The position numbers and the translations under genes are program-made. This document shows, one piece after another, positions 1 to 64,000 of a stretch of DNA of 64,000 nucleotides. Source of the stretch: Vairimorpha necatrix. Taxonomy: Eukaryota. The stretch is taken from assembly GCA_036630325.1 (NCBI GenBank), contig CP142732.1, forward strand, positions 186,001 through 250,000. Reading direction: 5' to 3'. Position 1 is the first letter of the stretch. Each line of letters starts with the position of its first letter. Below the pieces are notes generated by a model. The model did no database searches. It saw nothing but the letters and a program-made list of their open reading frames with translations, and was not told the origin of the DNA.

Positions 1-787
1 TGCCTTCTTGAGTCTTGATAATACATTTTTCAACCTTACAAAAACTAATATCTTCATCCTCTCTTCCTCCTACCCGTGAAATAATCTCCTCTAAATACGC
101 GATGCCTCTTACATCCCTTCTCAACAGAACTCTCTTATTATTGTCCCTTTTGCTATAATCTTGTATATCCCCTAAATTTTTCTTCTTACGTTTCCCACCA
201 TCAACATTATAATAATCACATTTGTCCGAATTGGAATCGTCATCACATTTCCCCTCTAAGTCTAATTGCACTTTACATTTACCAACATAATTAAAACTAC
301 TTTTATTTCTTCTGTCTTCAGAATCTCGCCTCATTCCCCTACAAAATCTAACACTATGGCCTAACTTCCCACAATTGTAGCAACGCATATTCTTTTTATT
401 TTCCTCACGAGACAACTTATTCTTCTCCTCAAATTTAGCCCATAACGCTAGGGACAACTCTTCAAATTCTTTTTTTTTCACTTGTTCCTTTTCCTCCTGA
501 ATAGCTAGCAACTCTAATTTTTCCTCAATTTCCTTCCAACTACCCTCTTGCGAGATCCTCTCAACAATAAAATTTCTCAATAAAATAGAACCTCTCATAA
601 AAATTTCTAATTTAAATCCACACTCATCAATTTTCTCTAAAAACAACTCAAAAACAATCCTTTTAACCTCTTTTAATAATATTCTAGCCTCTTGGCCACG
701 GTCCTCCTTTGTAGACCCATTTTCTGGTATCGCCCCCATGTGTTTATTTTCCATAATGAGGGGTAAAAATAATAAGGATATATAACA
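1..787 (-). mobile_element. 5' part of a Ty3/gypsy-like LTR element (putative ~49-bp LTR 739-787, PBS, frameshifted gag with CCHC knuckle); runs off the window edge
   Basis: Minus strand TGTTATAT...AAACACA is followed directly by TGGGGGCG (tRNA-Pro-like PBS). Downstream translation gives CYNCGKLGHSVRFC at ~345-390. It truncates the gag ORF 744-1409. No second LTR in the window. Confidence 0.6.
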
Positions 788-1592
788 TAACATAATCTTT
801 AGTGGCATCTGTTAACGAATTTAGGCATACTTCATTAAATCTTCTTTCGTATTCATTCTTAGTATATTTTTCTAGATACGACGCCACTTCTAATTTGGTC
901 TGAATTTCCGTAATCATCTCCTCTATTAGGTCATAATTAGTCTGTTTTATTTCTAGCACTCTTACACCCGCCGAAGAGAATAGGTTTTTTGGGTAGGCTA
1001 TACTTAAGATCTCTTCCTTTAATTTCGCGTACGTCTTAGCATCATTTCCATATTGATTTTCATAACCTTCAATTACATTCTGCAGTACTATTAGATTCTC
1101 TTCATCGTTCCATTCTAGTTTATTGCTAATGTCTTCAAATTTTCTAAACCATTTTAACATGTTGGTTTTTTCAATATATTTCACTTTTTCTAATTGTTTA
1201 ATAATTGGCTCCTTTAGGCCTTTGATTTTGATTTCAAAGCTGATCATTTCTTTGATAGATTCAGTTTTTATCCTTTTGTTTAGTTTAGGATACAGCTTGG
1301 TTAAATTTAACTTGTGGTATCCACCACTTAAGAACATGTCAAGAATATTAATATTTATTTGTTTGTTTACCGTATTGGTTATTCTTCTTGTTTCCTGTTC
1401 TTTATTCATCTCGTACCCCTGGATGGATAAAATGTTTAAATATTTATCGGAGGGAAAAGTATTGGACTTGGAGGGAAAGATGTCAAATTTGGAGGGAAAT
1501 GTTAGTAAACATATCGTATGATATTTAGGATATCATAATTAGCTATATATAATTTTAATTATCATCTACTTTTCTTATTTCGTTGAACAACA
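788..1592 (-). mobile_element. Truncated LTR element of the palindrome-PBS group (putative 5' LTR ~1313-1592 plus gag N-terminal part)
   Basis: ORF 744-1409 aligns by eye with the Gag of 29475-31841 and 44823-45374 (NILDMFL..G, WFxxFExI...W). The LTR inner end tgtggtatcc (1313) matches the LTR end at 45254. The outer boundary is inferred. Confidence 0.65.
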
Positions 1593-1744
1593 TTTTATGT
1601 AAATATTATATAGATTTAAAAATTTTTAAAGGCCTGAAAGCTGCACAATAAACGAACTTATGTCTACTATATCCAAGGATAATGCTATAAAAGATATAAA
1701 TGTTTTAATCATCTTTGATATCATGGGTTGTTTTTAATTAGTGC

Positions 1745-4700
1745 TGTTTATTTTAAGATATCTTAGGAGTAAAAAAAAATACAAATTTATAAATATTCAA
1801 CATCTCTCCTCTTTTATAAGCTAATATACAAGTATTTTGAGGTGACACGTATGTCTTTAAGCCTTCTTCCTTTCGATAATACTATATACGAATTATTTTC
1901 TAATCTTTCTATAATCTCTCCTCTATATTTAAACTTGGGTTGTCCTTTAGCTACAGCAAATTCGTTCTTTATTATCACCTGATCGTTTTCATTAAACACT
2001 TATTCAGTTTCATTATTCTCGTTTGTTTTGTTAAGATAATAAATTCTTCGTATTGTTTTTCTTTTATTTTTGTCTCGTTGTCTTTTTTACAAGCTTCATT
2101 TGGCGACATTCCTAGTTTCGAGTGGCATATATTATTGTAAGCCTCTAACATTTTTAATAGTTTTGATTTTAGATTTAGATTTCCCTCTTGTTTGTAAATC
2201 CCTTCCTGCACAGTTCTATTAAATCTTTCTACACGCCCATTTGATTGATGGTATAAGGGCGTTGTGTAATGTACTTTTACTTTATTCTCTATAGCACAGT
2301 TCTTTACCTTGCTACTTTGGTTTTCTTTTGATGAATCCATTATCAACTCTTTTATTATAATTTGTTTGTTAATTTCGTTTATAAAATCTACAATTTTCTG
2401 ACCATCTCTAGTGGTAATAACTTTTCAAACCCCTTTCTACTAAGTAATCAATTCCTGTTATTATATATTGTTTATTTATTGGTCCTATAATATCTATAGC
2501 TACCTTTTCTCCTGTATAAAACGATTTAACGAACAAAAAGGCTTTTCCTCTTTTTGGATTATACATTTTACATCTTATACACTTTTTCAACTCTTCTTAA
2601 ACTAATTTCTCCATATTATCCCACGTATATTCCCTTTTAAGCTCTTTGGCTACTATTTTTGCTCCACGATGAACTAATTTTTCGTGTTTATCTTTAATAA
2701 GTTTCCTTTTGTGTCATCATTTAGATCTTGAATTTCATTAACAACTTGGGCATCCTTTTGGTATAAGCGAGATATATAGTCTACATGTGCCATTTCTGCT
2801 CCCTTTCTGTATTTTACTGTGAAATTATACTGACTAAGTCTATCTAGCCATCTCTGTATTCGTTGGGAGCCTATTTCTCTTTTATTCAGAACTTCTAAGG
2901 CTTATGGTCTGTTATTACTTCAAATTTATTCCCGTAAAAAAATATTTAAAATTCTCCATTCCCCATAATACTGCTAAGCATTCCTTTTCACTGATACTAT
3001 AGTTTAAGCAGGTAAAAGTCTTCTTGGAGCATATGAAATTAGAGTAATCGTTTCACCTTGTCTCTGTGGGAGAATTGCGCCAACATCTGAATTACACGCA
3101 TCTGTTTCTAGTATAAATGGTTTTGTATAGTCTGGTTGATATAATGCTATATTTGATTTTATAATAGTTTTAAGCTCATTAAAAGCTTTATCTTCCAGTT
3201 CTCCCCAACAAAAATTATTATCTTTTTTGAGTAAATCATACAAGCATCCTGCAACACTTGAGCACATGGGAATAAATTTTTTATAAAAATTTATAAAGCC
3301 AAGAAATTCTTGTAAAGATTTTATATTTTGGGGCGGTTTAATTTCATCAATACCTTGGCTAGCTTCTATTTTTGGTTTTATTTTGTATATTCTATTATGT
3401 GTCCTAAAAATTCTACTGATGTCTTTTTGTAGATAGTTTTATCTTCATTTAATCGCAAATCATTATCTTTTAATCGTTCTGTTATAATCCGAAAATTTTT
3501 ATCATGAAATTCTTCAGTTGTTCCAAAGACCAAAATATCGTCAACATAAATGAAGCATCTTTTAACAATATCCTCTTGTAAAACATCATCCATAAACCGT
3601 TGAAATATGGCCGGCGAATTTTTAAAGCCCATTGGCATTACATTCCATTCGTACAAATGATGTTTATGTCTATAGCTGTCTTGTGCCTGTCTTCTTCTGC
3701 TAATTCTATTTGAAAAAATCCATCTTTTAAATCTAACTTTGAAAAATATTTTTGATCTTTTAAATTATGTAAAATTCTTTCTATACTTGGAAGCGAATAT
3801 TTATCCAAATCTACTAACTTATTAAGTGCGATCAAATTTGTTGTTACTCGAACCGATCCATCTGGTTTCATAACTGGTCTAAGATTGTTTGACCGTAGAT
3901 CTTGATTTTTGAATATATTTTTTCATTAACAAAACTTCTATCTCGGCGTCTATGGCTACTTCTAATTTCTGTGGCAATCCATACACTCTTTCTACGACTT
4001 TTTTTTCCAGGTTTAGTTTTAATTTGACACACTCTGTTTTATGGCTTTGCAAAAATTTTGATTAACTCCTGTTTTTCTAATAAAATTTAAAATTTATCAG
4101 GTACACGACCGTTTGGAACCCGCTTTGGGAAAATGAACCCGCTTTGGGAAAATGAACCCGCTTTGAAAAATTCAAAAAAGGGAAAAATAAAAAAAAGTTA
4201 TAAAAAAAGGACTTGATGTTTTATCTTAAATAATGACAGAAGACAATTTATCCGTTAATTTTTGGGAATTTGAAAAGCCCAGTGAAACTGTAAAAGGTAC
4301 TCATAGTGTTCTTCTTTGTTTATGTTAAGATCAAATATATCTTATAGGAATGAGCCGAAACCAACTAAATTATATAATATTGTGACTCAGAATCGCTAGA
4401 GGTTACGGCATTTATGGAGTGTTTCTTAGTACTGTGCTCCATACCTTTGCTTAGCTAATGTGACATCATATGCTACCCATTGATTAGAGATCATATAGAA
4501 ACAGGTTATACATTTTCTTGTATCACCTCAAGGAAAAGCAGTATTCTACTAGTTACAGAAACGAGCAAGGCGCACTGATTCAGCATCAAATGTTTCCAAA
4601 ATAAACTTTTCTTTATATTCCACGTATAAATACATTACATCACTAAAAACCTCATCTGCCTCAACAAACATTGTTTTTGCCAATTTTGCCATTTTTTAAA

Positions 4701-5766
4701 GGGGGGTCCTTTAAAATTTCAATGCGGGTTTATTTTCCCAAAGCGGGTTCATTTTCCCAAAGCGGGTTCCAAACGGCCATGTACCATTTATCAACCTTTG
4801 GCAAAATAAAGAGTCCGGTTTTATATATTTTGTCCATTTAAATAAATTAAAGCTCTACTATATCTCGTATTTAAATTCTTCATCTAAACACGTAAAAAAG
4901 CTCAATTGCTTTATCCTCCTCGACACCTGTAATTTCAATTCTCTAACTGCACAATAAGAAATAAAATTGAAACTATAACCAGAATCAAAAACCACAGGCA
5001 CTTTTTTAAAATTAACGTAGACGTATTTGTTTTTATTTTCATAAAATGGAGTGCTTTCTTCTAATCTCTCTTCATTATTAGATACTACCTCATGTACTTG
5101 CTTATTTGAACCAGTATCTCTATTTCTATTCCGAAAATAGCAACTTGTAGAAACGTGTCCTGGCTTTTTACAAATGAAGCAGGTTAAAGTTTTTCTCGGA
5201 ATTTCTTTTATGCTTAAATTTTTGAAGGAGGATGATAAATCGGCCTCCTTCTCCATTTCTTCAATGGTTTCATAATTTCATCGTCAGTGTCATATTTACT
5301 GGATAAATATATTTTTATAAGTTTATATCTGGGTTTAATGCCGTTTTTTAGAATTTCCCTTCTATCCTTTTCTTCAATTTTTAAATCTTCGCATAATTTT
5401 ATCGTTTCCTTTATGTATACAGAAACTGATTCATTATCCCTTTGTTTCTTAGAGCAAAGGTCTACAATAGAAATTTTTGTACTAAATTTCTCTAATGCTT
5501 TGTTTTTCAATCTTCATAATTATAACTTGCTTTTCTTTTATTAGCAAATTCTTCTAAATGCCAGTTTAAGATATTTCCATCAAATCTACTTATAAACTCA
5601 TTCATTTTATCTTCGTCCTTTTTTATATTCCATTTACTAAGAGCCTCTGCTCTTTTTATTTCATGTATTATGTTGTTTTTAGTTATTTTTTCGTTCATAT
5701 TCTCCACCATGTTTATTTTAAGATATCTTAGGGGCAATAAAAATACAAATTTATAAATATTTAACA
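1745..5766 (-). mobile_element. Degenerate full-length Ty3/gypsy retrotransposon with 57-58 bp LTRs
   Basis: LTRs 1745-1802 and 5710-5766 (TG...CA). TSD agtgc on both sides. PBS TGGTGGAG, PPT AAAAGAGGAGAGA. Fragments of gag (CFICKKPGHVSTSC), protease (FDSG), RT (YVDD), RNase H (TDAC) and integrase (SNGRVERFN). Confidence 0.92.
4100..4785. mobile_element. Non-autonomous TIR DNA transposon (MITE-like, probably Merlin-type)
   Basis: GGTAC...GTACC ends. TIRs built from tandem aacccgctttgggaaaatg units. 8-bp TSD atttatca (4092-4099 / 4786-4793). No transposase recognised. Confidence 0.85.
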
Positions 5767-7228
5767 AGTGCAATTATTTCTTAATTGCTTATTTCTAAAG
5801 ATATTAGTTAAGTCGAGATCGATTTCTATATCAGACGTTGCGGACTACTGGCGCGCGTAAAAAAAAAAATCAAGAGTTTATTATAGAACCAAGTATTTGG
5901 GATTTATAGTAAAGTTGTTTCTGCACACATTATTTTGTTTATATTCATAATGATGTATTATTCAGAAACTATATGAGAATACCTATGAAATATATTAATC
6001 TGTTATCGAAAAAATATTAAAAAAAGCTGATGCTTGCTTTAGTTGCCATGTAATTTCTATGAATATATCTTTAAGTGGGATCTAAAATCTTTGCCATGAA
6101 ATACATGCACGAAGTTCTTTTTCACGCTAAAATATATTATAAATTATACCATCAGGTGGATTACAATACAGAGTGAAAAAAAGGTTTAAATTTCACCATC
6201 ATATTTCTTAAATTGTTATAGCTTTTAAGTTTTAATTGTGCGGTTACAATCATGAGGTTTCTTTTAATTCAAAAAACACAATTTTTTTGTACTTATATAA
6301 TCTTTAATTATTATTATCGTAGTTACTTACGCTTAAACCGAGCATTTATAATGCTCGGATATTTCTTTATATTCTTCTAATATTTTAACTCCATCTTATG
6401 GAAGAATGAAGCCAAATAAAACATTTCACTAACATGGCGACAATGACCAACGGTATAACAAATTTTCATGGTAACACGGACGAAGATATAGTTGATTGGC
6501 CAAGAGATCCTAAACTCATTGCTTAATTAGCAGATTTGGTGCAACTTATAGTGATGAAGCTGCGAGGAATAGCTCTTTCTTGGGCTTCGGAATTAATGAA
6601 AAGCCGGCAATGGAAAATAAGGGGTGATGAATTTACAAATCTTCTCAAGAAACGTTTTGTCAAGTATAATTACACGAAATCTACACTATCAAAATTCCTT
6701 ACTTCTCCTATGCTCTCATCAAGAGATAAATTCTCAGAACTATTCAAGACTAGAACTCTTATTTTAAACAAAAACTTTATGAATGTAGGAGCATTGATGC
6801 AGGTACTCAATAGCAAGTGCCCAGATACGATTAAAGCCACTCTTTTTAAAACAGCCGAAAGGCAAGAGACTGGCAACATTTCTGCCAAAGAGCAGAATAA
6901 CTATCATAGAAAGCGTACCTAGATAACTTACTGAACAGAGTTTCATTTACCTCCAAGAAAACGAACTATAAAATATTAAATAAATATAAAAGGCCCCATA
7001 AACAAGCGTGATTTTGCAAGATTCATGGGACGGGGAACATGACACAAAATTCTGTGTTACATTAAAAAAATTAAAGAATATGGGTTAAATAGAACCATCA
7101 AATAAGGAAAGAGTCAACGTAATGAAAGAATCGAGCAAGAACTGGACCAAGATAATTATATCTTTAAAAATAAATCGGATTTTATTTATTCATCGAATTC
7201 ATTGAGTCATGTATCAAACAAATTCTTT

Positions 7229-8016
7229 TTTTTTTTCTTGCAAAAAAGAGGTAGGGAGAAACCTTACATAGGGACCAGAGGGATTTGAGTGTGATCCTCA
7301 TCCAACTGGTACTGTAAAATTCTAACTCACTAAAACTCCCTCCATACACTTGCCGGCGCAGCAAGCTCCGCCGTATCCATTGGACTTTGGTTCCAGGAGA
7401 ACACTTTCCAAGATACCTCAAATCGCGTCCAGAGTGACCTCACAGCGGATATTCATAACGGGCATGGTTATCTATAACCCAAGGAGAGACATCATCGTAC
7501 TGACTCAAAGGTCCCTACAATCATCCGTATTGCACACACGGCTCCTTACATGACCACATCCCCAGCCCGGCGTTTTTATTGGGCTGCGTTGACCACCAGT
7601 CTCCCACTAGTTTCGGCCACCGTGTTACAGAATCATGTAGGATAAGGTCCACGAGAAATTCTATTGCCCTACTTCGTCTAGTTTCTTAGTTAACTCTAGG
7701 ATCCCACTCTAGAGTGCACCAGCCATGGGCTCCAACTAGGCCGTACCCATTAGATACTTTTATGTATCATTAAGTCACCAAAGGGCGATACTGCTTTTTG
7801 GCCCTGAGGTGCGTTTCTACACTAGATGCTAATCCCCTTGTGGCTGGACACACACAAGTTTCATTGAATCAACTTAATGATTACCGTGGACATTTTCATC
7901 ATCTGAGTTGTTCCAACTGCATCATAGAAAGTAGAAACAATTTTGGAGCCCCTGGGAACCGAACCCAGCCATTGCTCAATGGAAGCATAGCATTTTACCA
8001 CTGTGCTAAGGGCACC
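7229..8016 (-). mobile_element. tRNA-derived SINE (~790 bp)
   Basis: 5' head 8016-7944 is tRNA-like (A box TAGCACAGTGG, T-arm CTGGG-TTCGGTT-CCCAG, TCC in the anticodon position). GC-richer non-coding body and 3' A-tail. 14-bp TSD caaacaaattcttt (7215-7228 / 8017-8030). Confidence 0.85.
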
Positions 8017-9935
8017 CAAACAAATTCTTTATATATGCACAAATTGACAAAAAAGAAGATTATGTCTCATATAACAGGAGCCGATGTCTCGATATTACAT
8101 CAGGATATAGTTATGCCTAATATAAAAAATACATACATCATAATACGATACGATCGGCCTGTGAAACAGATATGAAATTGAAAGCAAAGTTAAAGAACAT
8201 TAAAATTGAAATCTTAGGATCCGAAATATACTTCTCTCCTCTTGTTACTGAAACAGAACCAAGATATATTATAGATGAAGCGGATGTGATAACGCAGCAT
8301 TCAGAAATTTTAATTAAAGTACTAACACACATAAAACTTGTGTCGAAAAGAATTTTAGAGAAGTTCCTAACTATTAATCAGGTAGAAGAAAACGAATTTT
8401 TAAAAAGCCAGAAAGAAATTTTGAAAAGATATCCAAAACTATTTAAAGAAGAAATTAATGCAGAACAGACTTGTCAAGAAAGTAGACATAATATAGATGT
8501 CGGAGACAGTTAACATATATACTGTAAATTATCACGAATCCCAATACACTATGAAAAGGCAATTGACGATGAAATAAATAAAAATCTTTAATTGGGCATT
8601 AACACTCATAGTAAAAGCCCGCGGAATAGCAGAATAGTGCCAGTAACAAAACCATATGGCACCTTGCGCATGTGTATAGACTACAGACCACTAAACAAGA
8701 TCACTATAAAAGATAAACATCTTATTCCCAGGATAAACGAAATTTATGATAAACTTAATAAGTCAAGTATATTTACATCATTAGATGCTACATCGGGATA
8801 CTATCAATTAGAAGTCGATTAAAAGGATAGAGAAGAAACTGCATTTTCATGAAAAACAGGCCATTATGAATTCGTAAGAATGCCATTCGGACTTTGCAAT
8901 GCTCCAACAACTTTCCAAAAAACTATGGATAGAATTTTGAGAGAATATTTGGGAGAATTTGTTATTGCGTATTAAGATGATATTATTATTTATTCAGAAA
9001 ACATTACGGAACATAAAAAGCATGTGGAACTCGTATTAAATAAAATTAAAGAGGCCAAAATCACTCTTAATTTAAAAAATGTAAATTTTATAAGACTGAG
9101 CTCAAGATACTAGAAACGTAATAACTGAAGGAAAAATAAAACCAGACCCAGAAAATATAGAGACAATAAAAAAAAATAACCTATTTTAACTAATTTAAAG
9201 GAACTTAGATTGTTCTTGGGATTAATTAATTATTGTAGAGAATTTATAAGACAATATGCTAAAAAATCAAGACCCCCTTTTTACTTATTAAAAGGGGAAA
9301 GTAAAAAAAGCTGCAAGAGGATAGAACACGATGATGATACAATCTTAGCCTTTGATCTATTAAAGAAAGAATTAACTGAAGAAGCGTCAAGAATACAGCT
9401 AGATTTTTCCAAAGAATTTATTTTGAAAACCGATGCATCTAATGCAGGAATGGGAGCAATATTGGCTCAAGTAGACGCAAATGGCACAGAGAGGATGATA
9501 TCAGCATACAATAAAAGTTTGACAAACATCAGTTGAATTATTCGGTAATAGATAAAGAACTTTTGGCCGTTGTAAAAGGAATAGAAAACTATCGACACTA
9601 TCTTGTAGGGAAAGAATTATATTAAAAACCGACCATCGTGCGCTAGTTTATTTGTGGGAATGCAAGGCCGTGACTAGAAGATTACTTAGATGGGCTATGA
9701 AACTCCAAGAATATAAGTTTAAAGTCGAATACATAAAAGGTGAAGACAACGCTGACGACGGATATTTGAGAGTTTGTAGCGTACATAAAGCAAGCGAAGA
9801 TGATATAACTATTCGAGAAATTGAAAAACAGAATATCCTGAGTGAGTATCATTTGACATTAGGACATGGTTCAAAAACAACATGAAAGCGATAATAAAGG
9901 AAAGATATTGGTAGAAGGGAGTGTATAGCGATATT

Positions 9936-11055
9936 GGATCAGTGGGATTGTTTTCCCCAAACGTGTATCAGTGGGAATTTTTCCCCCATTGGGATTGGGG
10001 GAAAAAATCCTAAATTGTAAATTTTCAAAATTAGAAAAAGAAAAAAATTATAAATTAATTTTTAATAGAGTTAATATCTTTAAGAAGCGTTCATTCCTAT
10101 TGTTAAACTTCCACACCATTTCCTCCAAAAAATCGGACCTTTTGCTTGTCAAGACACCTTTTCTTTTTTTTATTTCACACTTTATATATTATTAAAGGAC
10201 TCAACAGCTTGAGTATTTGTACCTGTCGCCTTGTTTACAAATTCTTTTTTGTGGCAAACTGAAGAGTGTACATATCCTAGAGAACCTAAACTGCAATAAG
10301 ATTTATGCTCATCTGTCCAAATTATGCTTCCCTCTTGGACATTGTCACGGACAATGGGTATTATTGTCGAGGCCTTTTCATTCTCTATTACACAAGCATA
10401 CGCTCGGGTAATCATTGTATCGTGTTCTACAATACACAATGCATCTGTTTTATTTGAGAGTGACCTTCCCCTGTGACTTTTGGCTTTGTAGTTTAACATT
10501 GTCTCGTCGATTTGCACGACCTTGCCTGGCCCTCCCAATTTGTCGCGCCTACTATCTAGCCTTCTACAGTAATCTAAGAACTTTAAAATAATTTTTTTAT
10601 AACTCTTGGTGTCAATTTGCATCTGCTCTATTATTGAGTGCTGAGTCTGGTTGGTTGACCATTTAATTAATACCTTTCTTATTGTAATAAATGTCAAATT
10701 AAACCCCTGAAAAAAAGCTACCCTTGCGAATAGAGACCTGCTTTTTATAACAAGTGCAACGAGTGTTCATACATACCCAAATAATTTGGCACTTAATTTT
10801 GAAATAATTCTTTTTAACTAACAAATTATTGCAAATTTCGCAAGTTAAGCCACTAGCTAATAGGTTAGAATACATCAGAAATTCAACTAATTCCTGATCA
10901 TTCATCCTAACTAACTCGGTCTCGAACGAATCTAAACTCATAATAAGGGTTTAAAAAAATAAAAATAAAAGTAAAAAAATTTGAAAGGATTTTTTCCCCC
11001 AAATGTATAACAGTGGGATTTTTTCCCCCACTGGGGGAAAAAATCCCACTGATCC
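9936..11055 (-). mobile_element. Merlin (ISXO2/IS1595-like) DNA transposon, frameshifted transposase
   Basis: TIR ggatcagtgggat. 8-bp TSD gcgatatt. ORFs 10699-10941 (Cys-rich N-terminus) and 10182-10697 (VQIDET, WTDE, NTQAVE). Confidence 0.93.
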
Positions 11056-11111
11056 GCGATATTGGTAAATATTACAACAAATGTAAAATATGTTTAAAGG
11101 CGGGTGGCGAG

Positions 11112-13109
11112 TGTCCCGTATAGACGGGACTTTGCTATATTTAAAATAGCTTTCTAAAATATTGTTAATATTAATAACTTTATTGATGGTGTTTCTATTC
11201 CTCTGATGTTCCATACTCTTCACAGACAGACTTTCTTTTATATTTTATTTTTAATTTATTATTTCTTGTCAACACTAAACACAAACATTGGCGTACTTAC
11301 GAATGTAGTAACGACCATCCAACTTTCGTTTGTTTGTTTGTGTGACTCATCATTACCCGCCGTTTAAGATGTTTGACGGCCGATGGTTTTAACAGTTGTC
11401 CATGTGATGTAGTCATGTACATCACATTCTGCCCTCTCCTAAAGCTTTAAATTTTTTAAAGATACCACTTCAGTCTTATATGTTCCTGACCAACCTTTAT
11501 GTTTAGATATTTCGTCCGGCGGCTCTACTATTGTATTGTTTATAACACTACTTAACACTAATTGCTTCTTTGAGTGTTTATATTTTGTAATGTTTCTTTC
11601 ATCTTGTTTTTTACCTTATGCGCCTTCATATATTTCATTTTATCACGGTATTTGATTTTTATTAATTTAATATCTCGATTTCTTTTACATTCATCATTTT
11701 TATTTTCCTTTTCTTTATTTTTTATCTTATTGTTAAGTTTTTGGTCAATATCTATGTTTCTTTTAATATTTTTATCTTTTACTTTAAATATATTTGTTTC
11801 AACTACCTTCTCGCGTAGTTTCTCATTAATAAGCGTGTTCGCTTTTATTTCATCATTTGCTGATGTTTCGTGTTTAATTTTAACTTCATTCAATTTGTTC
11901 TTATTTATCAATTCTTTCTTTGATAAGTCATTATTCTCGACTTTATCTTTTGTTTCTTTAATTTCCTTCATCATGTATAGCTTTACTGGAACATCCTCTT
12001 TGACTTTTCGATGTTGCGATGTTTTCCTTAGCTGTTCGGAAATATTATTTTTTATCGTAAAGCATTCATTTGAATCGTGCGTAGTATTTTTGTGTAAACT
12101 GCACCATTTACTATTCGTATAGTTATCGTTTTGATTCCTAAATCGTTCTCGATCCATGTTAATTTGTCTTTGTTTGAGACCTCGTCTCTTACCTTCTAAT
12201 ATAAGATATTCTTCTACTGATTCTAGATATGCAACGATATCTTCAATTTTTTTTCCAATTCTAAAATTTTTAATCTAGTTGAAAATCCTAAGCCCATAAA
12301 GAAACTTTCTCTTAGTTTTCTTTCATATAGCTTTCTGGTTAAACCTTCAATTCTGCTATATTGGTCAATTAAATCTTTTAATTCTGTTAAATATTCTTTG
12401 ATATATTTGAACTGTGTCTGCTTGCATTCAATTAATTTCAGTTGTACCATTTCTGAACTCATTTTTTTAGTTAATTTTTTTTTTATAAATATTTTTATTT
12501 CTTTTAATTCTGATAAAGAAAATACTGGTTGTAACATTGGGTCTTTAATGAGCTCTCCTAAAGCTATTTTCTGTTTCTTAATATCCCAATTCTTATGTTT
12601 ACTTATTTGGTTGAATTCTTCAAACCAATGTTCTAATTCAGCAAAATCATACTCTCTGATGTCTGCTATAATGTCTAAGTGTTTTTCCACTTCTAAATCG
12701 ATCTCCTTGATCGTGTATTTAAATTTTAATCCTTCTCTGGATTTTTTTTTTATTTTTTCCTGCAATACAAGTTGCTCTTTGAAATCAAATTTGTCCTGTA
12801 TAGACGGGACTTTGCTATATTTAAAATAGCTTTCTAAAATATTGTTAATATTAATAACTTTATTGATGGTGTTTCTATTCCTCTGATGTTCCATACTCTT
12901 CACAGACAGACTTTCTTTTATATTTTATTTTTAATTTATTATTTCTTGTCAACACTAAACACAAACATTGGCGTACTTACGAATGTAGTAACGACCATCC
13001 AACTTTCGTTTGTTTGTTTGTTTGTGGGACTCATCATTACCTGCGTTTAAGATGTTTGACAGCTGATGGTTTTGACAGTTGTCCATGTGAGGAAGTCATG
13101 TACAACACA
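11112..13109 (-). mobile_element. Gag-only non-autonomous LTR element (palindrome-PBS group)
   Basis: LTRs 11112-11426 and 12792-13109. TSD gcgag. PPT GGAGAGGGCAGAA. gag ORFs 12223-12903 and 11558-12157 (WCSLHKNTTHDSNEC). Only the last codons resembling the integrase end (KNLKL*) are kept. Confidence 0.9.
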
Positions 13110-15786
13110 GCGAGAAAGTTAAACTAAAAATAAAGTCATTGAAACGACGAAACCTAATGAACTTTGGGAAGTAGATCTAATAGGAAGATTAAATGACAAT
13201 GGAAAAACCAAATTTATAGTCATATGTGTAGACCACCATACTAAATGTATCGAGACGAAAATTTTAACACAAAACCTCGTTTTAATTATAAAAGCACTTG
13301 AAGAATTTATGAGTAAGTGCAATGAAAAGCCAGATAGAATATTATCAGATTGTGGACTTGAATTTGCAATTACAAAGGTTATAGTTTGGGCAAAAGACTG
13401 GTATTAAAAGGGACTTCTCGTCCCCATTCCATCATCAGACCACTGGAGCTGTCGAACGTGTAATCCAAACATTTATGAACAAGTTGAAAAAGATTACAGA
13501 TTTGGAAAGAGACATTGGACTAAGCTGGTGGAGGTTGCAACATTGGCCGTAAATTTATCTTACACAGAGCTATTGGGACCTCAACATCCGTATATAAAAA
13601 GGAAGATTGCCAGAATTGAATATAGACAACCCCCGAATCAACCTAGAGTTCTAATTTTAATGAATAATCGAAAAAAGACAAGGAAGATAATATTTGAAAA
13701 ATATAGGCAACATATCATTAAAGGAAAAAAGAACTTAAACGTGTTTATAAGGAAGGAGATGAGGTGGCCGTATTTCGACCTACTCAAAATAAAATGGAAT
13801 CAAATTAGACATTAGGATTTTAAATATTGAAAAAACTTTAGACGACGCATACCTAGTTTTAAATGGAAAGTCGGAACTCAGAACCAATAAAGCTCATTTA
13901 AAGGCTGTTATTTTAGATGAGGGGATGTTGTAGTTACTTACGCTTAAACTGAGCATTTATAATGCTTGGATATTTCTTTATATTTTTATAATATTTTAAC
14001 CCCATCTTATGGAAGAAGGAAGCCAAATAAAACATTTCACTAACAATTATAGTTTCTTTTTGAATAGAATTTTTCAACTATAAACCCAATTAATAATATA
14101 TTAATTATTTATAATAAACGCCTCTAGCTAAAACAGTTTTTCTAAATATATGAAAAGTACTATATGTTCTAACAATAATATTTTATGGGCTTGTTGAAGA
14201 TTAAGAGAGAGTCCAAAATTACTTTACAACAGAAATTTAATATTAGTAGAATAAAATATATAATTGTACCTATACTGTAAATATTAATGTTATATTAAAG
14301 ATAAATTTGTCCAAAAATACAGATACAACCGATTTATATTCCATTTAAATTTATATACGATACAATAAAAGTTAAAAATATCAAAAAAAGGTACATAATA
14401 CCTTATGTGAATAGTTCTTGGGTTCAAGTCGATAGAACATTGTTACTTCATTTCTTAATTGGGGGTTGTTCCAATTTTTTAAAAAACAAATATATGAGTT
14501 GAATAGATTTAAAATTTAAGAGGTATCGTGGTCATTGTTCTTGTCGAAATTGATGCCTTCTATTCTCAGGCAGTACACAATGCAGCTTAAAATTAACTTT
14601 ATGAGGTTTCTATTATAGTAAATTTATTGGAAATTTACAATTTGGCCCTTTTATTTCTTTTAGTGCTTTAAATAGATGTTAAATTTTTTAATATATTTCT
14701 TCATAAGTTTTCTTATATAATCAGGATAAAATTTAATGAGTAAGATTTTAATTGCGATATATTTTCTTAGACAAATTATTCGTTTGAAAAAAAAAACTAT
14801 ATCCACACCCATTACTATGTGGTTTCAATATTAGAATCGCTTTGGGGAAATTCTATAATGTTTAATAAGAGATTTGAGAGTAAGTTTTAAGATATGTCCT
14901 AATTCTGGTAGTTATTGATCTATATATATATATATGTCGGGATCTGGTTTTCGGTACGAACACTATTATCAGGACATTGTTCATATTCTAAACGACAACA
15001 AAGATTAGAACAAATTTTTTGGCCTTTGACATATATATACATGAAAAAAATAATATCAACACAAACCTTTGAAAGAAATACATAATAAAGAGGTTAAATG
15101 AAATTTTTGGGGGTAACATCATAAAACGCATAATTATTTAAAGCAATTGTTTTAATAAATCCTGTTAAAAGTCAACAATTAGTAAGTGCCGCGTTTTAGA
15201 ATTAAAATTTTCATAATTTGAATATATAGATAAGTTGACAATATAAGACAATAAATGAGGTTTTACTGGTTTTAATATGGAAATTGATATTAAAAAGTCG
15301 TTATCTAAATTTGATAAATTTTGTCATATACGACAGGAAAAATACACATAATCGTATTGTGAACTTTCCATTCACATACTTGTAAAAACGCCGTATTATT
15401 TACCATATATCATTATATATAATAATAAAATACTAAATTAAAATAATTTTATTTTTGTTTAAAGAATCTCAGAAGGAAGTCCTGGAACTGCCAGATGAGA
15501 CTGTAAGCGTATCTTGTGAAAAGTAATTAATAATCCAAATATTATACCCAAATAAATTATATAAATTTTTGTTTAAACTGTACTAAATGCTTGAAAGAAA
15601 AAAAAATACATCAGAGGCTAATAGATTTGATATTATACCTTTTCTGTTAAAAATTATCGATACCTATATTGTTCTGTGTTATATTTTCACTAATATCTTC
15701 TATGTATTTTTTTAATTGTTTGTGTCGATAGGCTTCAACTTAATGATATAATACGTTCAATTTTTTTTATAATGTTGATGCGATAC

Positions 15787-16130
15787 TGTGATGTACATTA
15801 CTACATCACATGAACAGATGTCAAATATGCCATCTGTCACTAATGTCCAAAGACACGTCAAGCATTTCAAGTGACCCGCCAAGTTGAGTCACACAAACAA
15901 ACAAACGAAAGTTGATGGCTGTTACTACATTCGTAAGTACTCCAATGTTTGTGTTTAGTGTTGACAACAAATAATAAATTAAAAATAAACTATAAAAGAA
16001 AGTCTGTCTGTGAAGGGTATGGAATATATGGAGTATAAGAGAAATAGTAAAATCATCAAAAAAACAATATTAAATTATAACATTCTAGAAAGCAATTACA
16101 AAAATAGCAAAGTTTTTTTTATACAGGACA
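15787..16130 (+). repeat. Solo LTR related to the 11112-13109 element
   Basis: tgtgatgtac...atacaggaca, clearly similar to those LTRs. TSD gatac on both sides. Confidence 0.9.
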
Positions 16131-16710
16131 GATACAACGCCAATCTATGACTTTATATGTAAAACTGTACTGTTTAAGAGACAGATTCTTGAATAAATTG
16201 ATTTACGACGATTTCATATTTCCGGTTTAAAAGTTTTGGACCTTTAGCTATCAGTTGATGTTATCGTAGTATATTGGTGGAAGATATTCGATGCCGTTTT
16301 TTTGTTATTTTAAAATCTGAACTATTGTGAAAAATAAAAATATTAATTTTGGCCAAATTCCCGCTCTAATTTTATCAGATGTTGGTAAGACATTTTGCAC
16401 TAAAAAATTTTCTGTTTTTTATTTATAAAAAATGTGAATCTGCATGTAACAACATATAGATTAAATTTAGTTTGCCCATAATTGTTCAATACAAAACCAT
16501 TACACAACATCATATAACAATGCTGACTTATTGTACCAAAACTAATTGACTATTGGCAATGGAATATTTTTGTTCCGAAAATATTATTATATGTATAAGA
16601 ACTGAAAACCATTATATTTTATTTATTTCTTTAAAAAAATAATAGTCTTATAAAAAAATGTAGAATAATAAAAATATATACAAATAGAAAAATCTTTTAT
16701 AAAAATTTAT

Positions 16711-17317
16711 TTATAACGCGATTAGTACTAAAGTAAATCCAATGACAGAAATAGACACCAATACTTTGTCTGCATTGCTACTTACAGAATCTTCATCAAC
16801 GTTTTTATCGTAGTTTTTTACTTTCGTATTCTTTTTTTTCTATTTGCGGGCTAGAGGCTGCATTCTTTTGTTGATAGGTTGGTTTATACTTATAAAATGA
16901 AGACCTTTTGTTGGTCTGTATTCCTTCTATATACCTAGGTTTGGAATTATAAACAGCTTCGATTGTTTTTTCGTCATTAGCCATTTCATTGTATTCTTGT
17001 ATATTATAATTAAATTTTTCTGGTTTTAACTGAAAATCATTCGGTGTTGGGGCATATGCAAGCATGTATTTGTCACCTTTAGTCTTGACAATAAGATCTT
17101 TACTATCAAGTAATTCTCCGGCGTTTTCATGTACAGCAATTTTCTTAGGCATACTTCATTCATTATCATTTGGCTCTTTTGATTTTATTTCTATTCCTTC
17201 TCGATCATCAGCCTTAATAGAATAGGCCACATTGTCTTTTGAATTGATCAATTCTTTAAGACTAACATTGTTGAATATAAATACTAGAAGTTGCAGGTCC
17301 ATTTTTAAAAACCTCAT
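16711..17317 (-). pseudogene. Probable host gene remnant for a ~200-aa secreted / GPI-anchor-like protein
   Basis: MRFLKMDLQLLVFIFNNVSL N-terminus, then an in-frame TGA just before ORF 16805-17152. After a frameshift there is a hydrophobic tail ...SSNADKVLVSISVIGFTLVLIAL*. No TE motifs. Confidence 0.5.
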
Positions 17318-17351
17318 AAAAATTTTATTTATATTTTACATGCTTATTTAC

Positions 17352-17677
17352 TGTGATGTACATTACTACATCACATGAACAGAGGTCAAATATATCATCT
17401 GTCACTTATGTTCAAATGAATGTCAACCATTTTAAGTGGCCCGTCGAGATGAGTCACATAAACAAACAAACAACCAAAAGTTGAATGGTCGTTACTACAT
17501 TTGTAAGTACGCCAATGTTTGTATTTAGTGTTGACAAAGAATAATTAATTAAAAATAAAATATAAAAAAAAGTCTGTCTTTGAAGGTTATGGAATCTAAA
17601 AGCAAGAGAACATCCATCAATAAATATAATTACATTAAAATTTTCATAAAAATGGCCATGTACCCGGATACATGACA
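17352..17677 (+). repeat. Solo LTR, related subfamily
   Basis: tgtgatgtac...catgaca with TSD tttac. Confidence 0.9.
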
Positions 17678-17877
17678 TTTACACTACAAGAAAACACTGT
17701 GAACTAACAAACTTAAACAATTGAATCAACAAATTTCTTAAAACAAACATTCGAGTATTAAAAAAACAATATGCAAACTTTGATAGCTTTTTACTTATAA
17801 GAAATAATTAGAATGTTCAAAGTCGATTTTCATGTAATATAAATCTTATTGTTAAAATGAAAACATGGGTTTATTCA

Positions 17878-18397
17878 TCATATATATAAAAGAATTTTAT
17901 TTAATTTTTTACCCCTCTTTTTTATGAATTTAAAAATTCTATACGATATGTTTTGAGCTTTTTACGTTAATATAATATCAAATATAGATTAGATGTTTCA
18001 ATTTGATAATTTTAAGTGTGTATACTATATATGAATGCATTTTTATCTTAATTTTTATTTTTGTAAAACTCAGTTCCAAAATATCGTCAGAATCGTTTTT
18101 TAGAATTTATTTAACCCTTCTACGAAAAATTGTAAAAACATATGACAAATAAAGATTTTAAATGTAAGTGTCAAAACTTGAGCTTAGAAGTTCCCAAAAT
18201 TATCTCATTGAGATTATTAAATGTTTTTAAACCAAATTACTTCTTATACGTTGCTAAAAAGTATTTTTCAAAATCATGTTTTCTCCTTTTTAAATTCTTT
18301 CTTCCCATAATGGAAATTCACAAAAAAATATAAAGGACGTACATATTATAAAACAAAATCTACATATTCCATTTTTAAAACGGGAAAGCATACGCTA
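17878..18397 (+). mobile_element. Non-autonomous Helitron, copy 1 (tandem with copy 2)
   Basis: Starts TCATATATATAAAAG. Degenerate 3' hairpin and CTA end. Similar along its length to copies 2 and 3. Confidence 0.8.
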
Positions 18398-18406
18398 TCA
18401 TCATCA

Positions 18407-18919
18407 TCATATATATAAAAGAATTTTATTTAATTTTTTACCCCTATTTTTTGTGATTTTTAAATTTATAAACGGCCCTTTTGATATTTATTATGTTATT
18501 GTAATATCAAATATAGATTTATTGCCTTAATCTGAATATTCTAAGTGTGTATGTTATTAGTTAATACTTTTTAATTTTGATTATTATTTTTGTAAAACTC
18601 AGTTCCAAAATATCGTCAGAATCGTTTTTTAGAATTTATTTAATCCTTCTAGAAAAAATCCACAAAAACATTAACCAAAAAAGATTTTGAATATAAGTGT
18701 CAAAAATGAGCTTTAGGTGCTTTAAAATTATCTCATTGAGATTATTAAATGTTTTAAAACAACATTACTTCTTATATGTTGCTAAAAAGTATTTTTAAAA
18801 ATCATGTTTTCTCCTTTTTAAATTCATTATCTTAAAAAATAACTTAACAAAATTTACTGAAGAGGGACAAATTTAAACTCATACAATTCCCGTTTTCAAA
18901 ACGGGAAAGCATACGCTAG
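18407..18919 (+). mobile_element. Non-autonomous Helitron, copy 2
   Basis: 5' TC. Hairpin cccgttttcaaaacggg about 11 nt before the 3' CTAG, followed by T. Confidence 0.85.
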
Positions 18920-19306
18920 TTTATTATAAAATATTTAAAGAACGACATGTCAAATATCTCAGAATGTCCACTGCCGGATTTGACATGTGTTACACTTCCT
19001 ACACTAACAAACCATTACAGCTTACTGTGATTTCGACTTGCCATAACCGTTTTTTCTATTATCAAGCTGTCATGTATCGGGATATATGGCCATTTTTATA
19101 ATAATTTTCAATGTAATTATATATTGATTGTTGTTCTCTTGCTATTAGATTCTTTACCCTCCAAAGACAGACTTTCTTTTATATTTTATTTTTAATATAT
19201 TATTCTTTGTCAACACTGAGCACAAACATTCGCGTACTTACGAATGTAGTAAACGACCATGCAACTTTCGTTTGTTTGTTTCTGTGACCCATCTTGACGG
19301 AGCTAT

Positions 19307-20786
19307 GGCAGTCTGGTGGCCAAAAATTCCTTAAAAGGAATTTTTAAAAAAATCATCTCAAAAATAAAAAGTCAAGAGGAAAAACTTTTTGAAATTTTTT
19401 AAAATATATTGAAAAAACAAGCAAATCATGTATAAAATGTGATTCTATAAGTAAAAAATATAATGAAAATTTTATTTTTCGATGTACTTGGTCTAAATGT
19501 ATAAGTAAATGGTCTTTATTAAAAAACACTATATTCTACAATAACAAGCTTGGAATTAATACTATGTTATTAATTATTAAATTATGGTCTGTTAATGTAA
19601 AGTATAAAGCTATTGCGGAATTTCTTGGAATTAGCATTAAAAGTGTAAGAAAAATCATTTCTTTAACAGTAAATTCCATCGAAAATTCTGTTTACGTTGA
19701 AACAGGTATAATAGGAGGACCTGGGATTGTTGTGGAAATAGATGAAAGTAAGTTTGGTAAAGTAAAATACCATAGAGGCCATAGGGTAGAAGGAGTTTTT
19801 ATTTTCGGAATGGTAGAAAGAGCACCTCAAAGGAAAATTGTGTTTGTTCCTGTTGATAATAGAAGAGCAACTACACTAGAAGAACTTTTAATTAAATATG
19901 TTCACCAGAATCTATCAAACATAGTGATTGCTTCTCTTCATATTCTAGGTTGTGTTCAATTTTTCAACAACATAAGACGGTATATCATTCAAAAGAATCA
20001 TATATATAAAAGAATTTTATTTAATTTTTTGCCCCTCTTTTTTATAATTTTGTTACCTTTAAACTTCTTATTTCATACTTATTGTGTATTAAAAATATCA
20101 AATTCACATCTAAAGTTTCGCAATGATTATTTTAAATGTGTATATTATGTGTTAATGCATTTTTGTTTTAATTATTATTTTTGTTAAACTCAGTTCCAAA
20201 ATATTGTCAGAATCGTTTTTTAGAATTTATTTAACCCTTCTAGAAAAAATTTTAAAAACAAATAACAAAAAAAAAGTTGAATAAAAGTGTCAATACATGA
20301 GCTTAGAAGTTCCCAATCATCTCATTATAATTATTAAATGTTTTTAGCTCAACTTTACTCCTTATATGTTGCTAAAAAGTATTTTTTAAAATCATGTTTT
20401 CTCCTTTTTAAATTCAGTTATCCCAAAATGGAAACTCAACAAAATTCACGGATCAAAGACATATTAAAACACTAAACATTTAGATCCCGTTTTCAAAACG
20501 GGAAAGCATAAGCTAGTTTGTTAATAAAAATAATTTATGCCATACTAATACTATCAAAGGTAATTGGAGCGCTGTTAAAAGTGAAACTTCCATAAAACAT
20601 AGAACAAAAAAATTAATAAAGAGTTCTTTGTTAAGATTTATGCTTAGAAGAAATTTTCAAGGGAATTTGTTTGATAAAATTATTAAAATGATTTTTAAGT
20701 TTTTATTTTTTTTCCTCTTGACTTTATATTTTTAGGGGGATTTTTTTAAAAATTCCTTTTAAGGGATTTTTCGCGACCAGACTGCC
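19307..20786 (+). mobile_element. Merlin transposon, degenerate, with a Helitron insertion
   Basis: TIR ggcagtctggt...accagactgcc. VVEIDESKFGKVKYHRG motif. C-terminal HTNTIKGNWSAVK resumes after 20516. No TSD seen. Confidence 0.88.
19998..20516 (+). mobile_element. Non-autonomous Helitron, copy 3
   Basis: TC...hairpin...CTAG inserted at A^T with no TSD. Removing it restores the Merlin frame HSKE|FVNK. Confidence 0.9.
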
Positions 20787-20899
20787 TTTTAACCCACCTT
20801 GACAGGTATCTAAAGATATTTATCATTCCTATGAATATAAATGACAGATGATATATTTGACATCTATTCATGTGATGTAGTAATGTACATCACACAAGC

Positions 20900-21402
20900 A
20901 ACACTTTAAATGAATTGAATCGTAGTTCTACAACCGTTCCCTTTTCTTCCCATTTTGGTTTGAATTTTTTTACTAAACGGTAGAATAAAATAATACCAAA
21001 CTCTATCGCCCACCTTAATAGGATCTTTATCCGCGGAGTTGGCCTTTTTACTCGTGTCGTATTCTCGTCTGTAAACTTCCAAGCTCTTAATCGCTTGCTC
21101 CCGAAACTCTCTCTTATCTTTTGTGAGATGCATTCCGCATTATATCTATCTTATTTGAAGCGCTTCCTGTTAAGAGTTCTAATGGTGCACCCCCTATAGC
21201 CCTATGATATGATTGCATATAGACTCTGACTACTTTAGGGACACATTTTACCCAATCAAATTTCTTAAATTCTGTAACCTTCCTTAATTTTATGGCTATA
21301 GTTCTATTAAACCTCTCAACAAGTCCCGTGGTTGTAGGTTTATAAGGATAGCCATATTTCCCTGGAAATTTTTTGGTCTTCGCATATTCCTCACATATAT
21401 TA
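20900..21402 (-). pseudogene. Gypsy integrase fragment
   Basis: Translates PYKPTTTGLVERFNRT and downstream KVGDRVWY. No LTRs identified. Confidence 0.7.
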
Positions 21403-24400
21403 TGTTGGCGTCTTTATAATACTTAATAAATAAACCTCTTATGCTTGTTAACTCCTTCAACATGGCACACGGTACGGAACAGAAAATAGAAGGACTAACA
21501 TTCAGAATCGCCAAAGCCAAAGCAGGCATGAAAAATTTGGAGCTCCAGTTTAAAGCATACAACATTATTCAAGACAAAGAAAAAATATCAATATTCCTTA
21601 GGATTTTTGATAGGCGGCCCGAATTTTAATAATCAAAAATAAACAAAAATTTGCAAATGTTACATGGAGACAACTAAAGGATCGACTAAAAAAAATAACA
21701 GAGGAAATAACTCTTTTGAATTTATTGGAAGCTAGACAAAGGCTAAATGAACCAGTGAGCGAGTGGTTAGATAGAATTATAACTGTTACATATGATTCTG
21801 GTATGGATGAAGAATTTGCTAAAAAAAATAATTTCAAGAACATTTTTAACTTTAGAAGGATTCCTAACTTTTAGAGACTGCTTTGCTAACCAATCAGTAT
21901 ACGATGATTATCAGAACAAGATAGAACTATTAAGGAGAAGAGATATGTTAATATTAAAAAGAGAAAATCAAAAAAAAAGAAAACCTCAAACTCAGAACAT
22001 TGAGCAGATAAGAAGCAATAAACAACCTCTTAAAGAAAACAAAATCTGCATTTGGAAAGATTTTTGATTAACAATCTACAAACACCACTAGGAAAAGTTA
22101 AGACTATGGAATTATTCTTGCAGAGCAAAAAAACAGTGGTAGATACAGGTAGCAATCTAAATTTATTTTGTAGGAAGCTTGTTGAAGAAAAAGAATTTCT
22201 TAACATAGAGACGAAAGAGATTACGGTAACAAACATTTTTGGACAAGAAAATACTTTAACAGAATACGTAGAATTAACTGTGGAATAAAACACATACAGA
22301 TAACAACCACTTTTTACATCATGGACAATGGATCAATTTCCCTTTTGATTGGTAATCCAACTATAGTTTATGTCCAAAAATCGAGACATGAAATAGGAGA
22401 ACTTAATAAAAAGTTTTGTAAAGTCTTTAATGATGAACCATCCGGAGGTTATAATAAAATAATGTGCACAATAGATACAAAGAAGGTGCCAAAGTCAATA
22501 TAAAAAAAGAAACATACCACAATGTGACATAGAAGGTACCCAAAAAAACAATAACAAAACTTCTAAATTTGGGTTATATATAAAATCTACCTCGTCATGG
22601 TGCAATCCTATGCGCCCAGTTAAAAAACGAATGAAGAATATAGAATAACCTGTAATATGCAATGGGTAAACAAAGTTGTAGAGGACAACATTTACACGAT
22701 CATAAAAATAAATGATATCATTAATACGACACAGGGCAAAAAGATTTTTACAGTATTGGATCTATCAGACGGATTGTTCCAAATAAAAAATAACCCTAAA
22801 GATAATCATAAAACAGCCTTTTATTTTAGAAATAATTTGTACCAATACACCAGAATGCCTCAAGACTTCAAAAATTCACCAGCAATCTTTCAAATGATAA
22901 TGGATAATATTTTAAGTGATATCATTGAAACTAAATGTATGATATATATATATATATATATGGACGATATAATAGTATATGGAAAAACAGAAAAAGAACA
23001 TGACCAGAACTTATCAGAAGTTCTTCAAAGGCTCGAAGATAATAATTTTAAAGTAAACGCAGATAAAATGCATAATAAAAGCAAAACGGTTTAGCTTTTA
23101 GGATCTATGATCAACGGGCCAATTCAGAAGCCAATGGGAGAAGACCAGAGAAAGATATTGGATTTCAAAACGCCAAAAACCAAAAAAGATTTACAAAAAT
23201 TTCTTGGATTTGCAAATTACTATAGAAAATATATTGCGCACCTAGCAAAAATTTCGCACCTATTATATGATGCACTCAAAGGTCTCATGGACAACGATCA
23301 ATTAAAATGGACTAAAGAATGCGAGAATGTCTTTAGCAACATAAAACTAAAGATAAGTTCGAACATATCAATAAATGTAGCAGGCTTCACAAAACCATTT
23401 GTCTTAACAACAGATGCCTCAAATACAGGAATAGGAGCTTGCCTACAACAAGAAAAAGATGGCGAACTTATAGTTATAGATTGGGCATCCAAAAAGCTGT
23501 CTGAAGCAGAGAAAAAATATACAATAACAGAGAAAGAATTTCTAGCTATGGCTTGATAAAAAACACTATGAAGTATATTTAAAAGGCTATATGTTTAAAG
23601 TTATTCCGATTACACCGCCCTTTCGTTTGATAAAACTAAACATATATTTGGAAATATGAAATTAGAACGAATGAGAGAGAAACTACAAAGTTATGACTTC
23701 ACAATACATTATAAGAAAGACACCGAAATTATTGGAAGATGTGTTAAGTAGAATTTTTGAAACGTCGGACCAAACTCATGACTTAAAACTGTCAAAAAAT
23801 GAGCTCATGGATTCTAAAGGTACATGGTATTATAAAGTAAACGACACATTAACGAAGCTCTTTCCGCCGGTCGAAGATAGACCAGCGCTACTTAAAAATG
23901 GACACGAAATACTTACAAACCATGGTGGAAGAGATGCAATGATTTATGGAACATAGAGAAAATATTATTGACCTACACTAAACGAATCAATTGCTCAATA
24001 CTTAAAACGTTGTAAAGCTTGTCAATGCAATCAAAAAAAGACACAAGGAGGAGAAAAGTTAGTGGAAACAAATTACAAATTGGAAAAGGTTAGCATGGAC
24101 CTTTTATTCCTAGAACAGGTCATACCCCTACTTACATGTATTGATCTTTACACAAGAAAAGTTAATAAAAATATCTAAAGAACAAAACGAACAAGGAAAC
24201 GTTTAAAAAAATAAAAGAAATCTTTGAAGAAAGGAAAAATCCGATTTATTATAATAGATAATGGGAGTGAATTCATATCGAAAGAGTTCTCAATGTGGTG
24301 CGAGAAAAACTCGATTATATTCATAATACAAGCCCGGGAAAACATCAGTCCAACGGAAGAATCAAAAGACTAAATAGAAATGTATGGCAGATTATTAGGA

Positions 24401-24667
24401 AAAGGTTTTTAGAAGAATCCAATTATAATTTGGAAAGAAACTTACCAGATATAGTTAAACGATTTAATAATACCCATCACGGAGATATTTAGTGTACACA
24501 AAATAAGATGTGGGAAAATAGAATTACGCCAGAAGAAAAAGAAGCGCAACGAATAAAATACGAGAAGGGATTTAAGTCGTTATAAAGAGAAAAATTTGAG
24601 ATTGGAGAATATGTACTGTCGTGGCCAGTACAGAGGCCACAAAATATGATACAATTTTCGCAAAAGG
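21403..24667 (+). mobile_element. 3'-truncated degenerate Ty3/gypsy element (putative 60-bp LTR 21403-21462)
   Basis: tgttggcg...ttcaaca followed by TGGCACAC. gag, protease (VDTGS), RT (YMDD), RNase H (TDASN) and integrase (QSNGRI) fragments. Confidence 0.85.
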
Positions 24668-27076
24668 TGTGGGAAATAAAAAAATATAAATTCATGCAGG
24701 AAAGAGGGAATAGAAAATATTAATAAACGATTTGACGACATGGCGACAACGACCAACAACGTTAACTATTTCGCAGTGGTACTGAAGAGGATATAAATAT
24801 CTGGATCAGAGATATGATGATCTTGGGTGAAGTGGAAGAATGGGCTAAAAAAAATCTGGTGAAGGCTTTTGTATGAAAGATGAAAGAACGGATTTGTCTT
24901 GGGTTTCACAAGTTTTAGGAGGGAAAATTGGCAGTATTGGACTACAAGAACTGATTTTTATGAGAAAAAAAAGATTTGGATCTAATAAGAATAATGATAT
25001 TACTCTTGGCAGATTTTTGGAAAGACCGACGCCTGAGACCAAGGAGGAATATTAAAAGATGTTGTATGAAGCAACAATTATATTTGAAAGACACTTAAAA
25101 ACATTCCAGCTTTATGCCAGATGGTAATTAACAAATCGCCTATAGAAATTTAAGCGATATTAATCCAGGCAGCTTTAATGTGGGAACATGGGAAGATTTC
25201 ATTCAGAGAGCTGAAGTAATGGCATGGATACCATATCGAGATTAAATTCTATTAATGGTCGAAGTAAGACCAGATAGAACTACAAAAAAATGATGGAAAT
25301 TTTGGCAGAGGGCTATACAACAATAAAGATTTTGGCAGGGGCCCAAATAACAGCGGAAATTACGGCAGAGGACTAAACAACCGCAAATATTGCATGTTAC
25401 ATTGGGAAGGATCTCATTACTAAAAAAAATGTTTGCGACTCTCTGAAATGTTGGAAAATGAACGTAAAAGAAATTCGACAAAGAAGGTTTATATTAATGA
25501 GAAACAAATTAAAAAAGATAATTACGATTTGGACAATAAAGACAGTTTAAATTACTTGTTTAGAGTCATAGACCGAAGTAACTCATTTTTGCCACAAGGT
25601 ATTCTATATAATAATAAAAGGAAAATTCTTTTAGACACGTGAGCAGACGTCTCGATAATAGACCAAAAAGACATACCATCACATTTATATAAACAGATAT
25701 TAAATTACTCGGGAGTCGTTAAAGGCGCGGAAAGCCAACCCTTAAACATAATAGGCCAAATAAAAAACTGTGTTGTCAGGATAAATGGTAGAGATATTAC
25801 GTTTTCTCCTCTTATAATGAAAAATACAAAATTTATATTGAAGGGTCAGAGGTTATCAAAAAAAAACACAGAGTTAATTATCGAATTAATCAGAACATTT
25901 AATTTGGGACATGAAAAACAAGTCGTAACCGTTATAGAGGAGAATGAGACTCTTATTAAGGAAGAATATAAGGATTTATTTAAAACGGAGATAAGCGAAT
26001 TTAATCTTTGTACTGCAGGAAAACATAGCGTGCAAACAAATAGTAATAAGATAATCTGTCAGAGAAATGGCAGGATACCTATTGCACAAGAGGAAATAAT
26101 AGAAACCGAAATAAATAAATTGTTAAAGTTAGGAATAATAAGGGATAGTAAAAGCCCATGGTGTAGCAGGATAGTAATGGTCTCGAAGCCAGACAAAACT
26201 TGGAGGATGTGCATAGATTACAGAGGATTAAATGCAATCACTATTAAGGATTCATATATGTCTCCAAGGATCGACGAGATTTTTGACCGTGTTGCAGGGG
26301 CATCGATTTTCACTGTGTTAGACGCTACGTGTGGATTCCAACAATTGCTCTTGGAAGAAGAAGATAAAGAGAAGACAGCGTTCTCATTTAAAGGAAGGCT
26401 TTATGAATACAACAGAATGCCCTTCGGACTATGCAATGCTCCTGCCACCTTCCAGAGAGCCATGGACAATATTTTTAGAATGGAAAACAGAAAATTCGTA
26501 ATACCATACCTAGATGACATTATAATATACTCTAGAACGAAAGCGGAACACAACGTACAAGTAAAAATAGTATTAGAAAAAATAAGAGCTTCAAGATTAT
26601 CATTAAACTTAAAAAAATGTAAATTCTACAAGAATAAAATTAAAATTTTAAAAATATAATTGTGAATAGTTGCATTTAAGTAGACCCAGAAAAAACTAGT
26701 CTAATCGAACGTACCCAATTCCCACGTCTATTAAAGAGCTCAGAGGGTTCTTAGGAACAGTTAATCATTATAGAGACTTTGTAAAGTATATAGAATCGCT
26801 TACTGGTTCATTATATGACATACTTAGAGGGGAGAGACAAAACTCAAGTAAAAAAATCACACTTACGGAAGATCAATTGGCTGCTTTTAATAGAACTAAA
26901 TGCCAAATGGAAAAAAAATACTTTACGAACTCAACCGAACATTAAAAAGGATTTTATACTTATGACAGATGCCTCAAACTCAGGTATTGGAGCAGTGTTA
27001 CTACAGGAGAACGATCATGGAAAAGAGAAAATGATATCCGCGTTTAGTAAAAGATTAGATAATTGTCAAAAAAATT

Positions 27077-28241
27077 GGTTAAATTGCGATGTTACCCCCC
27101 CCCCCACCCCTAAAAAAATAAAAAAAAGGGGAAAAGGGGGAAAAAATAAAAAAAAAGGGGAAAATAAAAAAGGAATAAAATTATGCCCCCAAAATGAACA
27201 TAAAAAATTTTAGAAAATTAATATATAAAAAAGAGGAATTATTTTTATTTCTTCTTGAAAAAAATATATTAAAGGTACCAATGTGTAATAAGTGCATGAC
27301 ACCCATGACCAAAATTAGAAATAGTTTGGACAAATAAAGTTGTTACTTACGACGAAATGGGAGAAAATGCTCAAACAAAGGTAACATTTTACAAAGAAAG
27401 CATTTTTAAAAGTTCTAGATTAGATATCGAAGATCTTATAATTTTGCTGTGTGAATGGGTAAAGGGGGTAAGCAATGTTTCGGCTACTATCGAATTGGAT
27501 ATAGATAGTAGTACCGTATCTCGCTGGTTTACGCGTTTTAATAACGCTGTATTCTTATCCTATTTCAACTACCTTCAAAACAAAACCATAGGAGGTTTAA
27601 ATTGCGTAGTTGAAATAGACGAGACATTGCTTGTTAAAAGTAAAAACCATAACGGTAGAATCCTTCAATACCAAGTTTGGGCCCTTGGTGGTGTTATACG
27701 AGGAGACAGCAATTCTTTTTTTTTCGAAATTGTTGAAAAACGATCAAGAGCTACTCTTGTCGATTTAATAAAACGAAAAATCGCACCTAGGTCTACAATT
27801 ATTACTGATTGTTGGCGGGGTTATGAAGGGGTTTCGGAACTATGTCCGGATTATAACTATTTACATTTAACTGTAAATCATAGCCAAAATTTTGTAAATC
27901 CAACAACAGGCGCCCACACCCAAACAATTGAGGGAATGTGGTCTGTAATTAAAAGGGAATTGCGCAAAGAAGGAACAAGCCATGGTTCTTTAATGAATCT
28001 CATTCGAAAGCTTTATATAGCTCGTTTTAAGTTAATTTATAGAGAATCACTACTTGAAAGAATGTTATGCTTTTTTGAGATTGGTAATATATCATTTTTA
28101 AATTACGATTTAGCGCCCGAATTTGATTTTGAATTGATTAAATAATTTTTTGTTTCCCCTTTTTTTTTATTTTTTTATTTTTTCCCCTTTTCCCCAGTTT
28201 TTTATTTTTTTAGGGGTGGGGGGTAACATCGCAATTTAACC
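27077..28241 (+). mobile_element. Merlin transposon
   Basis: TIR ggttaaattgcgatgttacccc. TSD aaaaaatt. ORF 27357-28145 (VEIDET, ITDCW, HTQTIEGMW); N-terminus disrupted. Confidence 0.95.
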
Positions 28242-29304
28242 AAAAAATTATATAGAGACGGATAAAGAATTACTAGCCTTGGTTGAATGAATTAACCACC
28301 TTAGACATTACTTATTAGGAAGGAAATTTAAACTTAGAACGAACCACAAAGCTCTCATATACTTAATGAGCACAAAATACCCTTCTAGTAGGCTGCTCAA
28401 ATGATCCTTAAAACTCGCAGAATACAACTTTGAATTGGAACGTATAAAAGGGGGAAACAACATTGCCGATGGATTTAGTAGGTTTTATAAGATTGAAGAA
28501 AAAAATAACATTAACGCCGAAGAACTGGACAACAAAGATAAAGAGGACATAATAACAGAATATCATAGGATTTCTGGACATGGGTCAGTTAACACAATGA
28601 AGTTTATGATTTCCCGAAACTACAATTGGAAAGGAATGTATAAGGATATAGAAAATTTTTGCTCAAAATGTAGTATCTGTCTAAGAGCAGGAGGACTAAA
28701 GGTTAAAACAAAAAATAAGGTAATCTGCGCAGATAAGCCAAACGAAGTGTGGGAAATCGATTTAATGGGTAGAATGTATGAAATCTCGGGTTCAAAATAT
28801 GTTTTCGTAGCGATAGATCATTACACGAAATGGATAGAAACCAAAATAATCAAAAATAAAACAGGGCACGAAATATACAAAGCTATCTGTTGTCGAGTTA
28901 GTCTCGAGACAATACTTAGTGGGCTTACTCAAAGAAGATGAATTATTAATAAAGCGTTTATTACTCATTGTGCCCTTCTTGGGGCAATTTGCTTAAATAC
29001 TTTTTAGCAAATATTAATTAAACATATTTCCATTTTGGAGGGAAATAAAAAGAACACAGAAATTGTAGAAATAGGTGTAAGACACATATTTACATCATAA
29101 ATGTTTGTACACCAAAAAGTGTCAAACATTTAATTTATTCCAACGCATGTCAAAAGTCTTTGGGTTTAGGGATTCTAATGGTCAGCGTGGGTTTACCGCA
29201 TGACATACTCCCCCTCTTAGAAGTGATCCACTCTGCTGGATCAGATTCCTCAACTTTCATGATATCCTTTCGATTGACTGAAAATCTTTTTCCTAAAACG
29301 TCTT

Positions 29305-32121
29305 TGTCATGTCCTCAAAACCATGACATCTGTGTTTTACTGTGTTAAAACTTTAATCAGTAAAACACTGCCCCGAACGAATAGTCTAAGGCGGTGATCT
29401 CTAACGATCGGACATGAAACGTTATGTTTCATAAATAAATATAAATAGTCCAAAAAAGTTAGAAGACACCGAGCATGAAGAGTAACTTTAATAACAAATC
29501 AAATAAAAAGAAATATAATACAAATATTTTAGAATTGTATTTAAAAAACGGAGATATTACTCCGGTTCATGTCATTTTGAATTCAAAGACATTAAATGAA
29601 CAAAACGAAAAACGAAATAACGAAGATGACTATATACAAGTCAAAATCAAAGTTCCAGACTCGGACCTGGAATTTACGAAGAAATTAAAAATAATAAAAA
29701 ACATCGAAAAATTCGATTTCATTCCTTGGTTTAAGGAATTTGAAGAAATAGCCACACAGAACAAATGGAATGCTGAACAAGGCATCATGATACTACGAAA
29801 TTTAATTACTGATCGACGCCTAGAAGCGGATATTTTCATTACAGATGCAGCAACAACCAAAAGAAACTTAATTAAACATATTTTTGAGCAAGATGCTAAA
29901 GAAATGTTGCAAGAAGCCTTTAAGGTAAAACAAATAGATTTTCTTTTTATAGAAAACTATTATGAAAAGATTTACAACAAGATAAGTATCTATAGCGCTT
30001 ATTACGAAATAAGCAAATCGGAATTTAACAGACATTTAAGCGAATGCTTTTATCAAGGGTTAGGAAGAAACTCTACGTTTGAAATAATAAAACATAACTT
30101 AGGCGAGAACGTCTTAAATGCTTATAATCACCTAAAAAATATTGAGAAAATGATTCGAAAGAAAGCAGAAACTAAGAAAATAAACAAGGTGTCTAATGAC
30201 GAGCCAGTATATCAAGAAAGAGAAGGATCATACAGTAAAAAGTTTTCAAACAAGACGAATAACCCAAGATCTTCGTATATAAATAAATGGTGTTCTATAC
30301 ACAAAAACACTAGCCACGACACCAAAGACTGTTATTACAATAAAGACCGACAAAATGAAAATAAGAAGAAAGAAACAAGAGAAAATCTTAAGATAATCAA
30401 AGAACCAATAAAAGTAATAAATGGAATTGAATTAGAAGGTTCAATTGAAAAGAAAGAAACCAGATTTTTAATCGATACTACAGGTGCCACAAGAAATTTT
30501 ATTAGTAATAAAAAGATCAAAGAATTGAAATTATCACCCATTGAAGATGTGGAAATCCAAACAAAATTTGCCAATGAGCAAAAAGAAATAACTAACAAAA
30601 CAGTACTTGTTAGAATAACATTAAAGAATCTAATGAAAGAAAAATACGTAAGATTTTATATATTAAAAAACAACAGCGATGATGTAATATTAGGAAATGA
30701 ATTCCTAGTCGCAAATGAAGCAATAGTAAATTACAAAGAAGGAACAATTTATGTAGGAAGTGAGAGATTGAAATTTCTACATAACGACGAATGTTGCGAA
30801 TTAGACGCAATGTTATTTGAGAAAATGAATGTGTGCAAACAGGTAGATGAATGTGCATTAAAAACAGAAAATAAAAAGAACTTTAAAAAAGATGAAAAAG
30901 AAAGAATTTATATTGACAGAAAAATGACTAAAGAATTTATTAAATTTGTCCACGAATTGTCGGGACATTGCGGGCAAGTAATCATGTATTTAAACTTAAA
31001 AAGATGGTACAACATCATAAACATTAGAACAGTTATCCGCAAGATATGCAATCAGTGTATCGTATGTAAAGAAAACAAGGATTTTAAACAACAGAATCTA
31101 GAAAGAAATAAAATAGATAGCAGTGCACCATTTGAAATAATAAGCACAGATATTTTTGGTCTTTTTCTCCTGGAGGAGTTTGAGGGCGACTCTCTAAACC
31201 ATAAGGGTTATATCTTGACCATAACCGATGTGTTTTCGAGATTCACGAGAATTTGGTTTGGTGAGAAGTTTAGGAGTGAGGAAGTTATTATGTGTTTAAA
31301 CGAATGGAGTGATGATTTTGCGAAGCCTAAAGCGCTAATTTCGGACAATGGTCCGCAATATAAAAGTAAAAAAATGAAAGATTATACTAATAAAATACAA
31401 ATCGAACATCGGCTAATACCGATATATTACCCTCAAAGCAATGGAATTTCAGAACGTATAAATCAAACAATTGCAGAAGTGCTGAGAATGAATATAGGAA
31501 AGAATATAAAACACATTATTATGCAAATTGAACATCGGATAAATAATAATGTTAATACCACACTGGGAATTGCGCCTAGAGAAGCAATTTATAAGAATAG
31601 TTTTTATGACATTGAGAAAAGGGTTAATGTGCCATTTTTGCGAAACATACCTGCAGTTGAAGTGAACTATAAGCGACGTATCGCAGTAAATGACATTGTA
31701 TACTTAAAAAATTATAGCAATAATAAACTCGAGCGGAAATACTATGGGCCGTTTAAAGTTATGGAAATCGGTAAGAAAGGAAGTTGGGTTCGACTTAAAG
31801 ACATGCCCAACTGGGTTCATATTAAACAGTTGAAGCTGTAGGGGGGCAGACTGTCATGTCCTCAAAACCATGACATCTGTGTTTTACTGTGTTAAAACTT
31901 TAATCAGTAAAACACTGCCCCGAACGAATAGTCTAAGGCGGTGATCTCTAACGATCGGACATGAAACGTTATGTTTCATAAATAAATATAAATAGTCCAA
32001 AAAAGTTAGAAGACACCGAGCATGAAGAGTAACTTTAATAACAAATCAAATAAAAAGAAATATAATACAAATATTTTAGAATTGTATTTAAAAAACGGAG
32101 ATATTACTCCGGTTCATGTCA
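29305..32121 (+). mobile_element. RT-less LTR element (Gag-PR-IN), palindrome-PBS group
   Basis: 270-bp LTRs 29305-29574 and 31852-32121, identical by eye. TSD gtctt. PPT AGGGGGGCAGAC. One intact ORF. Confidence 0.96.
29475..31841 (+). CDS. 788-aa Gag / aspartic protease-like / integrase polyprotein lacking RT and RNase H
   Basis: WCSIHKNTSHDTKDC knuckle, LIDTTGA...ILG protease motifs, HHCC zinc finger, D-D35-E core (STD, SDNG, ISE), GPF motif. No YxDD or TDAS motif. Confidence 0.92.
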   Translation: MKSNFNNKSNKKKYNTNILELYLKNGDITPVHVILNSKTLNEQNEKRNNEDDYIQVKIKVPDSDLEFTKKLKIIKNIEKFDFIPWFKEFEEIATQNKWNAEQGIMILRNLITDRRLEADIFITDAATTKRNLIKHIFEQDAKEMLQEAFKVKQIDFLFIENYYEKIYNKISIYSAYYEISKSEFNRHLSECFYQGLGRNSTFEIIKHNLGENVLNAYNHLKNIEKMIRKKAETKKINKVSNDEPVYQEREGSYSKKFSNKTNNPRSSYINKWCSIHKNTSHDTKDCYYNKDRQNENKKKETRENLKIIKEPIKVINGIELEGSIEKKETRFLIDTTGATRNFISNKKIKELKLSPIEDVEIQTKFANEQKEITNKTVLVRITLKNLMKEKYVRFYILKNNSDDVILGNEFLVANEAIVNYKEGTIYVGSERLKFLHNDECCELDAMLFEKMNVCKQVDECALKTENKKNFKKDEKERIYIDRKMTKEFIKFVHELSGHCGQVIMYLNLKRWYNIINIRTVIRKICNQCIVCKENKDFKQQNLERNKIDSSAPFEIISTDIFGLFLLEEFEGDSLNHKGYILTITDVFSRFTRIWFGEKFRSEEVIMCLNEWSDDFAKPKALISDNGPQYKSKKMKDYTNKIQIEHRLIPIYYPQSNGISERINQTIAEVLRMNIGKNIKHIIMQIEHRINNNVNTTLGIAPREAIYKNSFYDIEKRVNVPFLRNIPAVEVNYKRRIAVNDIVYLKNYSNNKLERKYYGPFKVMEIGKKGSWVRLKDMPNWVHIKQLKL

Positions 32122-35100
32122 GTCTTCAATATCATAGTTGCCATTTCTTCCAACTTTAATAATTCTAAAAAAAACCATCGAACCTGTTATCTAGTTTATT
32201 TAAACGTTCATTTGGTTGTTTCCTTCTTCTTACATAATCGTTTAGCTTTAAGTCTTCAGGATCTTGTCCTGGTTTCACTTTGTCCATTTCCGTCAGTCTA
32301 ATTTCTCGTTCTAAGTTTAATAATGTATCTCGAAATTGATTTAGTCGCTCAATAATTAAGTTATTATCTTCTTCAACCTCTGCTAATAACTTATTCTCAT
32401 TAACAACCCGATTAGGTGCTCTACCAAATAATAATTCATATGGAGAATGTCCCGTTGATCTTCTTGGAGATATTCTATATGCGTATACGGCATATGGTAA
32501 GTACTCATCCCATTTTTTCCAACGCCCGTCCACTATCTTTGCTAGTTTTCCTATCAGAGTCTGATTTGTTCTCTCGGCTAATCCATTACATTTAGGATTG
32601 TAGCTCGAGGTAAACGATTTCTTGGTGCTCATCATGTTGCACACTCTTTTAACCAGTGAATTGGTAAATTCAGTTCCTTGGTCTGACAACAGTTCTTTTG
32701 GAGGGCCATATTGTAAAAATATTTTGTTTACAAGAAATTCAGCTATTACGTTCGCCGATTTTGTTTTTATCGCCTCAGCTTCAAACCATCTCGTTATATA
32801 ATCCGTTGCAATAATTATAAATTTATTGCCGTTTTCCGATTTTGGGAGAGGTCCAACGAGATCGATTCCAACTTTGTCCAGTGGATTAGTTAAAGGGAGT
32901 CTTATTTTCTGTAAATTTTTTACGCCTCGTGAGAATTTATTGCAAACAGAACATGATTTTAAAATATCTTTTACTTCATTATACATCCCTTTCCAGATTA
33001 AGTCCTTTCTCAATAAGGTATACGTGGCATCCACACCACCGTGTCCACAGTCATTATGACTTCTCATAATAGCTTCCAATTTAGCTTCCTCTGAAATTTT
33101 CTTGTTCTCTCTTCAGCGACATTCATCACTATCCTACTCATTGCGTCTGCGATCACGTTGATCTTTCCTGGTAGGTATTCGATCTTATAATTATATTCTT
33201 GAAGAGTGAGTATCCACCTCATTAACCTTCCTGATGTTTCTTTCAAATTTAACAGCCATTTCAAGGCCTGATTATCAGTTCTTATGGTAAATTCTCTAGT
33301 AAGGTATACTCGAAGCTTTTTAACCGCCCAAATTACTGCCAAACACTCTTTTTTGGTCACTGTGTAATTAATTTCTGCAGCTGATAGCTTCCGCGATATA
33401 CAGATTACAGGTATTAATTTATTTTCGTAGCCATCCAATTGAGATAATACGGCTCCTATTGCCAAGTTCGATGCATCAGTGTCGATATAAAACCTTTTAT
33501 CAAAGTTAGGTAAAAGTAATCCCGACGCCTTTCTTATTTCTGCTTTCATTATCTCAAAAGCTTCTGATGCTTCTTCGCTTAGAACAAACTTAGTTTTTTC
33601 CTTTCCTTTTAGTAATTCATATAGGGGTAGCATCTTTTGTGCATAATCCTTGATAAACCTATTGAAGAATGCCGAAAATCCGTTAAATGCCCGGATATCC
33701 TTCTTTGTCTGCGGTGACTTCCATTCCATAGTTTTCATTTTTTGTTGTAACGGTATTTCTACTTTACCGTTAATTACCTCATAACCTAGGAATTCGACTT
33801 TTCCTGCACAAACTTACATTTTTTTTTTATTTAACTTAAATCCTATTTTTCTGATAATTTCGAGAATCTGTCTCAGATGTATTAAGTGAGATTTGTGATC
33901 TTTTGAAAATACTAGAATATCATCCAAATAAACCATGACGCATTTATGCATATACTATTTAAAATATTTATTCATTATTCTTTGAAATGTAAAGGGAGCG
34001 TTAATAAGCCCAAACGGCATCTTTTTCCATTGAAAAACTCCTTCTCTAGTGTAAAATGCTGTTTTAAATCGGTCCTCCTTTTTAACTGTTACTTGATTGT
34101 AAGCTGCTTCTACATCCATTACACTGAAAATTCTTGCGCCTTGCAATTGATCCAAAGTTTCGTCGATACGCGGGATCGGATATTCGCATGGTATAGTAAT
34201 TGTATTTAGTCTTCTAAAGTCGATGCAAAATCTCAACCCACCATCCTTTTTTTTACTAGTACCACTGGTGACACATATGGGCTTTGGCTTTCTTCAATCA
34301 AACCTTGAGTTAGGAATTTCTGAACCTCTGCCCTAATTGTCTCATGTTCTTCCGGAGATCGTTTATACTTAGGACATATAGACATTTTGGAACCCTCCAT
34401 CAGCTCGATTGCATGTTCTATATCAATATTTATCTGTTTATTTTCATCCTGAAACACGCCTCCAAATTCAGATATCAAGTCTTTAAATTCTTGTTTGGTA
34501 TTGTCTTCGTCGCAATCAATGTCTTCTAATAATTCTTGAATATCAGTACAGGATTCTATTACTTCGTTTTCAAACTTAGCTTCCATTACAATATTTTTGT
34601 TTGTGATTTTATCTTTTTGCTTCTTCTGAGCAAGATATGAAAATAGATTTAGTCTTCGAATCTCCTCAATGCCTAACAACATCGATTCCTCCATATCTTC
34701 GACTACTAAGAAATTAAAACCTTTCGGCTGTTTTTCACCTTTCTTTTTTATGTTTAGGTAACATCTACCTACAATCTGACGCCCTCCCTTTAAGCCCTTA
34801 ATTTCTCCGGCTTCTTTCTGAATGGGAGCGTCGAGTTGTACCGCTACTGCTTTTTTAATTACCGACACTGTAGCTCCTGTGTCTAAAAGTGCATTCACAA
34901 TATTATCGCCATAGACCAACTCAATTCTTGGTCTATTATCTTCCTGATTCTTCACCTTAGCTGAAATACTAAGGACTTTCCTCATTCCGTCAGATATTGA
35001 TCGCCCTGTCGACTCTGCGACTACTTTGTCAACGGGTTGATCTCTCTTTGCAAATTCTTTTCTTGGAAATGTAGTAATGCTTTGCTTTCTTCCGAAATAA

Positions 35101-36335
35101 CGTAATTTTTTATTCATCGGCTTTTCGTTTTCTTCTAGGTAGGCTTCAAGTTCGTCCCAATTTTCACACGTGTTGAGATGAAATCTAAAATGTTCATCCT
35201 CTACTAACTCCACGATTCTTTCCTTTGCTCTTGTATATAAAAGTTCATTTTCTTCTCCGTAAATTCGTAAACTATAGTAATAAGAGATTACATCTGAGGT
35301 CTTGGGTCCTTCCTAGATACATCTCCAAAAGAACTCTGCGTTCTCTGTAACTTTTACTTCCTTGACGAATCTCTTTTTAAAGCCTTTAATAAATTTTTTA
35401 TAGGTTTCCAATTTCTTTTCGTGGGCTTTAAACCACAGGCTTGCTTTTCCTTTCAGCATCCTCGTAATCTTATGGTGCAGATAATTTGCAGCCCATTTTG
35501 TCTCAAATGCCAGAAATTGATCTAGAAAGGCCTTGGGATCCTCATTCTCATAACCATTGAATTCACTCAGTTTGTCAGTTAGTGCTAAATTCTTCAATCC
35601 TTCCATTACCAGGCCAAGGGAATCTTTTTCTGAAATCTCTCCGTTGTCGCCACTTGTTGTCGAGTTAGTCTCGAGACAATACTTAGTGGGCTTACTCAAA
35701 GAAGATGAATTATTAATAAAGCGTTTATTACTCATTGTGCCCTTCTTGGGGCAATTTGCTTAAATACTTTTTAGCAAATATTAATTAAACATATTTCCAT
35801 TTTGGAGGGAAATAAAAAGAACACAGAAATTGTAGAAATAGGTGTAAGACACATATTTACATCATAAATGTTTGTACACCAAAAAGTGTCAAACATTTAA
35901 TTTATTCCAAACGCATGTCAAAAGTCTTTGGGTTTAGGGATTCTAATGGTCAGCGTGGGTTTACCGCATGACACTATCAATTTACTAATAATAAAAAAAA
36001 CATGGAATTTTCGATAGAATTTTGACGGACAATGGGTTAGAGTTCAACAATAAACTAGTCCTATTACTTCAAAATAAATATAATATTAGTGGGAATTTGG
36101 GTCCCCATACCATCACCAAACAACAGGAGCAGTGGAACGAGAAAACCAGACTCTAAAAAACGTAATAAGAAGGTTGTCTTGCTTTGGACATTTAAACTGG
36201 AGTCTTTTTTAGGGGACGCTACACTAGTGTTAATATGTCATTCAACCGCACAATAGGAACTTCTCCATTCATAATGAAGCATGGACACCAACTTATGACA
36301 GAAATAAATAAGAGATTAAATATCAAGCCGAAATG

Positions 36336-37492
36336 GGCGCTACAAAAAAAATCGATCCCTCTACTTAAAACAGTATAAAAAAATTATCACTTCTTTAAAA
36401 TCAAAAAAATCTCTCGATTTTTTACTCTATTGTCTATTTTTTTTTCTAGGGGGTCGATTTCCCAAGCTATGGTATTTTTTATTATTATTTTTCCATTTTC
36501 TTACCTTTTATGCTAGTAGAAGGAATTTTAGAAAAGGTAGGAGGCTTTGATCCTTGGAATCCTATATTCCAAGATAATGACATGGCAATTACACTTTTGT
36601 TAGAAGTGGGTGTAATAAAACCTGTTATGCCATGTGTATCTAATACTTGTATGGGAAACATGAAAATAATTAAAACAGATTCCTTCATTGATGGGAAAGG
36701 GTACAAATGCCCAAGTAAAAAATGTAAAAGAAAGTGCTCCTTAAAAAAAAGCACCAATTTTTTTACATCGAATATAGAATTTAAGAAGATTCTAAGGTGC
36801 TTATATTGTTGGGTCTTTTCATACACCAATTATCAGGCTATTAATTTTTGTCAGATAGCCGAGTCCACATGCATTGAATTTAAAAATGTATTAATGGATA
36901 TTATAAGTGAGACTCCTTCTAGAATTGAAAAGATAGGTGGAGAAAATACACGTATTTAAATTGATGAAACGGCCATATGCAATGGTCTGGTGATTGATAA
37001 TCCATCGTCTATACATGACGATACTCAAAGTATACAATGGATACTTGGAGGAGTTATAGAAGGTGATGGAACGAATTTTTTTGTTTCATTAGTTCCTAAT
37101 AGAAAACATGAAAATCTATTAGAAGAGTTTAAAAAATATATACGCCCAGGAACTATTATTGTTACTGATGGATATCCATCATATCCTAAAGCTGTGGCTA
37201 ATTTTGGATCAGTACATGAAATAGTAAATCATAGTAAGGGATTTGTTAATGGAGAGGGTGGTCATACAAACCAGATTGAAAATTTCTGGTCCCACTTAAA
37301 ACACGAATATAGAAAAAGAAGTGGGTTAAACCATAATCGTATTTCTAAATTTTTAGAAGAATTTTCTTGGCGTAAAAGACATTGCCAATATAAAAAAATA
37401 TTTAATTCCTCATGCTTTTGCTTTACTTCTAATAAAATGTTTGGTTACTCAATAAATATTCATTTTTGGGGGTCGATTTTCCTAGTAGGACC
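36336..37492 (+). mobile_element. Merlin transposon with a premature stop
   Basis: Imperfect TIR. Degenerate 8-bp TSD (ccgaaatg / caaaaatg). ORFs 36510-36959 and 36990-37535 (VTDG, HTNQIENFW). Confidence 0.88.
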
Positions 37493-37570
37493 CAAAAATG
37501 TATTTAAAACAATACCTTGTAGAAAAGAGAGATAAAAACTTCATTAAATACAAAAAAGCATAGGCAAGGG

Positions 37571-39101
37571 GGTGGCCGGATATTTCGTCCCGGTGGTAGG
37601 GGAAAAAAAATAAAAATAAAACTTTAATATTTCAATAATTTCAAAGACAAAATCTTAACCAACCCCTTCATCCACAGTTTTATTCAAAAAATCAGCTAGC
37701 TGAATCTCTTTTTCAATGTATTTTTGTTTACGTTCAAAAACATGATTTAAAATTGTTTGTTGGATTATCTTGATTCGCACTATATCTTCTTCATCCTTTT
37801 ACTTGCTCACTAATAGATAAAAACTGTATCGACTTGTACCAAATGTGTTTTTAAAGGTATTATGCCAATCTTCAATCGCATTATTAGTTCTTGGAAAATC
37901 TATATCCATATTATTTCTCGTATGCCACAAATCCGGCGAAAAACGACATCCTAAATCAATATAATTTGTAAAGAAATAGGCATATAACTCAGTCAAGCAT
38001 TCAGAGAAATTTCTGTCTTGTTTTAATTCCAAAAAAGTAGACAATATTTCGTCATATTCAACATATGCAAGTGCCGTAAGAGACAAAACAAATTTTTTCA
38101 CTATAGGTGAACATGTGTAAACAGAAGAAAGTCCCGAACTTTTAACACGTCTATCAATAGCCTGGGCTAAGTGAAAAAGACAACCCGAAATTTGACAATC
38201 CGGGAAAACTCTAGAAAATGCTCTTATCGCAGCATACTCAAAATCGGTTTTTATCAACCTTGGGTTGAGCTCTGGAAACCTTCTCTTTAACATTTGAAAC
38301 AAAAAACAATAGGTTTCAAAACTTTTATTTTTTAAAATTGCAAATATTATCGGAAATACATGCGCTTCACGGATAAAACTAATTGTGTAAAGTTGATAAT
38401 ATGGAATTGGAACCACCGTAAAGGTCCCATCCATCGCCCACATGTCATATAGAGCCAGTTTTCCATAGCCGGATCTGTATAAAAAACTATTATACTGTCA
38501 TTGGATTTATCACTCCCGTAATTTTCAGGCCCATATCGATACCATTGTTCGCCTGTATGACTGATTAATAAATCAGCACATAAACCCAATGTTTGGTTGG
38601 CGTATGGTTTTGGATTTATGAAATTTAGCCTAGCTTTCCTTAATATCCTCGTAATAGGCTCAATGGGGTCTATTGCGGTGATTGTTTCTTCACCAGCTCC
38701 TCTTAAGGAAGAAAAAAAAATGTTTCTAGGAGAATCTTTGCCAGAGATAATTTCTCGTTTCATTTTATCTATTTTATTCTTCCTACAGACCTGTTCAGGA
38801 TTTGGTTCATGATTATGAGGCGAAGAAATAATAAAGGATTCGAGATTATTGACGTAAACTATACTACTAATGGCCTTGGCATTACAGCTTCGTACAATGC
38901 AGCGCCACTTTATAGTAGTATTGTTGATTCTTTTTTTTATTCGTAAATATATAGATTTTCATCTATTATTTGGTCCATATTTCTTTTGCTTTTAATGATC
39001 CTTTTTGTCCCGGTCATAGGGGTTAAAAAAAATAAAAAAGTTCGTTTTTTTATTTTTTAATTTTTTTAACCCCTATGACCGGGACGAAAAGACCGGGTAC
39101 C
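37571..39101 (-). mobile_element. MULE (Mutator-like) transposon, frameshifted
   Basis: TIRs ggtggccgga...tttcgtcccggt / rc ggtacccggt...tttcgtcccggt. Motifs WAMDGTF, TDFE, GCLFH, RTNNAIE. N-terminal WRC...HNH. No TSD seen. Confidence 0.9.
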
Positions 39102-39452
39102 GACTGAATGTATGCTTCCAGAAATGTGCGGATTTCTGCAGAATGCAAATAAGATTTTAAAATATTAATATATATATATATACACAATATTAATATGGCT
39201 TAGAAACAATGAATTCCTAGACTTTTAAAATTTTACAACTGTGACTATCATTATGGAAAAAATATTTTATTTTGACATTACAATTGATTTTTAGTAAAAA
39301 TTAAATTAAATTTTGAATTTCTTTAAAATGTCAAGAGAATTTAAAAAATTTAAAGGCCGTATTGTATTTCAAAAAAATACCATCTGGTCATCTTTTTAAT
39401 TGAGTTGTTACTCTGTAGACAAAGAAAAATTAGTAATAAATTTCTGCTAAAC

Positions 39453-40716
39453 GGACCAATAACCCCCCCCCCTCTTAGGGTGTTCACTTTATTTATTCGA
39501 ACCCCAAAATCGATGTGCAAAAAAAGAAGGAGCAAAACATAGACAAAAATTACTAAGCACTTATGATAGTTATAATAAGAAATAAAAGTATTTTTTTGAT
39601 ATATAATTTGAAATTGAACAAAGATAAGTTTAATTGGAGGTTTTTTTTATAATATTTCAAGAGAATTTTCGTGATTAATTCTTTTGAAAACAAATGGGTT
39701 TAACCATGGAACAATAAGTTTTTGGGTCCTATACCTAACTGGAATTGCATTTTTAACTGCTGCCCTGGTTCCTTCGATGTGATTAGTATGCACACCTGTC
39801 TCATTGTTTATAAAACCTAAAGAATGGTTTACAGTAAAATGTTGGTAAATTTCTAACTTGGAAAGATTAGTATATCTTTTCCAACAATCTGTATATATAA
39901 TGCTACCAGGTTTAACATATTTAAGAATTGCACTTTCTAGTGTAGGTGCCTTTCTGTTTTCAATTTCCAATAATACTATTTTTTTGGGTGGTTCTTTCGA
40001 CCATCCCAAGAATCCAAACTCCATCGACTTTATGTCCTCTATGGTTTTTTTCTTTTTCCGAATTTAGATTACCCTATTTCTACGATAACGTCAGGACCAC
40101 CAATTAGATCATTACATTCTAGGTCTTTAGCAATGTGTTTTAATGCTCTGTAAACCGCTTTTTTACTTATAGATAGTAGTTTTAATATTTATTTAGCGGA
40201 AGTGTTGTTTAGAAATAAATAAATCGTCTGGCTTATCTGTAACCAGGTTAATTTTGTGCCGAAATAAGGCTTTTTATTTATTATCGTCATTTCTAACCTA
40301 CATCTTTTTGTACTACATCTAACTAGATTTTGTAGTTTCTTTGTCCGTTTCAAAGTACCGAAACATTTTGGACAAAATCTTGACGTCAAGCATAAATCTA
40401 TGCAATTAGACAGTATTTCTTCTATGTCTTTGTATTTTTCTTCTGACATTTTGATGAGAATAAGGGCAAGAAATCATATTATGTAATAAAATAAAAGCAA
40501 TTTTATATGCTCTAAAAACAAATATAAATATGAAATTAATGTAATTTTTTTTAATTTTAAATTCTATATCAAAAAAATACTTTTATTTCCTATTATAACT
40601 ATCATAAGTACTTAGTAATTTTTGCCTATGTTTTGCTCCTCCTTTTTTTGCACATCGATTTTGGGGTTCGAAAAAATAAAGTGAACACCCTCAGAGGGGG
40701 GGGGTCTTTCGGATCC
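39453..40716 (-). mobile_element. Merlin transposon with ~165-bp TIRs, degenerate
   Basis: Long inverted repeats at 39453-39615 and 40555-40716. ORFs 40189-40449 and 39647-40024 (YTDCW, HTNHIEG). Confidence 0.9.
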
Positions 40717-41007
40717 AGCTCCTAAATTTCAAATAAAGATCATTGAATGAAGAGTAATTAACATTTTTGTTTAGTTTTTGATTGTTATTGTTTAATTATT
40801 TTATGACAAAAATTTGTATTATTTTTGCTATTAAATCCTTTAAATTCAAAATCTACGCTCTTTTCTATATTTTGTTTATTTTAAATTTCCCTCTTAAAAT
40901 ATAAAAAAAAATTTGTTTATAGGCAATGATAAATCAAAGATTGGATTGGTGCATAAAAAAGAAAAGATAAGTTTGGAATGACAATAAAGATTTGCAGAAT
41001 ATATAGT

Positions 41008-41349
41008 TGTGGCGTTACCACCAGGGAGGAGGCCTGTTTGTAAGTAGTATTCGATGATGCTCCTCCCTGCAATATTATAAAGTATATTTTTATTTAAATT
41101 GTGTTTATTGTGTTTCCCCTGTGGGCTAGGTTGGTTTCTCATGTGGGGGGGGGTAAGGTATGAAAGGTCTTCCCGATGTCATTATATCTGTCTTTGTTTC
41201 CAGTTCTTCCATCTTCCAAAAATTGGGGTAAAGTAAAAAGAAAATATTTTTAGCAAAATATTTTTAGAAAATTCATTTTGAGGGAAATATAAAATACAAA
41301 TAATGTGGTAAATAATACCACAATAGTATTATAAAAATAGAGTATTATA
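41008..41349 (-). repeat. Probable LTR relic encoding the IIEYYLQTG peptide
   Basis: Begins tgtggc like other LTR ends and contains the gagggaaat motif shared with other LTRs. Single copy. Confidence 0.4.
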
Positions 41350-44300
41350 TGTCACATTTAGTTGGTTGAACCAGTTAGTAGAGGGAACCCTAAAAAAATA
41401 TTAAAAAAAGACCCCCAGGGGAATCGAACTTGGGACTTCTCGAAGGAATACAATCACAATGAACGACTTTTTTGAGACGGTTCAAAATTTGTCCAAATTA
41501 TATTATGGGGTATATTTCGAGTAATTTTATATAAATTTGGAGGAAAAGAAATAAAAAAATAAAATAAACAACTTTTTTAAAAAAATTATTCGTTATCAAG
41601 CAAGCTTAGTTCTCTAGTGTAAATTTTTTTCTATAATAACCAATGGATCAGCTTCTTTAGATAATTTTACTTTATTAAATTGAAGTATATTCATTAAAAT
41701 ATATACATCGACATCCAAATGATCGTATAGAGGAAGCCTTCCAGTACTATGATTATTGTCTAAATATGGTCTTATAAGAACCCTATCTCCCAATTTATAT
41801 TCATAGAAGTCATTTCTCCACATACTTCTTTCAATCATTCTATTAGCAGCATTTTGAGTATTAAACCGTGCAGATTTGTGGTAAATTTCATTTAAAAAAA
41901 GATTTTCATTGCTTAAAGCATATAGTTCTTCGTAATTTACGACGTTATTTTCGTCAAATAAAATTCTTCTCTTCGTTCTTCTTCCTCATTTTCAACTTCG
42001 TTATTATTTGCAACCGAATCTAGAATATCAGTAAATCTAGATTCTTGCATTATGTCTTTAATGGGCTTACCAAACATTAAACTAAATATAGTTTGTTTAG
42101 TTGTTGAATGCCTTAAGTTGTTATATGCCCAGGTAACTTCTTGGCGTACTATTGTCCATTGCCTAAGATATTCTTCGACCTCAGAGTAGATGCAATCATC
42201 ATTTATTTGTTTGATTGGATCGTTCAATTTGTCCTTGTATCTGTGGTATCCCGGGCTAACTTTGCCGGGGAGTAAATACCACTCTATATTGTTTTTAATA
42301 TAAACGTTTTTTGCTATAATTTGTAAAAGCTTCTTTAAAATCCGATCCTCTCATCTATCTCCTTTTTTTTTGTACCCTTCCTTTCTGAGATTTTATTTAT
42401 AGTAAATATTTTTCTAGAAAATTCTATGATAGTTTTGACAGGAAGGGAAATAAAGTAAATGTTGAAGACTAACAGTCTACAACATCCTGCCCCCTCTCAA
42501 AGCTTTAACTGTTTCCTGTGAAACCATCCTGTAAGTTCATTTAATTTGTACCATAATCCATTCTTCTCCTTCTGATTCACCCTGTATGGACCAGTAAATT
42601 TTTTATCGAGTTTATTTGTAGAGAAGTTCCTCACATAAACTAAGTCGTCGACTTTAAGCTCATAATTATCTGTTTTCTTTTTGATCTGTCTTTTTCATAT
42701 TATATCAATATCTATTTTTTCTTTTATCCTAAAAGGGTCATAAAAATTTATTCCTGTTTGTAAAGACATAGGTGATGCTTTTATCCTTCTATGCCAATTT
42801 TCGTTTAGCTTATGTTCAATTATGCCTGTTAATTCCTTCAAAGATCTTCTTTTATAAATTCGTCTTGTTTCTCCAATAGTTCTATTTATTCGTTCACTAA
42901 TGCCGTTAGAACTGGGGCTGTAAATGGGCGCCTTGATGTGTTTAATAGTATTCTTATCAAAGTATTCTAAAATGTCTTTTGAAATATATTGGCTTCCATT
43001 ATCGCTTATAAAGATTTCTGGTTTCCGATATTTTTTATTCCATAATTCAATGCAATTAATGATTTCTTTTGAATCTGCTCTGTAAACAAATCTAATTTGA
43101 GATGTTCTTGAATAAACATCTGTTGTGGTAATAATATATATTTTCCTCGGTTTCTCCGAGATCTCTAAATCCCTGGCTAATATAGGCCCATAAATATCGC
43201 TACTAATAGTGTGAAACTTTCTTTAGAAGTGATTGCTAACCCTTTACATTTCACCGCTTGATGTTTATTTTCCTTGCATTTTACACAATTTTTTATTACT
43301 TCATTAATATTCATTTTAATTTTAGGGATATAAAAATACTTTCTAATATTGTTGTACATCACACTACTTCCAGTGTGTCCTGATATATCGTGTATGTATT
43401 CTAACAAGAATTTTATCTTATTTCCTGGGATATCGATCCTCGATCTAGATGCAGATTTTTTATTTATATTTCTATGTTTTTCAAACCTCGCGTTGCCTAC
43501 ACATTCTTTTATCGTTTTTATATATTCATCTTCGTTATTGTTGTTTTCTTCCGTTATAGAACACGTTCTCGATAAATAATCTGCTATATTGTTTTCTGCC
43601 CCCTTGATACTTGAAATACTGCAATTATATCCATTTAAAAGCAATTTCCATAGTTCTATGCGTGACGATATCTTTCTATTATTGTAGATACAATTCAAAT
43701 TATCCGTTTTGATTTCAATATGATAACTTTTGATTACATTCTCATAGAATTGTAATGCTTTTATAATTGCAAATAATTCCTTTTCTACTATAGAGTAATT
43801 ACATTCCGTAGGCGACAGTTTCTTGCTATAGTGTCCTAACACACCATGTTCTTGAAATAGGACTGCCCCTATGCCTAAATCGCTTGCATCTGCTTGCAGG
43901 TAAAATACTTTTGTGAAATCTGGGAAATCTAGAGTTGCCTTTTCATTAAAAGGTCTCTTTACCTCTTCAATTATTTCTTGTTCGTGTTCTGTCCATTTGA
44001 ACTTATCATATTTTAAAAGTTCACTGACTCTTGCTATTTTAGAACTCAGGTTTGGTACGAATACTCTGTACCAGTTTAAAACACACAACAATCGCTGTAA
44101 ATGCTTCTTCTTTGTGGATTTAATATCAAAAATGTTGTTTTTCAAATATTCTTTATCTGCTTTAATCGTCTCTTTACTTATAAAATACCCCAATACCTTA
44201 ATCGCTTTCATATATAATTGAATCTTAGAGAATCCAAATAATTTGTATAATTCAAGATAGTACTTCTGCTAAGATTGCCGACAGGTCTTATATCATCTTT

Positions 44301-46415
44301 ATTCAGTTTCTCCAATTCTCTTTTAATTAGTAATTTACCATTATTTTCAAGACTCATATATTTAATAGTTAAAACTATATTTTTAGAAGATCTGTATAGT
44401 TCAGGATTTATTTCTTTTCAAATTAAATTGCAAATTACTTACTAAACCATTGTAACCGGCATTTCTTGGATCTTCAAATATAAATCTCAATCTTTCAATG
44501 TCAAGCTTCTCATTACTTTCAGGAATTAAAGTGTTAAGTTCATTGTTTTCAGTTATGTCTAAAGTAAGAATTTCCCCTAGTTCAACATTATCTTTTAACA
44601 GTAGTTCAAATTGGCTGGTTAGGGTCATGATGTTGTGTCATTTTTATGAATTGTTAATTTCGAGATTTCCTCTTTCATTGTCCTTAGCTTGGTCAAGTAT
44701 GCTTCAATGTTATGAGCATCAAGACTTTCAATTAGGAGTCTCCTAGTTTTTTCTCCTAGGCCTCTCTTAAAACATTCCCATAACTTCTATTATATTCGTC
44801 TTTATTAATCTTGTTAGCTATACTATAATTTAATGTACTTGTTTATATAGTCATAATATTCTCTTATTGTTACAAAATCTATTTGTTTGACTGTATAGAT
44901 TTTATCCATCCACCTCTCTGTTTTTTCCGCAAAATTCTTTCCTAAAATTCTATCTGTAACTTTAGCTAGTTCTCCATTAAAAATATTATCGTCTAGTGAC
45001 TTGTCAGGAATCAAGTCTCCTAAAATGAGCTCGTATTGCTCAGATGTCCAATTATTTCTCCTACATATTTTTTCGAATGTTTCAAACCATTCGCACATAT
45101 CAAATCTTTGATTGTTCTCGATCATGTTAAGTTCCTATTCAATTTTCATTTCGGTTCCTGGAACAGTAAAATTTATTTTAACTATTTTTTTATTTATTTC
45201 GGTTTCTAATATTTGAGCTAGTATTCTACTTACTCTCGCTCTTAAATTCAAGTTGTGGTATCCCGGGCTAACTTTGCCGGTGAGTAAATACCACTCTATA
45301 ATGTTTTTAATATAAACATTTTTATTATAATTTGTAAAAGCTTCTTTAGCTTCTTTAAAATCCGATCCTCTCATCTATCTCCTTTTTTTTTGTACCCTTC
45401 CTTTCTAAGATTTTATTTATAGTAAATTTTTTTCTAGAAAATTTTATGATAGTTTTGACAGAGAGGGAAATAAAGTAAATGTTAAAGACTAACAGTCTAC
45501 AACAGTATCCAAGGACATCTAGCTCTTCCTCTTACACGTCTTATTTCATACTTTACACATAAATTCACGATATATTGATTAACAAATTCTCTACCGTTGT
45601 CGGTATGAAGTATAAAACAAAATCCAAACGTATTGAATAGTGCTTCAAAGGCCTCACGCACACTAATGTCAGTTTTGTCACGCAATGGAATCGTCCAACA
45701 GAACTTGGCAAATGGATTCACTACGTTAAGTAACCATTTATATCTATCATTGAGTTCGTGATACAATCGAAAATCAATCAAATCAGCAATATCCCTTTCT
45801 CTAGGAAATTTTGAAATGATTGGTCTAATAACTGGTCAAGTTATTAGGTTTCTTCTTGCTTGACAAATATCACAATTTTTCAAAACTCTCAGTACTTCGT
45901 TTTGAGTAACGTCGTATACTTTTGATTGTAACAATGGATACAATCTGCCCCGCCCAGGATGTCCATTAGAAACATGAATCAGTTTGATGAAATCCGATTT
46001 GAAACGCTGCTCATTGGTTGTAAAGAATCTCAATGATCTATATTGATCTACTTTAAACCTCACAGTTAGTTCAAAGTTTCCATTGTTGTTTTTTTCAAAC
46101 AACATGAAACGTTCAGCTTTTCTTATAAAATTTTTACGATCAACTTTGTCCAACAACGTTGGTGGCAGCTGACCATATAATAAAAAATTGTAAACTTCTT
46201 GTCTATATCATTGTTCATTTATATTCTCATACCCCCACAAAACCAAAAATTATTTACTATAAATTGAAGGATAATTTTACTGTAATTTCTTAATAATATT
46301 TTTTTTCCTTTCTAAGTAAATTTTGTTCTTCTTCGAGAGGTCCTAAGTTCGATCCCCACAGAGCTCGTTTTTTAGGGTTCCCTCTACTAACTGGTTTCCT
46401 CTACTAACTGCGACA
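41350..46415 (-). mobile_element. Ginger-like (integrase-type) DNA transposon interrupted by an LTR element
   Basis: ~100-bp imperfect TIRs TGTC...GACA. Integrase fragments 45836-46156 (HHCC) and 45497-45781 (TDNGREF), continuing QGQIERSNQT below 42241. Confidence 0.82.
42242..45504 (-). mobile_element. LTR element of the palindrome-PBS group: gag, RT C-terminal part/RNase H, integrase; no protease or RT core seen
   Basis: LTRs 42242-42484 and 45254-45504. TSD gtatc. PPT GAGAGGGGGCAGGA. ORF 43177-44211 (ADASDLGIGAVL, HHCC). Confidence 0.92.
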
Positions 46416-46934
46416 TTAAATACCCAGCAATAGAATGCACTAAGGATTTTGTGAAATACAACGCTTATCCCTTTAAACATCGTACCATTTTTAAGTGAGC
46501 TCTTCGAACTACATTTTTTATTAACACAACGATAAGCTTTGCCGTTAATGTAGCCGGAACCTCCACTAATGTTCATAAGAACAGTTCGTTCTGATGTCGA
46601 ACAATGTCTGCAAGCAATCGATCTTTTTAGAAGACCATTATCTAAAAAAAATCAATTGCTGCTTCATTGTTCATAAAGCACGCATCTTCGCAGATATTTA
46701 GCTCTCGAATAGCTTCCTGCAGATTCCTCATTAAGGGGTTTAAAATTAATTTTTTAACTTATTAATGAGAAATCTGAAGGAGGCATTTAAAAATTCTCAA
46801 ATCGACAAAAAATACCTTATCTTCATTTTCTTGCCCCCCCCCCCTCAAAAAAAATGTTTAGATTTGAAAAATAACACGATTTTGTATCTTTTTATTGATG
46901 TTTTTTTTAGGGGGCAAGAAAATGAAGTAGCGCC
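46416..46934 (-). mobile_element. 5' fragment of a Merlin transposon
   Basis: YRCVNKKCSSKSSL...FYCWVFN resembles the N-terminus of ORF 36510-36959. Subterminal inverted repeat at 46820-46928. Confidence 0.65.
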
Positions 46935-46981
46935 CCTTTTCGGTTAAAATTTCATGTTCTGTGAAACTAATACATAAATTT

Positions 46982-48291
46982 GGAGCTTTTTCACTTTATG
47001 CCCCCCCCCTACATATATAAATACAAATTTTTAAAAAATATCCCTTTTTTAGAAAATCAAAATGGAAAAAAAAGGAGGAGAAAAAAAAAATTAAAAAAAG
47101 TACATAAAAATAATCTAATATACAAAAATAAATAGATGAATCATATCAATTTTATTATACAAATATAAATTTAACTCTATATGTCATCATACGGTCCAAA
47201 TTTTTTACTTACTATTTTAATTATCATAAATAATAATAAGTAATGAAACCATACAATAAATTCATTTATTTAAACTTATTACAACGATATATAAATTAAA
47301 ATGACGATGTAGTTTTCTTTGTAGCAATTTTAAAAAATTTAATTTTAGTGCCCCATTTTTATGCTTACTTACGAAGAAATAAATAAAACATACGAAGAAA
47401 TTATTTATAAACTTCTTCAAGTAAAATGTTTCAAATGCGGGAAAGAAGCTAGGAAGAGACAGCAAAGGGGTTACTATGTCAGATGCATTGGTAAAAAGTG
47501 CAAAAAAGAGAGGAGCCTTTTTGCAAATACCATATTTGCCAAAACCCATTTGGATCATATACTTATGTTAAAGATCCTGAACCTCTGGCTCACAAAAATC
47601 CCACCTCTACTAATCGCCAAGTTGTTATATATTCCCCTATGTGTTGTATCGAGGTGCCTTAAACAGTTTTGTTTGGACGAGGCTTACCATAAATACATGG
47701 AAAGTGCAAGAGAGACACTGGGCGGTAAGGATACAATCGTAGAAGTAGACGAAAGCAAATTTGGAAAACGTAAATACAACGTTGGACACAAAGTAGACGG
47801 AGTATGGGTTTTTGGGATGGTCGAACGGACTAAAGAAAGAAAAATTTTATTAATTCCTGTGCCTAATAGAACTAAAAATATCCTATTAAATCCTATTGCC
47901 ACATTTATTAATAATCAATCCACTGTTTATTCTGATATGTGGAAAGGATATTCAAAAATGAACCAGATAATGGCAAGCCACATAACTGTTTACCATGGCA
48001 AATGGTTTAAAGATCCCATTATAGGTGTGCACACTAACACCATAGAAGGGAATTGGTCAGCTATAAAACGCCAAACGCCTATAAGATGTAGAACTACTTG
48101 TTTAATATATCCCCATTTGTTAAGATTTATGTTGCTTAGAAACTTTAAAGACAATTATTTTGATGTTTTAATAAATTTATTATTTTAAGTATTTCTCCTC
48201 CTTTTTTTTCAATTTTGATTTTCTAAAAAAAGGGATATTTTTTAAAAATTTGTATTTATATATGTAGGGGGGCATAAAGTGAAAATTGGCC
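46982..48291 (+). mobile_element. Merlin transposon, apparently intact
   Basis: ~100-bp TIRs and a 9-bp TSD cataaattt. Confidence 0.95.
47361..48188 (+). CDS. Merlin / ISXO2-like DDE transposase (275 aa)
   Basis: Cys-rich N-terminus, VEVDES, YSDMW, HTNTIEGNW. Confidence 0.93.
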   Translation: MLTYEEINKTYEEIIYKLLQVKCFKCGKEARKRQQRGYYVRCIGKKCKKERSLFANTIFAKTHLDHILMLKILNLWLTKIPPLLIAKLLYIPLCVVSRCLKQFCLDEAYHKYMESARETLGGKDTIVEVDESKFGKRKYNVGHKVDGVWVFGMVERTKERKILLIPVPNRTKNILLNPIATFINNQSTVYSDMWKGYSKMNQIMASHITVYHGKWFKDPIIGVHTNTIEGNWSAIKRQTPIRCRTTCLIYPHLLRFMLLRNFKDNYFDVLINLLF

Positions 48292-48308
48292 CATAAATTT
48301 ATAAAAAT

Positions 48309-51300
48309 TGTCACTGTTCGAAGCGAACTCCTAGGTAAAAAATTATAAAAAACCTTTTCAATGAGGGGGCGAACCAGAAAATAAGAACAAATAATTGTTC
48401 GTCTATATGATTGCCTAAATTTTGTCTCGATTTTTTGAGGGGTAAATTTTTGCTATTTTTTTTATAATAATGGGTGGAAATAATGAAAAAAGGAGAAAAA
48501 TAAAATAAACAAATTTTTTAGTAATTTATTCATTACCATGCAACCTTAGATCTCTAGTACTTATTTCTTCATTATAATGCCATATTCATCTTCTTTGCAT
48601 AATTTTACTATATTAAATTGTATTATGTCTGTTACAATATAGACCTCAGCATCTAAATGTTATAAAGAGAATGTCTTCTTGTATTGACGTTGTTGTTTAA
48701 AAAAGGTCTTATAAGGACTCTATCTCCTATTTAAAATTTTAAAAATCATTTCTTCACATACTTCTTTGTCAAAATTATCTGCAGTAATTTGTGTATGAAT
48801 TCTAATTGCATCATGATAAATTTCAATTAAAAAAGGTTTGTGTTATTTGGAGCATACCTCTGTTGTGTTTATCCATTAATATTGCAATCTAGAACATCTG
48901 ATAAACTTTATTTGGCATATTTTTAGTCCTTACACTTTTGTTCGTAACTTTCACTATTAATCGATTCTAGAATACCCGCGATTCTAGACTCGTCCATTAT
49001 TTCCCTGATGGGTTTATCAAACATCAGAGAGAATGGTGTTTGTCTCGTAGTAGAGTGTCTTAAATTATTATAAGAACAGGTAACTTCTTCTCGTATTTTA
49101 TTCTATGACCCAAAATATTTTTTGTCCCGAGAGTAGATGCAATCATCCACTTTATTGTTTGATTGCATTTTTCTATCTGTCTTTGTATCCATGAACATCT
49201 AAGCCTCCCCCTTACTTGTCTTATTTCATATTTCTGACATAAATCAACGAGTGTTTGTTTTACAAATTCTATGCCGTTATCAGTATGAAGTATATAACAT
49301 GAACCAAATGTTCTAAACAATGATTCAAAGGCATTCCCTACACTAATACCTGTTTTATCAAGCAGTGGTACCGTCCAACAAAATTTGGTAAAAGAATCTA
49401 CAATATTCAAACACTTTTGGTATCCTTCATTAAGTTCAGAATATAGCCGGAGATCAATCAAGTCTGCAACATATCTTTCCCTTGGATACTTTGCTACAAT
49501 TGGTCTAATAACTGGTCTAGTTTCTATGATTTCTCTTTGATTGACATATATCACAGCTATTCAAGGGTCCCCATAAATTTGACTACAGGCGAATTTACGT
49601 TTTCTCGCCAAAAGTTCAATAATGGTTGTTTTCGCCAAATTTTTTTTCTTTTTTGCCGAAAATCACCCTTAAAAAATCAACGGTAACTTTGAAATTTTTA
49701 AGGCCAACGTGGAGAACAAAATCTTATCTATGAAGATCTGATATACACTTTAGACTATGCTAAGGACGCCACTAGACGATGGAGGTACAGTAAAAGGTCT
49801 TGTGGGGAGCCGTTACAATGAACGAACTAAACAAAATCGTTAAAAATGTTATTCATCCACATGAACCAGTACCTTTGAATGCATGTTTAAAAGAACTTTT
49901 ATTTAATGAGAGAACAAGTTACTACAAGCAATTATATTTTCCTGGAAATTATAAATGTCAACTCCCAGCATTGTCACTCAGCTTAGATATTACTAAAATG
50001 CCTTCAATAGAATATTTAGAGATACAATCAAACGAACAAGAAACTCAAGATTCAGATTTATAACTGGTTGCATCATGGATATACCCGAAGTCTTTCAGGT
50101 AGATTCTAAAAAAAATCGTTTTCTTGGGTTTGATAGTGGTATGCTGTATTTTGATAGTGGTGTGCAGTATTTTGATAGATTTATAATATTTTTTTCAGAA
50201 TTCAAAAAAAAAGTATGATTCAAAAAAAAAGTATGATTCAAAAAATAGACACGTCCGTTGTTGATGGAACGTTTAAATCTTTTACTCAAGGCTTTTACCT
50301 AATTGTCGTCTTTCGTGGACATATATTTGGCAAAACTTTTCCATACATTTATATTTTACTCAGGGGGAAAAGTGAAAGGTCATATTCTAGAGCCTTCGAT
50401 AAATGTAAGGAATTAGTTACTATGAATGTTGAGAACTTTGTGACTAATTTTGAAAGAGAATTGGTCAATGCATTACATTTTCCAGAAACAAACTGTAATG
50501 GATGCTTGTTTCATCTATTGCAGGCAGCCTATAAAAGAGCCGGTGCAATGGGGGAAAAAGAAAAGTTTAAAAATGATTCTAACTATAATTTAGTATTCAA
50601 AAAGATTCTTAAATTAGCTTTTGCACCAATAAGAGATGTTCCGGTTTTTTATAAAGATATAAAGAAATTTATCCAAGCTAATTCAATTACAACTACAGCT
50701 AACTTTCAGCTATACTTTGAAAATAATTACTTAGTTATTAATGTAACAAGAAAGATAATGAGAGGAGAGCTGTCGCCAATTTAAATTTTTGGAATGTATT
50801 TGATAGGGCAAAAAATGAAATTCCTTTGACTTCTAACAACGCAGAAGCTGGAATATAACTATCAACAAAAGGATGGAGACAAAAATTAAATATGCTCTAT
50901 TTATTTTAAAAATACTCGATTGTGAAGAACTGGATATATATAATCTAAAACGCTATAAAAATGGATTATTCGAAGCTAAAAAAACACAAAAAGCGGAGGA
51001 TAAAATTCAAATAATCGTTAAAAATTATAAACAAAATTCGTGTGAAGAGTACATGAATGCTTTATTGCAACACAAGAATTTTAAATGCGAATAAGTAAAT
51101 TGAATATTCTTATTTTTCTTATAAATGCTTTTTAAATAACAAATAAATTTTTTATTAAAATTATAATAAAGCTTATCAAATCTTTAATTTTTTCTTGATA
51201 CCAATCAATTTTTTTTAGCGAAAAAACGAACAAATTTTAATTTTTGCGAAACCCGTATATTCGCCTGTAGGCGAATTTACGGTTACCGGATACTTTGCTA

Positions 51301-51610
51301 AAATTGGTCTAATAACTGGTCTAGTTACTAGATTTCTCTTTGATTGACACATATCACAGCTATTCAGACCCTCTGGATATCTTTTTGTGTTGCGTCGTAG
51401 ACTTTTGTTTGCAATAAAGGAAACAATCTGTACCGTCCCGCATGCCCATTTAAGACGTGGATCAATTTTATATAATCGACTTTGAATCGTTGCTCGTTGG
51501 TGGTAAAGAATCTATATGATCTATATAGACCTACTTTAAATCTCACCGTGAGCTCTGTGATACGTTTCATTATATCCTCAAAAAGGATAAATTTTTGTGC
51601 TTTTTTTCCG
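48309..51610 (-). mobile_element. Second, diverged Ginger-like element (one terminus), split by a MULE
   Basis: TGTCAC terminus. ORFs 49060-49554 and 51364-51660 are homologous to 45497-46156. Confidence 0.8.
49566..51287 (+). mobile_element. MULE transposon, degenerate
   Basis: TIRs ggtccccataaatttgactacaggcgaat / rc ggtaaccgtaaattcgcctacaggcgaat. VDGTF and GCLFH motifs. Confidence 0.88.
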
Positions 51611-51718
51611 GAAAGCATCTTGGCGTATTTACCTGGAATTGTGCCAGTGGCAAGAAGCATTTAATAATGCTACTGTTATGTTTACCGTAAATTCCCAAGA
51701 TAGGTGTAAATGCATTTA

Positions 51719-52971
51719 CAGGGGTTTGCATTTTTATAGTCCAACTTTTGAAAAAAAATAACAAAAAACCCAGAATTTGATACAATGAACAATCAATAGA
51801 ATTATGTGTAAATAATATACAACCTCATTTAATTAGATAAACTCGTTTTTCTACCTTGCCATTTCTAGCCATCTTACCATATTAGTGTAGAATCCATTAT
51901 ACAAAAGTCAAAATCAGCTTCCAGCACTTGCTCCAAATCTGTTTCTACTGTATTATTTGAACTTCGTATAGCACAAAACCTCGATTTTATCATAGAAAAA
52001 AATTCTTCAATAGAAGTAAGTTGTGGGGAATATGGAGGCAAAAAAACATAAGATATGCCTAATTATCTTAGCTTATCCAAAACTTCTCTTGAATGATGAA
52101 ATTTAGCATTATCCATTATTAAAATCTTTTGAGGATTTGTTTAGAAAAAATCTACAAGATGCCTTTCAATAAATTCGACGAATAGAGCAGAATTGTATGC
52201 GCCCCTTTTCATTTCGTATGCTATAATATTTGATTTTGAAATCACGCAAAGACAACTTAAATTTTTGCTTCGATTTGCGGGGACTGTTTTAAATGCTTTT
52301 TTATTTTTATAAGAAAACCCATAATGCCTTGTGGTATTGGTATTAAATCCAGTTTCATCCAAAAAAATCAAAATTTCTAGTGAATACCCCGATATTTCCA
52401 TGGCATATTCAGCTCTTTTATCAATTTTGTCTTGCGAATTACGCTCTGCAGGAATTAGAGATGACCTTTTTCTTGTAATATTACGATATTTTAACTTTCG
52501 AGAAATAGTAGACAAAGACATTGAAACATTTGCTAAAGTATTTAATTCTTTTTTGATTTCACTAAGAGTCTCGTCATTACTACGTGCAATTATATTTTTT
52601 AGCACAAGGTCGATAGGCTTTAATACACTAGGAATGATACTTTGATACGATTTATTGTACTTGTAGAACAAATGAATCCTCCCTCTTACTATTTCCTATG
52701 TATCCTCCAAACTGTTTTATAACCTTAATCTAATGTAGTAGCTATATCTTTTAATGTCAAGTTTTCGTTTTTTATATGTTTTTCAATAAGTTTTAAGACA
52801 TCAGGAGTGACTGTAGATCTTGGTTTTCTAGGCAAAAGGGGGGAGTTTATTAAAAAAAAATTCCTGTGAAATAAAAAAATGGACTATAAAAATGCAAAAG
52901 TTGGACTATAAAAATGCAAAAGTTGGACTATAAAAAATGCAAAAGTTGGACTATAAAAATGCAAACCCCTG
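51719..52971 (-). mobile_element. Tc1/IS630-like DD34E transposon, pseudogenised
   Basis: TIR caggggtttgcatttttatagtccaactttt with TA on both sides. DETGF, MDNAKFH and PPYSPQL..IE motifs (34 positions D to E, including one stop). Four tandem ~22-bp units at the right end. Confidence 0.93.
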
Positions 52972-52973
52972 TA

Positions 52974-53558
52974 AATACATAGTAAGAGATGAATGCATCT
53001 AACTACCTCGTTGTGTCTTTTCATATAATCAAAGCCAATATTCGATCACACTTGGTAGGTAAATGATCCACGGCCTTCCTATGAGATCCACAATGAAGAC
53101 ATTGTCATCTTGGCATAGAAAATATTTCTATCCTGTAATAACCATTAAATTGCTTCGGATCTAGACTGTTTGTTTCCTTTAAGCAGCCAGTTTGAAGAGT
53201 CCCTAAAGATGACTAAATCATTGTCCCTGGCTTAAAATTTTTTTCCATGGTATGTCCATATGTCAATTTTGTTGTAAAGCGCTTCTTTTTAGGATTCTAT
53301 TAGCATCTTCTGGGTTATCACTCCTACAAAGCTATACCTAATCCTTAGATCCTCGTTTATTGTATCCAAGAAGAATTTGCTATCGGGTTCTGCTTTAAGT
53401 ATCGCTGCCCGTCTTAGTGAGCTATTTCTAGGTCCATCTGATGTTTCTTAAATATTCAGAAGCAATTTTTTGCTTCTATCTTTGATACTTACATGGCCTC
53501 TACCCATATCTGATCTAGGTAGGTATAGTCTTTTCGGCTAAAAACAGCTTTAATGTAA
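52974..53558 (-). pseudogene. Non-LTR retrotransposon fragment (R4/Dong-like, post-RT region)
   Basis: Translates RLYLPRSDMGRG and DHLPTKC...RHNEVVRCIHLLL, typical of LINEs with a restriction-like endonuclease. Confidence 0.75.
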
Positions 53559-53566
53559 AAAAAAAT

Positions 53567-54664
53567 GGATCATGGGTATAATACGACATATTGCCACCTA
53601 GTGGGTATAATACGACATATCAAAAAAATAAAATTTTCGCAGATTTAGATATAAAATAAAAAATAAAGTAAAGATTTTTTATTCAAAAACAAACAGTAAC
53701 CCAAGCAAAATAGTTAGAGACCGGCTTCTATATTTATCTTTAAACATAATTTCATCGAGATAATATTGTAATACTTCTTTTTTTATACCTTTCATTTTTT
53801 TGATGTTGTATTTCTGTTTAGCCCAGTATGATTCTACATGTTGGGTATGAACTCCTGTGTTAGGATTCACAAAGTTAAGAGAATGGTTTACTGTGTGATG
53901 CTCGAAGCCTAATATTTCCTCTATTTTTTTGTAAGCCGCCCATTCATCGCTATATATAATAGTCCCCTCTTTACAAACACTTTTAATTATAGGCAGTAGA
54001 GTTTCAGCAGATCTATTAGTTACTACCTTCATATATCCTTTTGCCGGTATGAAGCTTGTATCGACTATACCGAATACCCATACTTGATGATCTGACACCC
54101 TACCAACATGATATTTCTGCTTGTGACAAAATAAAGATTCGTCCACTTGGCATACAATTCCAGTTCCCCCAAGCAAAACAGGATCCTCTAATAAGTGGTT
54201 TGATACTAAAATACGTAATTTAGAATATATTTTAGAAACAGTCTTTCGATTAATTCCATAACTATGAGAAACTGACATTATATTTTTATTCTCTAGCCAC
54301 AAAATTATAACTGTCCAGACATCAGATAAACTCAATTTAAAATCATAAAAAAAAGAATTAGTGCGTATGCTATAAGTCGATAATGCTTTAACACATTTAG
54401 AATTATAACATACCCAAGCTCTTCCATCGATTACATCTTTTTTAATTCTTTCTGACATATATTCATGACAATACTTACACTTTAAACAAGTAAGTAACAA
54501 ATTTTTTCTTCTTAATATCTCGATCACATATTCTACTTCGAAGCTTCGAATTCTTAAAATTTGTTCCAATCTTGAAGTTCTATTTCTCATTTTGAGGGTA
54601 AAAAATAAAAAATATTTTTAACGGGTATAATACGACATAATATGTCGTATTATACCCATGATCC
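53567..54664 (-). mobile_element. Merlin transposon, apparently intact
   Basis: TIR ggatcatgggtataatacgacata and 8-bp TSD aaaaaaat. Confidence 0.96.
53679..54590 (-). CDS. Merlin / ISXO2-like DDE transposase (303 aa)
   Basis: CxxC...C...C N-terminus, QVDES, YSDEW, HTQHVESYW. Confidence 0.95.
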   Translation of the reverse strand: MRNRTSRLEQILRIRSFEVEYVIEILRRKNLLLTCLKCKYCHEYMSERIKKDVIDGRAWVCYNSKCVKALSTYSIRTNSFFYDFKLSLSDVWTVIILWLENKNIMSVSHSYGINRKTVSKIYSKLRILVSNHLLEDPVLLGGTGIVCQVDESLFCHKQKYHVGRVSDHQVWVFGIVDTSFIPAKGYMKVVTNRSAETLLPIIKSVCKEGTIIYSDEWAAYKKIEEILGFEHHTVNHSLNFVNPNTGVHTQHVESYWAKQKYNIKKMKGIKKEVLQYYLDEIMFKDKYRSRSLTILLGLLFVFE

Positions 54665-54959
54665 AAAAAAATTGGGGGTCAAAATTTTTAAATAGCCCCC
54701 TTTTAGGAAAAAGAAGGGAATGATGAACAACGAAGTAATTGCAGATTTTTACATATTTATATCAAACAAGAAATACAACAAAAAATGTTTAAAATGTGGT
54801 TTGTATACAAGCATAGTAACCAACGGAATTTTACTTAAGAAGTAAAACTGGAAAGTGCAGACATAGATTTTCAGGGGGAAATAATTCATTATTGAAAAAG
54901 CTAGACTAGATCATTTACTGATGTTAAAATAATAAATTTGTGGATAATGGGAATTAAAG

Positions 54960-54996
<37 letters not shown>

Positions 54997-55145
54997 GAAT
55001 TTGGGAGAGCATTTCCACTTTACACCCCCCCCCCTTACATATATGAAAACCAATTTTTAAAAAATATCCCTGATTTTCGAAATTCAAAGCGGACAGAACG
55101 AGAAGGAGAAAAATCTAAAAAAAAAATTTTGATAAAACAAGATAA

Positions 55146-56277
55146 GGTTAAATTGCGATGTTCCCCCCTGCACCTAAAAAAATAAAAAAAGGGGGAAAAA
55201 ATAAAAAAAAGACGAAACTGAAATTTATTCAATTAATTAAAATCAAATTCAGGGGCTAAATCGTAATTTGAAAACCATATATTTTGAACTTCAAAAAAGC
55301 ATAACATTCTTTCAAGTAGTGATTCTCTATAAATTAACTTAAAACAAGCTTTATAAAGTTTTCGAATGAGATTCATTAAAGAACCATGGCTTGTTCCTTC
55401 TTTGCGCAATTCCCTTTAAATTACAGACCACATTCCTCCAATTGTTAGGTGTGGGCGCCTGTTGTTGGATTTACAAAATTTTGGCTATGATTTACAGTTA
55501 AATGTAAATAGTTACAATCCGGACATAGTTCCGAAACCCCTTCATGCCCCCGCCAACATTCAGTAATAATTGTAGATCCAGGTGCGATTTTCCGTTTTAT
55601 TAAATCGACAAGAGTAGTTCTTGATCGATTTTCAACAATTTCGAAAAAAATAAATTGCTGTCTCCTCGTACAACTCCATCAACAGCCCAATCTTGGTATT
55701 GGAGGATTCTACCGTTATGGTTTTTACTTTTAACAAGCAATGTCTCGTCTATTTCAACTACGCAATTTAAACCTCCTTTGGTTTTGTTTTGAAGGTAGTT
55801 GAAATAGTATAAGAATACAGCGTTATTAAAACGCGTAAATCTGCGATATACGGTACTACTATCTATATCCAATTCGATAGTAGCCAAAACATTGCTTACA
55901 CCTTTAACCCATTCACACAGCAAAATTAAAAGATCTTCGATATCTAATCTAGAACTTTTAAAAAATGCTTTCTTTGTAAATGTTACCTTTGTTTGGGCAT
56001 TTTCTCCCATTTCGTCGTAAGTAACAAGAATGTTTGTCCAAATTATTTCTAATTTTGGTCATGGGTGTCATGCACTTATTGCACATTGGTACCTTTAATA
56101 TATTTTTTTCAAGAAGAAATAAATATAATTCCTCTTTTTTGTATATTAATTTTCTAAAATTCTTTATGTTCATTTTAGGGGCATAATTTTATTCCTTTTT
56201 TATTTTACCCCTTTTTTTTATTTTTTCCCCTTTTTTATTTTTTTAGGGGTGGATGGGGGTAACATCGCAACTTAACC
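55146..56277 (-). mobile_element. Merlin transposon, second copy of the 27077-28241 family
   Basis: Same TIR and closely similar ORF fragments. TSD caagataa / caaggtaa. Confidence 0.93.
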
Positions 56278-56417
56278 CAAGGTAATAACTAAAAATAAAC
56301 AATTTATTTTTTTGTTTTTTTAATTTTTTTTTTGTTTCTTTATTTTACTATCTACTTGATTAAATCTGTACTTATTGTACATTTTATGTATAATAATAAG
56401 AAATATTATTATATATA

Positions 56418-59400
56418 TGTTGCAGTTAAAGTGTACATTCCAGGCAATGTATACATTTGCCAGTAAATGCATATACTCGCTAAAAGTTGTATTTAAAGTA
56501 TTCATTGTAACTGAAATGAACACATTACCTAGTGAATGTATGCATTCACGTGCTGCTTCTAGTCAGTTTGTTGTGTGTTGAATCCGTTGCTTAAATCGTT
56601 AAATTTGCCGGGAAACCTTAAATCTAACCTCTTTATTCATGATGCTCTGTGTGCTATTGGCCGTTGCTCAATCTGTGCTGTTTGAGAGAGTTAACACTGG
56701 ACTATTTGTTGGATGGTAAGCGAGTTTTTTTATTTTTTTGTCCATAGAAATTTCTAATTTTAAATTATTTTTAGCCATAAATATAAAATGGATAAACAAG
56801 CAATGAAAGATAAATTCTACCAGTATATTAAGAATACTCCACAAAAAACTAACGGCTTTCGTATAACTCAGAAAGATATACTCAGCTAAAAAGTGATGTT
56901 TATTTCGCTAAATCTGTTCAGAAAAAAAGAAAACCGTCACTTCTGGTTGCTGAAACATTATGATACAGTATATGTGGGTACTGTGGATAGACAAATTGCC
57001 TTAATAGCAAATAAAAAAGTACTGTATTATGTTACTGTTATAGAATTGTTTAAAGTTTTATATATAACTCATTTATCAATTGGACACGGAGGACGAGACA
57101 GAATGAAAAAATGAGCTTAACCTTCGCTTTAAAAATATAACAGCACAAGATATTCAAACCTTTTTAAATAATTGTGAAGTGTGCCTTAAAAAAGGAGAGT
57201 GAAAAGAAAGGCTTGGTGGTTAATCCAATGGTGTTTTCTCATTTTAATTCAAGGTGTCAAGTAGATTTAATTGACTTCCAATCACAGCCAGATGAGAATT
57301 ATAAATTTATATTGGTATACCAGGACCACTTAACAAAGTTTATCATTCTTAGAGCCCTTAAGAATAAGACAGCATATGAAGTTGCTGACCAACTCCTTCA
57401 AATTTTTTTACTTTTTGGGGCACCATCTATTTTGCAATCGTACAATGGCCGAGAATTTGTTAACCACGTCATTGATGATTTCAAAGGTTTGTGGCCAGAA
57501 TTAAAAATTGTGCATGGGAAGCCACGCCACAGCCAGTATCAAGGCAGTGTGGAGCGTGCAAATCAAGATATTGTGAATATTATAACCGCATGGATGCAAG
57601 ATAATCAAACTAGTAATTGGATAGAGGACTGGTTATGTGCAGTTTATGAAAAATCGAGCTTTTCACGCTGGTATAAAGCGAAGTCCTTACGAGGCAATGT
57701 TTGGACAACCCGCCAATGTCGGCTTTACCTCTTCTTGCTTACCACACGAGATATTAAGCAGTATAAACAGTGGAGAAGATTTGGAAAATATTCTTAAAAA
57801 TATCAACTGTAATGAAGAAAGTGTCCAGAAGATTCCACAAGTTGTGGTTATTGAAGAAGAGGATCTAGATCTAGAATCAGATAATCTTCATATAATTTTC
57901 GATGAAGGCGTCAAGGAATTGCTACTAGATGACACGGAACATGGTAGTATATCGCCTGGCACCGTGACTCAAAAATGTGATGGATGTGACATTTTACTTA
58001 ATTCGGAATGCATTAAAATATGCGATATTTGTACGGCGCAATCACGCATCAATTATGCCCGAGCAGAAGCAAAAGAAAACTTGAACAAGCAAGCTAAGCG
58101 CATGAAACTAATTTCTGATGCTTTGCTTCCATCGGTGGAGGTGGGAATGACAGTTAGAATTAATGTACCGGAAGTTGATAGAGGACGGGGGGATTCACGT
58201 GCAGTACGAGGATGTATATTAACTAAAACTGATAATGATTACTTTCAAATTGGAACACTTAATGGGATTTTAGTAGGATTATATTCCAGTTCTCAATTTA
58301 GCGTGTGTTCCGAAAGTATAATAACGCCAATGATATTGAAAACAATGCAATTGAATTGCCATTACGTACTATAGCTACCAAACAGTCGATAGGTAGCGGA
58401 CAGGGATTCTCCAAATGCCGGTGCAAAACAAAATGCGCAACAAAAAGATGTGCATGCCTTAAAGCAAGCAAAACGTGCAACTTCAAATGTCATGGAAGTT
58501 TAAATTGTGCAAACAAATAACGTTCTGTTATCTAATTTTACTTTTTTTATGTTATAAATTATTCTTTCTATTTATTTTATTTTTTGCTCTATATATATAT
58601 CTTTTCTAATTTTATATTTTAATTAGCTTTAGTGCAATCATCATCGAGTCAATTATTAATTCATTTTTTCGATATATTTTATTTAATATTATAATTTATT
58701 ATGTTGTTCAAACTTTTGAAATAAATTATTGTGTATTTCAATTTAAAACTAAAATTTATATTTAATAATACCTAGTTTTACTGTTCAAACTTAACTATTG
58801 TGTGTGTTCTAATTTTAATTTTCCGATTCAACATTTATGTTTTAACCTGAATCTAGAACGGTGATTGTGGTATAATGGATCATACCACATGATTTATAAA
58901 ACCAATAAATACTTAAACGCTGATGCTTCTTCTTGAACGATCAGTTATGGTCGACTATTATTGGTCAGCCAAATCTTATTTCTTTTCTATTGTTACCATG
59001 TATATAAATAAAGAAATTCCATGAACAACATGGTACAACATCAGAACGCAAACAAACACTCTTCCTTCTACAAATCAGATAAACAAAACTCTTTTAATAA
59101 CAATAAACAATCTATTCACTCTAACTCTTTTAACTCCGGTTTTCACGGCTCTCCAAACCGTAGCATCATTGAATGCTTTCTTGCTACAGGCAAGCTTCCC
59201 GGTAAACACGCCAGTGATCATGGTCTTGTGCCTGTAAAAACTTGTTTAAACTATCTTTTATTCTAAAATTTATTAATTAACGCTTTTACTGCAGTTGGTT
59301 AGTAAATCTGCATACATTTACTAGATAATGCATGCATTCACTAGTTAAAATGTTCATTTTTAATAGTGAGTGAACACTTTGACTAGAAGCAGCCCGTGAA

Positions 59401-59527
59401 TGTATACATCCACTAGGTAATGTGTTCATTTCAGTTACAATGAATACTTTAACTACAAATTTTAGCGAATTTATGCATTGACTAGTAAATGTATACATTG
59501 ACTGGAATGTACACTTTGACTGCAACA
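56418..59527 (+). mobile_element. Ginger2-like (KRBA2/SCAND3-type integrase) DNA transposon
   Basis: ~150-bp TIRs TGTTGCAG...CTGCAACA and 4-bp TSD tata. Frameshifted ORF ~56788-58520 with RCQVDLID, HGKPRHSQ.QGSVER and a Cys-rich C-terminus. Confidence 0.9.
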
Positions 59528-60174
59528 TATATAATGAACATTTAACACAACTAAATTATAATGTTATAAGTTAAAAATAAGTAAAATCATATATTAAATT
59601 ATTTCATGAAATTAATTGTATAACAGTTATTAACTATAGTTTACATCTTTTATGTTATATAATACATTTTAATGATTTAAAGAACATAAATATGAGATTT
59701 TGAATCTTCTTCTGTCTATAAAAACTAATGAATTTACAAAAATACTAATTTTTTTATACATAGTAAAGATAATTATAAACAAATCTAAAATCTGTTTTAA
59801 ACAGCATAAAAATAATGAAAATATTATTATAAGCATTAGAATCTGATTATAATGACATAAGAAAATAAATATATTTTTATGTATTTAGACAACATATTTT
59901 AACACAATTTAGAAAAAATAATACTTAAATTTGTTTTATTCTTATGTAATACACATAATATGATCAAATTAGCACATAATAAAACTATTTTTTTGTGCTT
60001 TAACCATTATTTATTTTCTTCTCCTTTTTTTTACATTTTGGTTTTGTAAAAAAGGAATATTTTTTTAAAATTGGTATTCATATATGTAGGGGGGGTGTAT
60101 CGTGAAAATTGACCATTTGGGGATGTAATTTACAAAATGTAAGTTACACCCTTGATAAATTTCTAAATTAAAAA

Positions 60175-62575
60175 TGTTGGAAATAGAGACGAGTCTGAAT
60201 GAAATTGAATGTTTATTAAGAAATTTTTTTTTATATTAAATTCTAAAACACTGATTAGTGATAGCCATATCCGATTGGACCAGCTTGTGATGAAACAGTT
60301 TGATATTTGATAAAGAGCAATGATTTGTACTTAGAGTTACCCCACCCCCTGCTAAGTGGGAAGCTCGTATCGAGTTTAACATGTGTTTTGTTGAGACAAA
60401 ATTGTCCATGTTTTGACTTTACAATATAAGCGTCGGGCTCTACCTTAGAAACGATTTTATATCCAGGGGTCCACTTGGCTTTAAGCTTATCTGACTTGGC
60501 TTCCTTGAATATCAACACTGGATCGCTGGCCGTTAGCTCTGTTACAATATCCTTTTGGCCTCTCACTATTTCTCTTCTGTAAGACTCAAAATATTTATCT
60601 CGTTTCCGAATGACCGATCTTTGGTCCACTTTTATGGGGCCTCCACCGTATTTACGATCCGAAGATAAAGCCGGTATGTAGCCATATTTAAACATATAAG
60701 GTGTCGTTTTTATCGCTAGGCTGTACGAAAGATTGACAGCCAGCGTCGCATCTGCTACTTTGTTCTCCAACTTTAACTTCCCAAAGTTTGAGAGTTTTTT
60801 AGCTTGTTCCAGAGGGTCTGATTCATCCTTTCTACGCATCCCACTGTCTGATGGTGGGCAGGAGAAGCAAACTCCCACTTAATGTTATGTTTAGCTGCGA
60901 GGTTCCGTGTTTTGACGTTGTTAAATTCCAGTCCCACGTCAGAGAGTATTCTTTGCGGTGAGCCGTGTTTGTCCACAATGAGCGACTTGATGCATTTGAT
61001 TATGTTGACGTTCGTTTTATTGGCTATTACTCTTGTTTCCACCCATTTTGTATAGTGGTCGATTGCCACTAAGATGAACTTGCTTCCGGAACTCGTGGGA
61101 ATTCTTCCCTGCAGGTATACTTTCTAAACTTTCTATGGCTTGGAGGCACGATTACCCTGTTTTTTGTTTTAACTAGCCTTCCTCCTGACTTAAGACAAGT
61201 TTTACATAATTTTACGAATTTGTCAATGTCTTGATGCATTCCTTCCCACTTAAATCTTTTGGTTATTAGGTACTTCATGGTGTTAGCTGAGGCGTGTCCG
61301 AGGGAAAGATGATAATTCTCTATGATTTCTTTTCTGAGTTCTATAGGAATTGTGTTTGGTGGTCCATGTGTCCTCAGGGCTCTTATGCTAATCCGGCTCA
61401 GTGCGTCCGCTATATTTTCTTCGCCTTTTATATAAGCCACTTTAAAGGAATATTCTTGTAATCTTAGTGACCATCTTAACAGACGACTAGAAGAGATTTT
61501 GATCGCCAGAGATATGCCAATGCTTTGTGATCTACGCACTAAGAACTACTTCCCTAACAAATGATGCCTGTAGTGCTCTATGCCCTTTACTAGACCTAAC
61601 AATTCTTTGTCAGTTACAGAGTAATTGAGCTGGGCCTTATCCAATTCTTTGCTGAATGCAGAGATCATCTTTTCCTCCCCGTTGGCATCTGTTTGGGAGA
61701 GGACTGCTTCGATGGCAAGTTCCGACGCGTCTGTCGTAAGTATAAATTTTTTGTTCAGTTTCGTTGTTTTTTTAGTTTTTTTTTTAGTACGATGCAATCT
61801 TTTGTGTTGTGGCTGGTTGTCTCGTGGAGTTCGCAATATTGTTTTTTTTGCAAATCCACCCTCTCGGCTTTGTTCTCAGCGTATACATTGTTTAGTACTT
61901 TATCTGGGAATGATATCCACGCTATGTCCTCGGCCCTTTTCACAAACATCCACAACTGGCCAACCTCTGCTGCTTGCAATAATAAGGCTTTGATTTCACT
62001 TGGAGATTTGTTTATTACCACCTGCGTTAAAGGAACTATGTTCATATATTTCTTTTTATAGAGGATCCTAGCCTCTTTAGTAACTTTGTGAATTCAATTC
62101 TGGTGACCGGAAGTAACTTGTTAGAAATCAGCTTAGTGATATATCTGTATTCTGTTGTCCCCCGAACCGTGCTTTTAAATCATCAATCAACTCGCTCAGC
62201 AGAATTTGGTTGGTTCGGTCCCCTGTAATTTGTGCCGCCCAACTGGGGGCTTCCCCTTTGAGCTGCAAGAAGATGAGTTTAATTGTTTCCGCCTCCGTCT
62301 TTTCCGTGATTCTTGCGATGAATAGCGCTTCTTGCATCCATAAGTAAATGTCTTCTTCTGGGTCGCCTCCGAATTGTCTAAGTTCTTTTATTGTCGTTGT
62401 CGCCATGCTGGAAATAGCAGACGAGTTTGAATGAAATTGCATATTTATTAAGAAACTTTTTCTTTTATATTTAATTCTGAAACACTGATTAGTGATAGCC
62501 ATATTCGATTGAACCAGCTTGTGATGAAACAGTTTGATGTTTGACAAAAAGCAATATTTTGTAATCAGAGTTACA
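60175..62575 (-). mobile_element. Internally deleted gypsy element (gag joined to RNase H-integrase; no protease or RT)
   Basis: LTRs 60175-60341 and 62406-62575. PBS TGGCGACAACG. YCELHETTSHNTKDC is followed within about 50 bp by FILTTDASE. Integrase fragments present. Confidence 0.88.
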
Positions 62576-63040
62576 ACAAAAAATTTACGAGAAGTATCTT
62601 AATAAGAGAAAAAACTTGGTGGCGACAATGTTATAGTAAAGATAGATGAGAGTAAAAGTGGAAAAATAAATATCATTCGGGAAGGCTTGTATAAAGGGTT
62701 GGTGTTTTGGAATGGTAAAAAGAACAGAACAAAAGAAGATAATCTTTGTCATAATAAATAAAAGAAACAAGGGTACATTACTGCCAATCTTATTTAAGCA
62801 TGTAAATTTAAAATTCATCATCCATTCCGATATGTGGAAGGCTTTTTAACTTTAAAAGGCCATTATGCAGATAATAGAACTGTGAATCAACATCAAACAT
62901 TTAGAAATAATGAAACAGGTGTCCATACAAACATCATCGAAGGGAATTGGAGATCTTTAAAAGCCTTTATACACAATAGGTGTAGAACATATAAACTTTC
63001 TGAAATCTATTTAACTCTATATACTATTAAAAGAAATGAG

Positions 63041-64000
63041 GGCTAATGTCGGGTTTAGGAGAAAATTTTCGATATAGGGTTTTTTTGTTTTTTTGCCCCT
63101 TTTTTTCAAAAATGGAGGAGAAAAAATGTGGAGGAAGAAACAAAAATAAAAATTAAAACAATAAATTTATTAATGCTTAAAACACAGAACTAGAAGAATT
63201 TCTTCGAAGCATATACCTGAATAAATAAAGTTTCGCATTCCGAACTGATCTATTTCTATTTGGTATAGAATTTTTTAAAGATTGCCAATTACCTTCTATT
63301 ATATTGGTATGAACTTCAGTAAGTGGGTCTCTAAAGTGTAGAGAATGATCTACCATAGGATGTTGGTTTAATATAAAGCCTAAATTACGGTAGGCTCTCC
63401 ACATATCGCTATAAATTATACTATTTCTGTCTACATATTTTACAAAAGATTAGTTAGCGTTATTTGGTCTCTTTTCTTAATATATATAAATATAATTCGG
63501 CGGTGTATGGTACGTTCGACCATAACAAAACACCAGAAACCTTTCACAATTCCACCTCTATTATTCTTATTCTTGCCAATCTTCGTCTCGTCGATTTCTA
63601 CTACTTTGTTTTCACCTCCTATTACGCCAATACTAGATAAATATTTTTCATAAATATCCAATTCTTTTAACTTTTTTAGTATAAATGACACAGATTCCGC
63701 TGAACAACCCAAAATTTGACAAATAGATTTCCGAGGATATCCTAGAATCCACATATTAAGTATTTGTAATACTGTAATATGGTTAAGTCTAAAATCTTGG
63801 AATAAAGTACCTTTCCATATTGAAACTTTTTTTTTTACAAGTACTCCTTTACACTTCCCGATAAGTTTTTGTTTATTCTTTATTATCATCTGAGCATCAC
63901 ATAATTCACAATTCTTAATTTAATTTTTGGTTATTAATGCATTATATATGTTTTCTAATTGCTCTCTTGTTTGAATTTTCTCCTGTATTTTTGAAAAAAA
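63041..64000 (-). mobile_element. Merlin transposon, frameshifted, runs off the window
   Basis: ORFs 63440-63889 (VEIDET) and 63177-63404 (HTNIIEGNW). Confidence 0.88.

Follow-up and report, generated by a model that had tools for sequence, protein, structure and literature searches.

The stretch of Vairimorpha necatrix DNA analysed here (64,000 nucleotides, GCA_036630325.1 CP142732.1:186001-250000; hereafter the window) carries four Ty3/gypsy-like LTR elements, E1 to E4, whose Gag proteins share only 25-30% identity. E2, E3 and E4 display the direct TG..CA LTRs, 5-bp target site duplications (TSDs) and G-rich PPTs before the 3' LTR that are expected of Ty3/gypsy elements (Table 1), and their LTR ends were set by comparison of the two LTR copies of each element. 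For E1, of which only the 5' part, with no second LTR, lies inside the window, the LTR end was taken from 11 nt common to E1 and E4 (GGATACCACAA), giving a 1-nt spacer. The E1 Gag continues past a frameshift in an ORF at 2-808 that contains a CCHC knuckle, its 3' part lying beyond the window edge, and the internal ORF of E4 is interrupted by many stops. Full-length relatives (P0004, P0007 and P0065) have the order protease, RT, RNase H, integrase by Pfam, and the closest solved structure match of the pol region is yeast Ty3 (7q5b, 4ol8; RT-RNase H E 3.8e-56), which together place the elements in gypsy rather than in the Ty1/copia GalEa clade. E3 lacks RT-RNase H, the deletion corresponding to residues 476-932 of P0004; because its LTRs are identical although RT is deleted, its cis signals, including the palindrome described below, must have worked recently in trans. 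All of these elements are extremely compact, with the gag ATG in the LTR and a single ORF running up to a stop directly before the PPT, so that the palindrome site just inside the 5' LTR is necessarily coding.

Table 1. Features of the four elements and of the contrasting primer-binding sites (positions in the window)
Feature	Position	Strand	Remarks
E1 Gag ORF, first frame	744..1409	(-)	ATG 1407-1409, within LTR
E1 palindrome GTTAAATTTAAC	1300..1311	(-)	6/6 pairs; codons (AA)G TTA AAT TTA AC(C)
E1 spacer	1312..1312	(-)	1 nt (A), from inferred LTR end to palindrome
E1 U5 hairpin	1314..1327	(-)	4-bp stem, 6-nt loop; ends 1 nt before LTR end
E2 5' LTR (TG..CA)	12792..13109	(-)	contains gag ATG 12892-12894
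E2 palindrome TTTGATTTCAAA	12778..12789	(-)	5/6 pairs, central T.T; spacer AA 12790-12791; codons TTT GAT TTC AAA
E2 3' LTR	11112..11426	(-)	96% to E2 5' LTR
E2 PPT GGAGAGGGCAGAA	11427-11439
E2 TSD CTCGC	13110-13114 and 11107-11111
E3 5' LTR	29305..29574	(+)	270 nt; 100% identical to E3 3' LTR
E3 U5 hairpin	29549-29564
E3 palindrome TTTGAATTCAAA	29576..29587	(+)	6/6 pairs; spacer T 29575
E3 single ORF Gag-PR-IN	29475..31841	(+)	788 aa; gag ATG 29475, within 5' LTR
E3 3' LTR	31852..32121	(+)
E3 PPT AGGGGGGCAGAC	31840-31851		overlaps stop codon
E3 TSD GTCTT	29300-29304 and 32122-32126
E4 5' LTR	45254..45504	(-)	gag ATG 45372-45374
E4 U5 hairpin	45255-45294
E4 palindrome CTTGAATTTAAG	45241..45252	(-)	5/6 pairs plus one G.U; spacer A 45253
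E4 3' LTR	42242..42484	(-)	92% to 5' LTR
E4 PPT GAGAGGGGGCAGGA	42485-42498
E4 TSD GATAC	45505-45509 and 42237-42241
TGG-type PBS (AG TGGCGACAACGG)	35641..35654	(-)	gypsy element hosting nested E3; LTRs 28888-29205, 35655-35973
TGG-type PBS TGGCGACAATGAC	6435..6447	(+)	gypsy element hosting nested E2; LTR copies end 6434, 14045
TGG-type PBS TGGCGACAACGACA	62392..62405	(-)	third gypsy element; LTR copies 60174-60340, about 62406-62574

In all four elements the terminal CA of the 5' LTR is followed, after a spacer of 1-2 nt, by a 12-nt near-palindrome that occupies the position of the PBS, at a distance of about 100-125 nt downstream from the gag ATG. A first-pass annotation of this DNA had described these 12-mers in four LTR retrotransposons without TGG, and its coordinates, strands and placement hold in every case (with the E1 LTR end inferred as above), as do its readings of pair 1/12 (G-C, T-A, T-A and C-G from E1 to E4), of pair 4/9 (A-T, G-C, G-C, G-U) and of the encoded residues (LNL, FDF, LNS, LNL). 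The central mismatch of E2 and the G.U pair of E4 both fall in decayed copies. No TGG occurs in the 40 nt after the 5' LTR of any of E1-E4 (0/4), which are likewise without the hallmark of tRNA-primed elements, a TGG with about 8-18 nt of complement to a tRNA 3' end near the 5' LTR; in contrast, a TGGCGACAA-type PBS is found in 3/3 of the window's other gypsy elements whose 5' junction is visible, as previously annotated.

A site complementary to a primer supplied by the host, whether a tRNA, a piece of one or another small RNA, would be in keeping with how LTR elements normally work, and copia is described as using internal tRNA regions (PMC3592414). Such a primer is nonetheless very unlikely here, because the four 12-mers differ from one another and the cores deduced across the family differ much more, so that many different host RNAs would be required, each of them palindromic; a content of 1-2 G/C per 12 nt also seems unlike that of tRNA stems. 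One shared tRNA as primer is ruled out by the varying centre of the palindrome. A single, doubtful tRNA is present within the window.

As background, perfect 12-nt palindromes start at 0.11% of window positions and those with at least 5/6 pairs at 1.0%. E2 reads the site in frame +0, and E1, E3 and E4 read it in frame +2, one frame apart. Given the encoded amino acids and local codon usage, the probability of a pairing score at least as high as that observed is 0.035, 0.128, 0.006 and 0.113 for E1 to E4, and with Fisher's combined p of 0.0013 over the four elements, codon choice at the site favours pairing. The four nucleotide sequences by themselves give only modest support for covariation: 23/24 cells are paired and two pairs have changed on both sides, with 25/500 shuffles scoring as high.

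Further evidence comes from relatives of the Gag protein, whose collection the first-pass annotation had suggested. A profile of the window's Gag sequences matched 261 cluster representatives at E <= 1e-3, 150 of them listed, and the named matches come from four species, of Nosema, Vairimorpha, Anncaliia and Pseudoloma. The test set comprised 154 proteins from among the matches listed and the window, of which 76, three of them the window's own, carry a residue in the alignment column of the site; real nucleotides come from the four copies only, and codons elsewhere in this family-wide test are deduced from peptides. Across this set, a perfect 12-nt palindrome could be encoded exactly at the site in 65/76 rows (63/73 external), 63 of them in one frame and two (FEFK, IDIN) in the other, as compared to 5.7% of 15,311 positions elsewhere in these proteins, where the highest figure for any one position was 19%. 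Shuffling of columns yielded 21.6 +/- 3.1 compatible rows, and never more than 33 in 2000 shuffles, and the result is similar when distinct pentapeptides are counted (50/61 compatible versus 15.5 +/- 2.8 shuffled, maximum 25). The excess over control positions and shuffles identifies the palindrome as a conserved nucleic-acid element.

The conserved property is symmetry rather than sequence. The site is diverse, with 46 distinct tetrapeptides and at least 17 compatible tripeptide types, and its residues change together: Leu is accompanied three residues on by an A-initial codon, Met or Ile by a T-initial codon (MNSF, MSSW, MISL, INLS) and Val by a C-initial codon (VNLL, VNLP, VSSR), while the central partners are Asn, Ser, Ile or Thr with Ser or Leu, His with Ala, and Tyr or Leu with Thr. 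Each of the six pairs can be satisfied in 88-97% of rows versus a background of 36-75%. The LTR-terminal CA is also compatible in 68/76 rows versus a 34% background, from which it follows that the LTR junction probably lies in the same place across the Gag family. In a tree-aware test, underpowered with its 7 and 6 independent pairs, changes of the partner followed the prediction in 2.4 versus 0.1 and 3.9 versus 0.0 of the pairs, with median p of 0.5 and 0.125, respectively. The claim that symmetry is kept while the sequence changes is borne out by the two frames, the biased codons and the covariation of peptides across the family.

These data bear on two further explanations. The peptides most often present at the site are LNS and LNL, and related sequences are not independent, so a conserved Leu-Asn-Ser peptide might be palindromic simply by chance through its A/T-rich codons; this protein-level account is extremely unlikely in light of the two reading frames, the codon bias, the observed excess over shuffled rows and the near absence from the central codon (1/76 rows) of Lys, which these proteins contain more often than any other kind of residue. 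Alternatively, the site might be bound as DNA, in provirus or cDNA, by a dimeric protein encoded by the element or the host, since 10-12 bp of perfect dyad symmetry is typical of the sites of such proteins and the palindrome lies shortly downstream of a gag ATG that is itself in the LTR. We regard this as quite improbable, because bases that vary while symmetry is kept are the signature of base pairing and not of base-specific protein contacts, and because such binding would leave the constant distance from the LTR end unexplained.

How the palindrome might pair can be judged from the LTRs and from predicted folds. The best complement of the 12-mer in the LTRs of E1-E4 reaches 10/12 including G.U, at no common position; this match is in E3 only, 42 nt upstream, with none better in E1, E2 or E4, extending to all four elements the earlier report of no good complement and leaving a fold-back of the Tf1 type unsupported. 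A second arm with at least 10/12 pairs is likewise absent within 60 nt downstream in 4/4 elements. Isolated monomer 12-mers are computed to be unstructured (0.0 kcal/mol), as against -7.1 to -10.6 kcal/mol for the RNA homodimer duplexes. In 4/4 contexts RNAfold folds the palindrome into a 4-bp mini-hairpin, with a U5 hairpin just upstream, and in none of these contexts does a flanking stem present the palindrome in an apical loop. The mini-hairpin, and the precedent of the GalEa Conserved Hairpin Site as described in PMC5445492, would fit an intramolecular structure that marks initiation for some other primer or for protein priming. This is an improbable reading given the lack of a stable monomer fold and of a second arm 12-60 nt downstream, and given that the two central pairs, which a hairpin would place in its loop, hold in 88% and 97% of rows; with all six pairs kept, a full duplex fits better than would a hairpin whose loop is free.

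We therefore consider the 12-mer to be a cis-acting nucleic-acid element that replaces the tRNA PBS in a microsporidian Ty3/gypsy clade, and the explanation that seems most likely to us, with a confidence that falls a little short of even, is self-priming by two RNAs, whereby two genomic RNAs pair through the palindrome and one serves as primer on the other. Two such packaged RNAs would form a 12-bp antiparallel duplex between their palindromes, probably with help from the zinc knuckle of Gag. A cut in one strand, immediately 3' of its palindrome and presumably made, as in Tf1, by the RNase H of the element, would then leave a new 3'-OH facing the partner's first PBS base, and extension through the 1-2 nt spacer and U5-R would yield minus-strand strong-stop DNA. 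Since both partners are copies of one RNA, each family could alter its palindrome only by paired substitutions, which is the pattern observed. The tRNA-independent priming put forward in the first-pass annotation is thus partly supported: a palindrome at the PBS position, without TGG, conserved and covarying across the family, and without a complement in the LTR, is what the elements contain, and from this we infer the RNA-RNA dimer, the cleavage and the priming.

Several considerations weigh against self-priming. An A/U-rich duplex of 12 bp is weak, a cut 3' of the palindrome strips the PBS from the cut partner RNA, and the long 5' RNA fragment needs trimming before plus-strand transfer; we know of no precedent for either the loss of a PBS by cutting or the trimming of such a fragment. 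The palindrome might instead serve only in dimer linkage or packaging, like the retroviral DIS or the Ty1 PAL, with something else as primer. This is possible, if rather doubtful: self-complementary 5' motifs are described as accepted dimerisation signals in retroviruses and as candidates in Ty1 (PMC3592414), and the conservation of all six pairs and the computed stability of the homodimer agree with such a role, but the elements offer no other PBS candidate, whether a TGG or an LTR complement, and the palindrome is not in a hairpin loop as in the classical DIS. A pure dimerisation site would need neither the fixed distance of 1-2 nt from the LTR end (4/4) nor the joint relation of CA and reading frame in 68/76 rows.

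Among known systems, the closest precedent is a palindromic site that fungal GalEa copia elements carry, the Conserved Hairpin Site (CHS; PMC5445492), so that the idea of a palindrome in place of a PBS is not wholly new. By their published description, GalEa elements similarly have no tRNA-type PBS and a conserved short palindrome directly after the 5' LTR, which varies by paired substitutions and finds no complement either within U5 or at the 5' end of the RNA, together with a single large ORF, TG..CA LTRs and 5-bp TSDs. They are, however, copia elements of Pezizomycotina, whereas those described here are gypsy elements of microsporidia and fall outside GalEa copia. The CHS palindrome is given as 10 bp that include the last A of the LTR, with a complementary second 9-mer 12-41 bp later that forms a hairpin; in E1-E4 the palindrome is 12 nt long, excludes the last A of the LTR, abuts the LTR by way of the 1-2 nt spacer, lies inside gag and lacks a downstream second arm.

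Self-priming is itself established for the Tf1/sushi group, reported to include Tf1, Tf2, Maggy, Skippy, Cft-1 and Boty (PMC6934838, PMC5445492). As those sources describe them, these too are Ty3/gypsy elements without a tRNA PBS, in which a duplex of about 11-12 nt is formed with the element's own RNA as primer, as proposed here, and the 3'-OH is assumed to come from cleavage by RNase H. The Tf1 PBS is non-palindromic and pairs perfectly in cis with the first 11 nt or so of the transcript, a match that is absent over the LTR sequence of E1-E4; with no LTR complement and a self-complementary site, pairing here would be in trans.

Self-complementary motifs in the 5' part of genomic RNA are also described for the retroviral DIS, for Ty1, whose PAL motifs lie in coding gag sequence (PMC3592414), and for MMTV and HIV-2, which have palindromes inside the PBS itself, those of MMTV having been found dispensable for dimerisation (PMC8096270). 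All of these elements also possess a normal tRNA PBS, and the classical DIS is a 6-nt palindrome in a hairpin loop; E1-E4 have neither an apical-loop palindrome nor a separate PBS. Yeast Ty3 shares the PR-RT-RNase H-IN order but is described as using initiator tRNA-Met and a bipartite PBS (PMC3592414). Set beside tRNA priming and the Tf1-type fold-back, mutual priming of co-packaged RNAs through a family-specific palindrome may tentatively be proposed as a third mode for LTR elements, a claim that we hold as possible rather than probable. If true, dimerisation, primer choice and self-recognition of the family would be combined in one 12-nt signal, and the same principle may explain the palindromic site of the fungal GalEa copia elements.

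Each of the four Gag-related Ty3/gypsy-like LTR elements of the window, designated E1 to E4, carries a 12-nt near-palindrome at the position usually held by the primer-binding site (PBS), separated from the terminal CA of the 5' LTR by 1 nt in E1, E3 and E4 and by 2 nt in E2. The first-pass annotation had placed these four 12-mers where a tRNA PBS would be expected, and the observation is confirmed: all four are present at the positions tabulated here, they form 6/6, 5/6, 6/6 and 5/6 pairs plus one G.U in E1 to E4, respectively, and TGG occurs within 40 nt after the LTR in 0/4. Across the window, a perfect 12-nt palindrome starts at 0.11% of positions, and one with at least 5/6 pairs at 1.0%. 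In contrast, TGGCGACAA[CT]G follows the CA by 0-2 nt in all three of the other gypsy elements whose 5' junction can be seen, and the common PBS start TGGCGACAA implies that they use the same tRNA. E2 and E3 are each inserted in one of these three TGG-type elements; within the host of E2, ARAGORN calls a tRNA-Met(CAT) of atypical-looking sequence that may be a false call. Because the Gags of E1 to E4 are only 24-30% identical in pairwise comparison, simple retention of the palindrome by descent is unlikely.

With about 31% G+C, the window is A/T-rich and crowded with nested LTR elements. The best protein relatives of these four elements are named Nosema granulosis and Vairimorpha necatrix, which points to a microsporidian source of this type. 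The ends of the three complete elements, E2, E3 and E4, were defined by self-comparison of the window and inspection of the ends; their LTRs begin with TG and end with CA, and a G-rich polypurine tract adjoins the 3' LTR in each. E1 extends past the left window edge, and its LTR end was inferred from 11 nt in common with E4. The gag ATG lies within the LTR in 4/4 elements, approximately 100-125 nt upstream of the LTR end, and in E2, E3 and E4 the stop codon of the reading frame immediately precedes the polypurine tract. Since a non-coding leader is absent, any PBS substitute must be coding. E3 consists of Gag-PR-IN with RT-RNase H deleted, E2 is deleted more heavily, and the reading frame of E4 is full of stops; full-length relatives have the order Gag-PR-RT-RNase H-IN, and their closest solved structure is that of Ty3.

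Coordinates in the window of the palindrome-bearing elements and of associated features
Feature	Position	Strand	Identity	Detail
E1 12-mer	1300-1311	-
E1 U5 hairpin	1314-1327
E1 U3 repeats	1440-1500			+ strand GGAGGGAAA x3
E2 LTRs	11112-11426 / 12792-13109	-	96%	TSD CTCGC
E2 12-mer	12778-12789	-
E2 U5 hairpin	12793-12810
E2 stop-codon near-palindrome	11437-11448	-
E3 LTRs	29305-29574 / 31852-32121	+	100%	TSD GTCTT
E3 12-mer	29576-29587	+
E3 U5 hairpin	29549-29564
E4 LTRs	42242-42484 / 45254-45504	-	92%	TSD GATAC
E4 12-mer	45241-45252	-
E4 U5 hairpin	45255-45294
E4 stop-codon near-palindrome	42496-42507	-
E4 copy similar to E1 repeat	45440-45470
TGG-type host of E2	6319-14045		95%	LTR copies end at 6434 and 14045
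tRNA-Met(CAT) call	7944-8016	-
TGG-type host of E3	28888-35973		99.7%	LTRs 28888-29205 / 35655-35973
E2-like LTR copies	15784-16130, 17349-17640, 19068-19300		83-87% to E2 LTR
Repeat of ~1 kb around E4	41555-45874 vs 48496-49555		~75%	E4 removed
Unit of ~530 bp, x3	17875-18937, 19997-20537		~80%	unclassified
Inverted repeat of 1.1 kb	27077-28175 vs 55196-56277		92%	unclassified

Several further features accompany these elements. A hairpin in U5 is present in each; in E1, E2 and E4 it extends to just before the terminal CA, and in E3 it stops 10 nt short of the LTR end. Its stems differ in sequence among the four, and a 6-7 bp version occurs in related solo LTRs near 17600 and 19100. The U3 of E1 contains three spaced copies of TTTCCCTCC on the sense strand, ahead of an A/T-rich box and the ATG, and E4 has one similar copy; these repeats may represent a promoter motif. 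The three E2-like LTR copies retain the gag start, have no palindrome after the CA, and resemble solo or 3' LTRs from an E2-like family that has diversified. E4 lies within a repeat of about 1 kb that, minus E4, matches a second copy 7 kb away; the two copies could be an ancient LTR pair or some other repeat. In E2 and E4, a second near-palindrome spans the stop codon before the polypurine tract and encodes Leu-Lys-Leu-stop; it is weaker in E3, and as a family feature it was rejected, the C-termini of 24 long relatives having LK[LF] only in the E3-like clade.

The 12-mer reads TTT GAT TTC AAA in the register of E2 and lies one base off in E1, E3 and E4, with site peptides FDFK in the former and LN[LS] in the latter. 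Counted directly in the four DNA sequences, 23 of 24 cells are paired and two pairs have changed on both sides, although for four sequences this covariation count is weak, being reached by 25 of 500 shuffles. When the amino acids were held fixed and synonymous codons were resampled by local usage, the probability of a score as good as that observed was 0.035, 0.128, 0.006 and 0.113 for E1 to E4, respectively (combined p 0.0013). The use of two reading frames and the resampling result thus point, within the window, to a constraint on nucleotides. Such a constraint could also act on DNA, through a protein binding a symmetric site, but this reading is decidedly improbable.

A wider test was made with a profile of the N-terminal halves of the window Gags, searched against 1.84 billion cluster representatives. 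The profile matched 261 proteins at E <= 1e-3, and species named among the matches are Nosema granulosis, Vairimorpha necatrix, Anncaliia algerae and Pseudoloma neurophilia. With 150 of the 261 matches listed, 154 proteins were aligned to the profile; 76 have a residue in the column of E3 Leu35, three of them from the window itself, and the remaining 78 begin only after the site. A row was counted as compatible if any synonymous codon choice would give a perfect 12-nt palindrome at the site in either of the two window frames. On this measure, which rests on codons inferred from peptides in related rows and not on DNA, 65 of the 76 rows (63 of 73 external) are compatible among the matches listed, as against 21.6 +/- 3.1 after within-column residue shuffling (maximum 33 in 2000). 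The existence of a conserved, covarying palindrome in place of the PBS, as first proposed for the window, is on these comparisons of sequence well supported. Distinct pentapeptides behave likewise (50/61 compatible versus 15.5 +/- 2.8 shuffled, maximum 25), and elsewhere in these proteins compatibility is 5.7% over 15,311 positions, the next best single position reaching 19%. Compatible rows fall in the frame of E1, E3 and E4 in 63 cases and in that of E2 in two (FEFK, IDIN); among the 11 incompatible rows, three appear by eye to be aligned off by 1-2 residues (ILIS, TLIS, DRMI), and FDFK of E2 itself reaches 5/6. That coding constraint or chance produced the site is hardly credible against these figures.

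The residues themselves covary in the manner of base pairs. For the outer pair, the residue three positions after Leu has an A-initial codon; after Met or Ile it has a T-initial one (Phe, Trp, Leu or Ser), and after Val a C-initial one (Leu, Pro or Arg). For the central pair, Ser or Leu accompanies a central Asn, Ser, Ile or Thr, whereas Ala accompanies His, and Thr accompanies Tyr or Leu. The A-initial codons whose last two bases pair are AAT, AGC, ATA and ACG, encoding Asn, Ser, Ile and Thr, and Lys occupies the central codon in 1/76 rows. Each of the six pairs is satisfiable in 88-97% of rows, versus a background of 36-75%. Residues preceding the site permit the CA of the LTR in 68/76 rows versus 34% background, and, judged from these peptides, the LTR end is probably at the same place throughout the family. 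On a FastTree phylogeny of the Gag domain from which the site columns were removed, the site tripeptide changes at least 40 times; an independent-pairs test with 7 and 6 usable pairs gave the predicted direction, the partner being as predicted in 2.4 versus 0.1 and 3.9 versus 0.0, and did not reach significance (median p 0.5 and 0.125).

To our knowledge, LTR elements have only two established priming solutions, a host tRNA and the Tf1 fold-back of the element's own 5' end. One host tRNA is excluded because the 12-mers differ between families yet stay symmetric, and a host RNA of any kind as primer is highly improbable, since 12-mers varying by family would call for an implausible number of different palindromic host RNAs. 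A 12-nt partner sought in every LTR was never better than 10/12 with G.U allowed, and the best windows lie at no common place; without a good LTR complement, Tf1-type fold-back is not supported, in a search that covered LTR sequence as distinct from a mapped transcript 5' end. A second complementary arm is absent within 60 nt downstream of the palindrome in E1 to E4, and without it a GalEa-type hairpin is likewise not supported. In context, the 12-mers are predicted to fold as 4-bp mini-hairpins, as an intramolecular initiation structure might; that reading is improbable, and the fact that the two central pairs are conserved speaks for a complete duplex between two molecules. As isolated RNAs, the 12-mers are predicted to be unfolded as monomers and to pair as homodimers, with computed duplex energies of -7.1 to -10.6 kcal/mol.

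Collectively, the palindrome very probably acts in cis, through base pairing, at the position of priming. The mechanism suggested by the first-pass annotation, tRNA-independent priming through paired genomic RNAs, can be elaborated as follows. On the simplest reading, the palindromes of two packaged genomic RNAs would pair with each other, and cleavage of one RNA where the duplex ends on its 3' side would leave a 3'-OH facing the first PBS base of the other; this end would then be extended through the spacer and U5-R. The model would need the long 5' RNA fragment to be trimmed before plus-strand transfer and the PBS of the cut molecule to be replaced. RNA pairing of this kind would account for four observations: the palindrome keeps a fixed distance from the LTR, no other PBS is present, substitutions have to come in pairs, and deleted copies mobilised in trans, such as E3 with its identical LTRs, still carry the site. 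As a whole, from pairing through cleavage to self-priming, the mechanism is plausible, at slightly less than an even chance. A duplex between two RNAs would also suit a dimerisation or packaging signal, with something else serving as primer, a reading that leaves the lack of any other PBS to be explained and seems unlikely.

The start of reverse transcription is a defining step of every retroelement. Here, a covarying palindrome at the priming position marks a whole Ty3/gypsy clade, extending over at least four microsporidian genera and hundreds of protein clusters; this palindrome lies within gag and persists in two reading frames. The motif [HY]-x-x-L-N-S illustrates how a cis signal moulds protein sequence where genomes are very compact. 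The role of a palindromic 'PBS', a question raised in 2017 for fungal GalEa elements, is now directly testable, and a natural covariation series is available for the design of compensatory mutants. Annotation is affected as well: LTR finders that rely on a PBS will overlook or misread palindrome-bearing elements.

DNA of related elements, sought in metagenome, genome and viral contigs, was limited to three gypsy elements of one metagenome (L001-L003), which were rejected as relatives: apart from the Gag zinc-knuckle motif KWCSIHK, in common with the E3 clade, their Gag and pol show no relationship (24-25% identity). Among the papers whose full text was searched, none describes this palindromic site in microsporidian elements, and a survey of microsporidian transposable elements mentions no PBS, tRNA or polypurine (PMC4202319). 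The closest precedent is the site of the fungal GalEa copia elements, which, according to PMC5445492, lack a PBS and have a 9-bp sequence that is palindromic with the last A of the LTR, a complementary 9-mer 12-41 bp after the first sequence, and, in the view of its authors, no known priming model that fitted. Other papers catalogue Tf1-type self-priming elements (PMC6934838), summarise priming diversity and the Ty1 PAL motifs (PMC3592414), and describe palindromes within the MMTV PBS as dispensable for dimerisation, with mention of an HIV-2 PBS palindrome (PMC8096270). The present case differs from GalEa, Tf1-type elements, Ty1 and MMTV/HIV-2 in its combination of traits: a gypsy element has a solitary 12-nt palindrome, set off from the LTR by a 1-2 nt spacer and read within gag in two frames, and offers a rich covariation series.

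Follow-up and report, generated by a model that had tools for sequence, protein, structure and literature searches.

How does an LTR retrotransposon move when it encodes no reverse transcriptase (RT), and does it do so as one member of a family that travels in this form? The question is raised by an element at positions 29,305 to 32,121 of the window, by which we mean the whole 64,000-nt stretch of Vairimorpha necatrix DNA analysed here (GC ~31%, from an assembly of 15.0 Mb in 12 contigs). We found that the element very probably represents a mobile, non-autonomous Ty3/gypsy family of a nosematid-type microsporidian, that has lost RT and RNase H through in-frame deletions and depends on RT borrowed from other elements. 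The features of the element are as follows.

29300..29304, plus strand: left target-site duplication (TSD), GTCTT, matched by the empty site in a contig of run X2
29305..29574, plus strand: 5' LTR, 270 nt, with TGT...TCA ends, read from the sequence
from 29305, plus strand: short inverted repeat TGTCATG...CATGACA, the first 24 nt of the 5' LTR; related families have similar 5' hairpins
29475..31841, plus strand: single Gag-protease-integrase frame of 788 codons, starting within the 5' LTR (ATG at 29475, TAG at 31841)
29576..29587, plus strand: 12-nt palindrome TTTGAATTCAAA in the position of a primer-binding site, with no TGG start
30291..30332, plus strand: Cys/His knuckle-like motif Cx2Hx4Hx4C at the end of Gag, aligned with full-length relatives
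30435..30707, plus strand: aspartyl protease domain (Pfam), motif DTTG at 30474-30485
30825..30854, plus strand: deletion junction J2, MNVCK of the protease-RT linker fused in frame to QVDEC of the RNase H-integrase linker
30912..31838, plus strand: integrase with HHCC finger, D-D-E core and GPF motif (Pfam and motifs)
31839..31851, plus strand: polypurine tract TAGGGGGGCAGAC, adjoining the 3' LTR
31852..32121, plus strand: 3' LTR, 270 nt, the same as the 5' LTR (100% identical)
32122..32126, plus strand: right TSD, GTCTT, matching the left copy

Most of the architecture in the original prediction held. The LTRs, described as identical, are 100% identical over 270 nt; the perfect TSD is GTCTT on both sides; and a purine tract precedes the 3' LTR. 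The 788-aa frame is uninterrupted (792 codons from stop to stop) and is the longest of the 36 frames of at least 150 aa in the window, the next being 363. Protease was said to run in frame into the integrase zinc finger around 30800-30900, and we place the join at ~30839/30840, with the finger proper from ~30912. Pfam matches on the element's frame (P0001) were aspartyl protease (aa 325-415), Integrase_H2C2 (484-539) and rve (555-657). Neither Pfam nor alignment to full-length relatives revealed RT or RNase H in the element; compared with those relatives, ~470 codons of RT and RNase H are absent, the gap extending between the protease-RT and RNase H-integrase linkers. The integrase had no chromodomain match, and Gag, which had no Pfam match, was assigned from position and homology.

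These features place the element among known classes. The TG...CA LTR ends, a TSD within the 4-6 bp range and the polypurine tract are those of a Ty3/gypsy LTR retrotransposon, and RT-RNase H precedes integrase in the lineage, as seen in the parent L032 and the relatives L034 and L036. Autonomous elements encode RT and RNase H, which this one does not. TRIMs and LARDs have no coding capacity, whereas this element has a 788-codon frame. The named proteins most similar to it came from Nosema granulosis (47%, over part of the length) and Vairimorpha necatrix (52%, likewise over part).

The element is not intact in every respect, as had been supposed. Aspartic proteases carry the catalytic motif D-[ST]-G. 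Three extra bases at 30476-30478 give the window copy DTTG instead of DTG, and the same variant occurs in one sister copy. Because the insertion breaks the motif, the protease of the window copy is probably inactive.

The element was also predicted to be the innermost insertion of a three-level nest, and the flanking elements bear this out.

28888..35973, minus strand: middle element hosting the insertion, RT-bearing gypsy-type of another group with frame breaks; TGG-type primer site, TSD CTATC
25643..36253, plus strand: mapped part of the outer gypsy-type element; RT at 25643-26659, integrase at 28405-28887, resuming near 35995

The LTRs of the middle element lie at 28888-29205 and 35655-35973 (minus strand), and this element splits the integrase of the outer one. 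The outer element is also split by a Merlin-type DNA transposon at 27075-28243. A second Merlin-type transposon lies at 55146-56277; the two are 92% alike and have long low-complexity inverted ends.

We found that the window element belongs to a set of near-identical insertions, which we call family A. A search of the element's own genome, in which all 27 candidates were scored, gave seven RT-less insertions on five contigs with different flanks. Each (7/7) had its own perfect 5-bp TSD, and the seven TSDs all differed. The copies were 99.3-99.8% alike (6-20 substitutions pairwise), and LTR pairs differed by 0-2 bases. J2 was present whole in five insertions. A sixth, L007, had the left side of J2 and an extra deletion through the zinc finger, and the seventh, L006, had a longer junction, J1. 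Among 70 loci, the protease side of J2 was found in six insertions, each with a different TSD (L008 overlaps L007). Thus, several independent insertions share the same defective structure, as expected of a non-autonomous family. The original prediction would have been undermined by a junction in one copy only with RT in all relatives, or by a junction that reads do not span; judged by copy number, neither is the case.

Several copies retain coding capacity. An unbroken frame of 791-792 codons was present in 3/7 copies, and two of the seven (L003 and L004) were fully intact, with an open frame, DTG and all integrase motifs. DTTG was found in the window copy and L002, and DTG in the other five; because DTTG is present at two TSDs, this variant was copied at least once. 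The frameshifts in L002, L005 and L006 each come from the loss of one base, in some cases within a short run, and assembly error may explain part of them. There were also solo LTRs of family A, two matching at 267-269 of 270 positions and several older ones at ~92-94% of aligned positions.

Contigs from public sequencing runs were consistent with recent movement. In run X2, one contig passes directly from 29299 to 32122, skipping 2822 nt with five letters fitting both sides. This is an empty site, and the window insertion is therefore polymorphic. Joints at the J1 position were found in contigs of runs X1 and X2, the L007 deletion was found in X2, and contigs of X1 and X2 lacked the three extra protease bases. 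Among the run contigs listed, which cover 18 of 55 loose ends and for X3 and X4 are scraps only, none was shown bridging J2 itself, and a metagenome scan with the J2 flank gave 0 matches.

Could the missing RT reflect a deletion after insertion, a segmental duplication or an assembly artefact? Single-copy RT deletions do exist in this genome (L040, L037), as do segmental duplicates with shared flanks (L054/L057, L049/L073, L015/L016). The young family A copies, in contrast, have different TSDs and flanks in 7/7 cases on five contigs, and contigs from public runs show both the empty site and variants of the junctions. The distinct TSDs refute post-insertion deletion for family A, and we consider this whole class of explanation very improbable. 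Our results support the conclusion that family A moved very recently in RT-less form, as had been predicted: the protease-side junction is common to six insertions and the seventh carries a different one, the two LTRs of a copy differ at 0-2 positions, and an empty site exists.

The RT-bearing state of the family is preserved in L032, which has RT (YIDD) and RNase H upstream and is ~90% identical to the window element over integrase. L032 is decayed, with stops, frameshifts and inserted DNA transposons. In its own genome, all three places scored for its RNase H region were itself and matches at 69% and 68%. Its RT stretch was at most 62% identical to the protein collection (6 matches of 95 candidates). 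As searched, with the best 40 of 102 candidates scored for the RT part of L032, the assembly contained no RT-bearing family A copy closer than ~90%, and the protein collection contained none.

The two junctions appear to have separate origins. J1 joins the protease linker to the RNase H end at a 7-nt microhomology, GAGAAAA, and is common to L006 and L031, a 93% copy. J2 retains MNVCK in the linker, whose homologue in L034, an RT-bearing sister, is IHVCK, and J1 does not have these residues. J2 is thus a deletion independent of J1, and a two-step history, in which J2 is a further 57-nt deletion of J1, is ruled out. We suggest that a parent with a single Gag-PR-RT-RH-IN frame (PR, protease; RH, RNase H; IN, integrase) would have lost RT and RNase H by in-frame deletion at least twice, leaving the cis signals (LTRs, primer-site palindrome and polypurine tract) and a Gag-PR-IN frame. 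The J1 copy L006 is only 6 substitutions from the J2 copy L003, which indicates either recombination between J1 and J2 forms or a very recent RT-bearing master. Either weakens the case for a long RT-free history of family A.

The second of these points to a different account of the family. Family A might consist of transient deletion derivatives whose nearly identical autonomous master is absent from the assembly, either because it resides in a different haplotype, nucleus or strain or because only a solo LTR of it is left. The open frame would then be a functionless by-product of in-frame deletion at microhomologies. We regard this as a serious alternative, with somewhat less than an even chance of being right. 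In its favor are two independent junctions among copies 99.5% alike and the two young solo LTRs. Against it are the absence of the closer RT-bearing copy from the assembly and protein collection as searched, and the sharing of J1 between the 93% copy L031 and the young L006. Further evidence on both sides comes from selection and from other families.

We found that selection on family A itself could not be distinguished from neutrality. For L003 versus L031, dN/dS over Gag-PR was 0.48 (CI 0.28-0.88), and over Gag alone 0.76. Neutral simulation with transition bias (kappa 2-4) gave medians of 0.60-0.70 and 2.5% bounds of 0.38-0.46; it covered the frames of A and B, for which the lowest 2.5% bounds were 0.34 and 0.39. 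The value of 0.48 is within the simulated neutral range and is not significant, and the simulation rules it out as proof of purifying selection. Replacement changes were common among young copies. This result is compatible with a functionless by-product of an absent master.

In contrast to family A, two other RT-less families, B and C, gave values below the neutral simulation. In family B, dN/dS was 0.28 (Gag 0.26; integrase 0.28, CI 0.14-0.52). In family C1 it was 0.17-0.28 (Gag 0.14-0.20; integrase 0.19-0.35), with dS up to 0.34. These values suggest that Gag and integrase are under purifying selection in B and C, on the assumption that each shared junction has a single origin. Usable microhomologies are few (four overlapping 7-mers in L060, all in frame), so copies with the same junction may reflect repeated deletion, which limits the reading of the B and C values and makes recurrent deletion from an absent master plausible. 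The original prediction held that the element supplies its own capsid and integrase, and proposed dN/dS between copies as a check. For family A this is a tentative idea, given the 0.48 and the disrupted protease motif in the window copy; the integrase part gains indirect support from selection in B and C.

Families B and C, and a fourth family, D, were found in the same genome. Family B has an 865-codon Gag-PR-IN frame and LTRs 99.7% alike, with one junction in four loci representing three insertions; no RT was found in any internal-bearing copy fetched (best 40 of 44 candidates). Family C has two junction types, and among the best 40 of 90 candidates none of the 7/7 internal-bearing copies contained RT. 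Many solo LTRs of family C were seen. The copies are as follows.

L066:2332-4918, L067:2818-5406, L068:3312-5892, L040:3962-9138: family C1, Gag fused to integrase, protease and RT both gone
L064:2718-5407, L065:2917-5599, L071:1505-5339: family C2, Gag-protease joined to the integrase core without the zinc finger
L054:2801-9836, L057:3590-6913: older family B insertion, LTRs 90-91% like family C LTRs, shared flanks

L054 and L057 have the same flanks and were counted once; judging from its LTRs, this older insertion is likely a B/C recombinant. A protein with protease and integrase and no RT by Pfam (P0009) was 98% identical to C2. Three outside proteins (P0055, P0056 and P0060; 3 of 13 scanned among 150 listed) also had protease and integrase and no RT by Pfam. 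They were 24-28% identical to this genome's elements and are known as proteins only.

Family D retains its parent. The open, RT-bearing L060 is 99% identical to two copies, L061 and L039, in which the same RT deletion occurs at different TSDs. One copy of family D has no RT but has RNase H, and another has a second deletion, the junctions lying at short microhomologies. L039 and L040 were rejected as stand-alone RT-less families: they have 92-99% sisters that carry RT or the skipped part, L039 belonging to family D and L040 being a single copy.

An integrase tree, built with FastTree from 33 segments (the best single one for each element) and rooted on L041, put the RT-less forms in separate clades (A, L037, L040 and B-C-D), beside RT-bearing sisters where such exist. 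Support was 0.998 for A with L032, and 1.0 each for L037 with L036, L040 with L062, and D with L060. This separation indicates that RT was lost several times. Different stages thus stand side by side in one genome, with the parent present in D, decayed in A and not found in B and C as searched.

These families bear on the absent master in both directions. Family D has exactly the layout that it calls for, with a 99% parent. On the other side, B and C likewise have no RT-bearing copy, their integrase appears to be under purifying selection, and A (young copies), B and C together have 17 RT-less insertions versus one decayed RT-bearing copy.

We propose tentatively that, within this microsporidian gypsy group, RT-less Gag-(protease)-integrase elements follow a stable, repeatedly evolved lifestyle, in which RT would be a common good across families at least 30% apart in DNA, Gag and integrase would be private, and A, B and C would have outlived their own parents. 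RT would be shareable because all the families have a generic palindromic priming site, and Gag and integrase would be private because the RNA and LTR ends that they have to recognise are those of their own element.

The priming site is unusual. TTTTGAATTCAAA directly follows the 5' LTR of family A and does not have the TGG start of a tRNA-primed element; TGG sites were found in the middle element of the nest and in L041. Self-priming of the Tf1 type was also ruled out, since the longest complement within the LTR is only 6 nt (compared with the primer-site feature as outlined in PMC5445492). A primer-site palindrome of 12-22 nt was present in 18/20 segments, the others being L034, in which it is mutated, and L041, with its TGG site. 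The palindrome centers showed matched changes (GAATTC, GAGCTC, GATATC). In palindrome-bearing families the first 15-30 nt of the LTR mostly form a short hairpin whose sequence differs between families. The carriers listed are as follows.

L036, L038-L040, L042-L050, L059, L060, L064, L066: primer-site palindrome just after the 5' LTR

A comparable site is known from fungal GalEa copia elements, in which a palindrome, the Conserved Hairpin Site, directly follows the 5' LTR in place of a tRNA primer site, according to the description in PMC5445492. GalEa resembles family A in this respect, but it belongs to the copia superfamily, its palindrome is 9-10 nt with a second complementary sequence, and the account given there concerns priming, not RT loss.

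RT for family A must come in trans, as had been predicted: integration with 5-bp TSDs and fresh LTR identity need reverse transcription, and the family has no RT of its own. We suggest that family A RNA would be packaged with the polyprotein of an RT-bearing element, reverse-transcribed by its RT and then integrated. Translation of its own Gag and integrase may favor its own RNA and LTR ends in cis, and its protease would be dispensable in cis. Candidate partners exist. Young RT-bearing families are numerous; their open frames have 1245-1294 codons, their LTRs are 98-100% alike, and they share with family A the core of the primer-site palindrome and similar purine tracts. The L049 family has 20-21 nt in common with A across the LTR end and palindrome, versus at most 13 in the other 19/20 segments. 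The LTR of the RT-bearing parent L032 already ended in GTCA, so the L049 family is a lead as helper and nothing firmer. L036 has the nearest open RT frame (67-68% in DNA), but it was rejected as helper, the 5' part of its Gag being frameshifted and its LTRs 97.6% alike. We give about an even chance to a helper from another palindrome-type family of this genome, somewhat less to a near-identical RT-bearing master absent from the assembly, and little to anything else.

The partnership might instead be one in which the RT-less copies donate Gag. All full-length relatives aligned have a single frame (1157-1294 codons), so Gag and Pol come from one frame and RT-less copies would add Gag, with integrase merely carried along. 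Such a role has been proposed for TR-GAG, Sabrina and Quinta, including wheat element pairs as outlined in PMC11302176 and PMC9744471, and it fits the apparent constraint on Gag in B and C (0.14-0.26). It does not account for integrase in B and C being constrained about as strongly as Gag, nor for C1, which dropped protease yet kept integrase in frame. Further, family A Gag is only ~25-49% identical to the Gag-PR regions of RT-bearing families, which makes co-assembly with them uncertain. We consider Gag donation unlikely as the explanation for these families.

Several known systems resemble family A in part. TR-GAG, the wheat pair RLG_Sabrina/RLG_WHAM ("semi-autonomous") and RLG_Quinta keep Gag or Gag-protease and are described as having no integrase (PMC9744471, PMC11302176, PMC5818461, PMC6696364). 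As portrayed there, these elements, like family A, lack RT but retain an open reading frame along with cis signals, and their mobilisation is attributed to a partner of little overall similarity. Unlike them, family A has a full integrase (HHCC, D-D-E, GPF) fused in frame, and where those partners share a tRNA primer site, family A has a palindrome.

The primary paper on the mouse IAP 1-delta-1 element is reportedly Saito et al. 2008. As summarized in PMC6466679 and PMC7411935, an in-frame internal deletion in this element yields a Gag-Pol fusion that helps in cis, full-length Gag and Pol are needed in trans, and the deleted form dominates new insertions. It differs from family A in that, by these summaries, it is an endogenous retrovirus with a near-identical autonomous parent present, and its deletion cuts into gag. 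By analogy, the fusion may be a functional precedent for a cis role of Gag and integrase in family A.

Microsporidian Ty3/gypsy elements include those named Nbr in Nosema bombycis. The microsporidia-specific Ty3/gypsy groups outlined in PMC4202319 are of the same superfamily and host group as family A; the terms "non-autonomous", "PBS" and "primer" are absent from the main text of that paper, which is not known to describe RT-less families. In sugar beet, 15 non-autonomous families keep remnants of RT, RH, INT or chromodomain, and for many of them no autonomous partner can be traced although they moved recently, according to the main description in PMC13570524. They are presented there as partly decayed POL remnants, whereas family A has an open Gag-PR-IN frame; the supplementary tables of that paper may hold such a case. 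Nothing relevant to Gag-PR-IN families was found in PMC10911583. In searches of open-access papers, we found no described open Gag-PR-IN family. Relative to the known semi-autonomous types, which as described in these sources keep Gag or Gag-protease only, the RT-less Gag-PR-IN family is new.

Should another haplotype contain a near-identical master, family A would be just an ordinary deletion derivative. Annotation and phylogeny based on RT overlook RT-less families entirely. The coding non-autonomous LTR elements portrayed in the sources above retain Gag or Gag-protease and rely on others for RT as well as integrase. If our reading is true, families that drop only RT and RNase H while retaining integrase in frame and spreading would reveal which retrotransposon functions are needed in cis and which ones unrelated families can share, and would bear on the long-standing question of how retrotransposon parasites find partners.
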